From an uncultured virus (IMG/VR IMGVR_UViG_3300031111_000236) (Duplodnaviria; Heunggongvirae; Uroviricota; Caudoviricetes), in IMG/VR virus record IMGVR_UViG_3300031111_000236: a DNA stretch of 60,795 nt; one strand, 5' to 3'. The position numbers were made by a program, and so were the translations under genes. Positions 1 through 60,795 of this stretch are shown here, piece by piece. The notes beneath the pieces were generated by a model that worked only from the letters and a program-made list of their open reading frames with translations, searched no databases and had not been told where the DNA came from. How positions within the stretch are numbered: the stretch's first letter is position 1; the number at the start of each line of letters is the position of its first letter.

Positions 1-24
1 AGGGTTCGACTCCCTGCTCTCGCA
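1..24 (+). tRNA. 3' part of a tRNA (T-arm and acceptor strand), truncated by window start; isotype not visible, possibly Leu
   Basis: AGGG-TTCGACT-CCCTG T-arm followed by CTCTCGC acceptor strand and discriminator A24. Confidence 0.8.
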
Positions 25-34
25 CTACAGGAGC

Positions 35-223
35 GTGGTACAATCGGTCTACTGCCCAAGATGCCAGAACAAGATGCGCCGAGTGTTCGACTCGACACAG
101 ATATGCGACCACTGCCGAACGAGGTGGTCCATAGACGAGCTGAAGATGCCTACCTTGAAGTCCTTTCGTGACAGAATAGACTTCAGGGACATAGAGGAGG
201 AGTGGGTGTGGAATCCAACATAA
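35..223 (+). CDS. small Zn-ribbon protein
   Basis: CPRC...CDHC; AGGAG before the GTG start; lies between two tRNAs. Confidence 0.65.
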   Translation: MVQSVYCPRCQNKMRRVFDSTQICDHCRTRWSIDELKMPTLKSFRDRIDFRDIEEEWVWNPT

Positions 224-295
224 GCGGTGTTGGTGTTAGTGGTAGCATACCTGGTCGCCATCCAGGAGGGGTGGGTTCGAATCCTGCACACCGCA
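224..295 (+). tRNA. tRNA-Gly(GCC)
   Basis: Acceptor GCGGTGT/ACACCGC, anticodon arm CCTGG-TCGCCAT-CCAGG, T-arm GTGGG-TTCGAAT-CCTGC; no encoded CCA. Confidence 0.92.
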
Positions 296-381
296 CTGGC
301 CCCTGGCCTATACAATAAGGAGGTGGTACGTCGAGTACGAAAAGAAGTGACACCAGGGGGACGGGGTTCGTCCTCGTCCCC

Positions 382-400
382 ACCCATTTCTTTTTATATC
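382..400 (+). promoter_or_regulatory. archaeal promoter of the leaderless class (ACCC-n-TTTTTATA)
   Basis: ACCCATTTCTTTTTATATC ~25 nt before ATG 421; near-identical copies at ~19856, 24926, 25497, 28810, 45164, 58840. Confidence 0.7.
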
Positions 401-420
401 TCGTGCGTGTAGGATTGCTC

Positions 421-969
421 ATGGAAGTCACTATCGAGATAACACAGTGGTGTGATAGAGGATGTCCCTACTGTTCGAGTAATGCTACAGAGGGCGGGAA
501 GCATCTGTCTTATCACGATATTCACACTTTTCTTCAGGACGTGTACAAGAAGCACGGCATCTCCAGGATAAACATATCAGGAGGCGAACCTCTCGCTCAC
601 CCAGACTTCTACATTATCAAGAGGCTCTGTGACAAACTTTGCGATGAGGTTTGGGTCTACACTAACGCTATCCAGAACATCATATTCAATGCTGACTGCA
701 TGAAGGAAGTCCGAGTACACGCCAATGTGTGTATGACGGCTGGTGACAAGTACATACCGAAGAACGTCGAACAGGTCCACCTCTTGAAGGCCGTTCATAA
801 GGGCCGAGCAAAGGACATGGAACTGCCCAACATCAAGGCTTCTGGGAATTTTTTCGAAGGTAAGCACGGTGGTTGCTCAAAGTGCGAACACGCCCTTTTA
901 CAGGCTGATGGTAAGATAGTAGAGGCCCCGTGTAAGAAGGATTACCAATGCTCTATCAAACAGCAGTAG
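421..969 (+). CDS. radical SAM protein (short)
   Basis: CDRGCPYC (CxxxCxxC), ISGGEP, YTN; start taken at ATG 421 behind the TATA box. Confidence 0.88.
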   Translation: MEVTIEITQWCDRGCPYCSSNATEGGKHLSYHDIHTFLQDVYKKHGISRINISGGEPLAHPDFYIIKRLCDKLCDEVWVYTNAIQNIIFNADCMKEVRVHANVCMTAGDKYIPKNVEQVHLLKAVHKGRAKDMELPNIKASGNFFEGKHGGCSKCEHALLQADGKIVEAPCKKDYQCSIKQQ

Positions 970-1433
970 GAGAGGTAAACGTCACCTATCACCCCATCAG
1001 CTTCGATGACCTTTATTTTGAGGACCTTGAGACTATCAAGAGCTGGTGCAGACTGCCATACAGGAACTACAAGGGGTGCAGGAACGCTAAGGACTGCTCG
1101 TACTTCAGAAACGACCTACAAGAGGTTCTCCGAGAGCACAAGCGACTCTATCTTGTCTGGTGCGATTGGAACCTCGAAGAGTACGCTATTCGCATGAAGA
1201 AAAAGCATCCCGAGTGGTCTGATAGGAACTGTCGCAACCTCTTGAGGTGGCAGTCATCACTCAAGAGTACGCTCCGCAAGTTTATCGAGAGCCGAATGAT
1301 GGGGTGTACGCCATATTGGAACGCCGAGGGTGGAGGAGTCAACTTCTACAGGACGATGCCTAAGTTCGGAGTACCTCTTGAGCTACCACGTGACCTGAAG
1401 AAGGTACGACTCATAGTCGTCGTAGGATGCTGA
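948..1433 (+). CDS. putative metal-binding protein (DUF2284-like)
   Basis: WCRLPY..GC..C cluster and C-terminal EGGGVN..TM; resemblance from memory only. Confidence 0.5.
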   Translation: MLYQTAVGEVNVTYHPISFDDLYFEDLETIKSWCRLPYRNYKGCRNAKDCSYFRNDLQEVLREHKRLYLVWCDWNLEEYAIRMKKKHPEWSDRNCRNLLRWQSSLKSTLRKFIESRMMGCTPYWNAEGGGVNFYRTMPKFGVPLELPRDLKKVRLIVVVGC

Positions 1434-1508
1434 ATTGTTACTTATTGTCTTACTACGACGAACAGTTCGTCCGAAACTTTAAATAGTTCGCCGTGCGTTT
1501 GAGATTCG

Positions 1509-2765
1509 GTGAGCAAATTGACAGGCGACAACCAAAGAAAAAGCAACAAGAAGCAAGAGTTTTTCCTTCGTGGGTACTGCGTGCTGAAAGGTATCGGGAA
1601 GAACACCGACAAGTTCCAAGTGTGCCGAGTAGGTGACTGCCAGAAATCTGCGAAATCTGCAAAAGGCACTCTTCTCATAAACATCTACCATCAGAAAAGG
1701 GAAGAAATGCCTGACTCCATAGAGGATGCCAAAAAGGAGATTCTCAAAATGGCCGCAGATGACAAGTACTGCCAGAGAGTTATATCTGGTAGTCCCATAA
1801 CAAACGGCCACAGAGGAAGAGTAGTACCGATAGTTTTCGGTACGACAGAACTTCTTTACGTTACTCACAAGGAAGCCTGTGATGAGGCTGGTGTGGAGTT
1901 CGACAGAGACGCAAGCAAGAACGCTGATTGGGACGATATGGCGCACTATTTCCTCTACAGCACCACAAGGATGGTCGTGGGTTCCAGGATAAAGAAGAGC
2001 GTCATGAAGGCACGCTATCTGACCTTTGTAGAGAGGCATGGCGACATACCTTTCAAGATGGTTGGGACTCTGACCAAGAAGGTCAAGTGCTTCGTGTACC
2101 GCACGGAGAACCCTCAGAAGACTCCTAACGGCTACTATGACAACGTGGCTATGATTGAGGATATCTTCAAGGAGAGAACACCGAGGAACTTCACGGATGT
2201 TGACTACGGCACTGTGAACGAACTAATGCAGGGATACGAGCTACCTGAAGCTGAGGAAAAATCTGAGACTGAGAAAAAAACTGCGGATGCCCCCGAACCA
2301 AGCGAGCCCCTCTTGGAGGACTTTAATGTCGGGGATACGGAAGTAGAAGATGTTTCTCCCGTCTCAGATGAGGAGCCCGAGTCGATAAGTATAGGGTTCA
2401 AGTGTATCTGTGGAGATACGAAAGACTTGAGCCTCGCTACAGATGACGAGATGGAGAGCAATCATCTCATATGCGCCTCGTGCAACAGACTCTACGAGTA
2501 CAATCCTCATACCAGGCAGGTCATACCACAAGGGTTCGCCAAGTGTACCGAGTGTGATGAGGTCAGCACAGAGCTGTTCAACACCCCTCTCGGTAAGAAG
2601 GTCTGTCCTGCGTGTGCCCCAAAACACATTAAGAGGTACAAGCAGATGGAAGAGAAGGCCAGAGAGGAGTGGCAGAGCGTAGAAAGACATCTCTCTAAGC
2701 GGGTTGTTGTGGGCGGTAGTGAGAAGCCAGACGACAAGTGTGAGCCCTCGGGTTCTTCTATATAA
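1509..2765 (+). CDS. hypothetical protein with acidic linker and C-terminal Zn fingers (true start probably TTG 1518)
   Basis: 418-aa ORF; CIC, CASC, CTEC, CPAC; GGTGA at 1508. Confidence 0.75.
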   Translation: MSKLTGDNQRKSNKKQEFFLRGYCVLKGIGKNTDKFQVCRVGDCQKSAKSAKGTLLINIYHQKREEMPDSIEDAKKEILKMAADDKYCQRVISGSPITNGHRGRVVPIVFGTTELLYVTHKEACDEAGVEFDRDASKNADWDDMAHYFLYSTTRMVVGSRIKKSVMKARYLTFVERHGDIPFKMVGTLTKKVKCFVYRTENPQKTPNGYYDNVAMIEDIFKERTPRNFTDVDYGTVNELMQGYELPEAEEKSETEKKTADAPEPSEPLLEDFNVGDTEVEDVSPVSDEEPESISIGFKCICGDTKDLSLATDDEMESNHLICASCNRLYEYNPHTRQVIPQGFAKCTECDEVSTELFNTPLGKKVCPACAPKHIKRYKQMEEKAREEWQSVERHLSKRVVVGGSEKPDDKCEPSGSSI

Positions 2766-2825
2766 GGCTTCATAAAAACATTTTAATAAGTATGGGCCTC
2801 TGTCTTATACCAAGAGGTACGAGTA

Positions 2826-4064
2826 ATGAGGCCCTATTATTTGGCTTTCGGTATCGTCATTCTGATGCTTATAGTCATCCCTGCCCAGACAGCCGCATGG
2901 TCCAACGGTGGATACACACCTAATCCTTACGCTGAAGAGTCTGATATCAAGATAGGGACTCACGATTTCGTGGCTATGCAGTCGTACAAACTGGCTGGCA
3001 ACACTGAGCTTGACTGGATAGCGGAGAACGATGACTACACTTTCGCATACTACCTCGGGACCGAGTTTCCCGATAACTCACACACACCAGGTTTTGTGGG
3101 CGGGGGCGATACGAGCAAACATCATATCTACTTCTCACGTAACACGCTCAACGTATCTGACTGTAGTGACGACTCTTCCGCTGTAAGAGCCCAAGAAATG
3201 TATGACCTTGCTCTACAGAACTATGCTAAGGGTAACCTCTATATGACAGCCTTCTGTCTCGGAGCTATGACACACTACATCGCTGACGTAGCTGTGTTTG
3301 GTCACGTCATGGGGAAAGCATCACCTCTTGGAGCGGAGAACCAGTATCATCACTCTGCCTTTGAGACACAGGCTGAGGAGATGCTCACGGACTACCGTGA
3401 TGATGACTTTATGTTGACGCAACCCTTCTCGACGTGGACTATCGCCAAGGAAAAGCTCCAAGACGGAACACAGAAGGTAGATGGTGACTTCGGTGTCTAC
3501 TACGGCAATGTCATACCTTACATCGACCCCCTTTTAAGGGACCAACCAGCTACTCTTCGTCACGATGGCAAATTGGCCCCTTACTATATAGCGATACAGA
3601 CAGCCAGAGTAGGTATATTTTTTACTGACCAAGTAGACAATATATCAAGTACGGAGTGGGCCGAGAACTTTTTCACGAATCCAGGTGTTATAGAGGCTGG
3701 TACATGGCCAATAATACAGGCCCCTTGGGTTGAGTACTATTGGGACGACCTGAAGGACTATTATGTTGATAACAATCTTCCCGACGATTGGAGTATGTAT
3801 GATACAGCCGTGGCCTACGAGCTTATAATGGCGATTGCAGGTGTCACATACGCCCTTGAGCAGTTCCCTAATGACCCCGACTACGTAGATATTAATGGTA
3901 ATCTACGTGGTAAAGAAGATAGCTCAAGCGACGGCGAATTGGACACAGAGTCAGTGGAAAACTTCTTCGACCAGAGTTGTAATGCCTGTCTCCCCACAGC
4001 CATGATATGTCTTCTTTTGCCAGGCGTGGTGTATTCTCATAAAGCAAGGCGTAGAAAGAAGTAA
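2826..4064 (+). CDS. secreted, membrane-anchored Zn-dependent phospholipase C / S1-P1 nuclease fold protein
   Basis: Signal peptide then W-SNGG..GTHD, HYIAD...GH, H..FE Zn ligands; C-terminal Cys-rich TM helix plus basic tail. Confidence 0.78.
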   Translation: MRPYYLAFGIVILMLIVIPAQTAAWSNGGYTPNPYAEESDIKIGTHDFVAMQSYKLAGNTELDWIAENDDYTFAYYLGTEFPDNSHTPGFVGGGDTSKHHIYFSRNTLNVSDCSDDSSAVRAQEMYDLALQNYAKGNLYMTAFCLGAMTHYIADVAVFGHVMGKASPLGAENQYHHSAFETQAEEMLTDYRDDDFMLTQPFSTWTIAKEKLQDGTQKVDGDFGVYYGNVIPYIDPLLRDQPATLRHDGKLAPYYIAIQTARVGIFFTDQVDNISSTEWAENFFTNPGVIEAGTWPIIQAPWVEYYWDDLKDYYVDNNLPDDWSMYDTAVAYELIMAIAGVTYALEQFPNDPDYVDINGNLRGKEDSSSDGELDTESVENFFDQSCNACLPTAMICLLLPGVVYSHKARRRKK

Positions 4065-4154
4065 GCCTCCTAACAGCGTATATAAGCGTTCGCCTAAAGG
4101 TTTAAATATTGTCTTGATTTGTTATAGTACCAGATGAATCGAGGTGATTGCGAT

Positions 4155-7100
4155 ATGAACAATCGAATCCTGACGTTTGGAATAGTACTGGCATTGGTAT
4201 TCTCCGCTCTGGCCATCATAGGTGGTAACTCTGGTGCGGACCTGCTTCCTTTGCCAGAGGGCGAGTATTACGCTTTCCCAGATGAGATGATAGAGGGTAA
4301 CAGTACCCCCTTCGCTCTGGAAGAAGTGAATACTTACCCAGGTTTGCTCTATGGGCCTACGGCTTGGACCAATAACACGGCTCCTAATGTGGGTGAGGTG
4401 GAACTTTTACACATCAACGATACTGATGTCACCGACTCATGGGTTTCCTGGGTGAATACGAGCAACGAAGAGGGAGAGTTCCTTAACGTATACAACAACT
4501 CTGTTGGCGAGTACGCTGGCGGTGCTTGGGCTACCTATGTCAACACACCAGTTGACTGTGAGTTCAAGTACTCTATAGTGGGACTCGATAACAATACAGC
4601 GTTCTTGTATAACGAGACTGACCTGGTGGCTGTCTATGGTAGTGATACCAACGATGATTACGAGGTTCTGGGAGCAAGTGGTAACTATGTGGATGAGGAC
4701 CTTATTGTGGTATCTCTTCTGACTCACGAATTGGTCGGAACGACTGACTACTACAATATCTCCATCGCCGTTGTGAATACTCTCGACGAGACCACTGAAG
4801 ATATTGTCCCTGTCAGGAACTTTAGTTTTGATAGTGACATGGGCAGTTACTTCAGAGCCTCCTCGTGGAACTTCGCTTACAATACACTCTTCTACCAGAT
4901 AACTACACAGGAGTACTATGTTGTCTTCACCTGTGACCCGAGTACTCTCGGGTCCGACCCAGATACCTACGGTGCTGACTACACAGAGCTGTACAACGGT
5001 ACATGGGTCCCGTATGGCGAGTACAACTTCATCAAGCCTCTGTCGGATAGTGAGTATGTTGCCATAATCCAAACCAACGAGAACATCACTATGATAGTGG
5101 ACGACGAACCTGTCGAAGTAGAGCTTTATAACGACTTTGCGGGTAGCTATATAGAGCGTTCGAGATTGATAGGAGCTGATAACAACTCTCTGTTGATTTC
5201 TACACAGGTCAGCATGATGAACGTGATTGTGGAGTACGATTGGGACCTTGTGAACCATACAATGTTCGTTTACAGTCTCGACGGGCCTCCTTACGAAAAT
5301 GTAGGACACACTTCTACAGTTCTGGGAGATGACCTGGTAATCAACTATCGTGGTAAAGATAATCCACCGAGAGTGTTTCCCAAGACTCTTCTCAACGATA
5401 CTATCGATATATTCGATGTATTCTACTACCCTGAGACAATCACCTTGAACTATACCAACACGTCATGGGTAGTGGACCTCATACCGATGGGAGAGTCCAT
5501 GAACTTCCAGTGGCCAGATGTCTCTGGTGTTTATACTGTACTGGCATTTGGTAATGGGACGAACTATATGTTCTTCGCCGTAGTCAACGCCACTTCTGTA
5601 GACACCAACAGGGTTACTGCCGTCACTCTCGTAGACCAGGAATCTCTTGAGGGAGATATAAGCTCAGTCGAGAACGTTCTTGGTTACAGCAACAGCACCG
5701 TTGGTGAGCTGAACGGTAGTCTCTCATATGTGACCTCTTCTGCAATATGGAACACTACCGTTATGAACCTTCTACATAATGTGACTGTTCGCAGTGAGAA
5801 CGGTACACCGCTCACGAACATTACCACTATGTATACTGTCTACCCGAAGCCTATCTATGTTACATACGATAACGGCTCGGTCTACGTTATGGAAGTGTAC
5901 AATTACAAGAACGTTGCTCCTTTGTGGTTCAACAGTTCTCTGGTTATGCACGTCTGGAACGGTTCCTCTTGGGTCATGAACCAGACAATATTCAACGAGT
6001 CAGCTCATACATCTTATGAGTGGCGAGTCGTCAACGTGTACGCCGAGGACGGTATTATATACATGGTGAACCAGTCAAGGGAGTTACCTTCTCATGGTTG
6101 GAACGTCACTCTGATGGCCTACAATGGTACTGCATCCTATCAGTTGGAGAATTACACTCTCGACATAGGGTACGAAATTGTGTCGATGAGGGGCAATCAT
6201 ACCATCGTCCGCCTCAGTGAGAGTTTAGGGGCTGGAATCATCGTAGACGGTACAACCATCGAGAATGGGTGGTTCGTGACCGAGAATATCGCTGGTATCA
6301 ACGATGAGGGTGACTACTTCCTGTGGTACTTCGTAGAGGAGGTCAACGGCACTCTGAATTACAAGGCTGGTGACTACGAGATAGTGACTGGTCTCCCGTC
6401 ATTTAGAGAGTTCGAGAACGCTCCTCCAGAGGTTCTTGATGAGAACTTCGTCGTGGGCGATAGCTCTATGATAGGAATGGCCATGCTGTCTGCTCCGTCT
6501 ATAATGTGGCTCGACGAGCATCCTACTACCATCCCCGAGATGAATGGTAGCAAGCTCGGTGGTGTCTACGTGGCTGGACCGAACACTATCTATGTCCTGA
6601 CCTACGATACAAGAACGAGTCCTGCTGGAAGCAAGGGTATTGTATCTTACCTCTACGAGGTAGACCTGAGCGAACTGAGGGCTGGTCAAGAGCACTTCAT
6701 CATGAACCTTGAAGAGGGTTGGAACCTTGTCAGTGTTCCAATGGATGGTCTGACGAGCGAGTACTTCTTCGAGCAGGGTGAGGGCAATGTTACGGCGTTC
6801 GCTATGAGATACTCGAACGGGACCTACGTCATGGAGATATATGACAGGACTAACAGGACTGTCTACAACCTGTCTCCCGACATGGGCTTCTATCTCTTTG
6901 TGGACATAGACCTGAGCATCGAGATAAGCGACTACGTGGTCACCAACGTCTCCTATAACCTCTCATCGGGGTGGAACCTCATAGGTCTACCCTACGGTTA
7001 CGAGGAGACTGTAAACGACCTCGTGGACGACCTCAATCTCACTGCTCTTGACGCTGTGGTCGCCAGGGCGGAGACTGGAGAGTACGTCTGGTTCATCGAT

Positions 7101-7202
7101 GACTTCACAAGGGGTACACCCTATAACATCGAAACGGGCTATGGCTACTTCGTCTATGTCTCCGAGGATAATGTCGAGTTCACGCTCGACACCTCTCTGT
7201 GA
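4155..7202 (+). CDS. large secreted surface (S-layer/adhesin-like) glycoprotein, paralog 1
   Basis: Signal peptide, acidic and beta-rich, many N-x-S/T sequons, two C-terminal LxxGWNL(V/I) repeats; SD GAGGTGA at 4141. Confidence 0.8.
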   Translation: MNNRILTFGIVLALVFSALAIIGGNSGADLLPLPEGEYYAFPDEMIEGNSTPFALEEVNTYPGLLYGPTAWTNNTAPNVGEVELLHINDTDVTDSWVSWVNTSNEEGEFLNVYNNSVGEYAGGAWATYVNTPVDCEFKYSIVGLDNNTAFLYNETDLVAVYGSDTNDDYEVLGASGNYVDEDLIVVSLLTHELVGTTDYYNISIAVVNTLDETTEDIVPVRNFSFDSDMGSYFRASSWNFAYNTLFYQITTQEYYVVFTCDPSTLGSDPDTYGADYTELYNGTWVPYGEYNFIKPLSDSEYVAIIQTNENITMIVDDEPVEVELYNDFAGSYIERSRLIGADNNSLLISTQVSMMNVIVEYDWDLVNHTMFVYSLDGPPYENVGHTSTVLGDDLVINYRGKDNPPRVFPKTLLNDTIDIFDVFYYPETITLNYTNTSWVVDLIPMGESMNFQWPDVSGVYTVLAFGNGTNYMFFAVVNATSVDTNRVTAVTLVDQESLEGDISSVENVLGYSNSTVGELNGSLSYVTSSAIWNTTVMNLLHNVTVRSENGTPLTNITTMYTVYPKPIYVTYDNGSVYVMEVYNYKNVAPLWFNSSLVMHVWNGSSWVMNQTIFNESAHTSYEWRVVNVYAEDGIIYMVNQSRELPSHGWNVTLMAYNGTASYQLENYTLDIGYEIVSMRGNHTIVRLSESLGAGIIVDGTTIENGWFVTENIAGINDEGDYFLWYFVEEVNGTLNYKAGDYEIVTGLPSFREFENAPPEVLDENFVVGDSSMIGMAMLSAPSIMWLDEHPTTIPEMNGSKLGGVYVAGPNTIYVLTYDTRTSPAGSKGIVSYLYEVDLSELRAGQEHFIMNLEEGWNLVSVPMDGLTSEYFFEQGEGNVTAFAMRYSNGTYVMEIYDRTNRTVYNLSPDMGFYLFVDIDLSIEISDYVVTNVSYNLSSGWNLIGLPYGYEETVNDLVDDLNLTALDAVVARAETGEYVWFIDDFTRGTPYNIETGYGYFVYVSEDNVEFTLDTSL

Positions 7203-7217
7203 GAGGGTCGCCAATCA

Positions 7218-7250
7218 GAGGGGAGCTTAGTCTCCCCTCCTCTTTACCTT
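7218..7250 (+). terminator. hairpin terminator
   Basis: GAGGGGAG-cttagt-CTCCCCTC followed by a pyrimidine run after the stop. Confidence 0.5.
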
Positions 7251-7295
7251 TAGATGTCGCATACCGTGTCAGTCACGAACAATGAGGTGCATAAA

Positions 7296-10200
7296 ATGGA
7301 TAATAGGGTGTCTACACTCTTCGTAGTGGTACTGTTTCTTCTCTCTGGTCTTGTACTTATGAGCAACCAGACAGATGCTGACCTGATAGAGATGACCGAA
7401 AACGGCTATATTGATGAAGACGTGAGAGATAAAGGTGTCCCGTTCCCTCTTGGTATGGAGGTAAGTACCTTTTCTGGGTGTTTCCAGGCTCCCACGGCGT
7501 GGGTGAATAATACAGAACCTAACATAGGCGAGGTAGAGCTTCTTTATCAATATGATGATGACGGTTTCTTCTATGTATCCTGGACAAACACGAGCAATGA
7601 GGAAGACGAGGAGACCAACCTCTATACAACGGAAGACCCTCTCTATAATTACTACGTCAGGTATGCCAGCACTGCGGTGAACTGCGAGTACAAATACTCT
7701 CTCGTGGGACTTGGTAACAATACCATGTTCTTGTACAATGATACAAGGTTAGTGGCTGTTTACGGGAGTGATACTCATGACGACTATGACACCTGTCACT
7801 CCACAGCCATCTATATCGGTGACAACACGCTTGCGGTCATCCTATCTAACAAGCGGCAGAATCACGGTTTCATGGTGTATAGTATAGAGATATCGCTCTT
7901 CAATATGCTGACTGAGACTCCAGGTACTATCAACAACATAATTACCGATACGTGGGAGTGGAATACCGACGACTACCACAGGTGTATTTCTTGTGAATAT
8001 CAGTATGACCTATTATTTTTCTACGTTCTCGATTACGAGCGTCACTATGTATTCACTTTGGACCCCACAGTGTTGAGTACAAGAGCACCATCGCATACCG
8101 TTCTATGGGAAGGGGATTATGTACCACGAGATGCCATGTGCAGTGCTCTCAGACCTCTTGGGGAGGATGAGTTCGAGTGCCTTACGTTCATCACTGGAGA
8201 AGACGGTACACGAAATCTCTCACGCATAAAAGACAATGACATAGAAGAGGTCAATGTCTTCGACCCGATAGTAAAGGACTACTTCAGATGGGGTTACATT
8301 GGCGACTCAGATGACGATTCTATACTATTCCAGTTCGGTAGTAGTAACGGTAGGTTCTTCGTAGAGTGCGATTGGGACTTCAAGGCTCACAGTGTGTATT
8401 ATATTGATAGCGAAGATGACACTGTGTACTCACGTTCATCTTCTAATCCTACCCTTCTGGACGACTATATCATAACCAACCCAAGGGACGGTATCACACC
8501 AAGTGTTTACAACAGAGTAGAGCTTGGTGACGAGATAGAGTTAGGTGAGATATTCTACTATCCCGAGAGGGTCAGCGTCGGTGATGAGAATACAGATTGG
8601 TATAGTGATATGGTTTCTGTCGGTCAGTCTGAAAATTACACTTACCCAGACGAGTCTGGTGTTTACTTCGGACTCGGATATACTGATGAGTGCAATTATG
8701 TCTTCTTTAGTATCGTTAATGCTACTGCTCTCAATACCAACAGGGTGAGTGAGGTCACTCTCGTACAAGAGCAAGTCATAGAGGGTATGATACAACCTAT
8801 TGACGATGTTCTCGGTTATAGTAATAGCACTGTAGGAGAGTTGGGCGGCGAAATGGTGTATATCACTTCGAGTGCCGCTGAAATTACGAGAGCGATGAGA
8901 CCCAAGCACGAGGTGACCATTAGGGAGGCTGATGGTACACCGATTACCAGTACCACTCTTCTCTACACTGATTGGCTGAGACCGTTCTACGTGGCTTTTG
9001 TGAATGAAACGGTGTACATAATGGAGGCCCATTATGTTGATGAGACCAGAGCACCCACTACGAGAACTTATACTCTTACCGCTCACATTTGGGACGGGAC
9101 TGAGTGGGAAATGGACATAACCATATCCGAATATACTTATAGTGGTATGTTCTCTGGGACGATACACAACGTGTATGGCAAGGACGGTCTTCTGTATATC
9201 GTGAACTCCACGGACTACAGAGATGATGAGCCTGTCGATGTCTGGACTATGACATACAACCATGATAACGGCTCGCTCTTGAAAGTAGGTAATTTCACGC
9301 TCCCAAGAGATTACCGAGTGGTATCTACAAGAGGTAATCACTCTGTGATGGCACTCCAACCAGATATGGGAAGCGGTAGTATTTACATTGACGAGATGGA
9401 GATAGAAGACGGCTGGATTGTCTCAGAAGGTGTAGTCGGTATCAATGATAATGGTAGTTATTTCATCTGGTATGTCAAGGACGTAGGAAGCGGGTACTTG
9501 TACTACAAAGCTGGTGACTACGAGAACAAGACTGGATTTTCTCTTATGAAGACTCCCGCAGGTTTGAAGTACTCTCCACCAGAAATTCTCGAAGAGCCTC
9601 AGATGTATGGTGAGGGTGAGCTTATGGGTGTGGCTATGATATCGTCACCTTCTCTAATATGGCTTGACGAGCACCCTACTTCTATACCTGAGATGAAAGG
9701 TAGTGCCATTGGCGGTATTCACGTATCTGATAGTGATATCGCTTACGTTCTAACCTATGATACTGTCGTAAGAAGGGGTACTCGTGCTCACGTATCGGAG
9801 TATACGGAGGTTGTCTCTTATCTCTACATGATAGACCTCGGTGGCTGGAGGGTTGATGATGAGGGCTACACTCTGAATCTCAGGGAGGGCTGGAATCTTG
9901 TCAGTGTCCCGATAGAGGGGCTTACTTCAGACGATATTTTCGAGCAGTGCGAAGGTGATGTTACGGCCTTCTCAATGCGTCATGCTAACGGGAACTATGT
10001 GATGGAAATCTACTATAATACTAACAGGACCATCTACAACATAGCACCCTCTGACGGGTTCTATCTGTTCGCTGATAGGGACTTCAGTGTGAAAATCCTT
10101 GGTGAGGTAGTGAGCAATGTCTCTTACAATCTTTCCTATGGATGGAATCTCATCGGTGCACCATATGACTACGATGTGAATGTCGAGGACTTCAAAGAAG

Positions 10201-10373
10201 ACTTCGACTTGGAGCATCTCTATGCTACCGTTTCGAGGATTGAGACTGGTGAATATGTATGGTATGTAGAAGACTTCACCTCTGGTAGTCCTTATGATGT
10301 AGAGACTGGCAATGGGTATTTGGTATATCTCTATGAAGATACGGGCGAGTTCTACATTAACACCACCGCATAG
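7296..10373 (+). CDS. large secreted surface glycoprotein, paralog 2
   Basis: Colinear with 4155-7202 (PTAWxNNTxPNxGEVELL, WLDEHPT, GWNLVSVP); SD GAGGTG upstream. Confidence 0.8.
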   Translation: MDNRVSTLFVVVLFLLSGLVLMSNQTDADLIEMTENGYIDEDVRDKGVPFPLGMEVSTFSGCFQAPTAWVNNTEPNIGEVELLYQYDDDGFFYVSWTNTSNEEDEETNLYTTEDPLYNYYVRYASTAVNCEYKYSLVGLGNNTMFLYNDTRLVAVYGSDTHDDYDTCHSTAIYIGDNTLAVILSNKRQNHGFMVYSIEISLFNMLTETPGTINNIITDTWEWNTDDYHRCISCEYQYDLLFFYVLDYERHYVFTLDPTVLSTRAPSHTVLWEGDYVPRDAMCSALRPLGEDEFECLTFITGEDGTRNLSRIKDNDIEEVNVFDPIVKDYFRWGYIGDSDDDSILFQFGSSNGRFFVECDWDFKAHSVYYIDSEDDTVYSRSSSNPTLLDDYIITNPRDGITPSVYNRVELGDEIELGEIFYYPERVSVGDENTDWYSDMVSVGQSENYTYPDESGVYFGLGYTDECNYVFFSIVNATALNTNRVSEVTLVQEQVIEGMIQPIDDVLGYSNSTVGELGGEMVYITSSAAEITRAMRPKHEVTIREADGTPITSTTLLYTDWLRPFYVAFVNETVYIMEAHYVDETRAPTTRTYTLTAHIWDGTEWEMDITISEYTYSGMFSGTIHNVYGKDGLLYIVNSTDYRDDEPVDVWTMTYNHDNGSLLKVGNFTLPRDYRVVSTRGNHSVMALQPDMGSGSIYIDEMEIEDGWIVSEGVVGINDNGSYFIWYVKDVGSGYLYYKAGDYENKTGFSLMKTPAGLKYSPPEILEEPQMYGEGELMGVAMISSPSLIWLDEHPTSIPEMKGSAIGGIHVSDSDIAYVLTYDTVVRRGTRAHVSEYTEVVSYLYMIDLGGWRVDDEGYTLNLREGWNLVSVPIEGLTSDDIFEQCEGDVTAFSMRHANGNYVMEIYYNTNRTIYNIAPSDGFYLFADRDFSVKILGEVVSNVSYNLSYGWNLIGAPYDYDVNVEDFKEDFDLEHLYATVSRIETGEYVWYVEDFTSGSPYDVETGNGYLVYLYEDTGEFYINTTA

Positions 10374-10387
10374 GGTAAGGGCGAATT

Positions 10388-10418
10388 AGGGGGCACGAGC
10401 CCCCTTCCCCTTATTTTG
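10388..10418 (+). terminator. hairpin terminator
   Basis: AGGGGGC-acga-GCCCCCT then T-rich tail. Confidence 0.6.
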
Positions 10419-10719
10419 TATTGGCCTTAGCGTAAGGTTTAAATAGATTGATATCCTTCTTCGAGCTAAGTGCTTACCCGCACGTCGGTGGTACGAGAGG
10501 AGGGAATCCCCGCCCTCTTCTCGTCACCTTAAACTTTTTATACCTCTGGTCAATCGTTATTCTGTATGATATCTGAGACGAGGACATACTTCTACCTCTT
10601 GAAGTTTGAAGACAATACGTTTATCATGTGCTGGACACACCTCTTGTGACGCTGTTCTGCTCAAATTGGTATACATTTATAAGGGTGTCTCGTCCATATC
10701 AAACGTAGGTGATACAAAG

Positions 10720-11124
10720 ATGTCGCTGACTGACGTAGAAGGAAACGAAGTCCCAATCGACAACGGTGTCGATGCCATTATCGTCGCCCTGTGCCGAGGC
10801 ATAGTTGGTAAGAAGGATAAGGCCACTACGGTAGTCGCCGCTCTCAAAGAACGCTCTGTGGAGGTCTATGTTATAGGCCCCGCACATGGTGTGATATTCT
10901 TCCCAGAGCATCGTCTCTGGGGTGAGTACGAGGTCGTGAATGGTGTGATGAAGATGGTCACAGAGAAGACCATACCCGCCATGCGAGAGGCGAGCATCCT
11001 GAAGACCAAGGATGTAGATGCTGTATACAAGGCTAATCTTATCCGTGCCAGTAGTTATAGGGATACAGACACCGAGTATTGGGGTGTACTGGACGATTCG
11101 GTTCTCACCGCTCTTGGCTATTAA
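10720..11124 (+). CDS. hypothetical protein
   Basis: TATA at 10676 and GGTGAT at 10708 point to ATG 10720. Confidence 0.7.
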   Translation: MSLTDVEGNEVPIDNGVDAIIVALCRGIVGKKDKATTVVAALKERSVEVYVIGPAHGVIFFPEHRLWGEYEVVNGVMKMVTEKTIPAMREASILKTKDVDAVYKANLIRASSYRDTDTEYWGVLDDSVLTALGY

Positions 11125-11171
11125 AGGTTTCGATAAAAACTTAAATAGAACTCGATTCCTACCAGTAACCG

Positions 11172-11945
11172 ATGAGTTGGTTCGGAGAAAAGATAAGACA
11201 CGGGCACAGTGCCCGTCGTATTCATAGTGATAAGTCGGTCAGTAGCTTTGTGAACAACAATCCGAAGGCTATGGTCTACTTTTCACAGGAGGGCTGTGGG
11301 GCCTGTCGTGCGACAGACCCTATAGTCGATAAGCAGTCCAAGAAGCGGAACGCTAAAGTCAAGAAGGTCAACCTTTCCAAGGTCAGTGTCAAGAATTTTC
11401 CTGGGGTCACGGCAACTCCTACCATAAGGCTGTACAAGGAAGGTAAACAAGCTGGCGAAATCGTGGGCGTTCCAGAAGATGCCGACTTCAAGGTTCTTGG
11501 TACAACGAGGTCTTCGAAGAAGCCCCGCAAGCCCTCTACCAAAGCTCATAAGATGGGGGGTGGTCCGAAAGTCAGCCCCAAGAAGGAGAGCATCCAGAAA
11601 ACAGGGTGTATCGGGTGCTCGTCCGCTCATATTGCAGGAGCAAGCTCCATGCTCAACGAGTCTATCAGGTTCGCTGACGCTGGTGGTGTATCCCATCCCG
11701 AAGTTGTAAGAAGACTTGTACTCGCTCGTGAGGAGATAGTAGCGATGGAGCGTATCGACCTCTCCGAAGAAGCTATAGCTAACTCTCCCAAGAGAGACCA
11801 AGAGCTTGCCGCTGAGTTCAAGCCCCGCATTAGGCTGGTACGTCAACACATTACAGGTATCAAGAGCGTGAACGACCTCAAGAAGACTGCCCGTGAAGCT
11901 CGACAGTTGAATATCGACTTTACCAAGGCCCAGATGGGGATATGA
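11172..11945 (+). CDS. thioredoxin-domain protein with divergent N-terminal RH tag and C-terminal CxxC helical domain
   Basis: YFSQEGCGAC and TPT cis-Pro motif; WFGEKIRHGHSARRI; CIGC. Confidence 0.75.
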   Translation: MSWFGEKIRHGHSARRIHSDKSVSSFVNNNPKAMVYFSQEGCGACRATDPIVDKQSKKRNAKVKKVNLSKVSVKNFPGVTATPTIRLYKEGKQAGEIVGVPEDADFKVLGTTRSSKKPRKPSTKAHKMGGGPKVSPKKESIQKTGCIGCSSAHIAGASSMLNESIRFADAGGVSHPEVVRRLVLAREEIVAMERIDLSEEAIANSPKRDQELAAEFKPRIRLVRQHITGIKSVNDLKKTAREARQLNIDFTKAQMGI

Positions 11946-12598
11946 TGGCTTGGGACGGCGAGAGTCAGAGACATCGCTTAGCTCGACGTGGTATTATCTC
12001 TATTGCCAACACACCAGACATACCTGACGACTACGAGCTGGTTGATGATTATTTTGGTAAAGTGGCTAAGCAACCGCCAGGCCGACTCCCAGAGTATCTT
12101 GGTCTTGGTAGAGACGGGTCATGGTCGTGGTACGAGAAGAAGCTCTTGAACCTGTCGGGCAATGACAATGCAAGCCCCGAGATGCAGAAGCTCGCCAAGA
12201 GTCTGGTCAAAGGTCATAGAACACAGAGAAAGAAACTCGAATCGGTCTATGCCCATGTCACGAGTGAAATTGATACCATATACCATCTTGAGAAGATGGC
12301 TGGTCGTATGTACAGGTTCCTCAAGGGTGATGCGGCATCAGTGTGGGATAGGCGTGGGTCCTCTGGTGAGGCTTGTCACACACAGAGTATTCTCATGAGG
12401 AGTATGCTGTTATCCAGTGGGTCCTTCAAACCAAACGAGGTCAAGTTCGCCTATCATTGGCACAACTCGATACCGCATACGTATCTGAAGGTGTACCTAC
12501 GTGATGAGCGCAAGTGGATAGCTGTGGACCCAATAAGACAGGACTATGTGAAGGGTGCTACCAAGAACCCCCTCTTGGCCCTCGGTAAACATTTATAA
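11942..12598 (+). CDS. transglutaminase-like (Cys-His-Asp) protein with RH tag
   Basis: GEAC...HTYLKV...WIAVDP triad spacing; N-terminal WDGESQRHRLARRGI. Confidence 0.7.
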   Translation: MMAWDGESQRHRLARRGIISIANTPDIPDDYELVDDYFGKVAKQPPGRLPEYLGLGRDGSWSWYEKKLLNLSGNDNASPEMQKLAKSLVKGHRTQRKKLESVYAHVTSEIDTIYHLEKMAGRMYRFLKGDAASVWDRRGSSGEACHTQSILMRSMLLSSGSFKPNEVKFAYHWHNSIPHTYLKVYLRDERKWIAVDPIRQDYVKGATKNPLLALGKHL

Positions 12599-12643
12599 AG
12601 GTTTCCCTGAACCTATTTATATTGTCTATTCAATCGTATCTTC

Positions 12644-13555
12644 ATGAACAAGCCGCAAGGCTGGAAAGGGGATTCTCTTCGGCACGGACTGGCCCGTCGT
12701 GGGATTGATACAAGCCGCCTGATGACTGACATCGGTATAAGGGATATCAATAGAGCCGTCGTTCAAGACGGGTATCTGCCCAACTATGATACACTCACTG
12801 GTAGGGGTCCATCTTTTGTACAAAACAGGTTTGGGATGGCGCAGAGATATTGTCGTATCATCAAGAACGACTTCGAGAGGGTGATGGCCAGGTACAACGC
12901 TAAGGTTGTTGACGTACCTGGAAGTCGAGAACTGGTCTACGAAATACAACCCCCCTCTTGGAAGAAAGATAACCTTTCGGTCCTCGTATACTCAAGCATC
13001 ATTATGACAGGACAGGCCCGTGACTGTGGTGACGATGCTATCAGGGTTGTTGCAGTTCTTGACCATGACCCGAAGAAGATAGTATCGGGCAGGACGAAGA
13101 CGCTACGTATTGATTCCTGGGAGAAGAACCTCACTGCCAAAATAGACGACCTCTTGCAGTACGAACCTGTGACCTGCCCGAGATGTGGCTCTATGATGGT
13201 AGTCAGGACTAATAAGAGGACGAAAGAGAAGTTCATGGGGTGCTCTCAGTGGCCCAAGTGCTCACAGACGATGCCTATCAAGAGGCGTGATACATCGCTA
13301 CAACCGAAGAAGGCCCCCGCTGTCCGCAAGAACAATCCAGTAATTAGAAAGCACCAAGAGCAGATTATCAGAGACTTCTGGGACTACGAGAACATGATAA
13401 AGAGTCTCGACGACGCTATGAAGGACGGACGGCTCTCATACGACGAGAAACAGTGGTTACAGCGATGGGCGAGTCGGGAGTACGGGAAGTACTTGAAAGA
13501 CCCGAAGAGCTACGAGAGGGTACATTCCTTTGCGCACAGGGGGAAACGTAGATGA
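12644..13555 (+). CDS. RH-tag protein with topoisomerase-type C4 Zn ribbon
   Basis: CPRCGSMMVVR...FMGCSQWPKC; N-terminal GWKGDSLRHGLARRGI. Confidence 0.78.
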   Translation: MNKPQGWKGDSLRHGLARRGIDTSRLMTDIGIRDINRAVVQDGYLPNYDTLTGRGPSFVQNRFGMAQRYCRIIKNDFERVMARYNAKVVDVPGSRELVYEIQPPSWKKDNLSVLVYSSIIMTGQARDCGDDAIRVVAVLDHDPKKIVSGRTKTLRIDSWEKNLTAKIDDLLQYEPVTCPRCGSMMVVRTNKRTKEKFMGCSQWPKCSQTMPIKRRDTSLQPKKAPAVRKNNPVIRKHQEQIIRDFWDYENMIKSLDDAMKDGRLSYDEKQWLQRWASREYGKYLKDPKSYERVHSFAHRGKRR

Positions 13556-14511
13556 GGGGTAGAGGGTGGTTGGGTGACTCTGCAAGGCACTCGCTCAGTC
13601 GAGCGGGTATTCCTAATTCCTTCGGGTATAAGAAGGACTTTGTTACTTTTAGGAAGAAGGAGTGGCACGATGATTACCCAGACCCCGACCCTAAGAAGGC
13701 AAGAAAGGAGGTTAAGAAGAAGACATTAGATTTACAGGCCCTCATGGTGAACCCTGCCAGAGTAGAGGAAGAGCGTGATAAAATCACGGTCTATTTGCCT
13801 GATGACGAAGTGATGTATAACTTTAGCACGAGGTACGACGACAAATACAATGATTGGGATATCGACCCAGACTTTCTTCTTGACACAGAAAGACCAGCTT
13901 ACTACTTACTCATGATTACATATGGTAGACCAGAGGTAATCAAAGAGAATCAGGACCTTCAGGACGCTTTGATGATATCGATTATGAACCGACTCAGGAA
14001 CAAGAAGGACTATAAGTTCTGGTTTGACGGTAGCTGGATGTTTCTGGACGGCTTATCAATGGATAACAAACTGTTATTGTTGCCAAAACTATTGAGTCAT
14101 CTCAAGAGGGTAAGCACTCTACAGATGTGGTACAGAAATCAAAAGTACGAGGACCTTATTCAGATGTCTCTCGTAGGGGAGAGCGAAGAAGGAATACGCT
14201 TGCTATCGCACGTTCTCAAGGGTCATGAGTCATTTTTCGGCTTACCCACACGCTACATAGAGAACTTTGCTAAGGACGCTCGTGACATGACGGGTATGTA
14301 CGTCTACAACAAGGATGCAGACTTCATAATATATGCGCCAGTACCTAACGTTGATAATGAGGCGAGGGCGAAAGAGCTTTTCGAGAGGTGGACAGTACCT
14401 GCTCTCCAAGCCTGGAAAGGCGAAAAGTTGAAGGCGTACCTACCAAATATAGAGAACAAGTATGCCAGACAGATGGTAATCAAATACCTGGGTCTCAGGG
14501 TGGGAGCATGA
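13552..14511 (+). CDS. RH-tag protein, DIxPDFLLD family member 1
   Basis: GWLGDSARHSLSRAGIPNSFGY; DIDPDFLLD; DLQDAL. Confidence 0.8.
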   Translation: MRGRGWLGDSARHSLSRAGIPNSFGYKKDFVTFRKKEWHDDYPDPDPKKARKEVKKKTLDLQALMVNPARVEEERDKITVYLPDDEVMYNFSTRYDDKYNDWDIDPDFLLDTERPAYYLLMITYGRPEVIKENQDLQDALMISIMNRLRNKKDYKFWFDGSWMFLDGLSMDNKLLLLPKLLSHLKRVSTLQMWYRNQKYEDLIQMSLVGESEEGIRLLSHVLKGHESFFGLPTRYIENFAKDARDMTGMYVYNKDADFIIYAPVPNVDNEARAKELFERWTVPALQAWKGEKLKAYLPNIENKYARQMVIKYLGLRVGA

Positions 14512-15464
14512 AAACAGGGTGGACCTCGGACCCCGTGAGACACGGACTTGCCGCAAGAGGCATCAGTAACTTTGCCTACCGCCAGAACTTCATAGTGCAC
14601 GAGCCGAGAAAGACAGACGAGTTCACTGATAAGACCCAAGTTCTTGTCAATCTCTACAATAAGAAGATATACGACCTGATGCTCGACCCACAGAGGGTAG
14701 AGAAGCAGAAGGGGGAAATCAAGCTCATCATGCACCAGAAGACTTTCGAGAATTTCGACAAGGACTTCAAGCCTAATCTCGCTGGCAAGGATATACAACC
14801 AGACTTCCTGTTGGATGCGGCCAATCCTGGTGTTACGTTTTTTCTTGTCACTGGTGGGGACATGGGTATGGTCAGAAGTAATCCCGACCTACAGGACGCT
14901 CTCGTGATAAACTTGCTCCAGGGTATGGAAAAGTGGGGGCCGTATGAGGTCACTCACAGGGACTGGTACTATACAGATGGTCTCCCGTTCAGTACTAAGC
15001 TGGTAGTCCTACCTAAGATGCTCAAGAATCTCTTGTCCAGTAACTTGTATTCCGATGTATACAAGAACAAGACCATGCACTCCCTCTTGGAACAGGCGGC
15101 GGCTGGTCACTCGGAAGAAGAGGCTCAAGTGATACTGGACATTTTCAAGAGAGAGGCGGCTAAACACAGAAAGAAGCACGTCGATGAGAGCTTCAAAATA
15201 CTGGACTCCTACGAGCACATAGTCAAGGACGCAAAGGACCTCAAGATAGCCTATTTCTATTCCAACTTATCGACCTTGAGAGGCATGAGCTACTATACAA
15301 TACCAACAAGTGATGACAAGGACAGGTGTAGAGAGCTTTTGGATAGGTGGGGAGGCAAGCGTGCCAAGCTATTCTACGGCCCACTTGCGGAGGACGTGTA
15401 TTACAACCCAGAGTACTCGATGACTCCAACCACGGAGGCGTTGCTACGTGACTTGGCCGACTAA
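14508..15464 (+). CDS. RH-tag protein, DIxPDFLLD family member 2
   Basis: ATGA overlap start at 14508; GWTSDPVRHGLAARGISNFAY; DIQPDFLLD. Confidence 0.8.
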   Translation: MKTGWTSDPVRHGLAARGISNFAYRQNFIVHEPRKTDEFTDKTQVLVNLYNKKIYDLMLDPQRVEKQKGEIKLIMHQKTFENFDKDFKPNLAGKDIQPDFLLDAANPGVTFFLVTGGDMGMVRSNPDLQDALVINLLQGMEKWGPYEVTHRDWYYTDGLPFSTKLVVLPKMLKNLLSSNLYSDVYKNKTMHSLLEQAAAGHSEEEAQVILDIFKREAAKHRKKHVDESFKILDSYEHIVKDAKDLKIAYFYSNLSTLRGMSYYTIPTSDDKDRCRELLDRWGGKRAKLFYGPLAEDVYYNPEYSMTPTTEALLRDLAD

Positions 15465-16458
15465 CCCTATAAGGCATGGCCTCTCGGCTCGTGGTATTAG
15501 GAGCTTTGCCTATCGTGAGGGTTTCATCGAAACGAGGAACATCGATGATAAGTGGCTTGATGAGAATTTCCACCTGAGATATCCTCGAAGGCATAACGAA
15601 AGCCTATTCAAACTGTTGACAGAGCCAGAGGAAGTGGAGTCACGAGCCTTCACAGACAGTGCTACTGGTAAGCTACATGGCGGAATCATAGTGAGTCGTC
15701 ACCCCGACGTGTTTGAGGACTTCAACAAGAAATATGGTGAACAGATACAAAGCGGTGAGCTTGATATAAAACCAGACTTTATGCTGGATGCCGATGACCC
15801 TGTATCGCTCTTCTTCATGGTGACCAACGGTGACATGGAACTTGTGCGTAGGACACCTGACCTTCAGGACGCTCTTGTAGCGTCTATTCTCAAGCGTGTC
15901 CGTGATGGTGATTATAATCGGATTTACTATTATCTTGACAGTCTTCCCACCGAAACTAAGATGTACCTCTTGCCCAAGATGATTAACGCAATCATAGATG
16001 ACCGACGAATTGAGAGGATAGTGAAAGAGACCCTCTTGAGGGGGATGTACGTCACTTCTACTGTTGGACACTCGCAAGATGACGTGGAGGTTCTGCTGAA
16101 GCTCTACAAACAGATAATGAGGAGGAAACTCAAGGCTGTCGATGGGTGGGACCTAACGGGTATATTCACACTCTGGGATTGGATGCCTTACGATGCGAAG
16201 GACATAGACATACTCTATGCTTACGAGAACAGAGCCAATATGCACTCTATAAACTACTACGTGCTTCCGACTTCCAAGAGCCGCCCGAGGGGTCGTGAAC
16301 TCTTGGATAGGTTGGGAACCTCTTGGGACGTTGATAGAGTACACAAGGCTTACAAGGACAACCTCTACTATGATAGGAGCCTCCCGCAGAATAAGAAAAT
16401 GCTCAACAGGACGACTAAGTTCCTACTCGATGAGAGGGGCAAGAAGGGGTGGTCTTGA
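15448..16458 (+). CDS. RH-tag protein, DIxPDFLLD family member 3
   Basis: TWPTNPIRHGLSARGIRSFAY; DIKPDFMLD. Confidence 0.8.
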   Translation: MTWPTNPIRHGLSARGIRSFAYREGFIETRNIDDKWLDENFHLRYPRRHNESLFKLLTEPEEVESRAFTDSATGKLHGGIIVSRHPDVFEDFNKKYGEQIQSGELDIKPDFMLDADDPVSLFFMVTNGDMELVRRTPDLQDALVASILKRVRDGDYNRIYYYLDSLPTETKMYLLPKMINAIIDDRRIERIVKETLLRGMYVTSTVGHSQDDVEVLLKLYKQIMRRKLKAVDGWDLTGIFTLWDWMPYDAKDIDILYAYENRANMHSINYYVLPTSKSRPRGRELLDRLGTSWDVDRVHKAYKDNLYYDRSLPQNKKMLNRTTKFLLDERGKKGWS

Positions 16459-17372
16459 TGGGATGGCCCAAGAGTCCACTCAGGCACGGTCTATCAGGAA
16501 GAGGTGTCAAGAGCTTCGCCTACAAGCCCAACTTCGTTAGCTACTCACTGCCGCCTCGCTCAGAGGAAATGAGACTCAACGCTGTGATTAATCTGCACGA
16601 CCTCATGCTCACACCTACGAAAATAGAGCAGGAGCACGACAGCATAGCTCTCTATCTCAACTTGGCTGATATGAATAGGTTTGACAAGACCTTTGGTGAA
16701 AAGCTCAGGGAAGATGATATTCAGCCAGACTTTCTTCTTGATGCGGCTCCGAGAGCGTCTCCCCTCTTGTACTTCGTGACAAACGGTAGCAGGAAGCTCT
16801 TCGAGGTGAACGACTCGCTCAGGGCCTCTGTAGTTGTCTATATGCTCACTGTTATGGACGACCCTAAGTTCTGGTCCAATAATGACTATGTGTACTTCAA
16901 TGTGTTAACACCTGATGAGAAGATAGTGCTACTCCCCAAGATGCTACGGAGAGTGGCCGCTCTTGACCCTGGTAATAGGGGCACTATTCTCAAGGACCTC
17001 TACATACTGTCAGTGGCTGGTATGAGCGTAGAGGATAAGAACGTTTTCCTGAAGACGCTTAATAAGGCTGTTAGCGAACAGAAGCAGAACATAGCTAACT
17101 CCCTGTCCCTCGACACTATGGCCGATGCTGTCCGCAAGATGGACACCCAGGACATGAAGGTCTTCTACTACATGACCAAGAACGGTAAGCTCGGGTGGAG
17201 TCTCCTACCAGACACAGATGACCTGGAGCACTTCTTATACCTTGTGGAGCAGACGGGGACCAACCTCTTGGAAGAAATCAAGTACGGGCAGATTCATTAC
17301 AACTCTTCTGAGCTACCGAGCTTCTTCCAGAGTCAGGAGTACGAAGAGCTTCTGGAAGATTTAGCTATATAA
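16458..17372 (+). CDS. RH-tag protein, DIxPDFLLD family member 4
   Basis: TGATG overlap; GWPKSPLRHGLSGRGVKSFAY; DIQPDFLLD. Confidence 0.8.
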   Translation: MGWPKSPLRHGLSGRGVKSFAYKPNFVSYSLPPRSEEMRLNAVINLHDLMLTPTKIEQEHDSIALYLNLADMNRFDKTFGEKLREDDIQPDFLLDAAPRASPLLYFVTNGSRKLFEVNDSLRASVVVYMLTVMDDPKFWSNNDYVYFNVLTPDEKIVLLPKMLRRVAALDPGNRGTILKDLYILSVAGMSVEDKNVFLKTLNKAVSEQKQNIANSLSLDTMADAVRKMDTQDMKVFYYMTKNGKLGWSLLPDTDDLEHFLYLVEQTGTNLLEEIKYGQIHYNSSELPSFFQSQEYEELLEDLAI

Positions 17373-17428
17373 GGGTTCTCATTAACCGTTAAATACAATG
17401 ACTACACTCTCATCCAATAGGTGATGAT

Positions 17429-17686
17429 ATGGCTGACTTCGGAATACTTGGCCTGACCTTTGGACTGGCATACTCTGTCGTGTACCTGGCTCTTCTCGTG
17501 TTGAGAGTAGTACTTGTACCCTCGATAACGATAAGCGCATACAGGAACGGCAGGAGCGTGCTGTTCTGGGGTATCTTAGCCATGATAGTACCCATAGTTG
17601 CCCTCGTCTGCTTCATGTTCCTTGGGAACGAGAAGAAGAGGGACGTGTGCTACGCATGGAAGGACTGTGCCAAAAAGGGAAAGTAG
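17429..17686 (+). CDS. small membrane protein
   Basis: Two hydrophobic helices; basic tail with a Cys pair; GGTGAT SD. Confidence 0.7.
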   Translation: MADFGILGLTFGLAYSVVYLALLVLRVVLVPSITISAYRNGRSVLFWGILAMIVPIVALVCFMFLGNEKKRDVCYAWKDCAKKGK

Positions 17687-17701
17687 AACCCATACCACAC
17701 G

Positions 17702-17947
17702 GTGGTACGCATGGCGAGGAAGAAGCAAGAGGCGTGTCTAATTCGACATCCGAAAGGACACTGCCTGGACGATAACATATTGAACACGGTCATAGTGTTC
17801 ATTGGCTGGATTATAGTCACCGTTTCTGGTGCTATAGTACTGGCCGCTGTCATAGCTTTCGTCCCTCTTAATGTCTGGACCATACTCACTGCATTTGCTG
17901 TGATGTTCTTCGGGTTCCTCCTGACCCAAGTCGGTATCAAAGACTAA
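17702..17947 (+). CDS. small membrane protein
   Basis: Two hydrophobic helices. Confidence 0.65.
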   Translation: MVRMARKKQEACLIRHPKGHCLDDNILNTVIVFIGWIIVTVSGAIVLAAVIAFVPLNVWTILTAFAVMFFGFLLTQVGIKD

Positions 17948-17958
17948 CAGGTGGTCAT

Positions 17959-18657
17959 ATGGCCTTCGATAATGAACCTCTGAGACACGGACTATCAAGA
18001 CGGGGTATTCCCCATAGCAAGAGCTTCGCTCAGAGTCCTGCCTGTCCTGTGGACAGTATAGGACTACACTGCAATGTACCAGATTCGCAGTTCGACCCGA
18101 GACAGCTACAAACGGGCATACGTATCGAGATGGAGGAGCACACGAAGAATCCTGTGGTCGCCAAGGAGATAGCTAAGGACCATCTCTCAGAGCACCCTGA
18201 TTACTACTCGTGGCTTGTTGAGATGGAGATGGCGGCGGCGGCGACCAATACCTTCAAGAAGCTCGTAGCGTCTCAGGACACCAGCAAGTTCGAGAAGAGT
18301 AACCAGAACCCCGTAAGCCCACCGAGACAGGCCCCTCCGCAGGACTTGGCCTTCGGTTATGCGACATTGCCTAAGTACAAGGGCGGCTCGGGTGCGGGGA
18401 AGCTCAAGGTCGGTAAGAAGGTCACTAAGCCCTCGCAGTTCAAGGTTGGTGAGACCTATATTGCCGTGAGCAACCAGTTCAAGAGCATCAATGTGATGAA
18501 GGTCAAGGAGAGGAGTGACGGCCCGTCAAAGGGTGTTATGGCCGTCTTCGTGGACCCCAATGACCCGAGGAAGAAGCGTCTGAGCGACGATAGGGAGTTC
18601 TTCATACACGACTTCCAGTTGAAGTATGACGAGGACGTGTACTACGAGGTTAGGTGA
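17959..18657 (+). CDS. RH-tag protein with DUF5661-like domain and a second C-terminal domain
   Basis: FDNEPLRHGLSRRGI..SFA; GIRIEMEEH..AKEIAKDHLSEHPDYY. Confidence 0.75.
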   Translation: MAFDNEPLRHGLSRRGIPHSKSFAQSPACPVDSIGLHCNVPDSQFDPRQLQTGIRIEMEEHTKNPVVAKEIAKDHLSEHPDYYSWLVEMEMAAAATNTFKKLVASQDTSKFEKSNQNPVSPPRQAPPQDLAFGYATLPKYKGGSGAGKLKVGKKVTKPSQFKVGETYIAVSNQFKSINVMKVKERSDGPSKGVMAVFVDPNDPRKKRLSDDREFFIHDFQLKYDEDVYYEVR

Positions 18658-18866
18658 CACTCTTGGATTTTATTGCCATAATAATGTTCTTTTTAGCCTT
18701 TGTTACTGGACTGGCGAGTATATTTTTCTTTATCCTGAGTATTGTCATGTTTAAAAAGGTTCGCCCATTGAGGGGGACGTTATTCATGGTTGCGAGTGTT
18801 TCCCTGTACGTTACTCATGCTGTGATTATGGTACTGTATGTACTGGCTGACTATTTCAGTAGCTGA
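18654..18866 (+). CDS. small membrane protein
   Basis: Two TM helices; GTGA overlap. Confidence 0.65.
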   Translation: MTLLDFIAIIMFFLAFVTGLASIFFFILSIVMFKKVRPLRGTLFMVASVSLYVTHAVIMVLYVLADYFSS

Positions 18867-18876
18867 AAAAGAAAAG

Positions 18877-18952
18877 TAGCGGCGGACAGATTTGAACTGT
18901 CGGTCTACAGGTTATGAGCCTGTCGGGATATACCTGGCTACCCCACACCGCT
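18877..18952 (-). tRNA. tRNA-Met(CAT), initiator-like
   Basis: Reverse complement AGCGGTG...ACAGG-CTCATAA-CCTGT...GACAG-TTCAAAT-CTGTC-CGCCGCT-A; A1-U72 pair; TATA ~35 nt upstream and T-run downstream on the minus strand. Confidence 0.93.
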
Positions 18953-19001
18953 ATTACAAGGTAACCTTCTTATAGGCGAGATACCATATATAAGCGTTCC
19001 T

Positions 19002-19181
19002 ATGGCAGTGATTACTACAGCGTTTGCACTCTTGACAACCCTCTTGCTCGGTATAATCATGTTAGCTTCTGGTCTTGTATTGTTGTTATTCGGAGCTATC
19101 TGGATTTACATCGCAGGATGGTTTATAGTATCTCCAATTAAGGACTGGTGGCGATGTCGTAGGGTCGATAGAGTCAAATAG
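19002..19181 (+). CDS. small membrane protein (59 aa, below the ORF-track cutoff)
   Basis: MAVITTAFALLTTLLLGIIMLASG...WWRCRRVDRVK, translated by hand. Confidence 0.55.
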   Translation: MAVITTAFALLTTLLLGIIMLASGLVLLLFGAIWIYIAGWFIVSPIKDWWRCRRVDRVK

Positions 19182-19255
19182 CTCTCATTGTCTTCGTATT
19201 TAATATCGACCCCAAAGTTTTTATATCTCACAGGAGTCTTACTCATTACTACATA

Positions 19256-19656
19256 CGCAAGCACGGACCCACGGCAGGAACGTAGGGCACAAGTGCATCC
19301 CATCCCACCAGTTTTGGTGGACCCCTCTAAGTGAACGCACCGTGCCATATATGGCTGTTGGATACGTTACGGCCTGGAGTTTCTCCTGGCACGGCAACCA
19401 ACCGCTCCCGTGTTCTTAATGGAGCGGTCAAGGTAATCTACTACCCCGCCCGAAGGGGCAATCCCCGAGAAGTGCCCGTTCCTGCCCACGTCCCATCACA
19501 TACCCTATGCACAAGTTCCTGGGGACGGAGGAGATGTGACCTCTGATAACCAGTAGGGTTGGCGGCATTTGGGGTGGAGACAGTGAATTAGCTGTCGTCG
19601 AAGCCCTCTTTGCTGTGTGGGCAGGTCTACCCTGATACCGTGGGTCTGTGCAAGCG
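19256..19656 (+). ncRNA. large structured non-coding RNA of unknown class (~390-400 nt)
   Basis: 14-bp end-to-end stem 19261-19274/19638-19651, second long-range stem, many hairpins, own promoter at 19187-19225, no credible ORF. Confidence 0.75.
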
Positions 19657-19690
19657 AAGTTTTATATATTGAAGAGGCATAGTTTGTACT

Positions 19691-19855
19691 ATGTTGGTCA
19701 TATCCTTTCTATCGACCCTGATTTTACTCAGCATCGTTCTCATCGTACTCGGTGTGGGCGGGTACTACATCTACAAGATGATAAGGTACAAGCCAGGACA
19801 AGAGTCTTGTAAGAGGGGTCCTGATGGTAAGTGCGTAAAGCCGAAGAAGCGGTGA
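19691..19855 (+). CDS. small membrane protein (54 aa)
   Basis: One TM helix plus tail SCKRGPDGKCVKPKKR; TATA at ~19660. Confidence 0.6.
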   Translation: MLVISFLSTLILLSIVLIVLGVGGYYIYKMIRYKPGQESCKRGPDGKCVKPKKR

Positions 19856-19893
19856 CCCACTTCTTTTTATACTTCGTCGCTCTCGTTGTTGGC

Positions 19894-20088
19894 ATGAGAG
19901 AGGAAAGCGAGATACATGAGAAGCTGAGAGCTATCGACTCTGAACTTGTCAAGTTGAGAAATGAGCGCAGGAAGCTGATGGAAGAACAGGCTGGTGCTCT
20001 CATGGCTCCGAGGGTTCAATCCATTGACCAGATGGTCAGTAAGTACCAATCACAGGCTACCCTCTTGAGGTGGGTCCTGGGTGAATAG
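19894..20088 (+). CDS. small coiled-coil protein
   Basis: Leaderless promoter at 19856; heptad-like EKLRAIDSELVKLRNERRKL. Confidence 0.65.
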   Translation: MREESEIHEKLRAIDSELVKLRNERRKLMEEQAGALMAPRVQSIDQMVSKYQSQATLLRWVLGE

Positions 20089-20163
20089 TATTGTCTTCAG
20101 TCCGTGGTCCCTCTTGAGGCTATTTATATGCTCTCAAGAGTATTGGGAGTCGGTGATAGTAAA

Positions 20164-21498
20164 ATGAGACCGTTCGCATGGCAGGTTGACGTGTTCGAGA
20201 AGTGGGCCGAGAACGATTTCTCGGGTGTAGTGGTAGCTGTGCCTGGTGCAGGGAAGTCTTATGCCGCACTTCAGGCCCTTTCCAACTTTGATGACCACTC
20301 CAAGACCTTGATACTCGTACCCACGGTCCCCTTGAAGGAGCAGTGGGAGGAGCAGACCGACATACAGGTCCTCAACGTACAGTCTCCTGACCTCCCTGAT
20401 AGCGTTGACATCCTGGTGGTAGACGAGTGTCACCGCTTCGTTACTGAGAAGCGTATCGCCCTTTTGAGAGCCTTGAAGCCGAAGATGGTCCTCGGGCTGA
20501 CAGCGACCCCGAGTAAGAAGGTTCACGAAGAGTTCGGACCTGCAATCACGGACGTTGGGTTTGATGAGGCTAACGTTGCTGACTTCAAGGTCCACTTTTC
20601 AGCCGTCGATATGACCGCTCGTGAACAGGTTCATTATAAGAAGTTGACCAATATGATATCAGACATCATGAAGGACGACGGTCTTCCAATATACGAGCTT
20701 GAGGAGAAGGTCAAGTGGCTCATCATGGAAAGGAGGCAACTGGTCTACAAGATGAAGAATCGCTTACCAGCGGCTGTTATCATGGTGAACAAGTGGCTCG
20801 ATGATGGTCGCAAGGTCCTGGTGGTGGCTCGTACTATAGAGGAGGGGAGAGTCTTGGCCAAGGCTGTAAGACGGGGGTCCTTGGTATACAACTCCAAGGA
20901 CAACGACCTGGCTATCCTCAACAAGTTCAAGGAGATGGAGTATGGGGTTCTGATATCGTGTCAGAATCTCTCCGAGGGGTTTGACTGTCCAGATATTGAC
21001 ACCCTCTTGATGATGTCAATCAGCATTACTCACGCTTCCCATATTCAGACACTTGGGAGGGCCATCAGGAAGTGCCCAGACAAGGATAAGGTAGAGGTGC
21101 ACGTCCTCGTCGGTAGGAGTACGTCGGACGAGAGGGTGCTTGCCTTCGCTCAGGAGTACGATTCGGTGATAGACCCGAGACTCACTGTGCCTCTGCCTAA
21201 GAACGCTATCAAGGAGCAATACTATAAGGGAAAGAGATACTCCCTTGACAGCGACGGTAGGGTCTTCATCAAGGTCAAGTGGAACAGGGTCTACATGAAG
21301 CAGACTGATGATGCCCGAGAACTTGCGAAGATGGTACGAGTCCGCAAGAGGTTAGGCGGCAAGTTCAGCATCTACAACGGCAAGGTAATCGTGAGGGACG
21401 GCGAGGAGTACACCCTCTTGGGAACATGGGACGGCGAGCTGGTGGAGGAAGAGCCTCGGCAGGACGGTCCCGTTACATGGGAATCATTATTCAAATAG
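20164..21498 (+). CDS. SF2 DExH helicase (XPB/Rad25/UvsW-like)
   Basis: PGAGKS, DECH, LTATP, SEGFDCP, QTLGRAIR; GGTGAT at 20152. Confidence 0.92.
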   Translation: MRPFAWQVDVFEKWAENDFSGVVVAVPGAGKSYAALQALSNFDDHSKTLILVPTVPLKEQWEEQTDIQVLNVQSPDLPDSVDILVVDECHRFVTEKRIALLRALKPKMVLGLTATPSKKVHEEFGPAITDVGFDEANVADFKVHFSAVDMTAREQVHYKKLTNMISDIMKDDGLPIYELEEKVKWLIMERRQLVYKMKNRLPAAVIMVNKWLDDGRKVLVVARTIEEGRVLAKAVRRGSLVYNSKDNDLAILNKFKEMEYGVLISCQNLSEGFDCPDIDTLLMMSISITHASHIQTLGRAIRKCPDKDKVEVHVLVGRSTSDERVLAFAQEYDSVIDPRLTVPLPKNAIKEQYYKGKRYSLDSDGRVFIKVKWNRVYMKQTDDARELAKMVRVRKRLGGKFSIYNGKVIVRDGEEYTLLGTWDGELVEEEPRQDGPVTWESLFK

Positions 21499-21523
21499 AT
21501 ATAAAGGAGGTGATACAACGACA

Positions 21524-21856
21524 TTGAAATCTGCGACGACAGCCGATATCCTCGGGCACGACCATATCGTCATCTACACCACAGAAGATAGCCTCAAGCA
21601 CAAGCGTGGCCTCAAGGAGGGTGAAGATTTCCAGTACTTCTACTGGTCGATACGCCGCAACATCAAGAGGAACATCGTGCCTGGTTCCAGCAGAATCTTC
21701 TTTGCTGTCAAAGGGAAAGTAGTTGGTTCTTTCGAGATTGATGACTACAATCCTGGTGAGGAAGAGACAATAGTTTGGAACAAGCACACATGGCAGGAGG
21801 TTGATGAAGACATTTCCTGCAAGCCCTTCCGAGGGTTCCGCTATAAGTGGTGGTAG
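21524..21856 (+). CDS. hypothetical protein, possible ASCH/PUA-like fold
   Basis: GGAGGTGA SD; RIFFAVKGKVVG...PFRGFRY. Confidence 0.6.
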   Translation: MKSATTADILGHDHIVIYTTEDSLKHKRGLKEGEDFQYFYWSIRRNIKRNIVPGSSRIFFAVKGKVVGSFEIDDYNPGEEETIVWNKHTWQEVDEDISCKPFRGFRYKWW

Positions 21857-21904
21857 CCCTATTAAAAAGACATATATTATACTCTTATGACTTGGCTATC
21901 ACTG

Positions 21905-22032
21905 ATAATTTTTTCGCCGCTCGCCGAAATTTTCTCCAACTTTTAGTCTGGCTCTTTTCGACTTTGTGCAATCCGCACGTGTTTTGTTGAAAGCACCAAT
22001 TCTAAAATTTTCGCCGCACGCCGAAAAATTAT
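21905..22032. repeat. two 19-bp quasi-palindromic direct repeats in an AT-rich intergenic region (origin-like)
   Basis: TTTTCGCCGC(T/A)CGCCGAAA at 21911-21929 and 22008-22026. Confidence 0.7.
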
Positions 22033-22300
22033 CCAAAAACCCCCCAATATAGTAATATTATACGACACTATTATACACATATGTATAACATTTTTCGGGC
22101 ATATTCACCCATTTTAAAAAGTGCTTCGCATGATTTCGCAGTCGAGATGTCTTTTAGGCCCCATATTCAAAATCACGAAACCGATAAAAATTCAAGGGTG
22201 TTCAGAACAGATGTGTCCATTCTATATTGTCTTTGGGACTCGACCCCTCTCGAAACACCTTATTACATACCCCCGAGAATATAACCGTGGTGATAGCAAA

Positions 22301-23155
22301 GTGGCCGAAACAGAATCAATCGGTATGTGCCTGTCTGCGAACGCTTCGGAACATCCTGCTCTTGAGGGCAAGGAGTCCGCCAAGGTCGGAACCAAAGAGT
22401 GGGCCGAGCATAACAAGAACATAGACGTGGGGTGCGCCAACGGGTGTACCTACTGCTACGCCTATGGGATGCTCGGACTGAGGTTCAAGCTCGTCAAGAG
22501 TCACGAGGAGTGGATGTGCCCGAGGGCCAACTCCAATGGCGAGAAGGAGCGACCCAAGAAGCTCGATGGGCGCATCATGTTCCCTACGAGCCACGATATC
22601 CATGTCGGTAACATCGACAGGGTGGTCGTGTTCCTCCGCAGGTGGTTGGAGGTTGGGAACGATATTCTCGTCACTTCTAAGCCTTCCTATGTGTGCATCA
22701 AGAGGCTCTGTGACGAGTTAGGTGAGTTCAAGGACCAGATAACCTTCAGGTTCACTATCGGGTCCATGAACGACGACACGACTCGTTTCTGGGAGCCAAA
22801 GGCTCCCCTCTTCGAGGAGAGGCTCAGGGCATTGGTGTACGCCTACTCCAAGGGCTTCAGAACCTCCGTGAGTATGGAGCCATTTCTGGACTCAAGTGTT
22901 GTCAGAGTCTTTCACAAGTTGAAGGACTTCGTGACCGACACTATCTGGGTCGGGAAGATGAACTACATCGACCAGTACGTCAAGAGGGACGAGATGGACG
23001 CTGAGAGTCTTGCGTTCCTCTACGAGGTCGAGTCTTGCCAGACGGACGAGAGCATCTGGAGGCTCTACAACGAGCTGAAGAGGGAGTCAAAGGTCCGCTG
23101 GAAGGACAGCATCAGAGAGGTCGTTGGCCTCGCAGAGTACGACGGGGTAGCTTAG
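22301..23155 (+). CDS. radical SAM protein, spore photoproduct lyase (SplB)-like / phage-type
   Basis: GCANGCTYCYA, LVTSK, WEPKAP..EERL, SMEP; GGTGAT at 22289 before GTG. Confidence 0.8.
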   Translation: MAETESIGMCLSANASEHPALEGKESAKVGTKEWAEHNKNIDVGCANGCTYCYAYGMLGLRFKLVKSHEEWMCPRANSNGEKERPKKLDGRIMFPTSHDIHVGNIDRVVVFLRRWLEVGNDILVTSKPSYVCIKRLCDELGEFKDQITFRFTIGSMNDDTTRFWEPKAPLFEERLRALVYAYSKGFRTSVSMEPFLDSSVVRVFHKLKDFVTDTIWVGKMNYIDQYVKRDEMDAESLAFLYEVESCQTDESIWRLYNELKRESKVRWKDSIREVVGLAEYDGVA

Positions 23156-23195
23156 GCTACCCTCAATCTCTATATAAGCGGTAATCAGTCTCATC

Positions 23196-23286
23196 GGGTG
23201 TCGGGGTCATATCATATATCACATGGCCTGACTGTTATCACCAAACAAGAAGCTATAAGAGGCCCCGACACCCTCCAATTATTTTT
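23196..23286 (+). ncRNA. candidate small RNA with paired ends
   Basis: 13-bp stem GGGTGTCGGGGTC/GGCCCCGACACCC, TATATAAG 25 nt upstream, T-run downstream. Confidence 0.5.
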
Positions 23287-23354
23287 CAGTACCCGAAACT
23301 TTATTTATTTCGTAGCCTCAGTAGTCGTAAGGATACTACAGAGGCGATGACTGC

Positions 23355-24014
23355 ATGGCGAAGAATGATTTCGTGAAATTCAAGGAAGAGGTTTTAGGAT
23401 ACGTTAACGAGAAAGGTCTGAGATTCAAGACCGTGTTCCCTTACGATACTACCAAGAGTGGTGACTATAGACAGTTCGAGCTGGTCAAGACAATGGGTAA
23501 GCTCGTACATAGGGCGACGATAGTGTTCGACGGGCGTGTATGGGACGGCTACACCTATAAGGTGGCCGAGAGGCCGTGGAGAATGAGGTGTAGAAGCAGT
23601 GACCGTCCGAAGAAGCCTGAGACACGCTACAAGACTCTTCGCTCAGCAGTCTACTCTGCGATGAACACAATCGACAAGGAGATAGGCAGGAGAAAGGGGA
23701 ACATAGAGGCCGAGAGTCAGAGACGTAAGGACGAGAGTGTCCTGAAAGATGCTCTTGAATCAGTAGAACTCATACCCACGTCCGAGAAACCTTTCAGCTA
23801 CGGGTTCGTGTACCCGCACGCTGACTACGACCTCGAAGGGGAGGCTCGTCTTGTTGATGGTGAGACCAAGCTGTTCAATCTTCGTCTGAGTCTTAGACAC
23901 AGGGAGTTCACTACTGAGCAGGTAGTGAACATTATCGACTCGCTGGAAGGTATGGTAAACTGTGTCAACAGTGAGCCTGACGACGAAGAGGAGCCCGAAG
24001 AGCACCAAGAGTAA
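23355..24014 (+). CDS. hypothetical protein, RYxT(L/V)xxA family
   Basis: RYKTLRSAV followed by a charged helix; compare 27191 and 44277. Confidence 0.75.
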   Translation: MAKNDFVKFKEEVLGYVNEKGLRFKTVFPYDTTKSGDYRQFELVKTMGKLVHRATIVFDGRVWDGYTYKVAERPWRMRCRSSDRPKKPETRYKTLRSAVYSAMNTIDKEIGRRKGNIEAESQRRKDESVLKDALESVELIPTSEKPFSYGFVYPHADYDLEGEARLVDGETKLFNLRLSLRHREFTTEQVVNIIDSLEGMVNCVNSEPDDEEEPEEHQE

Positions 24015-24096
24015 GCTCCTATTGTCTTCATAACGCAGGGGTTTCGCCCCTATCTTATATACATTACAGTGTCATGCTATCTCTGGTGATAACAAA

Positions 24097-24915
24097 ATGA
24101 CACGAAGCAGTTTCTTCGATTTCCGCACGGGCGGTAGTGGTCTCAAGAACTCCAAGCTGAGGGCTTTCGATGACCCAAAGAAGACAGCCAAGGCGAATCA
24201 TGACCAGTACAAAATAGAGGTTCTCTTCGCAGAGGTAGAGCACTGGCTCTACAGGAAAAAGGCTATGGGGCAGGGGAAGGACGGTAAGTTCCTGTGCTCT
24301 ATCATGTCTGAGACCGAGAAGGCGTACTACGTGAGGATTCTCCAGTGGGTCCATGACCAGGTGTATGCCTTTGCGAACCATGTCTGGGTTCCCAAGTCCC
24401 AGGTAATCTCGATGGACCCTATCGGTACAGCGGTCTATTGGGGGGCTCTTGAGTTCGACGAGAATATCTACGAGTCTCCTGGGTGCTTCTGCTGGAAGCC
24501 TGACGATGGACACCTCCCTCCGCCTGACCTGAACGAGGGCACACCTCTCGATGAGGACCCCGAGGTCACGGCCTTTAACGAGGAGGTCAAGCGCAATGAG
24601 ACCGCAAGGGAGATGGAGCTTACTGAGTACGGGACCTTGAAGAAGGACCCGACGACCAGGGCTTTCTTGATACAGCGCATCAAGGACAGGGGCTTCCCTA
24701 TCATGTTCAACATCGCTGTCCCTGGCGGACTCACAGAGACTTGTGTAGCCGTCAATGAGACCGATGTGTGGTACTTGGAGCCTGACTCGATGGAACCTGT
24801 GCACTACAGGAGCTTGGAGAGCCTTAAGGATGACGTTCTCTTCCACCTCTTGTACGGCACACAGAAACCCAACAAGATAGAAGCCTGGGTCGATGACTTC
24901 ATGGATATGTGCTAA
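24097..24915 (+). CDS. hypothetical protein
   Basis: 272-aa ORF behind an ATTGTCTT promoter and GGTGAT. Confidence 0.75.
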   Translation: MTRSSFFDFRTGGSGLKNSKLRAFDDPKKTAKANHDQYKIEVLFAEVEHWLYRKKAMGQGKDGKFLCSIMSETEKAYYVRILQWVHDQVYAFANHVWVPKSQVISMDPIGTAVYWGALEFDENIYESPGCFCWKPDDGHLPPPDLNEGTPLDEDPEVTAFNEEVKRNETAREMELTEYGTLKKDPTTRAFLIQRIKDRGFPIMFNIAVPGGLTETCVAVNETDVWYLEPDSMEPVHYRSLESLKDDVLFHLLYGTQKPNKIEAWVDDFMDMC

Positions 24916-24964
24916 GCGCATATCCACCCATTTCTTTTTATATTTCCACTTTTTTTCTACTCAC

Positions 24965-25495
24965 ATGACACGTGATTGTACGGAGTGCGGACTCTGTAAG
25001 ACCCGTACTCAGATAGTGTGGGGTGATGGGAGCTACACCGCTGAAGTTATGTTCGTGGGTGAGGCCCCTGGTATGCACGAGGACGCTGAGGGCCGTCCCT
25101 TCATAGGGCGTGCTGGTAAAATTCTTACAGACATGATACGTGAGCTTGGGCTGACTCGTAAGAGCGTGTTCATCACTAACATCGTTAAGTGCCGCCCTCC
25201 GAACAACAGGGACCCTCGTACTGAGGAGATAGATGCGTGTGGTCATCACCTCGATGAAGAGATAGAGCGAGTCAACCCCAAGTTTATCTGCACGCTCGGA
25301 AGGTTTTCGGGGAGCTACGTGCTGAATAAGTACGGTCTGAGCATGGGGTCGATGTCGCAGGTACATGGTCTCTTCTACAAGACAAGTGATGGCATAGTAA
25401 TCGTACCCCTCTATCATCCAGCCGCTCTGATGTACGACAGACACAAGATACCTATCATGAAAAAGGACCTGGACAAGATAAAGGCCCTCTTGTAG
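24965..25495 (+). CDS. udg: uracil-DNA glycosylase family 4 (Fe-S)
   Basis: CTECGL, FVGEAPG, GRPFIGRAG, NIVKCRPPNNRDP, YHPAA. Confidence 0.95.
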   Translation: MTRDCTECGLCKTRTQIVWGDGSYTAEVMFVGEAPGMHEDAEGRPFIGRAGKILTDMIRELGLTRKSVFITNIVKCRPPNNRDPRTEEIDACGHHLDEEIERVNPKFICTLGRFSGSYVLNKYGLSMGSMSQVHGLFYKTSDGIVIVPLYHPAALMYDRHKIPIMKKDLDKIKALL

Positions 25496-25534
25496 AACCC
25501 AATTCTTTTTATACTTTGACCATAATCGGAACAT

Positions 25535-25885
25535 ATGATGAACGAGGTCGATGCGCTAAAACTCAAGAAGGTCGTGAAGCTCTGTGTTGATGCGGCTCTT
25601 GATATCGACAAGGAGCATGACTACAAAGAGTTGGTCGATAAGTTCGGTAGGCGTGGGTGTATAGCAAGGGCCTCGGAGAGCTTTCATTTTCTTGAAAGGG
25701 GTATATGGGAAAAGGTCAAGGACCTTCCTGATGATGACGTTAAACATCTATCTGTTGACATAATAATCAATCTGGCATATCTAATCACACTGCTCGACAA
25801 GAGGGAAGACCACGAGCTTCCTGTTACAAAGCAAGAAGAGAAGCCACAAAATGAGGACCCGTTTGATGAAATATTCGGGGGGTGA
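25535..25885 (+). CDS. hypothetical helical protein (weak DUF1599-like resemblance)
   Basis: Leaderless promoter at 25497; FGRRGCIAR...DIIINLAY. Confidence 0.6.
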   Translation: MMNEVDALKLKKVVKLCVDAALDIDKEHDYKELVDKFGRRGCIARASESFHFLERGIWEKVKDLPDDDVKHLSVDIIINLAYLITLLDKREDHELPVTKQEEKPQNEDPFDEIFGG

Positions 25886-25957
25886 GGCCCCCTGACCAAT
25901 GTCGATTCCGCTGGTTACTCTAAGGTACTCGAACGTACTATCAACCCTGATATAATA

Positions 25958-26170
25958 TTGGCGGGGATATCATTAGACCTCCAAGAGTTCGGAGGTGAGC
26001 TGAGATGCGAGAGGTGCGGTAGGAAGCAGAAGTTGGGCGACATAAAAGAATACCTCTTGTACGGGTGGCCTAAGTGCAAGCGTTGTAAGATAACAATGCG
26101 TTGGTACACCGATGCGCAGATAGAAGCTGAGAAGGAGAAAAAACATGACTGTCACAAAGAACCCTCCTGA
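25958..26170 (+). CDS. small Zn-ribbon protein
   Basis: CERC...WPKCKRC. Confidence 0.55.
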   Translation: MAGISLDLQEFGGELRCERCGRKQKLGDIKEYLLYGWPKCKRCKITMRWYTDAQIEAEKEKKHDCHKEPS

Positions 26171-27110
26171 GATAGGTGATGTTGGGAACATGAGGAGTGT
26201 GGTCGGGTTCGATAGGGAACCTCGACTGTCGCCTATCCGTCCTCGTATAACCAACGACGAGGGGTTGGTGACTAATTCAAGCGAAGGAAAGACGGTAAAG
26301 GCCAGTGCACCGCTCCAACTCATCTGGTCCGACGACTCGTGGGAAGGGGGTAGCTCCCTCTTCCCTGTTCCCCCTACGGAGACTGAGAACAAGTTCGTGG
26401 CCCTTGTGAGACGCAAAGGTACGGAGCTGAGTGGCAAGGACTACACGATGGGTCAGTACGTCTGTGAGCATGAGCTTCTGGACAATATCACATACGACTC
26501 GATGTTCATGGCCGCTGTGTACTCGATACTATCTGCGGCAGAGATATACTCCAAACAGTTGAAAGTGTTCAGAGCACTACACAGAGCTGGTCTGAACACC
26601 CCTACGGCTATGCTTGAGAACACCGATACTCTGAAGAGTGTCATTGGGAAGGCAAGATGGCCAAACTCGAAGTATGACTACGTTACCCGCCTTGCGGAAT
26701 ATTGGAAGGTAACAGACTTCGCAGGGTGCGTGTGGACTGATGTATTCTGCAACAGAAGAGGACACGCTCTTGAACTCAGGGAGCGCATGGCTAAAGAGGT
26801 CCGTGGTATGGCTCAAAAGACCTCCTCGCTCTGGCTCATGAAGCTCGGGTACGATAACTTATGCTGTATCGATATCTGGGTTGTCCGATGGCTCAACGCT
26901 CTTGGTCATGAGGTTCGTATACCCGAGTATCAGGTAACACGGGGCCTCACGGGTAAGCCTTACCTCGATGCGGAAAAGATTATGTTCGAGCTTGCCGAGG
27001 AGCGAGAGGTGTCTCCCGCCCTCTTGTCAACAACAGTATGGGCTAAGTATTCGAGTTGGACATCCAATTCTCTCGGTCCAGGACAGTTGAGAATTACAGA
27101 CTACCTGTAG
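26145..27110 (+). CDS. 8-oxoguanine DNA glycosylase / N-glycosylase-like (HhH); true start probably downstream
   Basis: VRGMAQKTSSLWLMKLGYDNLCCIDIWV resembles the archaeal Ogg HhH-Lys...Asp motif; YLDAEKI...LSTTVW. Confidence 0.75.
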   Translation: MTVTKNPPEIGDVGNMRSVVGFDREPRLSPIRPRITNDEGLVTNSSEGKTVKASAPLQLIWSDDSWEGGSSLFPVPPTETENKFVALVRRKGTELSGKDYTMGQYVCEHELLDNITYDSMFMAAVYSILSAAEIYSKQLKVFRALHRAGLNTPTAMLENTDTLKSVIGKARWPNSKYDYVTRLAEYWKVTDFAGCVWTDVFCNRRGHALELRERMAKEVRGMAQKTSSLWLMKLGYDNLCCIDIWVVRWLNALGHEVRIPEYQVTRGLTGKPYLDAEKIMFELAEEREVSPALLSTTVWAKYSSWTSNSLGPGQLRITDYL

Positions 27111-27190
27111 CTGTATTGTCTTAGAAAACCCAGGCGACTCGTCAGTCTTTATATGTTTTCACAACGATATTACTCTTGGTGATATCAAAG

Positions 27191-27991
27191 ATGGCAACCA
27201 AGAAGATTAAGATGGTAGTTGACGAGTTAGTGACCGCAGAGTACGACGACCCGCAAGCTGGCAAGTGCAAGGTGTATAGGGAGAGGTACGGGGGTTTGAA
27301 AGTCATGAGGGTGTCGGACGACTCCACTGTATACGAGAGGGAGTATGACCGCAAGACCGCAGAGTCCGCTCTTGGGGAAGCTCTGAAGAAGGCACGTGCC
27401 AAGAGGGTAGAGCAGATGAAGGGTATCATCGCCGCTCTGAAAGTGCCTGATGACGTGGAAATAGTCTACGAGGACCGCAAGAACGAACCCGAGGTCTTCA
27501 GGCTTTTGAAGAGAGAAGGCGAGTTCGAGGCATCTGTCACTATTTCTTACAAGAACAGGGTCTACAACGGTGGCTTCCTTTACTCGCACTCAAAGACCAA
27601 CGTCCCGTGGATAAGGAGCGGTCCTGGCTACGACATCAAGGACCAGAGGTACGGGACTGTAAAAACCGCTGTCGAGAAGGCCCTGCCCCTCTTGGATGAA
27701 GAAATCGAGTCACAGAAGAGGAGACAGGAGAAGAAGTACTTCGAGGGCTTTAGGGATAATCGCATGAAGGAGATTGCGGAGGCACACAACTACGAGTTGG
27801 AAATCAATCGTGGCCGCTACAACTCCGTCAACTATATGTTCGTCAAGCAGGTTGGGACCGCCCGTGTTAGCGTTCAGGTCTACTATGACAAGAAGAAGGA
27901 CACCGTGACCTTCGGTAAGCCCAAGGTGACCTACGATGGCGAACACTCTTTCGAGACGTTCGACGCTATTATCGAGAGACTCACTGAGTGA
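27191..27991 (+). CDS. hypothetical protein, RYxT(L/V)xxA family
   Basis: RYGTVKTAV..ESQKRRQE; ATTGTCTT promoter. Confidence 0.75.
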   Translation: MATKKIKMVVDELVTAEYDDPQAGKCKVYRERYGGLKVMRVSDDSTVYEREYDRKTAESALGEALKKARAKRVEQMKGIIAALKVPDDVEIVYEDRKNEPEVFRLLKREGEFEASVTISYKNRVYNGGFLYSHSKTNVPWIRSGPGYDIKDQRYGTVKTAVEKALPLLDEEIESQKRRQEKKYFEGFRDNRMKEIAEAHNYELEINRGRYNSVNYMFVKQVGTARVSVQVYYDKKKDTVTFGKPKVTYDGEHSFETFDAIIERLTE

Positions 27992-28130
27992 GTCTCTCAT
28001 TTTATCTTTTTTTTTTGTTTCTCTTTTTCTGCAATCGTCGAACCACACGTTCGTCGGGTTTTCTATATTTAAGGTTGATGTGTAACGCTTATATATATGT
28101 GTGTTGATGATACATTGGGTGAAAAACCAT

Positions 28131-28736
28131 ATGGCTGATGTAAAGCAGAGAACTCTGTGGATAGGAATCATCCTGCTGGTTGTGGGTCTGCTCCACATCG
28201 TCTTCTTCTACCCCTTCGTCGCCTTGAACCAGGACTGGCACTACTACAGCGGTCCAGGCGAGATAGAGGAAGCTGATGAGGACCAGACACTCAAGATGGC
28301 AGGATGGGTGTACGGACTTGAGGAACATGGGGACTACGTGTACATGGTCGTCGATTGGGACAACGGTGAGACTACCGCTGTCATCGCTGAGACTGACCAG
28401 GGCTTCGACCCCACCTACAGTCGTGTAATCATGGTTGTTGAGTACGATGAGGATTACGAACAACCTGATGCCTACGACAAGGACGACTACGAGCTGGATG
28501 ACGATGACAAGGACGATATGCTGGAACTCGCCGAAGACATGGACGAGGCCACGCTCGAAACTGCCTTCGAACTCCAGGAAGACGCTGGTGTCACAGTCCA
28601 GAAGGGACCTGGATACCTCGGCTGGCTCGGAATCGCTGTGACCTCACTCGGTCTGATTGTCATTCTGTACGCTGTGTTCTTCAGGGACAAGGTGTGCAAG
28701 GGCAAGAAGAACGAGGACTTCTGCAAGGTCATGTAG
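28131..28736 (+). CDS. membrane protein with acidic extracytoplasmic domain
   Basis: N- and C-terminal TM helices; Cys-pair basic tail; GGTGA at 28118. Confidence 0.75.
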   Translation: MADVKQRTLWIGIILLVVGLLHIVFFYPFVALNQDWHYYSGPGEIEEADEDQTLKMAGWVYGLEEHGDYVYMVVDWDNGETTAVIAETDQGFDPTYSRVIMVVEYDEDYEQPDAYDKDDYELDDDDKDDMLELAEDMDEATLETAFELQEDAGVTVQKGPGYLGWLGIAVTSLGLIVILYAVFFRDKVCKGKKNEDFCKVM

Positions 28737-28772
28737 ACGCTCAACGGCTTCTACAATCGTACACAAAACCAC

Positions 28773-28808
28773 GGGGGCCTCTGGCCCCCACATTTTTTCT
28801 ATTTTTTT
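28773..28808 (+). terminator. hairpin plus T-run terminator
   Basis: GGGGGCC-tct-GGCCCCC then TTTTTT. Confidence 0.65.
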
Positions 28809-28865
28809 AACCCCCAACTTTTTATACTTCGTACTCATAATTTTCTTGCATACGAGGCGAAGTAG

Positions 28866-30128
28866 ATGGCTGTGATAGTGATACCGAAGGCAGGGCGAGG
28901 CGTGTCGAGAGCTATGCTGGACCAGATGTATATAGACTTCTCCGACCAGCTCAAGAGGTTGCAGAGACAGATAGGTTTCAGGATATCTGCCCGTGGTTGG
29001 TGCTACATCATGGAGCAGAACGGTCTTATCAATAAGGACCAGTTCGACCTTGTGAACAATGCCATCAACAACTGCCGTAAGAAGGGATACCTACCTGTGG
29101 ACTTTACAGCCGAGGAGTCGGCCCGTCAGTTCAAAGGCGTGGAGGAGCCTACCACGGAACCGCCTGGCGTGTGGCTTAGAGACTATCTAAACTACATATT
29201 CAGGTGCGAGAACACGTACATACCTGAGTGGTGGGCCGACGAGGAGTACTACATACAGATGGTAGTGGAGAAGGTGGACTTGGTGACCCTGTTCCGTCCT
29301 ATCTGCGAGAAGTTCCATATCCCAATAGCAAACGCTAAGGGGTGGTCCTCTATATCTCAGAGAGCAGAATACGCTCGCCGCTTCAAGGAGGCTGAAGCAA
29401 ATGGTCTCAAGTGCGTCCTCTTGTACTGTGGTGACCATGACCCTGATGGTCTCCGCATAGGCGAGTTCCTGCGTAAGAATCTTGCCGACATCAAGGACAT
29501 CACATGGAACGATGGTGAGGACGGCTACGACCCTGTTGACCTGGAGATAGACAGGTTCGGGCTTAATCACAGTTTCATAGCGACCAATGGGCTGACGTGG
29601 ATAGACAATCTCATCACAGGCTCGGGCAAGAATCTCGCATCACCAACCCACCCGAACTACGACATGGAGTACGTACAAGAGTACCTCAAGAGGTACGGTG
29701 CTCGCAAGTGTGAGGCGAACGCCATCGTTCAGAACCCAAAGGCTGGTCAGGACCTGTGCCTACAGGCCATTGAGAAGTACCTCGGCACGAACGCAGAGGC
29801 AAGGTTCCAGGTTAAGATAGATAGGGTGCGTGAGTGGATAGAGGAGTATCGTCAGAAGCTCGGGATAGAGCATCATCTCACCAATGCTATAGGTGAAATC
29901 AACAAGGGCGAGGCCCAGAGACTCCCCGTTCGATGCCCCTCTTGTGATTTTGTGTATGGGGATAAAATGTATGACCAGATGGTAGCCGACGACGAGGAGG
30001 AGTGCCCCGAGTGCGGTGCGTACCTTTTGGCTGAGTGTTCAGGGTGCGGCAAGAGGCTCCGCACGGACCTTGAGGACGTTACTGGTCTTGAGGAGTGTCC
30101 CTTCTGCGGAAAGTACAGCCCTGTCTGA
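28866..30128 (+). CDS. Toprim protein of Topo VI A/Spo11-like type with C-terminal Zn ribbons
   Basis: SARGWCY, VVEK, KGWSS, YCGDHDPDG, EANA; four CxxC at the C-terminus. Confidence 0.75.
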   Translation: MAVIVIPKAGRGVSRAMLDQMYIDFSDQLKRLQRQIGFRISARGWCYIMEQNGLINKDQFDLVNNAINNCRKKGYLPVDFTAEESARQFKGVEEPTTEPPGVWLRDYLNYIFRCENTYIPEWWADEEYYIQMVVEKVDLVTLFRPICEKFHIPIANAKGWSSISQRAEYARRFKEAEANGLKCVLLYCGDHDPDGLRIGEFLRKNLADIKDITWNDGEDGYDPVDLEIDRFGLNHSFIATNGLTWIDNLITGSGKNLASPTHPNYDMEYVQEYLKRYGARKCEANAIVQNPKAGQDLCLQAIEKYLGTNAEARFQVKIDRVREWIEEYRQKLGIEHHLTNAIGEINKGEAQRLPVRCPSCDFVYGDKMYDQMVADDEEECPECGAYLLAECSGCGKRLRTDLEDVTGLEECPFCGKYSPV

Positions 30129-30196
30129 TTCTGATATATAAGAGTTAGCCTATCAATATAAATAGGACCGCTACTGTGTTTGTAGTGGTGGTCCAC

Positions 30197-31666
30197 GTGG
30201 TCAAGAGCAAGGGCTTTACAGACAATCCGAGCAGACACTCTCTGAACGCCAGGGGTATCCCTAACCAGACTTTTGCGCAGTCGAGTCGAGACCAGAGCAA
30301 GGAGGTTCTCGCTCAACTCTTGGACGAGAGCAACTGTGGCTGGTTCTCACACAAGAGAGATAACCTGGCTAAGGAAGCCGATGGCTGGAGAAAGCGTGCG
30401 GTCCGTGAGACCGATAAGGTGGCCAAGCAGAGGTTCTTGGACAAGGCCGAGTCTTATGATGACTCTGTTGCGATGGTCAACGAGGTCATGATAGAGGGCG
30501 GCTGTGGCCCTCAGTCTTTTGGGAGTCTCGCAGTCAAGGACCCTACGAGGCCCGATGAGCACAACCACACGCTGTTTCTTGACCCGTGGGAGATAGGCGA
30601 ACTCGAAGCATCTGGGAAGCCTATCGATAGTTCTAATCCCAAGGAAGAGGTCAACATCCTGGTATACAAGTTAGACCAGGACATAATCGGGAAGATGAAG
30701 CCCGAGCACGTTGCGCAACTGAACGACTCAATTAAGAGGGAGATAGCCACTCTTGAAAGGACGGGTAAGGACCCACGTCGCCTGAAGTATCTCAAGAACT
30801 TCCAGACTGGTGTCGAAGCCGAAATGCAAAAGCACTCGTCTCAAAGGTCTTTCGCCAGTCTTACCGTGGATAGGACGAGTGCCATTGGCGGTAAGAGCAC
30901 TGTTGTTTTCCTGGACGACCAGGAGATAGACAAACTCAAAAGGGGACGCTTCGTGCGCAGTATCAACGAGCGTGACCATGTGGGTGCTATGGTAATACCT
31001 CTTACCGATGCCCAGATAAAACATCTCGACGGCGACCAACTGAAGCAGTTGCGCAAGGAGATTAACAAGGAGAAGCACTTCAACGAGAAGAGCGATGCTC
31101 GTGTTGCCGAGAACAGGGACAAGTTCTTGGAAGAGCTGGACAGCAAGGTGGTAGCGGAGTTGAAGAAGCGCAATATCACCCCACCACGTGGTTTTAAGAT
31201 GGCTCAGTCCCAGAGGGGATGCGGTCAGGTCATTATCAGCGGCGACAAGATAACTGTCACGGACGAGAGCGGAGTCGAGATTCGTCATTGGGAGAAGGAG
31301 GACTGGCAAGACAATCCAAACCTCGTACCCAGGATGGTGGACGACAGCATCAAGGCTTCGCACTGCTCGCTCCCTGGCCAGCGGTCCTTTGGGATGCCGC
31401 TCCCGAAGCGTGGACGTGATAGGGTTAGGAAGGTTACCCACTACCCCCAATCAAACAGAGTCGTTGTGCAGGACGCAGGGCGGCAGAAGTTCGAGGAGAA
31501 GAGTGTGGGTCTCTTGGCTCTAAGACCTTTCTCCGTGGAGAAACAGTCACCGAAAAAGGGAACTAAGGTTCACCTGGTCTATCATGAGAGTCAGAACGCC
31601 GAGTGTGAGCGGACGAAGATAGACGGCGACGACGTTGTATTCTGTCAGCCGAAGAGGAAGAAATAA
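30197..31666 (+). CDS. RH-tag multidomain protein (putative polyprotein)
   Basis: GFTDNPSRHSLNARGIPNQTFA; internal QSFG, RSFA, RSFG; duplicated domain. Confidence 0.8.
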   Translation: MVKSKGFTDNPSRHSLNARGIPNQTFAQSSRDQSKEVLAQLLDESNCGWFSHKRDNLAKEADGWRKRAVRETDKVAKQRFLDKAESYDDSVAMVNEVMIEGGCGPQSFGSLAVKDPTRPDEHNHTLFLDPWEIGELEASGKPIDSSNPKEEVNILVYKLDQDIIGKMKPEHVAQLNDSIKREIATLERTGKDPRRLKYLKNFQTGVEAEMQKHSSQRSFASLTVDRTSAIGGKSTVVFLDDQEIDKLKRGRFVRSINERDHVGAMVIPLTDAQIKHLDGDQLKQLRKEINKEKHFNEKSDARVAENRDKFLEELDSKVVAELKKRNITPPRGFKMAQSQRGCGQVIISGDKITVTDESGVEIRHWEKEDWQDNPNLVPRMVDDSIKASHCSLPGQRSFGMPLPKRGRDRVRKVTHYPQSNRVVVQDAGRQKFEEKSVGLLALRPFSVEKQSPKKGTKVHLVYHESQNAECERTKIDGDDVVFCQPKRKK

Positions 31667-31671
31667 CTGAG

Positions 31672-32748
31672 GTGGCCCTCTTGGGATGGCCAAAGGACCC
31701 CGCACGACATAGATTGTCTTCACATGGCATCCAGTCCAGGCGTGCCTTTGGGTATAGCAAGGATTTTGTGAAGGTTATTCATGACGGTAGCCCCGACGAC
31801 AGGAACACCAAGGAACAGCATAGGGAGCTGTGGCTTCTAATGCGTGACCCTGAGAGCGTTGAGGACGCATGGAGTCCATTCTCGGTACATATCAACAAGG
31901 GCAACATGGCCGAGTTCGCCAAGTGGTCCAAGGACAAACAGAACGATGATACCTACCTCTTGAAGGACGTGGATATGGAGCCTGATTTTCTACTTGATGT
32001 CTCTCGCAAGACGAAAAGGATTAAGTCTGGAAATTCACCACCTTTTGTCACCTATCCTATCCAAGAGGAACCTCTCACGCAACTTCTCATCTTTCATACC
32101 ATTAACGGAGATTCCGACACTATCAAAGACAATGCTGGCTACCGAGAAGCAGTACTACTGAATATGCTTGATGAGAAGAAGAAGTTCGATGAGGCCGAGG
32201 ACACTATCGATTTCTATCTTGGTAAGCACTACTACTTCCTCGACACTCTATCCGCAGAGGAGAAGGTTCTGGCCTTGAAGTATATCCTCCCCAAGCCAGA
32301 GCTTCTTATAAGCGCAGACAGTAATCATTCATACATTATCGCTGACCTGATACAGATGACCTTTATGGGTCTGAAAGACGAGGCTGTCGAGTCACTACGA
32401 ACGACGTTCAAGAGGTACATCGGTGACATGAACAACTATCTTGGTCCGAAAGTACCGAGACGACACAAGGAACGGGACGAGCTTCTTGAACTGATGGATA
32501 TAAGTATCAAGCATAAGGACGACCTTGTGAGTTTTTATGCCTACGCTCCACAACAAAAGAAGGACGGCACTTTTGAGCGTGAGTTCGAGTACTTCGTAAT
32601 GCCCAAGGAGCCCCAGAAACAGTATGGGGAGTTCAACCCAATTTACTCGGACTGTAACTACATCATCTACGCTCCGAAGGGTTGGGTATACAACCGCAAG
32701 TACCATAAGTACATCAAGGCCGAGCGTGCCCACAGAAGGTTGAAATAA
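31672..32748 (+). CDS. RH-tag protein, DIxPDFLLD family member 5
   Basis: GWPKDPARHRLSSHGIQSRRAFGY; DMEPDFLLD. Confidence 0.8.
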   Translation: MALLGWPKDPARHRLSSHGIQSRRAFGYSKDFVKVIHDGSPDDRNTKEQHRELWLLMRDPESVEDAWSPFSVHINKGNMAEFAKWSKDKQNDDTYLLKDVDMEPDFLLDVSRKTKRIKSGNSPPFVTYPIQEEPLTQLLIFHTINGDSDTIKDNAGYREAVLLNMLDEKKKFDEAEDTIDFYLGKHYYFLDTLSAEEKVLALKYILPKPELLISADSNHSYIIADLIQMTFMGLKDEAVESLRTTFKRYIGDMNNYLGPKVPRRHKERDELLELMDISIKHKDDLVSFYAYAPQQKKDGTFEREFEYFVMPKEPQKQYGEFNPIYSDCNYIIYAPKGWVYNRKYHKYIKAERAHRRLK

Positions 32749-33038
32749 TGGCACTCGAAGAGACACTCGGGGACCTCTGTCTGATATTCCTGTTCACGAT
32801 TTTCATAGGCGTGTTCCTCATTGGAGGTGTGTGGGGCCTTGTGCTTCTCAGCCTGTTGAACACGTACCCCTACCTATGGGCGGTCCTTATCGCCCTCAAG
32901 GTCATCATCGGTATGTACTCCTTCGCACGTATGCACTCTATATCCAAGAACAGAGTAGCATGGCTCTTCATAGGGTACTTTTTCCCATTGCTATCACTGT
33001 TCCTGGTCTGGTACTACCGCAAGCAAGAGGGCCTCTGA
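32748..33038 (+). CDS. small membrane protein
   Basis: Three hydrophobic helices; TAATG overlap. Confidence 0.7.
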   Translation: MALEETLGDLCLIFLFTIFIGVFLIGGVWGLVLLSLLNTYPYLWAVLIALKVIIGMYSFARMHSISKNRVAWLFIGYFFPLLSLFLVWYYRKQEGL

Positions 33039-33102
33039 GCATTGTCTTAATATCGACCCTGCACCCGCATCCTTTTATAGCTCGTTACGGTGATAATGTA
33101 GC

Positions 33103-33423
33103 ATGGTCGTAGTATCGCATCAGATGGTAGTTGAACTCCAAAACGGTAACACGAGCGGGACCCCAGATGAGATTCTGGAATCGTTTTTCAAGGAGCTTAG
33201 GTTCGAGATGAAGACCGAGAATAGCTTCTACTTCCCCATGCACTCGCAGGACAGCCCGAATATTATAGTTCTTGTCATGACGAGTAAGAGGGGGTTCGAC
33301 AAGGACACCTTCAATTTCATAGCTAAGAGGCGTGACTTCAAAAAGCGTATTCTGAGCGTTGAGATACTCTACAAGGTCAAATATGTAGAGAACTACGGAC
33401 CTCAAACTTCAAATACTTCGTAG
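33103..33423 (+). CDS. hypothetical protein
   Basis: ORF behind ATTGTCTT (33041) and TATA (33073). Confidence 0.65.
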   Translation: MVVVSHQMVVELQNGNTSGTPDEILESFFKELRFEMKTENSFYFPMHSQDSPNIIVLVMTSKRGFDKDTFNFIAKRRDFKKRILSVEILYKVKYVENYGPQTSNTS

Positions 33424-33437
33424 GGGTAGGACTGACG

Positions 33438-34220
33438 ATGAGAAAGCTGAATAAGAAGGAAGTTCTCCAGTTGAAGGAGGATTGGGAATACTTCATCAGA
33501 CTGACCAAGGAAACAGACGAAGGAGAGCCTGATGTGGCTTTCGAGGGTCTATCTAAGGTCAGAGTTGTCTGGGATGGTAGCACCCTCTTGAGTATTGCCC
33601 CAGATAACGATGAAATTATGTGGCCAGACTACGACGAACACGATATGGACTCAGACGGTTCAATCGTTGCTGATGGCTACAAAATGGAGATATACCTCCC
33701 CGTTGACATCTCTGACGAGGAATGTGAACGGTACGTAGTAGGTGAGACGGAGGTCAACGGCGAGAGAGCCTTTGTATTGGACGTAGCCGCAATCTACGAG
33801 GTCACCAAGAAAAGATACGAGGAGCAACACCGAGAGCAGACAGAGGAGCTTCTCGGTGGGTCTGAGGACGACATCCTCCCGAAGACGGCCCCTACTAAAG
33901 AACAGGTCATTAGTACGATATACACGGGGAATATAGTCCACCGAGTGACAATCGACGCTAAGATAGAGGACCTGGAAGACATCATAGATAATGCAGAGCA
34001 GATGGGTTACACTCAAGAGCTACCACACGAAGAGGGTAGTGACGGACGCTTCACGCTCGTAGTATCCAAGAGGATGCCTTCGAACGGGTGCAAAGGCTGT
34101 GTCCATTACGACGACTCACGCTCAATCAAGCCATGTATCGAGTGCATCAGGAACAGGTACTACAACGCCTTCCTGAAGCCTCACGACCATTACCACGAGG
34201 AGGAGCATGACCATGAGTGA
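33438..34220 (+). CDS. acidic hypothetical protein with C-terminal Cys cluster
   Basis: CKGC..CIEC. Confidence 0.7.
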   Translation: MRKLNKKEVLQLKEDWEYFIRLTKETDEGEPDVAFEGLSKVRVVWDGSTLLSIAPDNDEIMWPDYDEHDMDSDGSIVADGYKMEIYLPVDISDEECERYVVGETEVNGERAFVLDVAAIYEVTKKRYEEQHREQTEELLGGSEDDILPKTAPTKEQVISTIYTGNIVHRVTIDAKIEDLEDIIDNAEQMGYTQELPHEEGSDGRFTLVVSKRMPSNGCKGCVHYDDSRSIKPCIECIRNRYYNAFLKPHDHYHEEEHDHE

Positions 34221-34638
34221 CATTGACATGATGTACTTCGGTGAAGAGGACAAAGCTATCTGCCCAAAGTGTCTCCATATCATTGATATCAGCAAGGACG
34301 TAGACCTACATGAGACTGTGCGGTTCGATAACGACTCTACAACAACATGGTGCGAGGAGTGTCAGATAGAGGTCCCTGTGGTCTTCAAGATAGAGACACA
34401 CTTCGAGCAGACTGATGAGGAGTTCGCAAAGGTCTTCATGATGCTCAGGGGCTATGACGGCACGCCATCCTCTTGGGGCATGGTAGGTCACTACCTTTCA
34501 CGCTTTATTCTTGGTGGCGACAGGGAAAAGATGGACGTTGGTGACAAGGACGAGCAGTTCCAGAAAATGTACGATGAGGCTTACGAATTAGTCTTGGAGT
34601 ACGTTGACAAACCCTTGAGAGGCGATGAAGTAGATTAG
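34207..34638 (+). CDS. Zn-ribbon protein
   Basis: CPKC...CEEC. Confidence 0.7.
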   Translation: MTMSDIDMMYFGEEDKAICPKCLHIIDISKDVDLHETVRFDNDSTTTWCEECQIEVPVVFKIETHFEQTDEEFAKVFMMLRGYDGTPSSWGMVGHYLSRFILGGDREKMDVGDKDEQFQKMYDEAYELVLEYVDKPLRGDEVD

Positions 34639-34656
34639 TCGTCTCCCCGATAAGGG

Positions 34657-35616
34657 GTGAACAATCATGACGGAGGTCAGCAAGTGCAAGAAATCGCAGA
34701 GAGGATACCCAGGAATAAGTACTGGAGTTTCATTGGCCTCCACAATGAGTGGGTACGCACCCGCAACATGAGAATCAGACTCAGATATGCACTACAAGAG
34801 GTGCTACTAATGAAAAACAAAGACGAGAAGAAGAAAACAACGAAGAAAGCCGACAGCGACGGTTTTATCGAGAAGGAAGACACCGTGTCGTTTGAATACA
34901 CGGACAAGAAAGGGGCCATCATCGTAATCAACAGGAAGCTCAAGTTCAAGGGTGGGTTCCTGTACATAGAAGGTCTACAGGGAAGACGGAGCCACACCCT
35001 GACGAAGAAGGCTATCATCCAGGCAATTTCAGCCAAGCTCAAGGTGCAGGAAGAGAAGGGTATCGGTATCTTTGCAGAGTCCGATGAAGCCAAGGCATGG
35101 AAGCCCAAGGAAAAGAAGGAAGAAGGACTCGGATTGGACGTACCCGAAGAACAGGCCAAAAAAGAGGCCAAGAACCGCTACGTTGTACCCAAGACAGAGG
35201 ACAAGTCAGAGGTAGAGACCGAGACCGCCACGAAGTCCATAGACAACAAAATAGACGACATGAAAGATACTCAGGGCGACTTCGAAAAAGATGTCGATGA
35301 GGGTGCTGAGAAGGCCAAAGAAATCCTCGAAACCAGGCAAGAGGCCAAACCTGTCGGTATAGAGAGTCCCAAGGAACATCTGAAAGGCAAGAACGGCGGC
35401 AAGCATAAGGAAAAGTTCATGGTCGAGATAGGGAGCGCACCGAACAACACTCGAAGGTTCCTGGTTCAGGCCAATGACGAGACCGATGCTGTCTTCAGGT
35501 GCATTGAGGCTATCAACAACAAGCACGACTCTGTTGGTCTCAGGAACAAGAGCGACAACCAGATACTCTCGTACTGCACTGTCAGAGTCCACAAGTTCGA
35601 CATGATAGTCCTCTGA
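34657..35616 (+). CDS. highly charged hypothetical protein (start possibly ATG 34810)
   Basis: Lys/Glu-rich; GAGGTG before 34810. Confidence 0.7.
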   Translation: MNNHDGGQQVQEIAERIPRNKYWSFIGLHNEWVRTRNMRIRLRYALQEVLLMKNKDEKKKTTKKADSDGFIEKEDTVSFEYTDKKGAIIVINRKLKFKGGFLYIEGLQGRRSHTLTKKAIIQAISAKLKVQEEKGIGIFAESDEAKAWKPKEKKEEGLGLDVPEEQAKKEAKNRYVVPKTEDKSEVETETATKSIDNKIDDMKDTQGDFEKDVDEGAEKAKEILETRQEAKPVGIESPKEHLKGKNGGKHKEKFMVEIGSAPNNTRRFLVQANDETDAVFRCIEAINNKHDSVGLRNKSDNQILSYCTVRVHKFDMIVL

Positions 35617-35625
35617 GGGACCTTC

Positions 35626-36117
35626 ATGAAGTTCACTCTCAAAAGGAAGCACGACGAGATAGCTGACACCGCCAGATATAGAGGCGTGCCCGATGTCAAG
35701 CTCGGGACCCGTGTGAAGTACCAGGATACCTACGGGACCGTAATTGGTGCTGGTGGTAGGGGAGCTTACTTCTATGCTTTCATGGATGAGGGCATCGTCA
35801 AGATGTTCCACCCGTCCGACATTAAGTTCATATTCGATGGGTCTGCTCCTCAAGCCCCGCACGCTCTAAACATATACGGGGTATGGAACTCGAAGTACCC
35901 TCCTGAAGAGTACGATGAGGTTCCAGCGGTACACGTGAGACTTAGCAGGGATAAGGCTAAGTCGTTCGAGTACCACAGGTGGCTTGAGTGGGACGACGGT
36001 GTGAGTTATATTGATTTCAGGGCACGTCTCCTCGGTCATATCGATAGGGACGGACGTGTCGTGGACTACGCAGACGTGGTAGAAGTGGACCCAAAGCCCA
36101 AGCCGAGAAAATGGTGA
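35626..36117 (+). CDS. hypothetical protein
   Basis: Operon-spaced ORF. Confidence 0.65.
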   Translation: MKFTLKRKHDEIADTARYRGVPDVKLGTRVKYQDTYGTVIGAGGRGAYFYAFMDEGIVKMFHPSDIKFIFDGSAPQAPHALNIYGVWNSKYPPEEYDEVPAVHVRLSRDKAKSFEYHRWLEWDDGVSYIDFRARLLGHIDRDGRVVDYADVVEVDPKPKPRKW

Positions 36118-36121
36118 TATA

Positions 36122-36955
36122 ATGACAGTCAAGCTGATAGACATTACTGACAGAGTGTTCGGCGGTAAAGAGCTGATATTCGCACCCATAAATGAGGGTA
36201 CTGTGGACTTCCATGTGATTACGGTATCTGGGAGTGACGGTTATGGACGGGACGATAAGGTAAAAAGTATTGTTCAGGCGGCCATAGACAATTATGGAGT
36301 GGAAGGTCTGAAGGTGGTAGCTGGTACGAGGTTCAAGGAGTGCATAGACCGTATCACCCCTGGCACAAGAGTAGCAATTCTTCATTTGAGCGACTCTTTC
36401 GACGTTACCAAGCCTACTCCAGAAGAGGTAACCCTCTTGGACCTGCTCAGACCTATCGCAAATACACAATCCGAGAAGGGGTGTAAGAAGATAATTGTTA
36501 TCTTCTCTTCAAGCAACCCAGATTACTTCCACATCAAGGTAAGAGAGATAACTTCCATGAAGTGCTACTGCAACCACATGAGAGATAGCCACGAGGTTCA
36601 TACATTGCCAATGATGTACCAGAACTATCTTAGGAGTATAAATGACTCTGTAAGGGTCTACAATGACAAGAGTGCTCTGGACACTATGGTAGTCCATCTC
36701 AAGACTTGGGCATCGGACCATGTGCCTGAATCAGTACTCAACGACCCAGAGCGTACCCCTCTTGGCTTTGTGAGAACACCACAGGGAAAGTGCGTCTGCA
36801 CATCCTGTGGTAACATAGCGGTCAAGAGGGACCTCAACTACACCAAGGACCACGGTCTTCAGTGTAACAAGTGCTATGGGTACGGTATAGAGGACGCTCT
36901 CGTTGTGGACGGCAAGCACGTACCATGTACAGACATCGTTGAGGTGTTGGAGTGA
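36122..36955 (+). CDS. hypothetical protein with split Zn-binding motifs
   Basis: CYCNH..H, CVCTSC, CNKC. Confidence 0.7.
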   Translation: MTVKLIDITDRVFGGKELIFAPINEGTVDFHVITVSGSDGYGRDDKVKSIVQAAIDNYGVEGLKVVAGTRFKECIDRITPGTRVAILHLSDSFDVTKPTPEEVTLLDLLRPIANTQSEKGCKKIIVIFSSSNPDYFHIKVREITSMKCYCNHMRDSHEVHTLPMMYQNYLRSINDSVRVYNDKSALDTMVVHLKTWASDHVPESVLNDPERTPLGFVRTPQGKCVCTSCGNIAVKRDLNYTKDHGLQCNKCYGYGIEDALVVDGKHVPCTDIVEVLE

Positions 36956-37395
36956 CTGAGAAGACTCCTACGCCAGACGAGCTAATGCCTATAGCATATC
37001 AGTTTGCGGCTCTACGTGACGATGTGAGAGAGGCGTTCCTGTTCAAAATCAAGCAATATCAACCAGTTTTCAAGAGGGTCGGTAAGCGATTCGAAACAGG
37101 CACTCTGTGGACTGATACTAAGAAGGGCAAGATATACAAGTATGGTGTCCTCATAGAGAAGGGTCTTGTTTCAGTGGACCCTAAAAACATAGGCTGGACA
37201 ATAAAGCTCGTTACTATCGACCACAAAGATAAAAGGTACGTCACGGAGACGGCCTCGATACCCTTCGCTGACATTGAGAAGATTATCGATAACTTGGCTG
37301 AAATTTTGGCGAGCTACAAAAATTTTATCGAAGGTGAACTTGACCGCCAGCAAGATGATATGGTCACGTTGTCGAACAAGATAAAGGAGATATGA
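36952..37395 (+). CDS. hypothetical protein
   Basis: GTGA overlap. Confidence 0.65.
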   Translation: MTEKTPTPDELMPIAYQFAALRDDVREAFLFKIKQYQPVFKRVGKRFETGTLWTDTKKGKIYKYGVLIEKGLVSVDPKNIGWTIKLVTIDHKDKRYVTETASIPFADIEKIIDNLAEILASYKNFIEGELDRQQDDMVTLSNKIKEI

Positions 37396-37459
37396 GAACC
37401 CGTAAGTTTTTATATCTCGCAGGAGAATACGGAAATGAGGTGTCACTATAGACTTAACA

Positions 37460-37948
37460 GTGCCTGAGCTTGTTAATAGATTCGAAGAGGACGTTCTCAA
37501 CTGTACCGCTATGGGAACGAGGGACTATACGAAGGCCCTCGGTGACTTTGGCGAGGAGGTTGTAGACACGATTTTCAAGACAGCAGGTATCGAGCACGAA
37601 ACGACCACCGACAGACATCCGATAGATTTCATCGTTATAGAGCACTATGGGGTGGAGCTTAAGACCGTGGCTTTTACCAAGGACAAAAAGCTCCGTATGC
37701 AGAAGACAGGGCGTAGACAGGGGAAGTGTACACCCGAGAAGTATGCCTTCTGCAAAAAACATGGACTCACACCGATAACGATGGCACTCTGGCTGAACCC
37801 GAAAGATGGGACGGTCACCCTCTTATACAAGGAGCGATTCAAAGGCTTCCCGCTGAATACTATGCGCTCCGCTGTAGGTTTCTTTAGAGGGATAGACCCT
37901 GCTTTCGAAGCAGAGTTCATTAGAGAGCAGATAGCAAAGTGTATTTGA
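37460..37948 (+). CDS. PD-(D/E)XK nuclease (Hjc resolvase / restriction-like)
   Basis: GDFGEE...PIDF...VELKT. Confidence 0.7.
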   Translation: MPELVNRFEEDVLNCTAMGTRDYTKALGDFGEEVVDTIFKTAGIEHETTTDRHPIDFIVIEHYGVELKTVAFTKDKKLRMQKTGRRQGKCTPEKYAFCKKHGLTPITMALWLNPKDGTVTLLYKERFKGFPLNTMRSAVGFFRGIDPAFEAEFIREQIAKCI

Positions 37949-38086
37949 GATGCCAGATGGATAAGGCCGTTCGTGCTGGATAACTCGCATTGTCTTTGAA
38001 AAGCCCACCCTTAGCTTGGGGTATAAATACGTCACGTACCGATATGGAAGCAACTAAGCCATGAGACGAGTGGAGAGTGAATAACG

Positions 38087-38584
38087 ATGAGCGATATACC
38101 ACACATCCTAATTGAGGCCGAAGAGTTCAGGAAAGCGATGAAGGCCAGGTACGGTCAAGAGATGCTCTTGAGATGCCACTCGGCTGACAAGATGGTCACC
38201 GAGAGGGTAATGGCTGATAGGGCCTATCTTGCCGCCTTGAAAAAGCTCGATGACGAGGAGGCTAAGATAGAGAAGGAGGTCGGTAACATCGACGCTCTAT
38301 CTCTGGACGAGAAGAGGGCTGTCCTTGGCCAGAGGGCTGAGAAGAATGATATTATCATAAAGGCACGCAAGACCATGACCGAGATAGAGACCAACATTAA
38401 GGAGGCCGTGAAGGAGGAGCTGAAGGTTTTCGAGGTTCTGATGAGAGTGTACGAAGAAGACTATCGCACCCCGATTAAGGGAGTGGACTACTACTTCATA
38501 CACGCTCCCGAGACCTCGTGGGAGAAGTCGGTCTATATCGACTTGTGCCATGAGTACGATGTCCCTCACAAGGAGCTGTACTGA
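38087..38584 (+). CDS. coiled-coil hypothetical protein, paralog A
   Basis: 165 aa; C-terminal GVDYYF..DVPH. Confidence 0.7.
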   Translation: MSDIPHILIEAEEFRKAMKARYGQEMLLRCHSADKMVTERVMADRAYLAALKKLDDEEAKIEKEVGNIDALSLDEKRAVLGQRAEKNDIIIKARKTMTEIETNIKEAVKEELKVFEVLMRVYEEDYRTPIKGVDYYFIHAPETSWEKSVYIDLCHEYDVPHKELY

Positions 38585-38593
38585 GGTGATAGT

Positions 38594-39091
38594 ATGCGAG
38601 AGGACCACTACCTTATAGACGAGGAGGCTTTTGATAAAGCCTTCAAAAAACACCCAAGGAAGCCTTCTGACCCCGATGAGCTTACTAAGGTGCACCTTGA
38701 GCGTCTGAAGGCTGACAAGGAATACCAAGAAGTATCGGCCAAGTGCAACGAGATACAGATGAACATATCTGACCAGGTGGACGCTATCGTGGGTCTGACA
38801 GAGGCTGAGACCGACCTCTTGACACACAATCGCTACGTGGTGAACCCAGAGTACAAGAAGCTGGCCATGAAGAAGAGCAAAATCTACGACAGGCTGATGG
38901 AAGTGGCTCTGGAAGAGATGCAACAGATAGGGCGGCTTCTCGGTGTTCGAGATAGTCCAATCGTGGAAATTGGCGGTGTCACCTACTACTGGTGCGTAGC
39001 CAGCGCACTCAAGGCCGAAAGAAAGCCGCTGATAGAGTGGCTGAAGGCGAACAAGGTCCCGTATATAAAGAGGCCAGAGGTGGAAATGTAA
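38594..39091 (+). CDS. coiled-coil hypothetical protein, paralog B
   Basis: 165 aa; C-terminal GVTYYW..KVPY. Confidence 0.7.
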   Translation: MREDHYLIDEEAFDKAFKKHPRKPSDPDELTKVHLERLKADKEYQEVSAKCNEIQMNISDQVDAIVGLTEAETDLLTHNRYVVNPEYKKLAMKKSKIYDRLMEVALEEMQQIGRLLGVRDSPIVEIGGVTYYWCVASALKAERKPLIEWLKANKVPYIKRPEVEM

Positions 39092-40014
39092 TGGTACAAA
39101 GAGTGTGCGGAAGATGTCTGAAGGCGTTCGAAGAGACGGACGGGAAGGACTACATAGAGGGCCACAACAGCTTCATCTGTGATGGGTGCAAGGACTACAT
39201 AGTCATGACTCATCTCGTTGTGAGTGACATGAGCGGGTCGATGATACCTGGGAACCCTAACGTGGTGGAGAACGTCGGCAAGGAGGGTTTGAAGGCCAAC
39301 TACTTCGACTGCCATGAACATCGCAAGGACGTGAAGTCCGAGCTTATCAGGATGGAGGTCACCAAGTGCGAGAGGTGCATCAAAGGTAATCAGCACAGGG
39401 CTCTCTACAAGTGCACTCTCAATCGCTACGTGCGGATGTGCGAGTACCCGCATCATGTTCTGTTCGCAGAGCCTGATAAGTACAAGAAGCTCTGGCCAAT
39501 CCCGAAGTTCGCACAGGACATGGTGAACTACGAGATAGGTGAGAGGTTCAGCGTGCGGTTCGATGGTATGCAAGAGCTTTTCAGGGGCCTTGAGTACGAA
39601 AACACCGTTGAGGAGATGGACCCCAAGGACATGACAGGGGTCGAAAAAGACCTTTACAAGAGGTTCGTCGCAAGTCATGTTCAGCACACGGGCGATACGG
39701 ACCACCCCGTCTGCTACACGAGAGGTGGTGTGCTCCAGGTGACTGTGAGATGTCATAAGTGCAATATCACAGAGGTTCTGACCGACTTCGAGAAGAGGGA
39801 GGACGACCATCGCAGGACCATAGCAATCAACAATATCATGGCCTTAGCAGAGCAGGACAAGATGAACGTTACCAGGGAGCAAGTAGCTGAGTTCCTGAAG
39901 CCACTTGTAATCTCTTCCGATAGCCTCGACTGGAAGAACCTGGAGAGGCTCTACACGAGATTCAGGAACGAACTTATGGGGGTTAAACAAGATGGAGAAA
40001 ATAACACCAAGTAA
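39091..40014 (+). CDS. multi-CxxC hypothetical protein
   Basis: TAATG overlap; CGRC, CDGC, CERC, CHKC. Confidence 0.7.
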   Translation: MVQRVCGRCLKAFEETDGKDYIEGHNSFICDGCKDYIVMTHLVVSDMSGSMIPGNPNVVENVGKEGLKANYFDCHEHRKDVKSELIRMEVTKCERCIKGNQHRALYKCTLNRYVRMCEYPHHVLFAEPDKYKKLWPIPKFAQDMVNYEIGERFSVRFDGMQELFRGLEYENTVEEMDPKDMTGVEKDLYKRFVASHVQHTGDTDHPVCYTRGGVLQVTVRCHKCNITEVLTDFEKREDDHRRTIAINNIMALAEQDKMNVTREQVAEFLKPLVISSDSLDWKNLERLYTRFRNELMGVKQDGENNTK

Positions 40015-40492
40015 CAAGGACGATATCAGTAAGATGGACATGATGCTCAATATGACATCTGAAAATCGCTGGTATCACATGAGACTCGTGTACCCGTATG
40101 AGAGTCATGGGTCCAAGATTATGGACCTGATAGAAGAGTTCGACTGCCTTGAGTTCGAGTTCGTCGAGATAGAGGAGGGCTATGTGGCCTTCAGGAGCAG
40201 GTGGGTCATGGGTGTTGGTATCGCCCAGAAGGACGATGGCTTCAAGGTCAAGGTCCACGAGCTACCTCCGCTCAGGTCGAGAGAGATGAAGAAGTTCAAT
40301 GACCACCTCTTGGAGTGTCAGAGGGCCGCAGACGCTCTTACCAATCTCGCACGAACCCTTGCTATCGACAGGGATATCAAGAAGAGTCACGACCCTATCA
40401 TCAATGACTACATGGATAGGGAGGAGAAGAACAGGGCGAAGGTCGAGATGGGCCACAACCCTCACCCAATGGACTTGGAGGGGAGTCAATGA
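39992..40492 (+). CDS. hypothetical protein
   Basis: Operon-spaced ORF. Confidence 0.65.
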   Translation: MEKITPSNKDDISKMDMMLNMTSENRWYHMRLVYPYESHGSKIMDLIEEFDCLEFEFVEIEEGYVAFRSRWVMGVGIAQKDDGFKVKVHELPPLRSREMKKFNDHLLECQRAADALTNLARTLAIDRDIKKSHDPIINDYMDREEKNRAKVEMGHNPHPMDLEGSQ

Positions 40493-41190
40493 GCTGGAAT
40501 TATCACGATGACCTTAATGCCTACTGGTCGGACTCTACCCAGGACATAGTGGACGACCTCCACAGGAAGTTCAAGTCGGTGGGTGATGCTCTCGATAACA
40601 AGAGACTGGTCGAGGAGTTCACCAAGGAGTACGAGAGGTACTTCGACTTTCTGAAGGACGAGAACCCAGACGGACTCACAGACGTGGTAGTTCGCAGGAG
40701 TCTGATACTCGCTCTCGCACAGGCAAGAAACATAGATGCCGCTATCCTCTTGGAGACGTGGGCTGGACAGTTCATACCGAGCAAGGAAGTAGTGGACAAA
40801 GAACAGCGAGACATGATGCGTAAGGTAGCGACCAGCTACAGTGATAACCCTTACTTCTTCTGGACGAAAGAGGACCTTGCAGAATACAATAACACCTCGC
40901 TCGAAGAGCTGAGACTTATCAATGAACGTGTCAAACAGATACACCAAGCCATAGATTGGCGGGGTGCTATCGAGTCGATGGGTATGTGGACTTGGCGTGA
41001 CCTCCCAGGCATACCCGAGGCTCACTTCATAGGGACCTTCGAGGAGATGGTAGAGGAGTGCAAGAGGCGGGAGGTCCCCAAGAAGACGGTCTACGGGTGG
41101 CTCAACCCAGAGAGACTCTCATACCCACGCTACACGGGTATCGATATCGAGACGGTCATCGAGCGTATCTACGAGGGGGTATCCGAGTGA
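40489..41190 (+). CDS. hypothetical protein
   Basis: ATGA overlap. Confidence 0.7.
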   Translation: MSWNYHDDLNAYWSDSTQDIVDDLHRKFKSVGDALDNKRLVEEFTKEYERYFDFLKDENPDGLTDVVVRRSLILALAQARNIDAAILLETWAGQFIPSKEVVDKEQRDMMRKVATSYSDNPYFFWTKEDLAEYNNTSLEELRLINERVKQIHQAIDWRGAIESMGMWTWRDLPGIPEAHFIGTFEEMVEECKRREVPKKTVYGWLNPERLSYPRYTGIDIETVIERIYEGVSE

Positions 41191-41513
41191 GCAGGGAAGA
41201 CCACAGGAAGGACCCAAGGGACTACGAGCCTAACCCTCTTGACTACTCGATTGAAGGGCAGGTGAAGAGTGTCCTCACGGTAGTCAGAGGAGCATATGAG
41301 GGTATCCCGTTCACGATAGGTAATGACGTGGCTGAGCATATCATCAAGGAGCATAAACTCACTCTTGAGTGCCGTCACTGTGATATGAGCGGTGAGAAGT
41401 CTGCTCTTTTCGAGTATGAGGGGAAGACCCTTCGTTTGGAGCGGACGTGGACTGGTCGGTGGGAAATCTATCTCGGCGACTGGAAACCCGACCCGCACTG
41501 GACAGGTGACTGA
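41187..41513 (+). CDS. hypothetical protein
   Basis: GTGA overlap start. Confidence 0.6.
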   Translation: MSREDHRKDPRDYEPNPLDYSIEGQVKSVLTVVRGAYEGIPFTIGNDVAEHIIKEHKLTLECRHCDMSGEKSALFEYEGKTLRLERTWTGRWEIYLGDWKPDPHWTGD

Positions 41514-41514
41514 A

Positions 41515-41772
41515 ATGGGCAAGAAGATAACAATGACCCTACCCGAGGACGACAAGGAGCTAATCGACGAGATAGTAACCAAAATCGTGATGGATTGGGG
41601 GACGGCCTGGAACCCGAGGAAGATAGACAACAGAACCGTCGAGGTCGAGATGCCTGACGATGCTAAGACCTTCGTAATGCAGGTTGAGCAGAATCTCAGG
41701 GCTATCACAAGTCGGGTCCACTACGAGAGGTTCAAGAGGTTCGAGGAGAAGATAACCTACGATGTGAAGTAG
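41515..41772 (+). CDS. small protein, possible ribbon-helix-helix N-terminus
   Basis: KKITMTLPEDDKELIDEIV; AGGTGA SD. Confidence 0.55.
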   Translation: MGKKITMTLPEDDKELIDEIVTKIVMDWGTAWNPRKIDNRTVEVEMPDDAKTFVMQVEQNLRAITSRVHYERFKRFEEKITYDVK

Positions 41773-41774
41773 GG

Positions 41775-42467
41775 GTGACAGATATGACAGACCAGACCAA
41801 TCAAAAGCCTGACTTTTCAGGCATCGAAGAAGGCACGCTTGTAGAGGTCTACAAGTTTCTCAGAGAGGAACTGACGTGCGGGTACAACGAAAAGCACAAG
41901 GTAAAGGACCTCTTATGGGCCATTAACCATGAACTTGAAAAGAGGGGACTGGTTGACGGTCTTTACTCCCCTGTGAAGGGTTACCCACAGACAATGGACG
42001 GTGAAGAGGCCCTGGAACTGCTGACTACAAGGGAGAAGTTCGAGGCTCTCTCCACGGAGAAGCTCAAGGAGGCTGTTGCCGCAATGAATAAGGCATACGG
42101 TCTTGACGGGTACAGGATAATGCACATCCGCCGACAGGAGGCTGGCTGGAACACGATGAACATCTGCGGTCTTGAGTACACACACAGTGCGCCCAAGATA
42201 GTGTTCAATGACGGTGATGGTGACGGGTTCATGAGGAAGATTATACCACCGACACATAACGTGCTACTCCTGCCTCCAGGCGATAGCAAGATGAGCAGGG
42301 TAGAATATGTGTTCGACCTTATCCTATGTACGGACGGTCACGTCATCAAGGACAGGACAATGAGGTTCGAACCGCCAACGGAAGTGCCTGTAACACGGGA
42401 GGCACTCGAAACTCTTGGTCTCAACGTCTACGAAGCTCGTCTCTGTGAGGTAAATCAGTCAAGCTGA
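41775..42467 (+). CDS. hypothetical protein
   Basis: 230-aa ORF. Confidence 0.7.
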   Translation: MTDMTDQTNQKPDFSGIEEGTLVEVYKFLREELTCGYNEKHKVKDLLWAINHELEKRGLVDGLYSPVKGYPQTMDGEEALELLTTREKFEALSTEKLKEAVAAMNKAYGLDGYRIMHIRRQEAGWNTMNICGLEYTHSAPKIVFNDGDGDGFMRKIIPPTHNVLLLPPGDSKMSRVEYVFDLILCTDGHVIKDRTMRFEPPTEVPVTREALETLGLNVYEARLCEVNQSS

Positions 42468-42682
42468 CAACATCCCCAAGCATCCCTGGTATGGATGGGG
42501 GGACACATTGGGACGTGGCTAAAATGAGAGACAAACTCACGCAGACAGAGATTTCGTTCGTCCAATACTTGATATGCAAGTGCGATGGCTATAAAGCGAG
42601 CAGAGATTGGGACGAAAGTATATGTAGTGGGTGCAGATTCAAGAGCCTGTGTGGTCAATTCATCAGTTAAGGAGGCTACGAC

Positions 42683-43192
42683 ATGAGAATACTGGTATGT
42701 GGAGACAGAGAGTGGAAGGACGGCAACATCATACAGACAATACTGGTACAGAACGCTACTCTCTTGATAGAGGGTGGGTGTCGAGGGGCCGACCTCTTGG
42801 CAAAGGAGGCCGTATTCAGGTCTGGTATGCCGATACCTGTTCAGGAGTTCAAGGCTGACTGGAGCGAAGGTAAGAGGGCAGGTCCCTTGCGCAACCAGAA
42901 AATGCTTGACGAGGGGAAGCCTGATGTAGTGCTCGCTTTTCATAATGACATCAATAACAGCAGGGGCACTAAGGATATGCTCTCAAGAGCCCAGAAACAG
43001 GGCTACAAGACGTTTCTCGTATCGAGCGGGGACGACGACCACTACAAGCTCGTCTACGAACACGGGAAGCATAAGGGTACATTTGAGGTGAGCGTGCGTG
43101 GGACCCTCTTGACTCTCAATGATATGATAGAGATGTCTGAGAGCACCCCGAAGTCGAATACTGACCTGATAGCGGTTGACCCGCAATTTTAA
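42683..43192 (+). CDS. SLOG family protein (YspA/DUF2493-like)
   Basis: ILVCGDR, EGGCRGAD, ADW..GKRAGPLRNQKM, SRGTKDM. Confidence 0.88.
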   Translation: MRILVCGDREWKDGNIIQTILVQNATLLIEGGCRGADLLAKEAVFRSGMPIPVQEFKADWSEGKRAGPLRNQKMLDEGKPDVVLAFHNDINNSRGTKDMLSRAQKQGYKTFLVSSGDDDHYKLVYEHGKHKGTFEVSVRGTLLTLNDMIEMSESTPKSNTDLIAVDPQF

Positions 43193-43205
43193 ATAGCTCG
43201 TACTT

Positions 43206-43766
43206 GTGGTTGAGATTATGCCTACCAAGAAGACCTACAAAAGGACCGTATGGGAGTGCGAAGTCTGCGGTGATACTCACGAGACAGAGAAGCAAGCTCT
43301 AAAGTGCGAGAGTAGTCCTGGCGAGAAGTATCACATTAGGATATCTGGTTGTGACTATGGTTACGAGTGGGAGGTAGGCGACATACTTTTAGTGACAATC
43401 CATGACTACACTCCTAAGCTGGCCAAGATAGTATCCACTGAAACCAAATACCACACGATATACCCTGTCATCAGGATTTTGGACAAGAATTTCAAAGACC
43501 AGAGATGGTATGGTGATATCACACTTCTGGCAGTAATCGACGACCACCAGATGAAGGAACTGAGAGCAATGCTTGAAACGGCTGAAAATGCCAAGATTGA
43601 CATTGACCCGATGTCGATAGTAGAGCACGGCGGGGACGCTGAAGGGGCCATAGCATACACCCGTAAAGACGGTAAGCTCGTCTTATACTGCAAGTGTGGG
43701 TTCAGTACCGATAACATGGCCCTGATAGTAGCACACCAGACTAAGGGATGTGACCAAGGTGAGTAG
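43206..43766 (+). CDS. hypothetical protein with C2H2/C2HC-like fingers at both ends
   Basis: CEVC..CE; CKCG..H..C. Confidence 0.65.
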   Translation: MVEIMPTKKTYKRTVWECEVCGDTHETEKQALKCESSPGEKYHIRISGCDYGYEWEVGDILLVTIHDYTPKLAKIVSTETKYHTIYPVIRILDKNFKDQRWYGDITLLAVIDDHQMKELRAMLETAENAKIDIDPMSIVEHGGDAEGAIAYTRKDGKLVLYCKCGFSTDNMALIVAHQTKGCDQGE

Positions 43767-44157
43767 AGGGTCAGTTGCTACCATCAGTAACACGCTTGAC
43801 AAGGTGAAGCATCTCTCGGACATGACAGCTCTTGCCGCAATGCTTGAGATGGCGGATACTATCGACCCGTCAAAGCTCTCTAAAGAACAAAGGATGGCTA
43901 TGGACCCCGAGGACCTTGCCAGAAAATACGACACGAGAAACAACCTGGTAATGCTTGCTCTTGGTAAGGCTATTGAGTGCGGCTTTGAGGCTGGCATCGG
44001 TGTAGACCACAGTAATCCTGGGTGGCCAGTTATATACATCGAGTTACCAGAGGGTCAGGTATCATGGCACGTGAGTCAACATGAGAAGAGTTACGACGGG
44101 CATGACCAAGAGACCAAGACCGAGCGTCTGAAGAAGTTTTGCCAGCATTACGTTTAA
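43750..44157 (+). CDS. WDGH-type phage domain protein
   Basis: WPVIYIELPEGQVSWH...YDGH...RL. Confidence 0.7.
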   Translation: MTKVSRGSVATISNTLDKVKHLSDMTALAAMLEMADTIDPSKLSKEQRMAMDPEDLARKYDTRNNLVMLALGKAIECGFEAGIGVDHSNPGWPVIYIELPEGQVSWHVSQHEKSYDGHDQETKTERLKKFCQHYV

Positions 44158-44276
44158 AGTGCATATAATCGTGCGAGAGGCTTAGACTGGCCGACTCCAT
44201 ATTGTCTTTAAAACCGAGACTATCTCACAACCCTATATATGGGAGCGAGTGCCTATTTCACCTCGGTGATATCAAG

Positions 44277-45116
44277 ATGGCAACTAAAGAAACAATCGGA
44301 ATCGACGACAGCTTTCCCGACTACCAGTTCATACAGTTCATGATAGGGGACTACAAGGTGGGTCAGAACTACGGTGACTCATATTGGGTACTCCACATGA
44401 AGAAGGGCAAGTACGTCACTATGGATGAGCTTGAGAAACAAGCTCCAAAGACTGCTGAGCGCATCAAGGAGAAGTGGGCTGAGCTGTGGAAACCTCAGTT
44501 CGAGGCACGCAGAAAGGTGGTCCTGTCCCTCATCAAGAGCGTCAGGGAGACCATAACCTACGCAAAGGACATCACTCAAGAGCTTGACCTGGAGGGTGTA
44601 GATGTCACAATTCACTGCGAAAGCGACGAGACATACATCGATGACCCGAGGAACATAAGACTGGATGTCAAGAGAGAGCATGACGGTCATGAGTTCAAGG
44701 AGTACGTGACCGTGTTCTTCGACGACGGGGCTCAGAACAGGTGGGTAGGCGTGGACACCAGAAACCGCAACCGCCGCTACAAGACCCTGAAGAAGGCCCT
44801 CATCAAGATGACCGAGAACGTGAAGGAGACTCTTGAGGCAGACATCCGCCGCTACGATGAGCGGGAGTTTGAGAGGGCTGAGTACAAGAGGGCTGAGAAG
44901 GCCCGTGCCGCCGCCTTCGAGAGGGAGGGCATCTCATCGCCTACGATGGGTCGCCACATGGAAGAAATGGGCGACATCACAATGACTGCCTCAGTTTTCC
45001 ATGATGAGGGTGACGACGGTGTGTACGCCCACGATGCCAGGCTCTACAAGGAGGACGGGAGCGACTTCACCATCGCTGAGCTGAAGAAGATAGCCGCCCT
45101 CCTGAAGGCAGAGTAG
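44277..45116 (+). CDS. hypothetical protein, RYxT(L/V)xxA family
   Basis: RYKTLKKAL; ATTGTCTT promoter, GGTGAT at 44265. Confidence 0.75.
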   Translation: MATKETIGIDDSFPDYQFIQFMIGDYKVGQNYGDSYWVLHMKKGKYVTMDELEKQAPKTAERIKEKWAELWKPQFEARRKVVLSLIKSVRETITYAKDITQELDLEGVDVTIHCESDETYIDDPRNIRLDVKREHDGHEFKEYVTVFFDDGAQNRWVGVDTRNRNRRYKTLKKALIKMTENVKETLEADIRRYDEREFERAEYKRAEKARAAAFEREGISSPTMGRHMEEMGDITMTASVFHDEGDDGVYAHDARLYKEDGSDFTIAELKKIAALLKAE

Positions 45117-45126
45117 ACACGTTCCA

Positions 45127-45158
45127 GGGGGCTTTGAGCCCCCATTATTTTATTTTTT
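45127..45158 (+). terminator. hairpin plus T-run terminator
   Basis: GGGGGCT-ttg-AGCCCCC then ATTATTTTATTTTTT. Confidence 0.7.
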
Positions 45159-45221
45159 GCTTCACCCAATTCTTTTTATACTTCGTTCATGTAGTTTGGT
45201 CATAACTCCGAAGAGGGAGAC

Positions 45222-45929
45222 GTGACCATGCCACTATATGATGACGAAAGGAAATTCACGATAGAGCGTGAGACTGATTGCTCCGTCTGCGAACATCTGG
45301 ACGTATGCGACAGGATAATGGAGAAGCGATGCGAGAACTACGTTTTTGGTACGAGCGAGGGGGAAGGTTGTCAGAGTTGTATCAACAGGTACACGAGGTA
45401 CGACAACAGGAACCCACTCCCGTGCTTCCTATGCAAGTCCTACAAGAGGGGTAAGGACGCTCCTCTGAGGTACTTCGATGGTAAGGGTAGGGGTGTGAGC
45501 GTAGGGGACATCATCACTCTCTCAAAGGGGGATGAGAACGACTACAGGCCCTATCAGGTAGTCGCTATCGACAGCAAGAGGGGCGTTGCGAAGTGCAAGA
45601 ACCTCTATAACAGCACTGGCGACTCTTTCGAGGTGACCTTTGGCGATTTCGAGAAGAACGCCATGTTCCACGAGGAGTGCGAAAACTTCGCACAACAGGT
45701 TATCAGTGGTACAAGGCACTCGACTGTAATCATGGCCGACCTTGTTGTAGACAAGGACACTGGCGATACTATACTCAAGCCTACTGGCGGGAAGTACAAG
45801 AGGGAGCTGGTGTGGTCAAAGGGTCTAAAACGTGTCATCATAATAGCCATCCCAGATACCGAGGACCCTCGCAAGGTACTCGCTGACGAGAAAGAGGCTC
45901 CCGAGGAAGAACAGTCTGTTGAGGGGTGA
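45222..45929 (+). CDS. Cys-rich N-terminal plus SH3/KOW-like hypothetical protein
   Basis: CSVC..C..C..CQSC..C..C; VGDIITL. Confidence 0.7.
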   Translation: MTMPLYDDERKFTIERETDCSVCEHLDVCDRIMEKRCENYVFGTSEGEGCQSCINRYTRYDNRNPLPCFLCKSYKRGKDAPLRYFDGKGRGVSVGDIITLSKGDENDYRPYQVVAIDSKRGVAKCKNLYNSTGDSFEVTFGDFEKNAMFHEECENFAQQVISGTRHSTVIMADLVVDKDTGDTILKPTGGKYKRELVWSKGLKRVIIIAIPDTEDPRKVLADEKEAPEEEQSVEG

Positions 45930-46374
45930 CCTCTTGGAGCCAAATGTCAAGATGGGAATAGCCATCGGGTTGATTATTTTCTCGGTAGGTCTGATACTCA
46001 GTAGCTCCTGCTACTCTAAGACAATACCTGGCGACCCCGTTACAGTACCCACAGACAGCTTCGAGTACAGGGACACTAACAATGAGCTTGTTTACGATAA
46101 TATCACGGTTACCAATGTCATGAGTGTTGAGTATAATGACGGCAACCTTACATACACCAGGAGCGCAGGTGGGTCCTGGGTGACGATAGGGTTTGGGACT
46201 GGTGTTATGCTGTGCATTGGTGGGGTAATCGTGGCCCTCTTGTGGGTGCTTGAGTGTGGCGCAGAGACCAGGCGTGAGGAACGCCGCAGAAAATGGCAGA
46301 GAGAGCGTGAGGAACGTGAGCAAAAGGAGCGTGAGACTTATCGGCGAATCAGAGAAGCCGATGACCAAGGCTAA
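45919..46374 (+). CDS. membrane protein
   Basis: Two TM helices and a charged tail. Confidence 0.65.
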   Translation: MRGDLLEPNVKMGIAIGLIIFSVGLILSSSCYSKTIPGDPVTVPTDSFEYRDTNNELVYDNITVTNVMSVEYNDGNLTYTRSAGGSWVTIGFGTGVMLCIGGVIVALLWVLECGAETRREERRRKWQREREEREQKERETYRRIREADDQG

Positions 46375-46813
46375 GCAAGAGGAGCTTTACTACAACTCCA
46401 TCAAGGACCTCATAGAGCGCATAGAGGAGCTTCGCCCTCTTGCCACAGGAGTTGACAGCCCGTCACCTCTCAATGAGTGCCTGAGCCGCTTACTGCCCGT
46501 TATGAGGAAGATGAAGGCCAAGGTAGGGTCGAGCGGTGAGATTTACGTATTCAAGGACCACAAGAGGCGTAAGGTTAGATATTGGATTACGGGTGGTCAA
46601 GGAGACGTACTGACAGTCAAGACTGACACAGATGGCAAGGGTCTATGGGCTACGTTGCCTCTCTATGAGTTCTCTCCACAGCACGGTAAGCGCATGAAGA
46701 CTGGCATAGTAGACGTGCGCATAAAGTACTACGGTCAGCTCATGATGGACCAGGACAGAAAATATATAGTCTTGACTGGTGCTCTTATACCAGTTACCAT
46801 AGCGAGGAAATAA
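46361..46813 (+). CDS. hypothetical protein
   Basis: ATG 46361 chosen as start. Confidence 0.6.
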   Translation: MTKAKQEELYYNSIKDLIERIEELRPLATGVDSPSPLNECLSRLLPVMRKMKAKVGSSGEIYVFKDHKRRKVRYWITGGQGDVLTVKTDTDGKGLWATLPLYEFSPQHGKRMKTGIVDVRIKYYGQLMMDQDRKYIVLTGALIPVTIARK

Positions 46814-46814
46814 A

Positions 46815-47462
46815 ATGAGGGACACTGAGAAGTTGGTAGGGTTTTATCTGAAGGCCCGAGATTACATTATAACAGAGGGGTACGAAAAAGACATCACATA
46901 TGTGGAGAGTTTGGAGTACCCACCAAGTAAGAGGAGCTTCTTTGTGGAGTATCTCTGGGTAGTCTGTAATTCAGGGATGGCACTTAAGGCCGCCGAGAGT
47001 ATCTTCGCTAATGTTCTTGAAGGGACAAACCCAGATGGGTTGAAGGTCAATCTCAATGCGATAGGTCACCCCAAGAAGCGGGAGGGTGTGCAGGAGGTAT
47101 GGTCGAACCTCGATAAGTGCTATAACAGGCTTCTGGAGGCTGAGGATAAGCTCGCATACCTGAAGTCACTGCCGCACATAGGTGACACGACCAAGTACCA
47201 TCTCGCTCGCAACTGCGGACTGTTGCAGTACGCCAAACCAGATAGACACCTCTTGAGGCTTGCTAAAGATTATGGGTACACGGATGACGACAAGGGTGTA
47301 CAGGCCATGTGCTCTGACATCAGTGATGTGACAAAAGAACCCGTGGGTGTAGTAGACGTTGTGCTCTGGCGTTACTGTATACTGACAACAAAGAAGGACG
47401 ACAAGAAGGGCAAGCCAGATAAGAACGGGTCGCACCAGCCGAGCATAATGGAGGCTCTGTAG
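46815..47462 (+). CDS. HhH DNA glycosylase-like protein (second Ogg-like)
   Basis: LKSLPHIGDTTKYHLARNCG..AKPDRHLLR; VDVVLWR. Confidence 0.78.
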   Translation: MRDTEKLVGFYLKARDYIITEGYEKDITYVESLEYPPSKRSFFVEYLWVVCNSGMALKAAESIFANVLEGTNPDGLKVNLNAIGHPKKREGVQEVWSNLDKCYNRLLEAEDKLAYLKSLPHIGDTTKYHLARNCGLLQYAKPDRHLLRLAKDYGYTDDDKGVQAMCSDISDVTKEPVGVVDVVLWRYCILTTKKDDKKGKPDKNGSHQPSIMEAL

Positions 47463-47536
47463 CTGTATTGTCTTTGAAACGACGGGCAACTCCGAGACCT
47501 CTATAACTTCGCAGGGCGATATCAAGTGGGACTAAC

Positions 47537-47827
47537 ATGAACGGCAAGGGAAATCTTCTGAACACAGCCAGGTACATCGCAATAACCTTACTCATAGGGT
47601 TAGGCGGTCTCCTCATTGGCTACGGGTTCAAAGAAAACATAATCTTTGTGATAGCGGGTCTGGTAGTGGCTATTACAGGCTTCGTTTTGCAGTACGGATT
47701 AGTGTCTGCGGTCTCGAAGCGTCGTAAAAAGTCCTACGAGAATAGCACAAGAGGCATGAGTAAGGCCCATTTTGCCGTTATGATGAAGGAACTTGAAGAG
47801 GAGGGTGAACATAGTGACCAAGAATAA
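47537..47827 (+). CDS. small membrane protein
   Basis: Two TM helices; ATTGTCTT at 47467. Confidence 0.65.
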   Translation: MNGKGNLLNTARYIAITLLIGLGGLLIGYGFKENIIFVIAGLVVAITGFVLQYGLVSAVSKRRKKSYENSTRGMSKAHFAVMMKELEEEGEHSDQE

Positions 47828-48281
47828 AGGTGGACCAGACAGGAGCGGCCAAGGAGAAATTGAACCAGAGTGGAAGGGTCATAAACCGTGCCCGACAGCA
47901 CTCTTCGTGCCTTACAAGAAGGACGATAAGGTAGGTCGGGGTCCTCCTACTAAGGAAAACGTCAAGGACATCCCAGACGAAGAGCTTCTCCGTTACTACG
48001 GGAATATGTGCTATGAAGCGCACAGAAACGCCAGCTACGGTCTTCCTATGGTCCCTACCAAGGAGAACTACGACCTTATCCGTGATGAGATTATCAGGCG
48101 TATGGGTGCATCTATGAGCTTTGGTGATGCCAAGGAGATGGTCGAGCAGGTTCAGTCTTGCGAGTCATACAGAGAGTACGGGGAGGCCGCTTGCTATAAG
48201 TGCGCTATCGGCGACGCTCGAAAGTGTCCCAAGGGGCAAGAGGTCCTGAAGAAACGGGAGAAGGAACTCAGGGGTGAGTGA
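47793..48281 (+). CDS. hypothetical protein
   Basis: C-terminal Cys cluster. Confidence 0.6.
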   Translation: MKRRVNIVTKNKGGPDRSGQGEIEPEWKGHKPCPTALFVPYKKDDKVGRGPPTKENVKDIPDEELLRYYGNMCYEAHRNASYGLPMVPTKENYDLIRDEIIRRMGASMSFGDAKEMVEQVQSCESYREYGEAACYKCAIGDARKCPKGQEVLKKREKELRGE

Positions 48282-48657
48282 TATGGATAACATCAGCAGG
48301 GTTATGGACGTAACAAGGCTCGCCGACGAGCTTGACAGAGTGGTCAAGGCATACGACATTCCAGAGGTTTACAATGAGACCTTCATGAGGATGATGTCGG
48401 CTATGTCCAAGAGGATGTATGCTGACGGTATAACCGACCCAGAGCTTAGGTTCAAGTACTTCTCTATGGTCGTTGGGGGCTACCTCTTGGGTCTTGCTAA
48501 AGGCTCTGAGAGAGTGACGGAGGTTGTGGGCGAGACCAGAAAGCTCACCTCGCAATATCATCAGCTCGTTCACGAGGCTGTGGCTAAAGTGGTCGAGGTG
48601 TCCAAGCTCAAAGAAGAGGCCGAACGCAAAGCTGAACAAAAGGGGGAACCGCTGTGA
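48274..48657 (+). CDS. hypothetical protein
   Basis: Operon overlap. Confidence 0.65.
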   Translation: MSDMDNISRVMDVTRLADELDRVVKAYDIPEVYNETFMRMMSAMSKRMYADGITDPELRFKYFSMVVGGYLLGLAKGSERVTEVVGETRKLTSQYHQLVHEAVAKVVEVSKLKEEAERKAEQKGEPL

Positions 48658-48863
48658 GCACATACGAGAAGACAGATATCAAGTGCCCCTTGTGCGGGAC
48701 CAACCTCTTGAGGGAGACCAAGGTTGAGGTCGAGATAATGGACTTCGAGGGAAAAAGGGTTCTCCCAGGAGCAGTTCTCAAGTGCGGGAAGTGCAATACA
48801 GAGCTTAATGTCCCCGACGAATCGATGGACAAGTTCAGAGGGGGGTGCTCTGTTGTCAGATGA
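48654..48863 (+). CDS. small Zn-ribbon protein
   Basis: CPLC...CGKC. Confidence 0.65.
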   Translation: MSTYEKTDIKCPLCGTNLLRETKVEVEIMDFEGKRVLPGAVLKCGKCNTELNVPDESMDKFRGGCSVVR

Positions 48864-49191
48864 TAGCGGCCTTCCAGACTGTCCTTACAGGATAAGCGTG
48901 GACTTGATACCTGGTACGAAGTGCCGCAACTCCAAGGGCCTTAACAGGCAGTGCAGAGCACTCCGCCGTGAGGGGCAATGTCCTGTCAAGCACCTACCAG
49001 ACCCGAAGCCCAGAGTCTTCTTCGTGCTCAGGTGCTCACCGCATATCTGCCCATACTGCAAGGGTAACGGAAATGGTGGATATGACTGCCATCATCCTGG
49101 TATCAAAGACGCTTTCAACAGGGTGAGACCTATCGGAGATTGGGAACCAGATGACTTCTTCCCGAGCTTCTGCCCACTGACGGAGGTCTGA
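48808..49191 (+). CDS. Cys-rich hypothetical protein (start uncertain)
   Basis: CPY..C..C..CP repeated; PSFCPL. Confidence 0.6.
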   Translation: MSPTNRWTSSEGGALLSDDSGLPDCPYRISVDLIPGTKCRNSKGLNRQCRALRREGQCPVKHLPDPKPRVFFVLRCSPHICPYCKGNGNGGYDCHHPGIKDAFNRVRPIGDWEPDDFFPSFCPLTEV

Positions 49192-49192
49192 G

Positions 49193-49582
49193 ATGGCGGA
49201 CAGCGGGTTGGACTGGCTGTTCGAGCTTATCGGCTCACTGGTCTACTCTTTCTTACTGGCTATCGGTGGGCTGTGGGCCTTGAGCAAGTTCGGAGTTCTT
49301 ACCTACGACCATAGGCTGGTTTTTCCAGCCTTCGTACTCATCCTCTTGGGACGATGGGTGTTCAGGTCGAAGAACAAGTCCAACACTAACGTTAAGAACG
49401 ATAACAGTGTGACCAAGACCTACAAGCAATACTTCTCATCGGGGGATGATGATGACAGCGAGGTCTGCCCTACTTGTGGTAGACCTCCTCGGGGTCCTCC
49501 ACCTGTGGGCCAGGCCCAGGTGATAGACTTGGGTAAGCCGAAGCGGACGAGGACACAGACAATACAGGAGGATTACAGATGA
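49193..49582 (+). CDS. membrane protein
   Basis: Two TM helices; CPTCGR. Confidence 0.65.
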   Translation: MADSGLDWLFELIGSLVYSFLLAIGGLWALSKFGVLTYDHRLVFPAFVLILLGRWVFRSKNKSNTNVKNDNSVTKTYKQYFSSGDDDDSEVCPTCGRPPRGPPPVGQAQVIDLGKPKRTRTQTIQEDYR

Positions 49583-49741
49583 CTGATAAAGTTAACCTGA
49601 CAGCAAGCCCAAACAGCGTCGTTATGACTTTTACCGACATTGAAGGTATGGTTATGATGACGGCGAACGAGGCAGAGGACTTGGGAACCAAGCTCTTGAA
49701 AATGGCAGACGCTTCGAGAGAACTCCCGAACTTGGACTGAT

Positions 49742-50590
49742 GTGAATAAAATGACCGAGAGAGCGATGTTGACCATAGATTTCGATTACTTCTGCCGTGA
49801 GAAGGTTATATGGGATTGGGGGCATAGCGAGGCTGGCGAAAGGCTCGGTATCTTCGTCAAGACTATATGGCCGATACGCTACATGAACCTCAAGCTCTAC
49901 GAGGAAACGGACCTTTCATACGCAGACTTCAAGCCATACGAACTGTGGATGAAGCTCAGAGAGCGGGGTATAAAGGTCGGCAAGCACACAAGGCTCGGGG
50001 TAGCTGAGAGCCATGAGATGGCCTATAAGTTCTTTCTCGATACTATTGACGATGTAGCGGTCATCTACAATTTCGATGCTCATCACGACCTCTACAGTAC
50101 TCATGCCCTTGACTGCGGTAATTGGGCTTATCACTTGGCCAAGGAAGTCAAGAAGAGGACAGGTGAGAAGCTCAAGGTGGTGTGGGTTTATCCACAGTGG
50201 GTAGGTATCGAGTGGTTCGACAAGCTCCCTATTGACGACGTAAAGCTCCCGAGAGGTGTCAAGAGGTACGTGGACTTCGAGTACATGACCTACGACGATA
50301 TCCCGAAGAAGCAGAGGCGTGTGGACGACTTGTTCGTGTGCAGGAGCGGTGCATGGGTCCCGCCACATCACGACCAGGCTTTCCTCGATATGCTTGGTAT
50401 GGGTTTGAACTTCTGGAATCTACCTCATGACAAGGTAGCCGACTACGGTATAATCCAGAGGAAGGCGATGTCCAGGGAACAGGCCGAAGAGCTATACGAG
50501 AGCTATCAAAAAAAAATTTCAATCTCACGAGCACACACTTCATCGTCAGGCGATGGGTCTACAAGCTCCATAGATTCTGGTTCAACGTGA
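49742..50590 (+). CDS. arginase/deacetylase-fold protein (UPF0489-like)
   Basis: TIDFDYF, ESH, NFDAHHD, DCGNW, CRSGAWVPP. Confidence 0.72.
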   Translation: MNKMTERAMLTIDFDYFCREKVIWDWGHSEAGERLGIFVKTIWPIRYMNLKLYEETDLSYADFKPYELWMKLRERGIKVGKHTRLGVAESHEMAYKFFLDTIDDVAVIYNFDAHHDLYSTHALDCGNWAYHLAKEVKKRTGEKLKVVWVYPQWVGIEWFDKLPIDDVKLPRGVKRYVDFEYMTYDDIPKKQRRVDDLFVCRSGAWVPPHHDQAFLDMLGMGLNFWNLPHDKVADYGIIQRKAMSREQAEELYESYQKKISISRAHTSSSGDGSTSSIDSGST

Positions 50591-50721
50591 GAAGGACCAG
50601 TAATCCAGACCGAGAACAGGTTTGGGAATCAGCCTTACCACCTCTCTAATCTCGTATTTATATTTTGCTCCTAACATATTTATATAGAACCCAGGATAGG
50701 TATCACATCAAGGTGATATCT

Positions 50722-51288
50722 ATGAGCAAGCCGAAAGGTTTCACTGATAACCCAGAGCGTCACAGACTCAACAGTGCTGGAATCCCGAATAAGACGGCCT
50801 TTTCTGCCCCTCAGCTACCTCCAGTCAAAACAGGTTTACCAGCGAGAGGTGTCTCACCCAAGCGTTCCGAGCGTAAGCAACCGCCGTTCGCAGAGAAGCA
50901 GTTGTCCGAGGTTGAGAAGATGGCTCGTGAAATGGTTGGTGATGGTGGGGACCCGAACAAGTTCTTCGTGTCTATCTACAGCGACTATGACTACATCCAC
51001 GAGGACGAGGACGGGGCTATGGCTCAGGAAGGCATCGACGACCTGATACCAGGCTTCGAGGGGAAAGGCGGGACTGTCAAGATGTTCGACTCTTGGAGCG
51101 AGGCCAAGGAGTACATAGAAGATGGATACGCCTATCTTGGCATGAAGGAGGACGACTTCATCGTGAACAGGATTGTGGTCGAGGACCGCAAGAACGGGGT
51201 CATCTATGAGCAGGTCAAGCTCTTCAACCCCAAGAACGGGACCATGAGAGAGGACATCCGTGATGACAGTGGGTGGCTCGACGAGTGA
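50722..51288 (+). CDS. RH-tag protein
   Basis: GFTDNPERHRLNSAGIPNKTAFS; AGGTGAT SD. Confidence 0.8.
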   Translation: MSKPKGFTDNPERHRLNSAGIPNKTAFSAPQLPPVKTGLPARGVSPKRSERKQPPFAEKQLSEVEKMAREMVGDGGDPNKFFVSIYSDYDYIHEDEDGAMAQEGIDDLIPGFEGKGGTVKMFDSWSEAKEYIEDGYAYLGMKEDDFIVNRIVVEDRKNGVIYEQVKLFNPKNGTMREDIRDDSGWLDE

Positions 51289-51299
51289 GGTGTTAGACA

Positions 51300-51569
51300 A
51301 TGGCGAAAAAAGGACAAATATGCAACCAACCGAACAAGTGGTTCTGGCTTGGTAACCCGCTCTTACTGTTCGGGTTGCCCCTGCTTTTCGTAGTGGGAGC
51401 TGTGGGACATAACGTCGTCTACGCTATCAACGAGATGGTAGGCGGGAACCTCGCTCTTGAGATACTTGAGGGTGCGCTCTTCCTTCTCGCAGTACCCTTT
51501 GCTCTGGTGTGGTTCGTGATAGCTATCATATACACCATCGTCAAGAGGGGGAGGTGTGGTTCATGGTAA
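51300..51569 (+). CDS. small membrane protein
   Basis: Two TM helices. Confidence 0.65.
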   Translation: MAKKGQICNQPNKWFWLGNPLLLFGLPLLFVVGAVGHNVVYAINEMVGGNLALEILEGALFLLAVPFALVWFVIAIIYTIVKRGRCGSW

Positions 51570-51769
51570 AGGAGGGTGGGTGGAAGAAGACCATCACGGC
51601 CCTTACGTTCATCGTGTTGGGACTGTTCGCTGTCATTACAGCGACTATACTCATCGGGGCCGACATCCTGGGGGACGTGTTCAGATACCTGCTACCTTGG
51701 GGCCTGGTACTCTTGGGCATCTTTTCGGCGATAGGGTTCACCGTTGCACTGAAGGATAGGAAAAGATGA
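51563..51769 (+). CDS. small membrane protein
   Basis: Two TM helices; GGAGGTG SD. Confidence 0.65.
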   Translation: MVKEGGWKKTITALTFIVLGLFAVITATILIGADILGDVFRYLLPWGLVLLGIFSAIGFTVALKDRKR

Positions 51770-51773
51770 TATC

Positions 51774-52694
51774 ATGAAAGCGAAAGGCTTCCCAGGTAAC
51801 CCTGTGAGACACTCATTGTCTTCCAGAGGTATTCACAATCGGGTTGGGGTGTTCGCCACACCACAGTCACGACAAGAGATTATCAACGCTTTCAACTTCG
51901 CTGTCAAGTACAACGAGCAGATGCGTGAGAAGGTCAAAGACATCAAGGTGAAGTACTACAGTCAAGGTAACCTCTTGAGCAATCCTGTTGATAGTCTTCT
52001 GATAGATGATAAGCTGGAAGAAAGGCGGCCAAGGGTACTCTACGAACTGGTACAGGATATGTTCAGAGAGAAGGGTATAGAGAACATCAATGTACATGAC
52101 TCCGACATGAAACCTCTCATGGACCTCTTGGAGCAGAACGGGTATCCAGAGGAGCTGAACTTCAGAATAATCGAGAACTGGATAGACAGAACGTATGTCC
52201 AGAGGTCTGACGATTTTGCATTGAAAAACCTTACCAGCGTCGCTGACGGCGGCCTGTACGGGAGGTATAGCACCGCCAGTGTACAGAGAACAGATGGTTT
52301 TGGTAAGAAAGTTCCCACTTTCAGGACTGGCTCAAAGGCTAACTTCAGGATTTACAACGAGGACAGCTCGTGGGGTACACCCAGGATGAAGTGGAGCGAG
52401 GTTGACAAGCTGAGGGCTATCGAGAAGCTCATCCTCCTGACGTTCGATAATAGGCTCGACCCGAGTGAGGATATACCGACTGACATAGCCCGTATGTACG
52501 ATACGCAGTACAGGGACCCAAAGCCTGTGACACCTCATGACAAGCACTCTGTATCCCCGAGCACGAGGATAGGCAAATACGTCGAAGCCGTGAAGTGGTA
52601 TAAGAACAACAAGTTCGAAATCATCTTCAGGAGCGAAGACATGGCCAGGAAGGTAGAGGAGCGTTTCAAAGTCCTCTTCCCGAACAAGTTCTGA
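51774..52694 (+). CDS. RH-tag protein, IEKLIL family member 1
   Basis: GFPGNPVRHSLSSRGIHNRVGVFA; IEKLILLTFD; SPSTRIGKYV. Confidence 0.8.
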   Translation: MKAKGFPGNPVRHSLSSRGIHNRVGVFATPQSRQEIINAFNFAVKYNEQMREKVKDIKVKYYSQGNLLSNPVDSLLIDDKLEERRPRVLYELVQDMFREKGIENINVHDSDMKPLMDLLEQNGYPEELNFRIIENWIDRTYVQRSDDFALKNLTSVADGGLYGRYSTASVQRTDGFGKKVPTFRTGSKANFRIYNEDSSWGTPRMKWSEVDKLRAIEKLILLTFDNRLDPSEDIPTDIARMYDTQYRDPKPVTPHDKHSVSPSTRIGKYVEAVKWYKNNKFEIIFRSEDMARKVEERFKVLFPNKF

Positions 52695-52706
52695 GGACGT
52701 TAGACA

Positions 52707-53588
52707 ATGACAGGATTCCCAGGCGACCCGAATAGACACGCCCTATGTTCGAAGGGTATATCCAATCAGCCTGGGGTATTCGCATCTCCGCAGTTCCGAG
52801 CAAACATGGCCAAAGCCTACAACGATATTCAATTTCATGACTCCGAGATAGACCGTATTATCAAGCTCTACGGCGATATGTACTATAGGGATAATCCGAA
52901 ACAGAACCCGCTCCTCTTGAAACGAGACGGTGCACCAGATGAGTTCAAGTCGAATGTGATAAGTGCCATTGCTAATGACTTTGTAGATGATAATCCAGAC
53001 GCTATACCTCTCGGGGAGTCGGGAAAGGTAAATGACCTTCTTGACCTACCTGTGGACGGCAATAGAATAGAGGCGTGGCTTCAGGATACTCTTGTTACGA
53101 AGGCGGACGACGTAATGATGGGGAACATCAAGGTGGATGCAGAAAAGATACTCTATGGTGTGTATCGCAAGGGCTATGGCGTATCGCCACGTCCGAAGTT
53201 CCGTGATGACGATACAATCGTGCTCCGTGCTACTGGTACAAAAGACCTCAACAACAAGATAGCCATGAGTTGGTACGCTCAAGAGGGTATCGATGGTATA
53301 GAGAAGCTAATCCTCATGGCTTTTGACAAGAGGATAAGTCCCGCAGACCCTTTCGGTAAGCTGGTGATGCGGGATATCTATCGTCACTACATTGGTTATA
53401 GGAGAGCATACGCACCGCACCAGATATCGCCTTCTACCCCTGTTGGTAAGTACGTTAGTAAGGTAGAGTGGGACGGTGATGAGTTACGTGTCACGTTCAG
53501 AAGCATCGATATGGCCAAGCACTTCGAAAAGGAGATGTGGGAGCTGTATCCTGACAAATTCAAAACTGCGAGATTACCAGGGAGATGA
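52707..53588 (+). CDS. RH-tag protein, IEKLIL family member 2
   Basis: GFPGDPNRHALCSKGISNQPGVFA; IEKLILMAFD; SPSTPVGKYV. Confidence 0.8.
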   Translation: MTGFPGDPNRHALCSKGISNQPGVFASPQFRANMAKAYNDIQFHDSEIDRIIKLYGDMYYRDNPKQNPLLLKRDGAPDEFKSNVISAIANDFVDDNPDAIPLGESGKVNDLLDLPVDGNRIEAWLQDTLVTKADDVMMGNIKVDAEKILYGVYRKGYGVSPRPKFRDDDTIVLRATGTKDLNNKIAMSWYAQEGIDGIEKLILMAFDKRISPADPFGKLVMRDIYRHYIGYRRAYAPHQISPSTPVGKYVSKVEWDGDELRVTFRSIDMAKHFEKEMWELYPDKFKTARLPGR

Positions 53589-53592
53589 AATC

Positions 53593-54525
53593 ATGAGCGG
53601 CAAGAAGAAAGGGTTCACAGACAACCCATTGACACACGGACTGAACGCACGTGGTGTACCCAACCAGAGAGCGTTCGCTAACAAAGCAGGAGAGTGGGAA
53701 CCAGAGATGAAACCCGTCACCGTTACGTTCACAGGGGACGACATAAAGAAGATAAACCCCGTTTTCAGGGACGTAATGGGTATGGATTTTGACAGTCGCT
53801 TTCATGGAGAGCTTGCGGACACATATAGTGAAAGCCACAAGAAGCTCAAGGCTATAGAGAAGGTGGCCAGCTTCAGTGGATACCCGTTCGAAGAGGAGTG
53901 GAAAAAGGAGTTTGGGAACGTCTTTGGGTATGCTGATAACCCTGCCGCCTACATGACCGATGAGTACAGGGTCAACACCCGCAAGTTCCTTGAGACCAGA
54001 GACAATGCCGCTCTCAAGGCTCTCAAGAGGTCGGTCATCAAGAACATGAAGAGTCACCCTGACAACAACGTCCTCATGACCAAGCACATCGTGGACATCG
54101 GTCTCATTGACGAGATACTACAAGAGCGTGGCGAGTCTACCGATGTCGAGGGTAGCAAGGACTTCATCAAGATGTCCGAGACCTTCAAGAAGGAAGGAGC
54201 CGCCTTCGCCTCCCCACAGGTCTTTGCGTCCGCTGAGATGAAAGGGTGGGAGAAGAACAAGGTAGTCGAGATGGACGAGGAGGACATCGAAATATTCGAT
54301 GCCAAGACCCAGAAGATGATACGCAAGTACATGAAGAAGGGCGACCTCTACTATATGTTCGGCTTCCTGGTCTTCGAGGACGACAAGTCTCTGCGCATAG
54401 TTGGCGAGAACGACTCCTACGACAAGTACACCATCAGGATGAGAACCAAGAACTTCGACAAGGTGTATGACCGTCTCGACGGGGCCGATGGTGGGGTCTA
54501 CGCTACAACAGAGGGCTGGAAGTAG
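53593..54525 (+). CDS. RH-tag two-domain protein
   Basis: GFTDNPLTHGLNARGVPNQRAFA; internal AAFASPQVFAS. Confidence 0.8.
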   Translation: MSGKKKGFTDNPLTHGLNARGVPNQRAFANKAGEWEPEMKPVTVTFTGDDIKKINPVFRDVMGMDFDSRFHGELADTYSESHKKLKAIEKVASFSGYPFEEEWKKEFGNVFGYADNPAAYMTDEYRVNTRKFLETRDNAALKALKRSVIKNMKSHPDNNVLMTKHIVDIGLIDEILQERGESTDVEGSKDFIKMSETFKKEGAAFASPQVFASAEMKGWEKNKVVEMDEEDIEIFDAKTQKMIRKYMKKGDLYYMFGFLVFEDDKSLRIVGENDSYDKYTIRMRTKNFDKVYDRLDGADGGVYATTEGWK

Positions 54526-54537
54526 AGGTGATACCTC

Positions 54538-54828
54538 TTGACATGGCGTATCAGTGAGATTGCACTCGTTGTTTCAGGTGTAATCTCGTTCATAATGTCG
54601 TGGGTAATGGAGATATACTTCCATTACATCAGTGATTACAAGCCAGAAACCGTGCCAGAGGACCTCTTCTGGCGTGCAGAGATACCGATAGCTATAGGGT
54701 CAACTACCTTGTTCGTGGGTGGTATTATTCTCGTCGTAATCGGTATCTATCTACATAGAAAGAGGTCGAGTTGCGAGGTATCTGGGTATAGGGATAAATC
54801 GTGCAAGAGGCTCAAGGGCCGCCTTTAG
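54538..54828 (+). CDS. small membrane protein
   Basis: Two TM helices; Cys-pair basic tail; GAGGTGAT SD. Confidence 0.65.
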   Translation: MTWRISEIALVVSGVISFIMSWVMEIYFHYISDYKPETVPEDLFWRAEIPIAIGSTTLFVGGIILVVIGIYLHRKRSSCEVSGYRDKSCKRLKGRL

Positions 54829-54908
54829 ACGTATTGTCTTCAGAACGCAGGGGTCCGCCGCCCTCTTTATTAATACCGCTATCCCATATTAGTCGTGGTG
54901 ATAGCAAA

Positions 54909-55925
54909 ATGGTGCAGAACGATTTACTACACGAGATGTCCCTTCTCCATGCGGGTGAGAAGGTCAATGGTCTGAGGAGGCACGTGAGCATCTTCTTCGC
55001 AGAGATGGAGGGCAAGCGCATCCACGTTGCTGGATGCGGAGGCTTTACCTACGCTTATTGGGAGGCTTGGGTTCCCGCTTCTATCGTAGCAATACACTTC
55101 GATGTGGACGGTTACAGGAACGCCATGACCTACCCCATGTGGGCAAATATCAAGGTCTACCCTATGTCACGTGACAAGGCCGACAAGTATCAGGACCGTG
55201 TTGATACGGCAAGGTTGACAGTAGAGAGGGGCAAGTACAAGGCTCACGCCGAGAGCATTGAGGCAAGGCTCAAGGCCCGTGAACGGGACCAGGCTGAGAC
55301 TGATGAAAAGCCCGAGCCCAAGGTCGTCAGGAAGAAGCCGAAGCGCATGAAGCCCGAGGAGTACCAGCGGATGGTCACTAACGTTCTGGGATGCCACGAC
55401 TGCCCCCACGCTCACAGGGCGAGGCAGAAGCTCGAAGAGCTTACCGATTACAACCTCAGCAGGAGGTCGTCTTTTGACCGTCCCAAGTACGAGGGAAAGC
55501 ACCCCGACAAGCCCAAGTGCCTGATAACCCATCACAAGGAGCCTGGCTCCTCTTGCGGGTGCGGTCACAAGATAACCAGCGTTTTCACTGTTAAGGTCTC
55601 TCCGAAGGAGGAGTACATCATGGGGAGCACGTGCGTCCTCGCTCTTCCTTGCATCCTTGAGAAGTTCTACGAGATTCTTGGGCACTACGTCGGCGGTGGC
55701 TACAACAAGGCCAACGGTGACTACATGGTCTCCATGCTCAGGGCTGTTGAGCGCAAGGATAAGAAGGACCTCGAAGAGAAGGAGTCCGACAAGGATGCCC
55801 GTTTCAAGAAGAACATCGGGTATGGTGAGGGCATGGCGGAGAGCGAGTCCGACCAGGAGACCCTGACACGCTACAACATCGAGAACGTACAAGAGGCCGA
55901 AGAGCAGACCAAGGAGGAGTCCTGA
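54909..55925 (+). CDS. hypothetical protein with Zn-binding motif
   Basis: CGCGHKI...MGSTC; ATTGTCTT promoter. Confidence 0.75.
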   Translation: MVQNDLLHEMSLLHAGEKVNGLRRHVSIFFAEMEGKRIHVAGCGGFTYAYWEAWVPASIVAIHFDVDGYRNAMTYPMWANIKVYPMSRDKADKYQDRVDTARLTVERGKYKAHAESIEARLKARERDQAETDEKPEPKVVRKKPKRMKPEEYQRMVTNVLGCHDCPHAHRARQKLEELTDYNLSRRSSFDRPKYEGKHPDKPKCLITHHKEPGSSCGCGHKITSVFTVKVSPKEEYIMGSTCVLALPCILEKFYEILGHYVGGGYNKANGDYMVSMLRAVERKDKKDLEEKESDKDARFKKNIGYGEGMAESESDQETLTRYNIENVQEAEEQTKEES

Positions 55926-56167
55926 TGCCGCTCTGCCGCTCTTGCAGGGAACGAGCACACGTAAGGACCTTCCTACGAGGCTTTTTCTTCTTTCCCCACT
56001 TCTGCGAGGACAAGAGGCAGGAGCCGAAGGTCGAGTACTTCGGACCTGTCAAGGTCTGCGACTTATGCGGTCACAAGCACAGGGACTACAGGGAGATATA
56101 CCCGAAGGTCTTTGTTTGGACTATCAGCCAGATGATAAAGGTCACGAAGGCCGAAGGGCTATGGTGA
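55925..56167 (+). CDS. small Zn-binding protein
   Basis: TGATG overlap; CRSC, CDLC. Confidence 0.55.
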   Translation: MPLCRSCRERAHVRTFLRGFFFFPHFCEDKRQEPKVEYFGPVKVCDLCGHKHRDYREIYPKVFVWTISQMIKVTKAEGLW

Positions 56168-56171
56168 TATC

Positions 56172-56540
56172 ATGAACTATTCAGATAAGATGATAGAGGT
56201 CATGACAAAGGAAGGGTTTGACCACGATTGGGTCAAGAAGCTGGCCGAGGAGAACCCTACTAACGTCTACTACGAGCCAGAGATGCGGCTCAAGTGTCAG
56301 GGCATCTACATGGTCCTGGTAGACATCCCGTGCAAGCAAGGGACCGTGTTGGACCGCATGACCGACGAGTTCGGGTCAGCCGACTTTGAGCCTCATACGG
56401 TAATATGGCTCGTGAACAAGTGCGTGGGTCACTCAAAGAACAAGGAGAAGCAACCGTGGATGAACAAGGTGTACAAGGACATCTGCGAGGTTGCTTACTT
56501 CTGTACAGTCATGTATGACGTTCTCAACTTATGGGATTAG
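56172..56540 (+). CDS. hypothetical protein
   Basis: GGTGAT SD. Confidence 0.65.
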   Translation: MNYSDKMIEVMTKEGFDHDWVKKLAEENPTNVYYEPEMRLKCQGIYMVLVDIPCKQGTVLDRMTDEFGSADFEPHTVIWLVNKCVGHSKNKEKQPWMNKVYKDICEVAYFCTVMYDVLNLWD

Positions 56541-56552
56541 GAGAGCGATAAA

Positions 56553-56804
56553 ATGCCAGCGGTCATAATCAAGACGAAACAAGCCTGGCTTGACCAGGCT
56601 AACAAGGCGAACGAGGCTATGCAAGCCAGGATGGAGAAGCTCGGGAAACCGATAACACTCAATGAGTTTGCAGAGACCGACTACGAGCAGTTCTGCCTCC
56701 TCATAGAGGCTATGCACGCTCTTGGGGCCAAGGTATCTCAAGAGCTTATGAACAAGGCTCAGATGCGGCCCGTGGACGAGGTTCTCGGGCTACCAACAGA
56801 GTAG
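56553..56804 (+). CDS. hypothetical protein
   Basis: GGAG SD. Confidence 0.6.
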   Translation: MPAVIIKTKQAWLDQANKANEAMQARMEKLGKPITLNEFAETDYEQFCLLIEAMHALGAKVSQELMNKAQMRPVDEVLGLPTE

Positions 56805-56814
56805 GTGGGAAGAT

Positions 56815-57267
56815 ATGAACAAGAACAGGATGTTAGGGATGATGGCAAGGTACGTGAGACAGCTCAAAAGGGCTCTTGACCATGCTCACTCGTTCGGGAT
56901 ACCCAACACGGGTTCACCAAACGTCGTGATAGAGATGGCTCAGGCACAAGGGAAGGCGAGCCTGATAATGGACCTGCTCTACGGCTACAGGCTGGAGTAC
57001 TTTAAGAAGGTCAGGGAGGAGTTCAAGGTGATGTACCCTGACAAGGACTTCGATAAGGCTGAGCAGGTGGAGAGAGACCAGGCCGCATCAGTAGCTGACG
57101 AGAAGTACAAGGACCTCACACAGCTACACGCAATCGAGGTAGACCTTCACGACAACTATCCTCTCGTTTTCAGATACGGCCAGGACGGGGTTAGGATACA
57201 GGACATGGGCTCCCTCTTGGAGCAGTCGAAAGACTTCGAGAAGAAGTATCTCGGGCACATCCTTTAG
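56815..57267 (+). CDS. hypothetical protein
   Basis: AGGTG SD. Confidence 0.65.
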   Translation: MNKNRMLGMMARYVRQLKRALDHAHSFGIPNTGSPNVVIEMAQAQGKASLIMDLLYGYRLEYFKKVREEFKVMYPDKDFDKAEQVERDQAASVADEKYKDLTQLHAIEVDLHDNYPLVFRYGQDGVRIQDMGSLLEQSKDFEKKYLGHIL

Positions 57268-57387
57268 GACCCGCAACTTTAAATATTTCGTGACTGTCGA
57301 TTGACTGGAGAGAAGTCAGCCATAATTTCACTCCAATGGTGGGGTCAGAGTGGCCCCACCTACCAATCATTAATCATGGGTGCGAGT

Positions 57388-57966
57388 ATGACACCAAAGA
57401 ACAGGAAAAGAAAACCTCCGTCTGGGATATGGAATCTCGATGGTGGTTTCGAAGAGGAGATTTTCGGGGCCTATCAAGAGGTCCTTGCCGAAAGTAACGT
57501 TCACTGCCATAGTGAGGATATGTTAGGGTTCGTTCCCGAGGACGATGACGGGTATCCAGTATTCATGTTCGAAAACGAGCACATCTACAATCTTCTCCTT
57601 GGTGGTATCAATGTCAGCCAGAGGATATGCCGCTATCTGTTGACAGAGGACGAGACAGGGGACCAGTTCGAGGTCTTGAGTATAGAAATCCTGTTGGAAG
57701 AGGCCGACTACACCATAGGGTTCGGTCTTCCGCCAATGCCACGTAACGAACTCCTCATGACAGCCCTCTTGGAGCACGAGACAATACGTGTAGTGTTCGG
57801 TGACGGTGAAGGTGAGGCATGGTGTATCGAGGTGGATATGCTTAATTCCCATGAAGATATACAGCACCTACTCGATGACTTCATCAAGGTAGTACCTGTT
57901 TTTGTACAGGAGGCTATCACGGAGCAAGAGGAAGACCTCTTGGAGGATGTATATGAGGGGACCTGA
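57388..57966 (+). CDS. acidic hypothetical protein
   Basis: Promoter at 57269; start 57376 or 57388. Confidence 0.65.
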   Translation: MTPKNRKRKPPSGIWNLDGGFEEEIFGAYQEVLAESNVHCHSEDMLGFVPEDDDGYPVFMFENEHIYNLLLGGINVSQRICRYLLTEDETGDQFEVLSIEILLEEADYTIGFGLPPMPRNELLMTALLEHETIRVVFGDGEGEAWCIEVDMLNSHEDIQHLLDDFIKVVPVFVQEAITEQEEDLLEDVYEGT

Positions 57967-58135
57967 AGCGATACACGGGAGGATAGGGGACTGTCTTCTG
58001 TGTGGTGAAGGTATAGACACTTGGGACGATGACAAGCACGTGGCGAGCAACAACGGCAAGAAGTGGTACGTCACGACCTCTCCTCTTGCGTTCCAGATGA
58101 TAGCTCACAAGAGGTGTGTAAATGCCCAAACGTAA
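57953..58135 (+). CDS. small Zn-binding protein
   Basis: CLLC...HKRC. Confidence 0.5.
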   Translation: MRGPEAIHGRIGDCLLCGEGIDTWDDDKHVASNNGKKWYVTTSPLAFQMIAHKRCVNAQT

Positions 58136-58385
58136 GCTCAGAGTGACCAGAAAGGAGTTCCCAGATTTCGACACGGTGATGAGCTATGTCTTTGCTTTAC
58201 ACGAGCAGTTAGACATAATGGAAGATTCAAGGATTACGTTGGCATTAGGAGGACAGGCAACTACGGATAGCGAAGTATTCGATAATGCGGAGTTCACCAT
58301 TGACGATATCCTGCACACCATAGAAACGAATTACAGTGAGTTCGCAAGAAAAAGAATCATGGAGATAACAAATAACGGGAGATGA
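58122..58385 (+). CDS. hypothetical protein
   Basis: GAGGTG SD. Confidence 0.6.
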   Translation: MPKRKLRVTRKEFPDFDTVMSYVFALHEQLDIMEDSRITLALGGQATTDSEVFDNAEFTIDDILHTIETNYSEFARKRIMEITNNGR

Positions 58386-58389
58386 AAAA

Positions 58390-58716
58390 ATGTTCACGTG
58401 TGCGACCTGTGGAGAAGAAACCAACTCTGTATGGCGAGATGCCAAGAGTGAGCGAGGAAAAGGCGACTGCAACAAGTGTCACGAGGCCAAAAGCCTACGG
58501 GAGATGCCCCCACCACCTCTCGACGAGATGTCGAAGTCCAAGGAGGGCGGCTTCGAAGCGTATAGGGAGTGGCCTCATCACTACATACCGTCCAAGTGTC
58601 CGTACTGCGACGGTAAGCCTAAAGCGAGCACGCTCGCAATCGATACCGAGCGAGACATCGTGATGGAAGTAGTATACTGCGAGCACTGCAAGGTGCGCTT
58701 CGGCGTATGCTCGTAG
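58390..58716 (+). CDS. double Zn-ribbon protein
   Basis: Four CxxC. Confidence 0.65.
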   Translation: MFTCATCGEETNSVWRDAKSERGKGDCNKCHEAKSLREMPPPPLDEMSKSKEGGFEAYREWPHHYIPSKCPYCDGKPKASTLAIDTERDIVMEVVYCEHCKVRFGVCS

Positions 58717-58878
58717 ATAACATTTTTATATCAACAATACATCATGTTTAGTGAGGAGCGGTATTGCCGCCGCTCTTCACACACCTTTGGACCTTTGGAC
58801 CAAATTTACCTTCAAGTAGGGGCTTCCTTCTTACTATCAACCTTAATCTTTTTATACTTCGTACCCCTCGTATCGAGC

Positions 58879-59445
58879 ATGACGAAAGTACCAGTTGACT
58901 TGGGGACCTTCGAGGAGCTTCCGAAGTCATCGCACTTCCAGAGCGAGGTCAAGACGGGTCGTTTCATCAGGGGCGAGATGGAGAGGCTGTTCACAAAGAA
59001 CGCTATGTCCTTGGGTACGGGTAGCAGGGTATTTCAGACACGAGCTGTAGCTCACTACGACATCAAGGGTATCAAGTTCTCTATCCAGTACATCATAGGA
59101 ACCGAGGTTAATTATGATGGCACAGTCGGAAAGGCTGAGCCTGTATACCATAGGTTCGTGATAGTTAAGAGCGAATCACTCAAAGAGCTTCTCTGGAGAC
59201 TCGACAAGATGGAGGCCGACCTAAAGCCCCACAGGAGCAACTTTGCCATGACCTTCTTCAACGAGCCAGGAGACTTCAGGACAGAGCAGAAGATGGACAC
59301 CTTGAACGAGTTCAATGCTCACGTTACCAAGGTTATCAAGAAGGATATCCAGGTGTGTCAGTCTGCTATATCGGGTCTCAGCTTGAAGGCCAGGGTCATA
59401 TCGGAACATAAAGACGCTCTTGAAGAGCTTGGGTTTGAGGCTTGA
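58879..59445 (+). CDS. hypothetical protein
   Basis: Leaderless promoter at 58840. Confidence 0.7.
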   Translation: MTKVPVDLGTFEELPKSSHFQSEVKTGRFIRGEMERLFTKNAMSLGTGSRVFQTRAVAHYDIKGIKFSIQYIIGTEVNYDGTVGKAEPVYHRFVIVKSESLKELLWRLDKMEADLKPHRSNFAMTFFNEPGDFRTEQKMDTLNEFNAHVTKVIKKDIQVCQSAISGLSLKARVISEHKDALEELGFEA

Positions 59446-59702
59446 TGAACAAGGACGAGCTTAGGATGTCGCTGTGGTTTGGTGTACTCATCAAGCTCTG
59501 TGGTGGCTTTCTAATCGGCCTCGGTATGATGGGAACCATAGGGTTCGTAGTCACTAACAGGCTGGACATAGCGGTCATGAGCGTGCTCTTGACCATCATC
59601 GGGGTCATTATGCTTGGGCATAAGGAGGACAAATACAATGGACAATGCGGAGCCAGTGATGTATATCATCGTAAACAGCGACCTAAAGATGAGCAAGGGT
59701 AA
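59442..59702 (+). CDS. small membrane protein
   Basis: Two TM helices. Confidence 0.6.
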   Translation: MMNKDELRMSLWFGVLIKLCGGFLIGLGMMGTIGFVVTNRLDIAVMSVLLTIIGVIMLGHKEDKYNGQCGASDVYHRKQRPKDEQG

Positions 59703-60000
59703 GATAGCGGCCCAGGCCGCTCATGTTGCCACTAAAGCCAGTCATTTCGCCGCTAATCAATCTGACCACAGGTTAGATGACTGGAATAAATGGTGGTTAG
59801 GCTCGCATACCAAGATAGTGCTAAAGGCTCCCGAGAAGGCACTCAATGACCTCCTTGAACTTGGAGAGCATGACTGGTGCTTCGGAGTTATCGATGAGGG
59901 TAGGACTGAGGTTGCGAGCGGGTCTCTCACAGCGATAGCCACGATACCGATATTGAAGGGGTCCGCAGGTCCCGCAATCAATGACCTCAAGTTACTGTAA
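59638..60000 (+). CDS. pth2: peptidyl-tRNA hydrolase 2
   Basis: DLKMSKGKIAAQAAH, KIVLK, DEGRTEV..GSLTA. Confidence 0.93.
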   Translation: MDNAEPVMYIIVNSDLKMSKGKIAAQAAHVATKASHFAANQSDHRLDDWNKWWLGSHTKIVLKAPEKALNDLLELGEHDWCFGVIDEGRTEVASGSLTAIATIPILKGSAGPAINDLKLL

Positions 60001-60013
60001 TGGAGATGAGAAA

Positions 60014-60795
60014 ATGTACACGACAGCAGATAGGGAAAACGCCCTACTGATACACGCAGATATGGTGGAGGACACGGCGTACCAGCAGATACAGGAGATA
60101 GTGAAGCATCCAGCCTTTAAAGAGCTGATAGCCATAATGCCAGATGTTCATGCTGGTGCTGGCTGTGTGATAGGCTTCACGGGAAAGTTCAGGAACGCTG
60201 TCATACCCAACATCGTAGGGGTAGATATCGGGTGCGGGGTTCTTACCTATCCGATAGGGAAGGTAGACGTTGACTTCGAGGCTTTCGACGAGCACGCACG
60301 AGAACGGGTTCCTCTTGGCTTCCGTTCGAGAGGCAAGGCTCACCCTTACTTCGAGTCTCATGCGGACGTACAGATAAGGATGGAGCTTATAGAGGACGAG
60401 TTCTATCAGCACTACGGGGTAAAGATGTCAAAGCAACCCGAGCTACAGATAGGTACGCTCGGCGGGGGCAATCACTTCATCGAGATAGATGAGGCTCCTG
60501 ACGGTGAGAAGTTCATCACGATACACTCAGGCTCAAGGAACTTCGGTCTGAAGGTGGCCAACTACTTCCAGAGCAAGGCCAAGAAGCTGATGGAAGAGAT
60601 GTCGCTTGAGGTCCCCGCAGGTCTTGAGTATCTGCCTATGAGTTTCGGTGGTGAAGAGTACATGAGGTGGCTCCACATAGCCCAGGACTACGCCCTCTTG
60701 AACAGGGCTATCATGATGACCGAGCTGTTGGAGTTCTTCGAGCTTCCGTATATGCACTCAAGGTCTACCTTGTCGGTTCACAACTACATCTCAAA
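60014..60795 (+). CDS. rtcB: RNA ligase RtcB (runs off the window; absent from the ORF track)
   Basis: Hand translation: MPDVHAGAGCVIG, VGVDIGCG, GTLGGGNHFIE, HSGSRNFG, HNY. Confidence 0.95.
   Translation, partial: MYTTADRENALLIHADMVEDTAYQQIQEIVKHPAFKELIAIMPDVHAGAGCVIGFTGKFRNAVIPNIVGVDIGCGVLTYPIGKVDVDFEAFDEHARERVPLGFRSRGKAHPYFESHADVQIRMELIEDEFYQHYGVKMSKQPELQIGTLGGGNHFIEIDEAPDGEKFITIHSGSRNFGLKVANYFQSKAKKLMEEMSLEVPAGLEYLPMSFGGEEYMRWLHIAQDYALLNRAIMMTELLEFFELPYMHSRSTLSVHNYIS

Follow-up and report, generated by a model that had tools for sequence, protein, structure and literature searches.

What is the function of a short peptide that recurs at the N-terminus of fourteen otherwise dissimilar proteins encoded within 60,795 nucleotides of DNA from an uncultured virus record (the whole stretch analysed here, hereafter the window)? 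The original prediction was that this peptide, built around an Arg-His pair and called here the RH tag, is a portable address label that loads effector proteins into the virion, or another compartment, for delivery to the next host.

Fourteen genes of the window open with the RH tag

Translation from each of the 14 start codons reproduced the predicted N-termini. All 14 ORFs open with [WF]-x2-[DENS]-[PS]-x-RH-x-L-x3-G[IV], 12 of them strictly and two as divergent copies, 11172 (RHGHSARRI) and 53593 (TH replacing RH), as had been anticipated. In a six-frame translation of the window, the strict expression [WF].{2}[DENS][PS].RH.L[SANC].{2}G[IV] yielded 12 matches, all on the + strand and all at these starts. 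The looser RH.L.{3}G[IV] recovered the identical 12 sites and no extra one, whereas 50 mononucleotide shuffles averaged 0.26 matches and never exceeded 1; the loosest core pattern added a single unrelated match on the minus strand (25060, 165 residues into its frame). Furthermore, an HMM trained solely on 206 metagenomic tags, and hence free of window sequences, detected 11 of the 14 tags of the window at E<0.05, while no unrelated frame scored better than E=1.2. The tagged genes and their bodies are as follows.

11172..11945, + strand: tagged gene 1, 257 aa, thioredoxin domain after a divergent tag (PF00085, E=6.9e-10)
11178-11222, + strand: tag of gene 1, residues 3-17, SWFGEKIRHGHSARRI, divergent copy
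11942..12598, + strand: tagged gene 2, 218 aa, tag nt 11951-11995, weakly transglutaminase-core-like (PF01841, E=0.02, below cut-off)
12644..13555, + strand: tagged gene 3, 303 aa, tag nt 12662-12706, body with a C4 zinc ribbon of the topoisomerase type (residues 176-214; PF01396, Zn_ribbon_Top1, E=1.1e-10)
13552..14511, + strand: tagged gene 4, 319 aa, tag nt 13567-13611, family A (motif, BLASTP)
14508..15464, + strand: tagged gene 5, 318 aa, tag nt 14520-14564, family A, modelled with AF2 (motif, BLASTP, AF2)
15448..16458, + strand: tagged gene 6, 336 aa, GTG start, tag nt 15454-15498, family A (motif, BLASTP)
16458..17372, + strand: tagged gene 7, 304 aa, tag nt 16464-16508, family A (motif, BLASTP)
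17959..18657, + strand: tagged gene 8, 232 aa, tag nt 17965-18009, DUF5661 at residues 43-90 (motif, Pfam)
30197..31666, + strand: tagged gene 9, 489 aa, GTG start, tag nt 30215-30259, orphan body (motif, BLASTP)
31672..32748, + strand: tagged gene 10, 358 aa, GTG start or start three codons downstream, tag nt 31687-31731, distant family A (motif, BLASTP)
50722..51288, + strand: tagged gene 11, 188 aa, tag nt 50740-50784, orphan body (motif, BLASTP)
51774..52694, + strand: tagged gene 12, 306 aa, tag nt 51789-51833, family B (motif, BLASTP)
52707..53588, + strand: tagged gene 13, 293 aa, tag nt 52716-52760, family B (motif, BLASTP)
53593..54525, + strand: tagged gene 14, 310 aa, TH for RH, tag nt 53614-53658, orphan body (motif, BLASTP)

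Three of these genes start with GTG (15448, 30197 and 31672); the database gene call for the last begins three codons downstream, as MGWPKD. Tandem tagged genes are translationally coupled, with stop and start codons overlapping at 11942, 13552, 14508, 15448 and 16458. After removal of residues 1-35, BLASTP comparison at E<=0.01 sorted the bodies into family A (13552, 14508, 15448, 16458 and 31672), family B (51774 and 52707) and seven singletons. The thioredoxin, zinc ribbon and DUF5661 assignments proposed for the bodies are supported by Pfam, and the two paralog families by this comparison; the transglutaminase-like assignment of 11942 has only a sub-threshold full-length match to PF01841, at 15.6 bits against a cut-off of 23. 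As also predicted, neither Pfam annotation nor the tag HMM placed a tag on the DNA-metabolism genes of the window.

The tag is conserved as a peptide and modelled as a flexible arm

The consensus of 373 copies is [KR]-G-[WF]-x2-[ED]-[SP]-x-R-H-[SGA]-L-[AS]-[AS]-[RK]-G-[IV]-[KRP]-[TS], and in most copies (319 among those counted) the His follows the initial Met by 9-15 residues. At least 10 tag positions are conserved at 90% or more across elements that otherwise have nothing in common. The codons are scrambled, with Leu written by all 6 codons, Arg by 5, and the same codon used at identical tag residues in just 238 of 691 comparisons; therefore, selection acts on the peptide. The tag is real and its amino acid sequence is under selection. 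Tags also show element-specific dialects, identity at the variable positions rising from 0.27 between elements to 0.42 within one, but codon identity only from 0.34 to 0.44.

In the AF2 model of the gene 5 protein (14508), tag residues 1-21 stay below a pLDDT of 50 and form a short helix at 9-15, whereas the helical body is confidently folded (pTM 0.75), with no fold match found for the model. The model thus shows the tag as a flexible arm, detached from the fold of the body and containing a single short helix. The arm would consist of one two-turn helix (RHxLAAR) closed by a Gly cap, after which a basic linker usually leads into an unrelated, soluble and mostly acidic body. The 20 residues after the tag carry a net charge of +0.15 per residue, and tagged bodies have a median pI of 5.8. 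In the window tags, G[IV] is followed by x(3-9)-F-[AG], and elsewhere by a basic linker. TM-like segments occur in none of the 14 tagged proteins of the window, in 7 of 239 tagged proteins elsewhere and in 74 of 190 neighbours.

The 14 window proteins lack features of Sec, Tat or class III signal peptides, the tag being polar, without a hydrophobic core or TM-like segment. No conserved cleavage motif was found downstream of the tag in the window or in the wider tag alignment, nor a conserved [LI]-x-E site of the T4 type. Residues 1-25 had no Pfam or NCBIfam match and the tag profile had none among PDB sequences, both with E up to 10, and our literature search found no publication with this tag.

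The same tag occurs on unrelated proteins of other elements

An exhaustive tag-HMM search of 1.84 billion proteins returned 173 cluster representatives at E<=1e-3, nearly all matching at residue 1-5. Among the non-window matches listed, 135 of 138 contain the tag, which starts at residue 5 or earlier in 121 of those 135, in agreement with the expectation of an N-terminal rather than randomly internal motif. A few proteins have two tags or internal tags, several of the doubly tagged ones being small and very basic. Furthermore, three tag-like repeats lie at the C-terminus of one protein that reads as LAGLIDADG-like (homing-endonuclease-like), with no Pfam match at E<=0.001.

At 74 metagenome loci, the tag heads 239 of 607 ORFs, in co-oriented arrays of which the largest has 22 genes in 13 kb. 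One 56-kb contig holds 12 tags, and the remainder of the same bin holds zero. The window's own 185-kb contig encodes at least nine further tagged proteins, for a total of at least 23. We examined 270 bodies from all loci, and these fell into 165 unrelated phmmer clusters, 125 of them singletons, confirming that tagged proteins are not full-length homologues. Recognisable domains include thioredoxin, nucleotidyltransferase, GNAT, ADP-ribosyltransferase/Tpt1-like, M78 peptidase, MoxR ATPase, HNH_repeat, HTH and Top1-type zinc ribbon, as well as DNA enzymes tagged outside the window (topoisomerase IB core, polymerase-beta thumb domain); two to three tagged proteins have a weak, sub-threshold match to ART-PolyVal. 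The DUF5661 body (17959) is the only window body in common with the tag arrays of other elements. No other non-tag protein was common to the window and other tag-bearing elements in the 60 of 185 kb read; therefore, no shared element-encoded receptor is visible in that part.

The motif is not mainly cellular either, as had been foreseen: in the genomes of one class, 3 of 301 gave a tag match, convincing in one only, and one exact tag 9-mer had 4 real loci in 185,579 species genomes. The single tagged gene in a cellular archaeal context adjoins an Orc1/Cdc6-like gene. Pattern scans of IMG/VR returned no matches, though long tag-bearing JGI contigs exist, so the anticipated viral assignment of the hits was not obtained. 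The tag is portable, N-terminal, arranged in tandem arrays and enriched on mobile elements. A portable address label on unrelated, effector-like proteins is well supported, and the RH tag looks like an undescribed address or docking label. Element-specific dialects on unrelated bodies fit a specific protein partner.

Virion genes and membrane context

Pfam and PHROGs searches for capsid, portal, scaffold, prohead protease, terminase and encapsulin found none in the 78 ORFs of the window, and none on tag-bearing contigs elsewhere (scans of 75 + 112 + 89 ORFs and about 100 array neighbours). PHROG internal- and head-protein families were matched by 0 of the 14 tagged proteins. On the window's own contig, this search reached 60 of 185 kb, in a set of highly divergent proteins. 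Hence, the portable label of the original prediction held up, but its virion destination did not gain support: no capsid, portal, protease or terminase gene was found, the IMG/VR scans were empty and a T4-style cleavage site was lacking.

Small ORFs with two to four predicted TM segments lie in, or close, each of the three tag clusters of the window.

17429-17947: small TM ORF (TM-segment prediction)
18654-19181: small TM ORF (TM-segment prediction)
32748-33038: small TM ORF (TM-segment prediction)
51300-51769: small TM ORF (TM-segment prediction)
54538-54828: small TM ORF (TM-segment prediction)

Tag-bearing contigs are rich in membrane and surface proteins, including one family rich in NxS/T sequons and one conserved, TM-anchored double Ig-like protein. 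In the wider set, TM proteins were not enriched directly beside tagged genes (27 of 103) relative to positions farther off (38 of 114), and the small TM ORFs showed no conservation between elements.

Comparison with known systems

Internal proteins of phage T4 (IPI-III, Alt) carry a short N-terminal capsid-targeting sequence that ends in a prohead-protease site, [LI]-x-E, and is then removed; IP loci are polymorphic in T4-like phages. Like this sequence, the RH tag is a short N-terminal peptide common to otherwise unrelated soluble proteins of one element, whose genes cluster in variable loci, with an ADP-ribosyltransferase-type enzyme and proteins presumed to act in counter-defence among the cargo. 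However, the RH tag is the longer of the two at about 20 residues, is basic, is conserved in elements that have nothing else in common, is not followed by [LI]-x-E, heads no protein of a PHROG internal-protein family, was found with no prohead protease, scaffold or capsid, and belongs to probably archaeal hosts. Iyer et al. (2017; PMC5512222) describe the ADP-ribosyltransferase Alt of T4, like further polyvalent effectors, as carried in the phage head and injected together with the DNA. The tagged set resembles these DNA-co-delivered effectors in its ADP-ribosyltransferase (the weak ART-PolyVal match), nucleotidyltransferase and peptidase, but consists of separate small proteins, each with its own tag, unlike polyvalent proteins, in which many domains make up one polypeptide. 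Furthermore, Pfam scans found no MuF or portal domain, or fusion of either, with the RH tag, which sets it apart from MuF systems.

NUMOD3 is a one-helix DNA-binding module of homing endonucleases, which usually carry DNA-binding modules at a C-terminal position. It resembles the RH tag as a short, repeatable module in which an extended stretch is joined to one helix and a Gly, between basic flanks, and RH-tag-like units are C-terminal on the LAGLIDADG-like protein. Conversely, the RH-tag helix is about one turn shorter by inspection, and neither NUMOD3 (PF07460) nor other Pfam DNA-binding models match the tag, although NUMOD3 matches an untagged neighbouring endonuclease (L027:957-2078). A looser analogy is offered by RxLR and PEXEL, short motifs near the N-terminus that assign the products of hundreds of clustered, diversifying effector genes to a single trafficking route; these motifs come after a signal peptide, in the secretory pathways of eukaryotes, and have no sequence relation to the RH tag.

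Possible roles of the tag

A peptide without common function, inherited as a 5' exon-like remnant or as a recombination or translation-initiation element of duplicated genes, would agree with the coupled tandem genes, their five overlapping junctions and the greater similarity of tags within one element. Codon analysis has already largely refuted it: synonymous sites are scrambled while residues are kept, the bodies are unrelated, and the same peptide persists at its conserved positions across elements without other shared content, making this reading highly improbable. Export or membrane recruitment, with soluble effectors handed to an element-encoded membrane translocon or envelope, would account for the small TM ORFs at each window cluster and for the surface-rich contigs. 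It is nevertheless improbable, as the tag has no hydrophobic core and the TM proteins are neither commoner beside tagged genes nor, for the small ORFs, conserved. A linear motif docking tagged proteins on one conserved host machine hijacked during infection (a replication, transcription, translation, chaperone or degradation hub) is suggested by the short, flexible, single-helix N-terminal tag, by its conservation across unrelated elements, and by its near-confinement to mobile-element contigs rather than host genomes, as viral mimicry predicts. However, the endogenous host clients expected are almost never seen, competition of 20 or more different proteins for a single host site is hard to explain and no candidate hub was found, so that we consider this reading unlikely.

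The tag may also be a nucleic-acid (nucleoid) tether, a minimal DNA- or RNA-binding arm (extended G-W segment, short helix with small Ala-Ala-x-Gly faces, basic tail) holding enzymes and regulators on element or host DNA, from which co-delivery with DNA could follow as a by-product. The conserved W, R, H, R/K, G, K/R and T/S, the obligatory small helix residues, the basic stretch that follows, the triple and doubled copies, the DNA-related bodies (including nucleotidyltransferases), the Orc1/Cdc6-like neighbour of the sole cellular copy and the likeness to NUMOD3 argue for it, and near-invariance fits an unchanging target. Against it, Pfam DNA-binding models miss the tag, many bodies have no obvious DNA role (thioredoxin, GNAT, MoxR, the orphan helical family A), generic DNA binding would not be expected to produce element-specific dialects, and the DNA-metabolism enzymes of the window are untagged. 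This makes a tether somewhat unlikely in our estimate; judged from sequence, tags on DNA enzymes and C-terminal repeats on the LAGLIDADG-like protein would fit it about as well as a capsid label. Near-invariance across elements with nothing else in common also points, against the co-delivery reading that we prefer, to a target that evolves slowly, for instance nucleic acid or some core machinery of the host. Because of this extreme conservation and the repeats on the homing-endonuclease-like protein, a nucleic-acid or host-hub tether is a serious rival.

We prefer, tentatively, co-delivery by docking: the RH tag would serve as a portable docking peptide, some 20 residues long, at the N-terminus and outside the fold of the protein it heads. 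Since the same arm sits on many proteins (at least 23 on this 185-kb contig), one common partner can collect them all, and a single partner probably reads the tag. Its destination is less certain, a particle, or co-delivery with DNA, being possible. Many recognisable bodies, among them ADP-ribosyltransferase/Tpt1-like, nucleotidyltransferase, GNAT, M78 peptidase, MoxR ATPase, thioredoxin, topoisomerase IB and polymerase-beta, belong to enzyme types that mobile elements send ahead of or with their DNA. Perhaps, then, the tag brings this arsenal into or onto the element's transmissible form, to arrive in the next cell with the DNA, in the manner of the capsid-targeting sequence of T4 internal proteins. 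In this view, one arm would be placed on a large and fast-changing set of proteins by an unclassified mobile element, itself large, whose uncultured hosts are probably archaeal. The same tag heads hundreds of unrelated proteins in environmental DNA and is far more general than one window.

The RH tag is conserved as a peptide in the window

Translation from all 14 starts reproduced the N-termini of the original prediction, including the two copies described as divergent, those of the genes starting at 11172 (RHGHSARRI) and 53593 (TH for RH). Translated in six frames, the 60,795-bp window has 12 matches to the strict pattern [WF]-x2-[DENS]-[PS]-x-RH-x-L-[SANC]-x2-G[IV], all on the + strand, all at predicted starts, and beginning 2-8 residues past the start codon. 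The looser core RH-x-L-x3-G[IV] returned the same 12 matches and no others in six frames, compared to 0.26 on average and never more than 1 in 50 shuffled windows. Furthermore, a control HMM built without window sequences from 206 tags of other metagenomic contigs found 11 of the 14 window tags at E<0.05, the top unrelated frame scoring E=1.2. The tag is slightly longer than first noted, as the residue before the W/F is Gly in 10 of the 14 genes; in most window tags an aromatic and a small residue (F-A or F-G) also lie 3-9 residues past G[IV].

Within the 16-codon core of the 14 genes, Leu is encoded by all six of its codons and Arg by five, and a residue shared between two genes uses the same codon in only 238 of 691 cases. 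With synonymous codons scrambled, neither recent gene conversion nor conservation of a DNA or RNA element explains the tag. Selection targets the tag peptide.

To group the bodies, i.e., what remains after the tag, the first 35 residues were deleted and the rest was compared by BLASTP. Family A comprises 13552, 14508, 15448, 16458 and, distantly, 31672; family B comprises 51774 and 52707; the other seven bodies are singletons. Pfam confirmed the thioredoxin (11172), the topoisomerase-type zinc ribbon (12644) and DUF5661 (17959). The match that had led 11942 to be called transglutaminase-like spans the full length of the protein but is sub-threshold (E=0.02). An AlphaFold2 model of the 14508 protein, for which nine relatives were used, has a confident helical body (pTM 0.75) without a Foldseek match at E<=0.001 in PDB or BFVD. 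The tag (residues 1-21) has a pLDDT below 50 and a short helix at residues 9-15 as its sole structure. Since the tag is of low confidence beside a confident body, it is modelled as a detached arm outside any domain rather than as part of one.

Genomic context of the tag clusters

Other features of the window are as follows.

224-296, + strand: tRNA-Gly(GCC)
2826-4064: Zn-dependent phospholipase-C-like protein, secreted or TM-anchored, immediately upstream of the first tag cluster
17429-19181, 32748-33038, 51300-51769 and 54538-54828: small ORFs with two to four TM segments, inside or ending each tag cluster
18876-18952, - strand: tRNA-Met(CAT), the sole clear minus-strand feature
23355-24014 and 27176-27991: untagged paralogues of 219 and 271 aa (phmmer), of no known family
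28866-30128: 420-aa DNA topoisomerase-like protein (phrog_6247, E=7e-77)
59614-60795, 42683-43192, 403-969, 22121-23155 and 24893-27110: accessory genes

The genes of the window are otherwise all on the + strand, with a steadily positive GC skew, and Rfam found only the two tRNAs. The accessory set encodes a PTH2-type peptidyl-tRNA hydrolase followed by an RtcB ligase, a SLOG/YAcAr protein, two radical-SAM proteins, a UDG-family glycosylase and an OGG-like glycosylase. The topoisomerase-like protein is 59% identical to Cellulophaga and Chryseobacterium phage proteins and has an extra C-terminal zinc-finger region. One of the small TM ORFs matches phrog_9201.

Three large proteins lie just 5' of the first tag cluster (2826-10373), two of which are giant paralogues (1022 and 1039 aa, 42% identical) that have a single TM segment each, at the N-terminus. 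Neither giant had a family or PDB match, and phmmer with three large window proteins against PDB returned no match. Giant proteins also occur upstream of tag arrays in three unrelated contigs (L007, L085 and L086).

The tag heads more than 100 unrelated protein families

A profile of the 14 window tags scored against 1.84 billion cluster representatives matched 173 proteins at E<=0.001. Among the best 150 of these, 12 were the window's own proteins, and a recognisable tag was found in 135 of the 138 others; the three exceptions include one repetitive plant protein. The tag was predicted to be N-terminal, and this held outside the window: among those best 150 of 173 matches, 121 of the 135 non-window tags begin at residue <=5 and 131 at residue <=20. 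When 30 profile matches were looked up, nine more tagged proteins were located on the window's own 184,795-bp contig, one of which (P0065, outside the window) has a MoxR-type AAA domain. The element thus encodes at least 23 tagged proteins.

The consensus outside the window is M-x-K-G-W-x-x-E-[SP]-x-R-H-S-L-A-A-[RK]-G-I-[KR]-T. Numbered from the H of RH as position 0, G-8, W-7, R-1, H, L+2, [RK]+5, G+6 and I/V+7 are each >=92% conserved over 373 copies, figures that are inflated for one tag per metagenome locus, as these loci were fetched by the exact 9-mer RHSLAARGI. The tag is covered by no Pfam or NCBIfam model or PDB sequence, its profile had 0 matches in PDB, and the ESM Atlas, queried with the tag region, offered only unnamed clusters at scores below 0.8. 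Literature searches yielded no relevant occurrence of the core strings RHSLAA, RHGLAA, RHSLSA and RHSLAS, nothing on DUF5661, and nothing relevant on conserved N-terminal tandem proteins of DPANN viruses.

A 9-mer scan of JGI metagenomes returned 198 stretches, 143 of which were confirmed, and 74 loci were kept. In these loci 239 of 607 ORFs are tagged, adjacent and co-oriented; arrays reach 22 tagged genes within 13 kb of a 111-kb contig, 11 on another contig and nine in one locus. The 270 bodies from all loci fell into 165 clusters, 125 of them singletons. Domains found in tagged proteins are Polβ-type nucleotidyltransferase, GNAT, ART/Tpt1-like (YLYHGTS), M78 peptidase, MoxR AAA, JAB, NIF/HAD phosphatase, HTH regulators, HNH_repeat, topoisomerase IB core, polymerase-beta thumb, DUF5661 and DUF7417. 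TM-like segments are present in 7 of 239 tagged proteins versus 74 of 190 neighbours, and in none of the 14 window tagged proteins. Tagged bodies are acidic (median pI 5.8), and the 20 residues past the tag are basic. The RH tag is a very widespread, undescribed N-terminal tag that heads more than 100 unrelated protein families.

Tag carriers are large unclassified mobile elements

The tag carriers are large unclassified mobile elements, probably archaeal. With the 9-mer as query against one genome for each prokaryotic species, 37 stretches were found; six were confirmed, and four of these six had real N-terminal tags. In an archaeal bin, all 12 tags were on one unidirectional 56-kb contig with Mom-like, Cas4-like, HNH and intein genes; in a second bin, all three were on a related 37-kb contig with an intein-bearing family B polymerase. 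Across the class of one of these bins, only 3 of 301 genomes had any match, two of them doubtful. Two related contigs from archaeal chromosomes have one tagged gene apiece, adjoining an Orc1/Cdc6-like gene. This 191-aa gene (L012 13397-13969, L013 13595-13663), conserved between the two, lies directly downstream of the Orc1/Cdc6-like ATPase, near shikimate-pathway genes, and may be a domesticated or integrated copy.

Several virus-like contigs (L007-L011, L022, L061-L064 and L085-L086) form a coherent group, 37-56 kb or larger, in which no recognised capsid gene was found. Their common set includes NxS/T sequon-rich surface proteins that form a multi-paralogue family, giants that have a C-terminal domain in common, a Cas4-like nuclease, a protein of ~300 aa that hosts an intein and a highly conserved 333-aa protein (76 homologues). 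The latter was considered as a capsid candidate of these 'G2-type' contigs and rejected, as its model combines two Ig-like sandwiches with a TM helix and a C-terminal helix, which is not a capsid fold. Tag arrays of a third element type have a MoxR-type AAA ATPase and a VWA-domain protein as neighbours (L019 6613-8610; L031 12125-15582).

The archaeal attribution is based on archaeal bin titles, the Orc1/Cdc6 context, PTH2 in the window, and the sequon-rich surface proteins and inteins. One related tag-bearing contig falls in a bin titled as a bacterium, and for the window's own element an archaeal origin is probable rather than established. The RtcB of the window has diffuse phage matches.

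It had also been anticipated that tag matches would be viral. This was not borne out in IMG/VR, where the patterns HSLAARGI, GF[RQV][DN][NE]PxRH and [GS]LS[AS]RGIP[HN] had no matches, although long tag-bearing contigs stem from JGI metagenomes. An IMG/VR search with two single tagged proteins found no relatives. None of 50,697 phage and 72,556 plasmid records matched a tagged protein of 30 aa in tblastn, a weak test given the short query.

Discussion

Since a portable tag heads unrelated bodies, we infer one common reader, and the tag would be the handle by which it collects unrelated soluble proteins. Delivery with the element's transmissible form, in which tagged proteins would travel into the next cell, is the likeliest single destination, albeit short of an even chance. 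At variable tag positions, identity is 0.42 within an element versus 0.27 between elements, even on unrelated bodies, while tag codon identity climbs only from 0.34 to 0.44. Such element 'dialects' would be expected if the tag co-evolved with a specific partner. Functionally, the nearest known system is the capsid-targeting sequence (CTS) of phage T4 with its internal-protein loci, the model of the original prediction. The likeness holds for unrelated soluble proteins and polymorphic clustered loci, and the tagged enzyme repertoire resembles that of proteins travelling with phage or plasmid DNA described in PMC5512222. However, the tag differs from the CTS in sequence and cleavage motif, and no accompanying head genes have so far been recognised. 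Across the window and several hundred ORFs on contigs with tags, Pfam and PHROGs detected no capsid, portal, scaffold, protease or terminase, and lent the virion destination no support. Furthermore, BLASTP and phmmer comparison of 60,795 bp of the 184,795-bp contig revealed only the DUF5661 body as common to the window and the other elements with tags; hence no common element-encoded receptor is visible.

Together, the lack of recognised head genes or of a visible common receptor, the empty IMG/VR scans, the invariance of the tag, doubled tags and tagged DNA enzymes make two rivals, a nucleic-acid tether and a host-hub mimic, serious and keep delivery below an even chance. The tag could instead tether proteins to nucleic acid or the nucleoid, which we consider unlikely but deserving of weight: some proteins carry doubled tags, and on other contigs topoisomerase IB and polymerase-beta-like proteins begin with the tag, but NUMOD3 does not match it. 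P0034, a 213-aa protein matched by the tag profile, points the same way, as its C-terminal 90 residues contain three tag-like units in a row (HLKGF-x-G-[ND]-[SP]-E-x-H-[RS]-L-[NS]-[AS]); by inspection, its N-terminal part resembles a LAGLIDADG endonuclease motif, without a Pfam match for the protein at E<=0.001. The near-invariance of the tag on otherwise unrelated elements suggests an unchanging target, and mimicry addressed to a host hub is a further, rather improbable reading. That the tag is an export signal appears very improbable. Its main support is the small TM ORFs beside all three window tag clusters, but the association is not general, as ORFs adjacent to tagged genes are TM-like in 27 of 103 cases versus 38 of 114 non-adjacent ones, and small TM proteins were rejected as general tag partners. 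A Sec, Tat or pilin signal is excluded because the tag has no hydrophobic core.

Taking delivery further, the tag might be the recognition code of an unseen protein-delivery system used by several unrelated lineages of uncultured viruses or other mobile elements, probably archaeal, with one conserved reader and well over a hundred effector families shipped with the DNA, a proposal we regard as rather doubtful. Such a code of the archaeal mobilome would parallel the T4 CTS or the eukaryotic RxLR/PEXEL effector codes. As a delivery or docking code, the tag would point to a reader, which may be the DNA itself, a host hub or part of the particle, and would offer a small portable handle for loading foreign proteins. 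A 20-residue profile would then be a search key that lists the accessory and effector repertoire of tag-bearing elements directly from raw metagenomes, an arsenal that would span hundreds of orphan families and known enzyme folds, in large mobile elements seemingly missed by current virus-detection pipelines. Even on the rival readings, the tag is a widespread, sharply conserved mini-module outside Pfam, NCBIfam and PDB.

Follow-up and report, generated by a model that had tools for sequence, protein, structure and literature searches.

A putative structured non-coding RNA gene of an archaeal-type virus, closed by a stem with bulge-helix-bulge geometry and possibly matured into an RNA circle

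The 60,795-nt stretch of DNA analysed here (IMG/VR record IMGVR_UViG_3300031111_000236, hereafter the window) belongs to an uncultured virus of archaeal type from marine sediment. Positions 19248-19665 of its + strand form a structured non-coding stretch of about 400 nt. What does this stretch encode, and how might the ends of its product be made? An earlier reading made from the sequence alone (the sequence-only reading) took it for a large, structured, non-coding RNA with its own promoter, placed beside a tRNA-Met gene; all the coordinates and sequences given there are present in the window.

The claim that this region holds no credible ORF was upheld by per-codon coding scores, which stayed at or below 0.06 in all three + frames of 19182-19690, compared with 0.21-0.34 per codon for the 29 long ORFs of the same window used as a yardstick. 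The ORFs at 19188-19334 and 19331-19546 scored -0.10 and -0.13, respectively, and no Pfam match was obtained for the latter. Folding was then assessed against shuffled sequence, as had been suggested earlier. The minimum free energy (MFE) of 19248-19665 (+) was -173 kcal/mol (z -5.05), a stability reached by none of 100 dinucleotide shuffles. The opposite (-) strand gave a weaker fold (z -3.28), and 11 of the 117 MFE pairs were G-U pairs, two features which together favour the + strand. The region is also richer in GC than its flanks, and its ensemble diversity is low (41.9, compared with 95.2 +/- 25.8), a lower value being seen in only one of 149 other windows. The background has to be kept in mind when reading these values: the mean z of 42 other 400-nt windows of the genome was about -1.1, and one of them, the coding window 6801-7200, reached a z of -5.6. 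The coding stretch 6780-7260 (z -4.3) had an ensemble diversity even below that of the RNA region, which ranked fifth among 604 windows by GC-corrected MFE. Informal inspection by eye revealed no K-turn, C/D-box or GNRA motif in the RNA, and the only antisense matches in the window were of at most 16 nt with E of at least 1.5, that is, at chance level.

The signals and the tRNA gene surrounding the stretch are the following.

18876..18952 (-): tRNA-Met (CAT) whose end pair is A1:U72; found by ARAGORN and by Rfam (59.8 bits), divergent from the RNA gene
19187..19194 (+): ATTGTCTT motif, 6 nt past the stop of ORF 19002-19181
19209..19225 (+): RNA-gene promoter, made of an ACCC box, a spacer and a TATA-like TTTTTATA box
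19247..19260 (+): short 5' leader, with transcription predicted to begin at about 19247-19248
19657..19668 (+): short T run, overlapping the TATA box of the next gene (next ATG 19691)

The neighbourhood of a tRNA-Met gene was confirmed, 300 nt from the RNA. As for the promoter, one does exist, and its real element is ACCC-N3-6-TTTTTATA, not the ATTGTCTT motif that had been taken as part of it. The window carries 20 ATTGTCTT sites where 2.2 are expected, 14 of them on the + strand and mostly directly after stop codons. This refutes a role as promoter part of the RNA gene; by its distribution, the motif is a general intergenic signal of the virus, not specific to the RNA gene. The ACCC-N3-6-TTTTTATA element occurs at eight sites in the window, all on the + strand, for 0.01 expected. 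One of them precedes the RNA gene and is identical to the promoter at 37404-37425 at 21 of 22 bases. At four of the seven sites in front of protein genes, the first T is followed at 29-30 nt by an in-frame ATG; at a fifth, the ATG is found at 28 nt and opens just a short ORF. The RNA region likewise begins about 30 nt 3' of its promoter motif, and this promoter-to-ATG spacing places the predicted start at about 19247-19248, some 12 nt before the closing stem described below. At the other end, no hairpin-plus-T terminator for the RNA gene was found. The T run is at best a weak terminator, so that read-through is possible.

Fold, coding score and promoter thus support the large, structured, non-coding RNA with its own promoter described in the earlier reading, and the best explanation of these computed features is probably a stand-alone viral gene for a structured non-coding RNA on the + strand.

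Does this RNA belong to a known class? At gathering score, the only Rfam matches in the whole window were two tRNAs. When the threshold was relaxed to E<=10 for 19100-19750, only two spurious matches appeared, to a miRNA (18.6 bits versus 90) and a snoRNA (15 bits versus 50). The Rfam 15 families covered included RNase P, SRP, GOLLD, ROOL, OLE, HEARO, raiA, group I and II introns, small ribozymes and others. The earlier view that the RNA fits no known class therefore holds even at E<10, and divergent RNase P, SRP, introns and ribozymes were rejected on the same ground. A permuted version of a known RNA was rejected as well: local Rfam matches would be expected, and none appeared.

Homologues were sought by several routes. 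A distant-setting blastn of the RNA against 50,697 phage and archaeal-virus records gave no match, and a 22-mer of the stem had none in IMG/VR. The neighbouring helicase, used as an anchor, has only one near relative (P0002, 37%) among 206 matches at E<=0.001. Searching IMG/VR with the single helicase protein returned nothing, and with a two-sequence helicase alignment a single locus (L001) from a phage of bacterial type, which has Shine-Dalgarno sites and lacks the RNA. One locus (L002) was recovered from JGI metagenomes; it has only the helicase and a 28-residue match in common with the window, its Rfam matches are tRNAs only, and its likeness to the RNA does not extend past the 15-22 nt leader. 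Five copies of the leader 15-mer 19246-19260, with one mismatch each, are nevertheless present in L002, directly preceding tRNA-like units and one tRNA-Val; at a BLAST E of 0.07 this is a weak lead. In IMG/VR, the 15-mer was found at 117 loci, every one a single, unrelated-looking match. GTDB genomes queried with RtcB and, separately, with the helicase alignment yielded nothing, and a covariance model of Domain B (see below), run with filters off on the window and L002, found only itself. The single sequencing run listed for this DNA is a DNA run, probably the source; in it only the source contig covered 19261-19651 at >=80% likeness, without variants.

The fold itself was examined next to the helices proposed earlier. 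The end-to-end helix 19261-74/19638-51 (14 bp, one G-U) is present in the MFE fold. The second long-range helix, described as joining 19273-19290 with 19472-19486, is also recovered, as 19285-90/19472-77. Among the local helices, CCACCA/UGGUGG, CCGUGCCA/UGGCACGG and ACCGCUCC/GGAGCGGU belong to the MFE, as do GACAGU/GCUGUC and CGGAGG/CCUCUG, whereas CGTCCC/GGGACG is an alternative pairing outside it. Mean pair probabilities of the confirmed MFE helices range from 0.88 to 1.0. Inside the closing stem, two domains can be defined.

19285..19477 (+): Domain A, multibranch (five to six hairpins), with 19285-90/19472-77 as its closing helix
19481..19625 (+): Domain B, two branches with a 9-bp closing helix, holding the loop pair 19496-501/19534-39

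Folded alone, Domain A has a z of -2.52 (2 of 200 shuffles as good) and Domain B of -3.52 (none of 200). Two tertiary or dynamic features had been suggested for Domain B. The first, a kissing interaction between loops UCACAU (19496-501) and AUGUGA (19534-39), is based on a real complementarity but stays at chance level (P about 0.09): two six-bp loop-loop complements were observed for 0.42 expected, and 8.9% of 2000 shuffles contained at least two. The same 6-bp loop pair, with the same shuffle figure, was considered as a possible link between copies of the kind seen in packaging RNA of the phi29 type; no packaging ATPase was identified near the RNA gene. The second, a conformational switch of 19481-89, did not rise above chance. 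Helix 19481-89/19617-25 forms in the MFE, and the alternative pairing of 19481-89 is better read as a competition that would be gone after processing of the stem base.

The base of the 14-bp closing stem carries a feature absent from the sequence-only reading, a strict bulge-helix-bulge (BHB) geometry, and the virus encodes RtcB.

19261..19274/19638..19651 (+): outer helix h, 14 bp, pair probability 0.99
19275..19278/19631..19634 (+): central helix H, 4 bp, probability 0.80
19279..19281 (+): first bulge, 3 nt; predicted cut 19280/19281
19282..19286/19626..19630 (+): inner helix h', four Watson-Crick pairs and one G-U
19635..19637 (+): second bulge, 3 nt, present in the MFE; predicted cut 19636/19637

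A BHB is defined by a 4-bp central helix and two 3-nt bulges on opposite strands (PMC4090602). All these elements of the archaeal hBHBh' motif, including both flanking helices, are found here. In pre-tRNA, the central helix includes anticodon bases 34-35, and the splice sites fall in the bulges next to it (PMC4090602). Combined with tRNA numbering, this statement suggests that the handedness of the viral motif, with a bulge 3' of the central-helix segment on each strand, is that of pre-tRNA, and the predicted cut positions follow from the same rule.

How exceptional is this geometry? Both strands of the window were scanned, over every pair of positions 40-1200 nt apart, for a 4-bp helix with two 3-nt bulges on opposite strands, an outer helix of >=5 bp and an inner helix of >=3 bp. 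The RNA-stem motif was the best of 576 + strand matches, with 21 pairs of Watson-Crick type and two of G-U type; the runner-up had 17 Watson-Crick pairs and the remainder 14 or fewer. The best of 572 - strand matches had 19 pairs, G-U included. In 13 whole-window dinucleotide shuffles, the best match reached 14-16 Watson-Crick pairs. When G-U was counted as a full pair, one of nine shuffles equalled the total of 23. The chance of finding strict geometry beside a given helix, estimated from 2 million simulated flanks, was 4.5e-4 when the inner helix had to have >=4 bp and 1.2e-3 when >=3 bp sufficed, post hoc values for a motif spotted after the fold had been viewed. BHB-geometry matches in L002 were discarded as G-U-rich products of direct repeats. 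The inner helix is the fragile part of the motif: in the ensemble, its first three pairs have probabilities of 0.17-0.18, and the fourth, at 0.04, is in competition with the pair that closes Domain A. Helix h' is not part of the MFE, and the BHB conformer lies 1.3 kcal/mol above it.

These features lead us to favour, though at somewhat under even chances, a model in which the host splicing endonuclease would cut the stand-alone viral RNA and ligation would close it into a circle of 356 nt. The predicted piece is:

19281..19636 (+): 356-nt piece whose excision is predicted from the BHB geometry; proposed circle

The observed ACCC/TATA motif would start the transcript at about 19248. In the computed fold, the transcript would then enclose two compact domains within the long closing stem, whose base would offer the helix-bulge-helix-bulge-helix shape recognised by archaeal EndA. 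Cleavage by the host endonuclease would fall in both bulges, 3' of 19280 and 3' of 19636. The ends would be sealed by RtcB, an enzyme that the virus also encodes itself, to give an exonuclease-resistant 356-nt circle, with a small hairpin formed from the two stem strands as by-product. Folded as a circle, 19281-19636 retains both domains (-130.1 kcal/mol). As the gene has no good 3' terminator, such processing would set the RNA ends wherever transcription stops. An ORF on the predicted circle was considered and rejected, with stops in all frames and a negative coding score. We can only guess at a function: the circle might be a long-lived protein-binding scaffold or decoy during infection, possibly tied to the viral tRNA and RNA-repair genes.

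RtcB is the ligase of the BHB splicing pathway. The relevant genes lie at the end of the window.

59614..60000 (+): peptidyl-tRNA hydrolase PTH2, archaeal/eukaryal type, adjoining RtcB (Pfam PF01981, E 2.4e-21)
59981..60793 (+): RtcB RNA ligase (Pfam PF01139, E 9e-39), running off the window end

The viral RtcB could thus ligate BHB cleavage products. Its presence is not specific evidence, since phages commonly carry RtcB for tRNA repair (673 phage records); its best relative in a search of longer proteins was 52% identical (P0121). A Pfam scan of 89 ORFs of the window detected no EndA. Archaeal traits of the virus include the leaderless promoter-ATG spacing and the A1:U72 pair of the tRNA-Met. 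The best NCBIfam match of its type-4 UDG is an archaeal model, at 217 bits under the 250-bit cut-off, and NCBIfam Pth2 models also scored under their cut-offs on PTH2. Relatives of RtcB, UDG and topoisomerase indicated no clear host lineage.

According to PMC7714728 and PMC12558985, cutting of a BHB by EndA followed by ligation is the established route to circular RNAs in archaea; precursors of rRNA, introns of tRNA and the 5' UTR of one mRNA are among the known substrates. The viral stem resembles archaeal rRNA stems and tRNA/rRNA introns processed by EndA and RtcB in that a long helix formed by the flanks surrounds a structured RNA, in the 3-4-3 geometry with the inferred pre-tRNA handedness, and in the predicted products, a circle and the joined flanks. 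The 356-nt piece is larger than tRNA introns (11-129 nt, PMC4090602) and smaller than rRNA precursors. It differs in being a viral gene with its own promoter, in that the enclosed RNA is neither rRNA, tRNA nor a member of an Rfam family, and in flanks that form only a hairpin and no functional exon; cutting and circularisation here are predictions.

The model of a processed circle has to be weighed against four other readings. In the strongest, which we hold to be possible if on the whole unlikely, the gene makes a linear, independently transcribed structured RNA, the stem protects its ends and the BHB-like geometry is coincidental or unused. Promoter, lack of coding signal, z of -5.05 and well-defined fold fit it equally, and the weak inner helix (0.04-0.18), together with the one shuffle in nine that matches the motif in length when G-U is counted, speaks for it. 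It is less compatible with the Watson-Crick count, which none of the 13 shuffles came near, and with a conditional chance of about 1e-3 for the geometry. Moreover, a stable linear RNA would need a terminator, and none here is convincing.

An improbable reading turns the same BHB, which fits as well, into a cis-acting intron or leader: transcription would read through to the small genes from 19691 onward, and the 356-nt leader would be excised as a by-product. The weak T4 stop and the missing hairpin terminator agree with this, and a precedent is available, since PMC7714728 describes, for HVO_1309 of Haloferax volcanii, a BHB intron within the 5' UTR, likewise a BHB substrate beyond tRNA and rRNA located upstream of protein genes. 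The viral piece predicted to be excised differs in its large size and extensive structure. With a TATA box of its own 31 nt ahead of its ATG, the next gene also needs no upstream leader. A by-product would have no reason to keep domains with z of -2.5 and -3.5. Joining the flanks gives about 42 codons (counted by eye) with a negative coding score and no credible ORF, in a frame which begins upstream of the predicted transcript start.

That the stretch is a functionless gene remnant or spacer, with a chance fold in a genome prone to fold well, has little to commend it in our view. The background z, the single control window in 42 at -5.6, the rank of merely fifth in 604 and the absence of conservation evidence are all in its favour; against it, promoter, lack of coding signal, closed ends, low ensemble diversity and BHB coincide within 400 nt, and the rest of the genome is tightly packed.

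Least probable, and very much so, is a DNA-level element, a MITE or another inverted-repeat site such as an origin or packaging site: the 14-bp terminal inverted repeats (one mismatch at the DNA level) about 390 bp apart around a non-coding interior do have the outline of archaeal MITEs, with their few hundred non-coding bases between such repeats, and L002 carries a TnpB transposon gene, but the element is single-copy in the data searched (neither BLAST nor the Domain B covariance model gave another copy in the window; no stem 22-mer in IMG/VR, coverage in the source run by the source contig alone), the G-U pairs and the unequal folding of the two strands are features at the level of RNA, the promoter is positioned exactly for the RNA unit, and the region is GC-richer than its flanks, unlike typical origins. 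As to target-site duplication, the flanks have at most a 2-base repeat in common.

How would a BHB-processed viral RNA compare with other large RNAs? GOLLD and ROOL are large structured non-coding RNAs of phages and bacteria whose function is not known, often found beside tRNA genes. The viral RNA shares with them an intricate fold, large size, carriage by a virus and proximity to a tRNA gene. It has no covariance-model match to them, only the tRNA neighbourhood is common to the loci, and its setting is archaeal-type, not bacterial. It is presumably smaller than both, and GOLLD and ROOL have, to our knowledge, no BHB processing stem. The permuted SRP RNA of Thermoproteus is restored by BHB-dependent circularisation, and thus provides an example of a stable RNA, neither rRNA nor tRNA, matured by BHB cutting and circularisation as predicted here. 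The viral RNA is not a permuted copy of SRP or RNase P RNA, as no local Rfam match to either was obtained at E<10.

Large structured RNAs of unknown function are, as far as we know, rare and nearly all from bacteria and phages, and the BHB-dependent circular RNAs known to us derive from cellular rRNA, tRNA and few other transcripts. In literature searches that covered journals other than subscription journals, no viral BHB RNA was found by title under bulge-helix-bulge and archaeal virus, and no such case by title among the matches listed under circular RNA, archaeal virus and splicing endonuclease. We suggest only tentatively, and think it on balance unlikely, that the gene is the first representative of a new class of RNAs, large, structured, circular, encoded by an archaeal virus and matured by EndA and host or viral RtcB. 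It would then stand beside the large phage RNAs as their archaeal-virus counterpart, and no viral gene using an rRNA-style BHB stem would have been known before it. If the circle is indeed built with the host endonuclease and the virus's own RtcB, archaeal viruses would use the RNA-splicing pathway to make stable RNAs of their own, virus-encoded RtcB would gain a use other than tRNA repair, and the locus would offer a compact, testable new RNA for studies of structure and function.

The stretch 19182-19690 follows a short ORF for a membrane protein (19002-19181), ends just before the ATG (19691) of another short ORF and shows no coding signal. With codon usage scored against a training set of 29 long ORFs of the + strand, none of its three + frames exceeded 0.06 per codon, compared to 0.21-0.34 for the training genes. 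Two mechanical ORFs within it scored -0.10 and -0.13, and no Pfam match was found for the longer. Every gene recognised in the window by this analysis lies on the + strand. The RNA gene and tRNA-Met are embedded in a series of five short ORFs (17429-19855; 54-85 codons); the translations of these ORFs appear by eye hydrophobic and membrane-protein-like, and none has a significant Pfam match. Nearby, ORFs 16449-17372 and 17959-18657 share an N-terminal PLRHGLSxRG motif and are likely paralogues; the second matches DUF5661.

The large structured non-coding stretch described in the sequence-only reading was confirmed: all its proposed helices can form, and those that belong to the MFE structure have mean pair probabilities of 0.88-1.0, CGTCCC/GGGACG being an alternative pairing outside it. 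The 14-bp end-to-end helix (19261-74 with 19638-51) gains 3 further pairs outward and encloses two domains:

19285-19477, + strand: domain A, a multibranch of hairpins
19481-19625, + strand: domain B, two branches on a 9-bp closing helix

The + strand of the RNA folds with an MFE of -173.4 kcal/mol (z -5.05; 0 of 100 shuffles as good), compared to z -3.28 for the - strand. Eleven of the 117 pairs are G-U, where the opposite strand would have A-C mismatches. Folded separately, domain A reached z -2.52, equalled by 2 of 200 shuffles, and domain B -3.52, equalled by none of 200. The sequences of this virus generally fold rather well: 42 other 400-nt segments of the window average z around -1.1, one of them, coding segment 6801-7200, going down to -5.6 (-4.3 as 6780-7260). 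In GC-corrected MFE the RNA comes fifth among 604 segments, and its ensemble diversity (41.9, versus a mean of 95.2 +/- 25.8) makes it the second best defined of 150. The lowest diversity of these 150 (32.9, z -4.3) belongs to 6780-7260, at the 3′ end of a 1022-codon ORF with a strong hairpin 3′ of its stop codon, which may be a structured element within coding sequence. The strongest GC-corrected folding-energy residual (-3.5 SD) is at 22455-23055, in a radical-SAM-like ORF (22121-23155).

Directly inside the 14-bp helix we found a bulge-helix-bulge (BHB), the shape cut by the archaeal splicing endonuclease EndA, which the first description had not raised:

19275-78 with 19631-34, + strand: central helix, 4 bp
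19279-81, + strand: bulge of the 5′ strand, 3 nt
19635-37, + strand: bulge of the 3′ strand, 3 nt
19282-86 with 19626-30, + strand: inner helix, four Watson-Crick pairs and one G-U

This helix-bulge-helix-bulge-helix at the stem base has the exact 3-4-3 spacing by which archaeal splicing endonuclease substrates are defined (PMC4090602). In pre-tRNA, according to that paper, the central helix holds the first two anticodon bases, and the adjoining bulges contain the splice sites (PMC4090602). Together with tRNA numbering, this places a bulge 3′ of the central-helix segment on each strand, with cleavage after the second bulge base, a handedness that the motif of the RNA appears to match. Of these elements, the 4-bp helix (probability 0.80) and the 3′ bulge are already part of the ViennaRNA MFE structure. 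The pairs of the inner helix reach ensemble probabilities of 0.04-0.18, and imposing this helix raises the energy by 1.3 kcal/mol.

The main alternative, possible if rather doubtful, is a linear non-coding RNA whose BHB is coincidental. A strict-geometry scan of all position pairs 40-1200 nt apart (outer helix at least 5 bp, inner at least 3 bp) returned 576 hits on the + strand and 572 on the - strand, so minimal BHB motifs are common. The RNA site tops the + scan with 21 Watson-Crick and 2 G-U pairs, the second hit having 17 Watson-Crick pairs and the remainder at most 14; the best hits of 13 whole-window dinucleotide shuffles had 14-16. With G-U weighted as Watson-Crick, one of 9 shuffles equals the total of 23. 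The 14-bp stem contributes much of this score. Once such a stem exists, the chance that strict geometry follows, from 2 million simulated flanks, is 4.5e-4 (inner helix at least 4 bp) to 1.2e-3 (at least 3 bp), figures that somewhat overstate significance because the motif was spotted after inspection of the fold. The runner-up (39007-39026/39576-39595; 10 + 4 + 3 = 17 Watson-Crick pairs, best of 13 shuffles 16) spans 562 nt across a two-ORF junction within coding sequence and may be due to chance.

Transcription signals of the window were as follows:

382-398, 19209-25, 19855-71 and 24926-42, + strand: promoter motif ACCC-N3-6-TTTTTATA, sites 1-4
25497-513, 28810-26, 37398-414 and 45164-80, + strand: the same motif, sites 5-8
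1444, 4108, 19187, 20090, 24021, 27115, 33041, 37989, 47467 and 54833: examples of the intergenic motif ATTGTCTT

The eight promoter sites, all on the + strand, compare with 0.01 expected, and seven stand ahead of protein genes. At four of these seven an in-frame ATG lies 29-30 nt past the first T; at a fifth the ATG lies 28 nt past it, yet opens just a short ORF; the other two have longer leaders. TATA boxes of archaea show such spacing where mRNAs are leaderless, and as most protein genes here have their ATG 28-30 nt downstream of the promoter, the mRNAs are taken to be leaderless. The remaining promoter, 19209-19225 (+), stands before the RNA gene, is identical at 21 of 22 positions to 37404-37425 and places the predicted start near 19248, which is 12-13 nt ahead of the stem. 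The promoters seem to fall into two sub-types: 19218 and 37407 carry AAGTTTTTATATCTC, the other sites TTCTTTTTATAC/T. ATTGTCTT, previously taken as part of the promoter, does not belong to it: its 20 occurrences (2.2 expected; 14 on the + strand) mostly lie a few bases past stop codons, and it is probably a terminator or general intergenic signal of the virus. No hairpin terminator was found downstream of the RNA, where just a T4 run fuses with the TATA box of the next gene (ATG 31 nt on). That gene has its own promoter, which, like the well-formed domains, makes a cis-acting BHB leader or intron serving downstream genes unlikely.

Folding energy alone puts the RNA in the top 1-2% without making it unique; the case for it rests on coincidence with its other features. 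A chance fold in a spacer is quite improbable. Slightly less probable still is an inverted-repeat element acting as DNA, such as a MITE, against which stand the single copy and the RNA-level signals.

The RNA belongs to no known class, as had been proposed: Rfam 15 at gathering score returned two tRNAs only over the whole window, and 19100-19750 at E<=10 gave just miRNA and snoRNA far under threshold. Ordinary RNase P or SRP RNA, GOLLD, ROOL, OLE, HEARO, raiA, group I/II introns and small ribozymes were excluded by the lack of an Rfam match, and permuted RNase P or SRP RNA by that of local matches. No homologue was found by blastn in 50,697 phage and archaeal-virus records, nor with the stem 22-mer in IMG/VR. 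The sole public run containing the window DNA, a marine sediment metagenome and probably its source, has one contig over the RNA region and zero variants. An orphan structured RNA gene is a reasonable reading, resting on one sequence.

By sequence comparison the virus stands very much apart. Among 206 hits of the neighbouring helicase at E<=0.001 there is one near relative (P0002, 37%), and L002, the JGI metagenome locus retrieved for this relative, shares with the window the helicase, a 28-residue match and nothing else. No RNA-like region was found in L002 except a 15-mer leader (BLAST E 0.07), directly before the stem in the window and directly before tRNA-like units and tRNA-Val in L002, a weak hint of a shared stable-RNA leader. 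A domain B covariance model matched itself alone in the window and L002. At L002 1004-1474, four tandem units of ~117 nt, each behind the same 15-mer, combine a repeat of the 3′ portion of the adjacent tRNA-Ser with a stem-loop, of which there are two versions with compensatory differences; the units are not recognised as tRNA by either ARAGORN or Rfam. L002 1-500 holds a TnpB C-terminal end (Cas12f-like TNB domain, E 4e-21), then ~130 nt of non-coding sequence, the expected place of a guide RNA, just upstream of a promoter and seven-tRNA cluster. In the window, the topoisomerase-like protein 28866-30128 (phrog_6247, E 7e-77; 59% identity to proteins of Cellulophaga phages) is far nearer a known virus than any other gene, which suggests horizontal transfer.

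For processing of the RNA at its BHB, the window offers two adjoining genes:

59614-60000, + strand: PTH2, peptidyl-tRNA hydrolase (Pfam)
59981-60793, + strand: RtcB RNA ligase (Pfam E 9e-39), truncated at the end of the window

With the tRNA genes, at least three (1-24 partial, 224-296, 18876-18952), they form a tRNA/RNA-repair module of an archaeal-type virus. Besides PTH2 itself, archaeal-type traits are the A1:U72 end pair of tRNA-Met and a type-4 UDG, for which the archaeal model is the top NCBIfam match (217 bits, under the 250-bit cut-off). EndA was not found among 89 window ORFs scanned with Pfam, so a host enzyme would be needed. RtcB occurs in 673 phage records and, being widespread, is permissive rather than specific evidence. 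EndA cutting at BHBs followed by RtcB or another ligase is an established route to circular rRNA intermediates and tRNA introns in archaea (PMC12558985); a systematic Haloferax study adds one mRNA 5′ UTR to the BHB substrates (PMC7714728).

We propose that the RNA would be transcribed from about 19248, cut after 19280 and after 19636, and ligated into a 356-nt circle (19281-19636), leaving a hairpin in which a 7-nt loop connects the two strands of the stem. Such a circle folds with a circular MFE of -130.1 kcal/mol and retains both domains. In the precursor, 19275-81 can also pair with 19478-84, a competition seen in the sequence-only reading; processing would end it, 19275-81 departing with the flank. 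The circle could perhaps serve as a long-lived scaffold or decoy RNA. Our searches, which covered the open literature, turned up no virus-encoded RNA reported to be processed at a BHB, and the BHB motif together with the RtcB gene provides a concrete mechanism that is cheap to test.

Follow-up and report, generated by a model that had tools for sequence, protein, structure and literature searches.

Viruses and cell compartments can take in a wide range of proteins by a single route when those proteins share a terminal label, and to our knowledge few such labels have been described outside phage T4 and its kin. The T4 label is the capsid targeting sequence (CTS) of the phage's internal proteins, reportedly described by Mullaney and Black in 1996 (J Mol Biol 261:372); it is a short N-terminal peptide common to unrelated proteins and followed by a protease site, and it can be removed after delivery. 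Encapsulin cargo peptides are terminal docking peptides that stay on the protein. For SPN3US, the accessible portions of one report (PMC10052503) describe cutting by the gp245 prohead protease at a short motif that is present in several copies per chain and is cut at several of them; many different proteins of that one virus have the motif, and the cuts described there, self-cleavage of the protease aside, give N-terminal propeptides that are cleared. Excerpts of a report on Prp (PMC9405229) describe cutting of the L27 leader, which ends in Q-(F/L)-F'A-(S/H), between F and A, give MLxx(D/N)LQ(F/L)F'A(S/H)KK as the full leader motif, and report Prp from bacterial phyla. The protease is also reported to act on phage 80alpha capsid proteins (PMC5744158).

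The locus described here carries a label of about 20 residues that hundreds of small, mutually unrelated proteins of uncultured, probably archaeal elements bear in nearly letter-for-letter constant form; the genes for these proteins stand in rows of up to 36. Full-text literature searches for the strings of this tag found no paper (a search for DUF7447/DUF5661 likewise found none), and the family libraries do not cover it. Our target is the one member of the family in which the tail of the label recurs inside a long chain, and this makes it the most informative single protein on which to ask whether the label is removed and whether several cargoes can share one label.

The source element and the target gene

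The window, by which we mean the whole stretch of DNA that was analysed, is 60.8 kb of a 184,795-bp contig. Nearly all of its coding is on the + strand, GC skew is positive throughout, and most of its 83 ORFs are without a known family. Among the recognisable genes are those for radical SAM proteins, a helicase, a uracil-DNA glycosylase, an Ogg-type glycosylase, PTH2 and RtcB (a search for relatives of the latter found none), and a topoisomerase-like gene (phrog_6247, 28866..30128) lies directly upstream of the target. Rfam identified only two tRNAs in the window, a PADLOC search with 21 proteins gave no match, and no capsid, portal, terminase, scaffold or prohead protease was seen within the 60.8 kb. 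The source is probably an uncultured mobile element or virus of archaea.

The target gene occupies 30197..31666 (+), with a GTG start and a stop at 31664-31666, and encodes 489 residues in one continuous frame. The first GTG of the open frame is at 30176 (30176..31666 (+), 496 residues); GTG 30197 is preferable because a Shine-Dalgarno-like GGTGG stands 5 nt upstream of it (30187..30191, +), as at other tagged genes, whose starts were preceded by GGTG(G/A) or GGAGG at a distance of 5-10 nt in a comparison of upstream sequences, and because it gives the paralog-like tag start M-V-K-S-K-G-F. An ORF of this length might be an artefact, either of assembly or frame errors that joined separate genes or of internal starts with separate products, and the methionine M400, which stands directly after the third of the internal sites described below, would suit the latter. 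However, the same 489-residue protein was recovered on three separate assemblies and codon usage is uniform in the one frame: the target scored 0.282 bits/codon in frame, relative to 0.333 +/- 0.075 for 40 other genes, usage in frame was normal for each of the modules of the protein, and it was negative in the other two frames for every one of them. Residues 109, 220 and 400 are also without a preceding Shine-Dalgarno motif, and an internal translation start at M400, which is without a ribosome-binding site upstream, was ruled out. We give the artefact next to no credence and conclude that the target is a real single gene in a single frame; normal codon usage in each module and the lack of internal ribosome-binding sites also speak for a single chain as its product. 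A long antisense ORF (30728..31450) scored 0.111 versus 0.282 bits per codon for the target, and we take it as a shadow of the target gene. No RNA sequencing runs with the target were listed, only one DNA run, which is probably the source of the contig.

A tag common to 14 ORFs of the window

That several ORFs share a tag had been proposed from inspection of the sequence, and a profile bore this out for 14 window ORFs, all of which have the core G[WF]xxx[PS]xRHxLxxRG[IV] at the N-terminus. The tag HMM matched these ORFs with E-values of 2.4e-14 to 1.9e-10, and its best match in 41 unrelated loci, which are those with relatives of the neighbouring topoisomerase gene, had an E-value of 0.23; none of the 41 carries the tag. 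Between copies the DNA of the tag varies freely at synonymous positions, and therefore it is the peptide that is kept. In the target the tag takes up residues 1-27 (30197..30277, +; tag HMM E-value 1.4e-11, and alignments), with the core at G6-I21 (GFTDNPSRHSLNARGI) and the tail at N23-A27 (NQTFA).

The first cluster of tagged genes (11172..18657, +) has starts at 11172, 11945, 12644, 13552, 14508, 15448, 16458 and 17959, with two small membrane ORFs between the last and the others, and the third (50722..54525, +) has starts at 50722, 51774, 52707 and 53593. The gene next to the target (31681..32748, +) is also tagged, as seen with the tag profile and BLAST. All-against-all BLAST sorted seven of the tagged ORFs into two paralog families, family A (13552, 14508, 15448, 16458 and 31681) and family B (51774 and 52707), and the remaining seven tagged ORFs, target included, have the tag alone in common. 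The recognisable bodies behind the tag here are a thioredoxin, a Top1-type zinc ribbon and DUF5661. No hydrophobic segment (a 19-residue stretch with a Kyte-Doolittle mean of 1.6 or more) was found in the tagged ORFs. A Sec or Tat signal peptide was ruled out, as the tag has no hydrophobic core and is polar and basic.

Relatives of the tag

In metagenome contigs, a stricter DNA pattern identified 110 stretches on 100 loci with 444 tag matches, 214 of them distinct, and 183 of these 214 begin no more than 12 residues from the closest M upstream. The consensus of the relatives was M-x-K-K-G-W-[RK]-[RK]-E-P-A-R-H-[SA]-L-A-A-[RK]-G-[IV]-K-T, followed by a basic linker, and its W, R, H, L and G were invariant in 179 relatives. 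The N-tagged relatives (n = 179) are short (median 148 residues, maximum 313), which makes the target (489 residues) the longest known member. Their bodies include DUF7447, Prok-JAB and Mor, and three of the metagenome matches are tag-only mini-ORFs. No ORF among the 444 matches (214 distinct) has two tags; fusions of tagged genes are therefore not common. One 111-kb contig holds 36 consecutive tagged genes over about 18.9 kb, and beside this row are an archaeo-eukaryotic (AEP) primase, a Cas4-like nuclease, a Rad51-like ATPase, MazG and an integrase.

Among genomes, a MAG labelled as an uncultured euryarchaeote had 22 tagged ORFs on four short contigs (degenerate DNA pattern) and was the sole tag holder in 401 genomes sampled from its phylum. 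A second MAG, labelled Thermoplasmata, had one tagged 128-aa gene, located in an ORFan island that is bounded by an integrase, holds a DNA methylase and lies beside ordinary cell genes. In IMG/VR the tag pattern had only 3 matches, all by chance, the proteins P0020 and P0002 were absent from IMG/VR, and neither the tag nor the whole target had a match in deposited phage and archaeal-virus genomes.

All 14 window tags are N-terminal, and in five relatives (P0022, L076:124-297, and ORFs in L188, L216 and L193) the tag is C-terminal. We take the tag to be a docking or address label because it is invariant on unrelated bodies, at either end, without a hydrophobic core, in probably archaeal mobile elements. 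Such a label would be read by one common partner, and its peptide sequence would be conserved on hundreds of different bodies, whichever end it occupies. An F[AG] tail is present in only 5 of the 179 relatives, and this, together with the C-terminal tags, argues against a cleaved N-terminal leader as the general mode of the family; the missing hydrophobic segment also favours docking. On these counts the F[AG] tail appears to be special to the element in our window.

Modules of the target and their relatives

A chain of at least five modules is supported for the target. Behind the tag, module N (residues 28-104; 30278..30508, +) is a predicted helical hairpin or bundle (AF2 helices 25-41, 44-70 and 74-100, pLDDT 61-94) that runs into joint 1 (residues 100-109, EGGCGPQSFG; 30494..30523, +), with F108 at 30518. 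Self-comparison of the sequence and the model then delimit repeat R1 (residues 105-215; 30509..30841, +), which has a weakly modelled first part followed by a helical hairpin at 155-216, and repeat R2 (residues 216-335; 30842..31201, +), which starts with QRSFASLTV, has F219 at 30851, and in the AF2 model shows strands at 221-224, 234-239 and 265-268 and helices at 279-291 and 302-324. Module M3 (residues 336-394; 31202..31378, +) is a small strand-plus-helix unit leading to joint 4 (residues 394-399, GQRSFG; 31376..31393, +), with F398 at 31388, and module C (residues 400-489; 31394..31663, +) has a basic start, predicted strands near its end and no likeness to the other modules. The original prediction had placed the phenylalanine codons of TFA (30272), QSFG, RSFA and RSFG correctly; they encode residues 26, 108, 219 and 398.

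The two segments that start after the QSFG and RSFA sites had been said to resemble each other, and residues 105-215 and 216-335 indeed proved to be a significant tandem duplication with a period of 333 nt. The Smith-Waterman score of R1 against R2 was 84 versus 30.0 +/- 5.2 for shuffled sequences, with 0 of 1000 shuffles reaching 84; a repeat test gave 84 versus 28.5 +/- 5.1 (0 of 500 shuffles); HMMER also paired R1 with R2; and the two copies of a 20-nt DNA remnant, at 30588 and at 30921, match at 80%. The repeats are otherwise about 25% identical, and their best-kept stretch is SF[GA]SL[AT]V, whose retention in such diverged copies points to constraint on the motif itself. As a result of the duplication, two of the three internal sites (F108 and F219) are copies by descent, and the three sites therefore represent two independent events. 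The third site (residue 398) sits in a module for which no resemblance to the repeats could be detected (z 0.1 and 0.6); the same values ruled out module C as a third repeat copy, and pairwise comparison found no relatedness among the modules other than that of R1 and R2.

A word-indexed search with the whole target against 5.8 billion clusters found only the target itself. Searching 1.84 billion representatives with HMMER found, besides itself, one relative, the 156-aa protein P0002 (phmmer E-value 9.4e-4), which contains two copies of a ~55-residue unit matching target residues 345-398 (M3); BLASTP of M3 against the two halves gave 2e-07 and 3e-07. For the four modules other than M3 there was no relative in the 1.84 billion representatives or in 28,760 ORFs of fetched loci, and searches of the latter set (tagged relatives included) with each module and an M3 profile returned only the target and one weak echo. 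The ESM Atlas had no usable match to the whole target or to residues 216-335, and the PDB, searched by sequence with the target and the tag profile, had nothing below E = 1. The segments had been expected to turn up as separate genes or in shuffled order; this holds for M3, as a stand-alone tandem pair in P0002, and does not for the other four of the five modules. As judged from these sequence searches, the target is without orthologs and its modules other than M3 are without known relatives. It most likely grew by tandem duplication and the addition of modules.

Structure predictions at the sites

We modelled the target with single-sequence AlphaFold at a mean pLDDT of 47, a low confidence that weakens the structural case for a single chain and for cutting alike. 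The confident parts are helices at 25-100 and 155-214, and tag residues 1-29 were below 50. At the first site (residue 108) the mean pLDDT per ten residues was 74 before, 44 at and 31 after the site; the corresponding values were 73, 41 and 31 for the second (residue 219) and 51, 30 and 25 for the third (residue 398). Structure prediction had been proposed as a check on whether the sites lie in linkers, and in this low-confidence model all three internal sites are in short G/P/S/Q-rich stretches (GGCGPQSFGS, HSSQRSFAS and SLPGQRSFGMPLP) that come after predicted helices, with confidence falling; the site that recurs at the borders of units, again with the low confidence of the model, is [QR]SF[GA] at 106-109, 217-220 and 396-399. 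A VIA fold search found separate helical hairpins over 42-106 (Z up to 9.3) and 155-218 that end at the sites, the matches being generic helical hairpins with Z of 9.7 or less, scores that the tool rates as unspecific for helical models.

Modelling of family A from five sequences was more confident (pLDDT 65.7, pTM 0.68), and in this model the tag and the F-A-Y after it are unstructured (residues 1-23 below 50) and the fold begins with a strand at 29-32. F22, Y24 and F28 are invariant within family A, and a Foldseek search of the PDB with the family A model had no match at an E-value of 0.001 or better. As far as the models tell, then, the sites are at module borders.

The tail motif inside and outside tagged proteins

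In 11 of the 14 tagged ORFs the tag is closed by an F that is followed by A, G or S, lies 2 to 6 residues past G[IV], and has S, T, A, V or N before it. The VFATPQ and VFASPQ noted after the tags of 51774 and 52707, respectively, were confirmed, and so were the internal copies noted in two other tagged ORFs, with LAFGY at residues 130-134 of ORF 17959, past DUF5661 (residues 43-90), and AAFASPQVFAS at residues 203-213 of ORF 53593. The stretch MKGWEKNK comes after the internal motif of ORF 53593; the tag HMM aligns it to the tag start, and it hints at an old gene fusion. Internal sites as decayed whole tags were ruled out, because at these sites the tag HMM picks up nothing but the tail and double tags are absent from the relatives.

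The pattern [KRQ][STA]F[GA] occurred 4 times in 3,738 residues of tagged proteins past residue 35 and was absent from the 69 untagged + strand ORFs (14,655 residues). We also trained a PSSM on the 11 tag-end 8-mers alone (these training sites include 5 + 2 paralogs) and scanned it over 17,811 other + strand protein positions, 20.4% of which are inside tagged proteins. The top 5 matches were all in tagged proteins, namely ORF 53593 at 202 and 208 (overlapping) and the target at 105, 216 and 395 (ranks 3, 4 and 5). The naive chance of this result is 0.204^5 = 3.5e-4, and with dependent matches counted once it is 0.204^3 = 0.0085. Such enrichment suggests that the tail motif is a real feature of the element's tag system, with modest support for the internal copies.

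A more sceptical explanation of the same figures is that the motif at the joints has no function, one copy having arisen by duplication and the others by chance or as relics of tag-tail recombination between tagged genes. It draws on the fact that R1 and R2 have the motif by descent, on the alignment of MKGWEKNK in 53593 to the tag start, and on the collapsed enrichment, which is only about p = 0.0085 for a motif that was chosen after the fact. A motif with no function would nevertheless not be expected as the most conserved stretch of two diverged repeats, and both its absence from the untagged proteins and the lack of any double-tagged ORF among the 444 matches (214 distinct) speak against relics or chance, so that we consider this explanation quite improbable.

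A single chain or several products

Our preferred reading, to which we assign a probability of about 0.5, is that the target most likely works as a single modular tagged chain. Its body would consist of a helical hairpin, two copies of an alpha/beta-plus-hairpin unit, the unit known from P0002 and a basic C-terminal unit, and the single tag would thereby deliver several modules to the reader together. The small-F-small motif ([STAV]-F-[AG]) would be a short linear motif that closes the tag and recurs in linkers before three modules, where it may mark or stabilise the start of a cargo unit or may provide a second, weak contact with the reader; its spread within the target would be due in part to duplication, and cutting would not be required. 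What this reading explains poorly is that the tail motif recurs exactly at the module joints and, by PSSM, only in tagged proteins, which a linker that is purely structural or accidental would not lead one to expect. The strong retention of SF[GA]SL[AT]V between the repeats is a further difficulty, and so is the resemblance of the small-bulky-small pattern to protease sites, of which a small, a bulky and a small residue are typical.

The original prediction was of a polyprotein, in which one tag would import a string of small effectors that cleavage then releases. Worked out for the target, the tag would address the chain, and a protease acting at [STAV]-F-[AG] would remove the tag and split the chain at 108-109, 219-220 and 398-399 into three to four products. 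Several of its parts have held, these being the common tag, the presence of at least five modules, a tail-like motif at joints and the separate existence of M3 (which stands alone in P0002). To these may be added that 11 of the 14 tagged window ORFs have the motif at the close of the tag, that its best matches elsewhere are at three joints of the target and one of ORF 53593, that the joints come after helices where model confidence collapses, and that in family A the tag and F-A-Y are unstructured in the model ahead of the fold at strand 29-32. The target is also longer than all 179 N-tagged relatives and has cargo-sized modules, and its 489 residues relative to their maximum of 313 fit several cargo-sized units on one tag. 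Precedents for such cuts are described in the available portions of the work on giant-phage head proteins (PMC10052503) and on Prp leaders (PMC9405229).

Less well supported are import and cleavage of the chain and the occurrence of the other four modules elsewhere. Within the window, which makes up about a third of the 184,795-bp contig, no protease family was found in the 83 ORFs with Pfam or in 63 ORFs with PHROGs and NCBIfam, and no HExxH or GDSGG-type protease site in a plausible context was present in the 83; a capsid, portal or terminase was likewise not seen in the window. Also weighing against cutting, relatives of the tag are without the motif and some bear it C-terminally tagged bodies aside, a duplication accounts for two of the three internal sites, the R2-M3 joint (residues 336-344) is without a small-F-small motif, the statistical support is modest, and there are no orthologs in which the conservation of the sites could be checked. 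We therefore consider the polyprotein possible but rather unlikely. The wider idea that goes with it is put forward tentatively. It is an address-and-cut system of archaeal mobile elements, in which a 20-residue terminal label on hundreds of small, fast-changing proteins would in this element have gained a small-F-small processing tail, and one tag would deliver modules that are cut apart at copies of the tag tail after delivery; if it were true, the target would be a cargo polyprotein in a prokaryotic DNA element.

Comparison with known systems

Like the T4 CTS, the tag is a short N-terminal peptide, here on 14 window ORFs whose bodies are unrelated outside the two paralog families. It differs from the CTS in its length of ~20 residues, in its sequence and in being C-terminal in five relatives; furthermore, neither a capsid nor a scaffold or prohead protease turned up in the window, and removal of the tag is only putative here. 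The likeness to SPN3US, as far as the accessible portions of that report describe it, is that a motif recurs both within one chain and across the proteins of one element. The cuts described for SPN3US, however, yield no string of functional modules, and its protease is known. The cleavage motif of SPN3US also differs from that of the target.

The resemblance to Prp leaders, again as given in the excerpts at hand, is in the tails, which here read Q-T-F-A-Q, Q-R-A-F-A-N, Q-R-S-F-A-S and P-Q-S-F-G-S, although only Q-x-F-[AG]-[SQ] is in common with those leaders and the rest of the leader is unrelated. In contrast to Prp systems, the tag holders are labelled archaeal, and no Prp-like family had a match within the window (Pfam). 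As for encapsulin-type peptides, no shell protein is known here, the tag sequence is unrelated, and we know of no dozens-long arrays of tagged genes from such systems. By analogy, though, the tag may be likened to them as a short peptide at either end of unrelated proteins, for which one partner is proposed and cleavage would be unneeded.

Tagged genes and their surroundings in the window

Five of the ORFs that begin with the tag, the ~20-residue terminal peptide, form a paralog set of 304–355 residues that we designated family A (window 13552–17372 and 31681–32748). The identity among these paralogs is just 24–35%; all five carry an invariant F-[AG]-Y-x3-F directly after the tag. A structure model built from the five sequences was helical for the most part, and gave no clear match in the PDB. 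Near the end of the window, the tag profile aligned residues 216–223 of ORF 53593 (MKGWEKNK, window 54238–54261) to the start of the tag. This stretch directly follows a doubled internal copy of the tail motif that closes the tag (AAFASPQVFAS) and has no ribosome-binding site ahead of it; it may be a remnant from the time when two tagged genes fused.

Of the nine small membrane proteins (≤135 residues) predicted in the window, seven directly adjoin tagged genes (17429–17686, 17702–17947, 18654–18866, 32748–33038, 51300–51569, 51509–51769, and 54538–54828). BLAST found no mutual sequence likeness among them (E > 0.03). Hydrophobic segments were also seen near the window start, at the N-terminus of each of two neighboring ORFs of 1022 and 1039 residues (4134–7202 and 7254–10373), for which we identified no family match, and at both ends of the zinc-dependent phospholipase C-like protein preceding this pair.

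Upstream of the 489-residue modular target (30197–31666) is a topoisomerase-like gene with a C-terminal zinc ribbon (28866–30128; phrog_6247, E-value 7e-77). The contigs bearing its relatives, at 51–65% identity, comprised 23 from viruses and 18 from bacterial or archaeal genomes, and the tag was absent from all of these. Within the target itself, three of the six cysteines sit a few residues from module joints: C103 in GGCGPQ (30503–30505), C342 in RGCGQ (31220–31222), and C390 in SHCSLPGQ (31364–31366). The joints so placed include the only one lacking an SF[GA] motif. Target module M3 has a motif, W-x-[DE]-N-P-N-x-[LV]...DD, that is weakly echoed (E-value 0.12, small database) in a plus-strand ORF of 98 residues (start ~12185 in L031). 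This ORF is on a contig that bears the label Nanohalarchaeota, ~1.1 kb downstream of the topoisomerase-like gene there; the likeness may be due to chance.

The tag in relatives

Some relatives of ~60–220 residues carry the tag at their C-terminus instead (P0022, L076:124–297, and ORFs in L188, L216, and L193), and mini-ORFs of 26–29 residues (L265, L205, and L202) consist of nothing but the tag. On one 111-kb metagenome contig (L213:3286–19865 and L191:8294–10636), 36 small genes of 102–265 residues stand in a row on a single strand and share the tag, here M..KKGW..EPARH.LAA.G.KT, as their N-terminus. The family as a whole seems not to have been described previously; recognizable domains were found in two bodies of this array (Prok-JAB and Mor), and its neighbors include an AEP primase, a Cas4-like nuclease, a Rad51-like ATPase, MazG, and an integrase.
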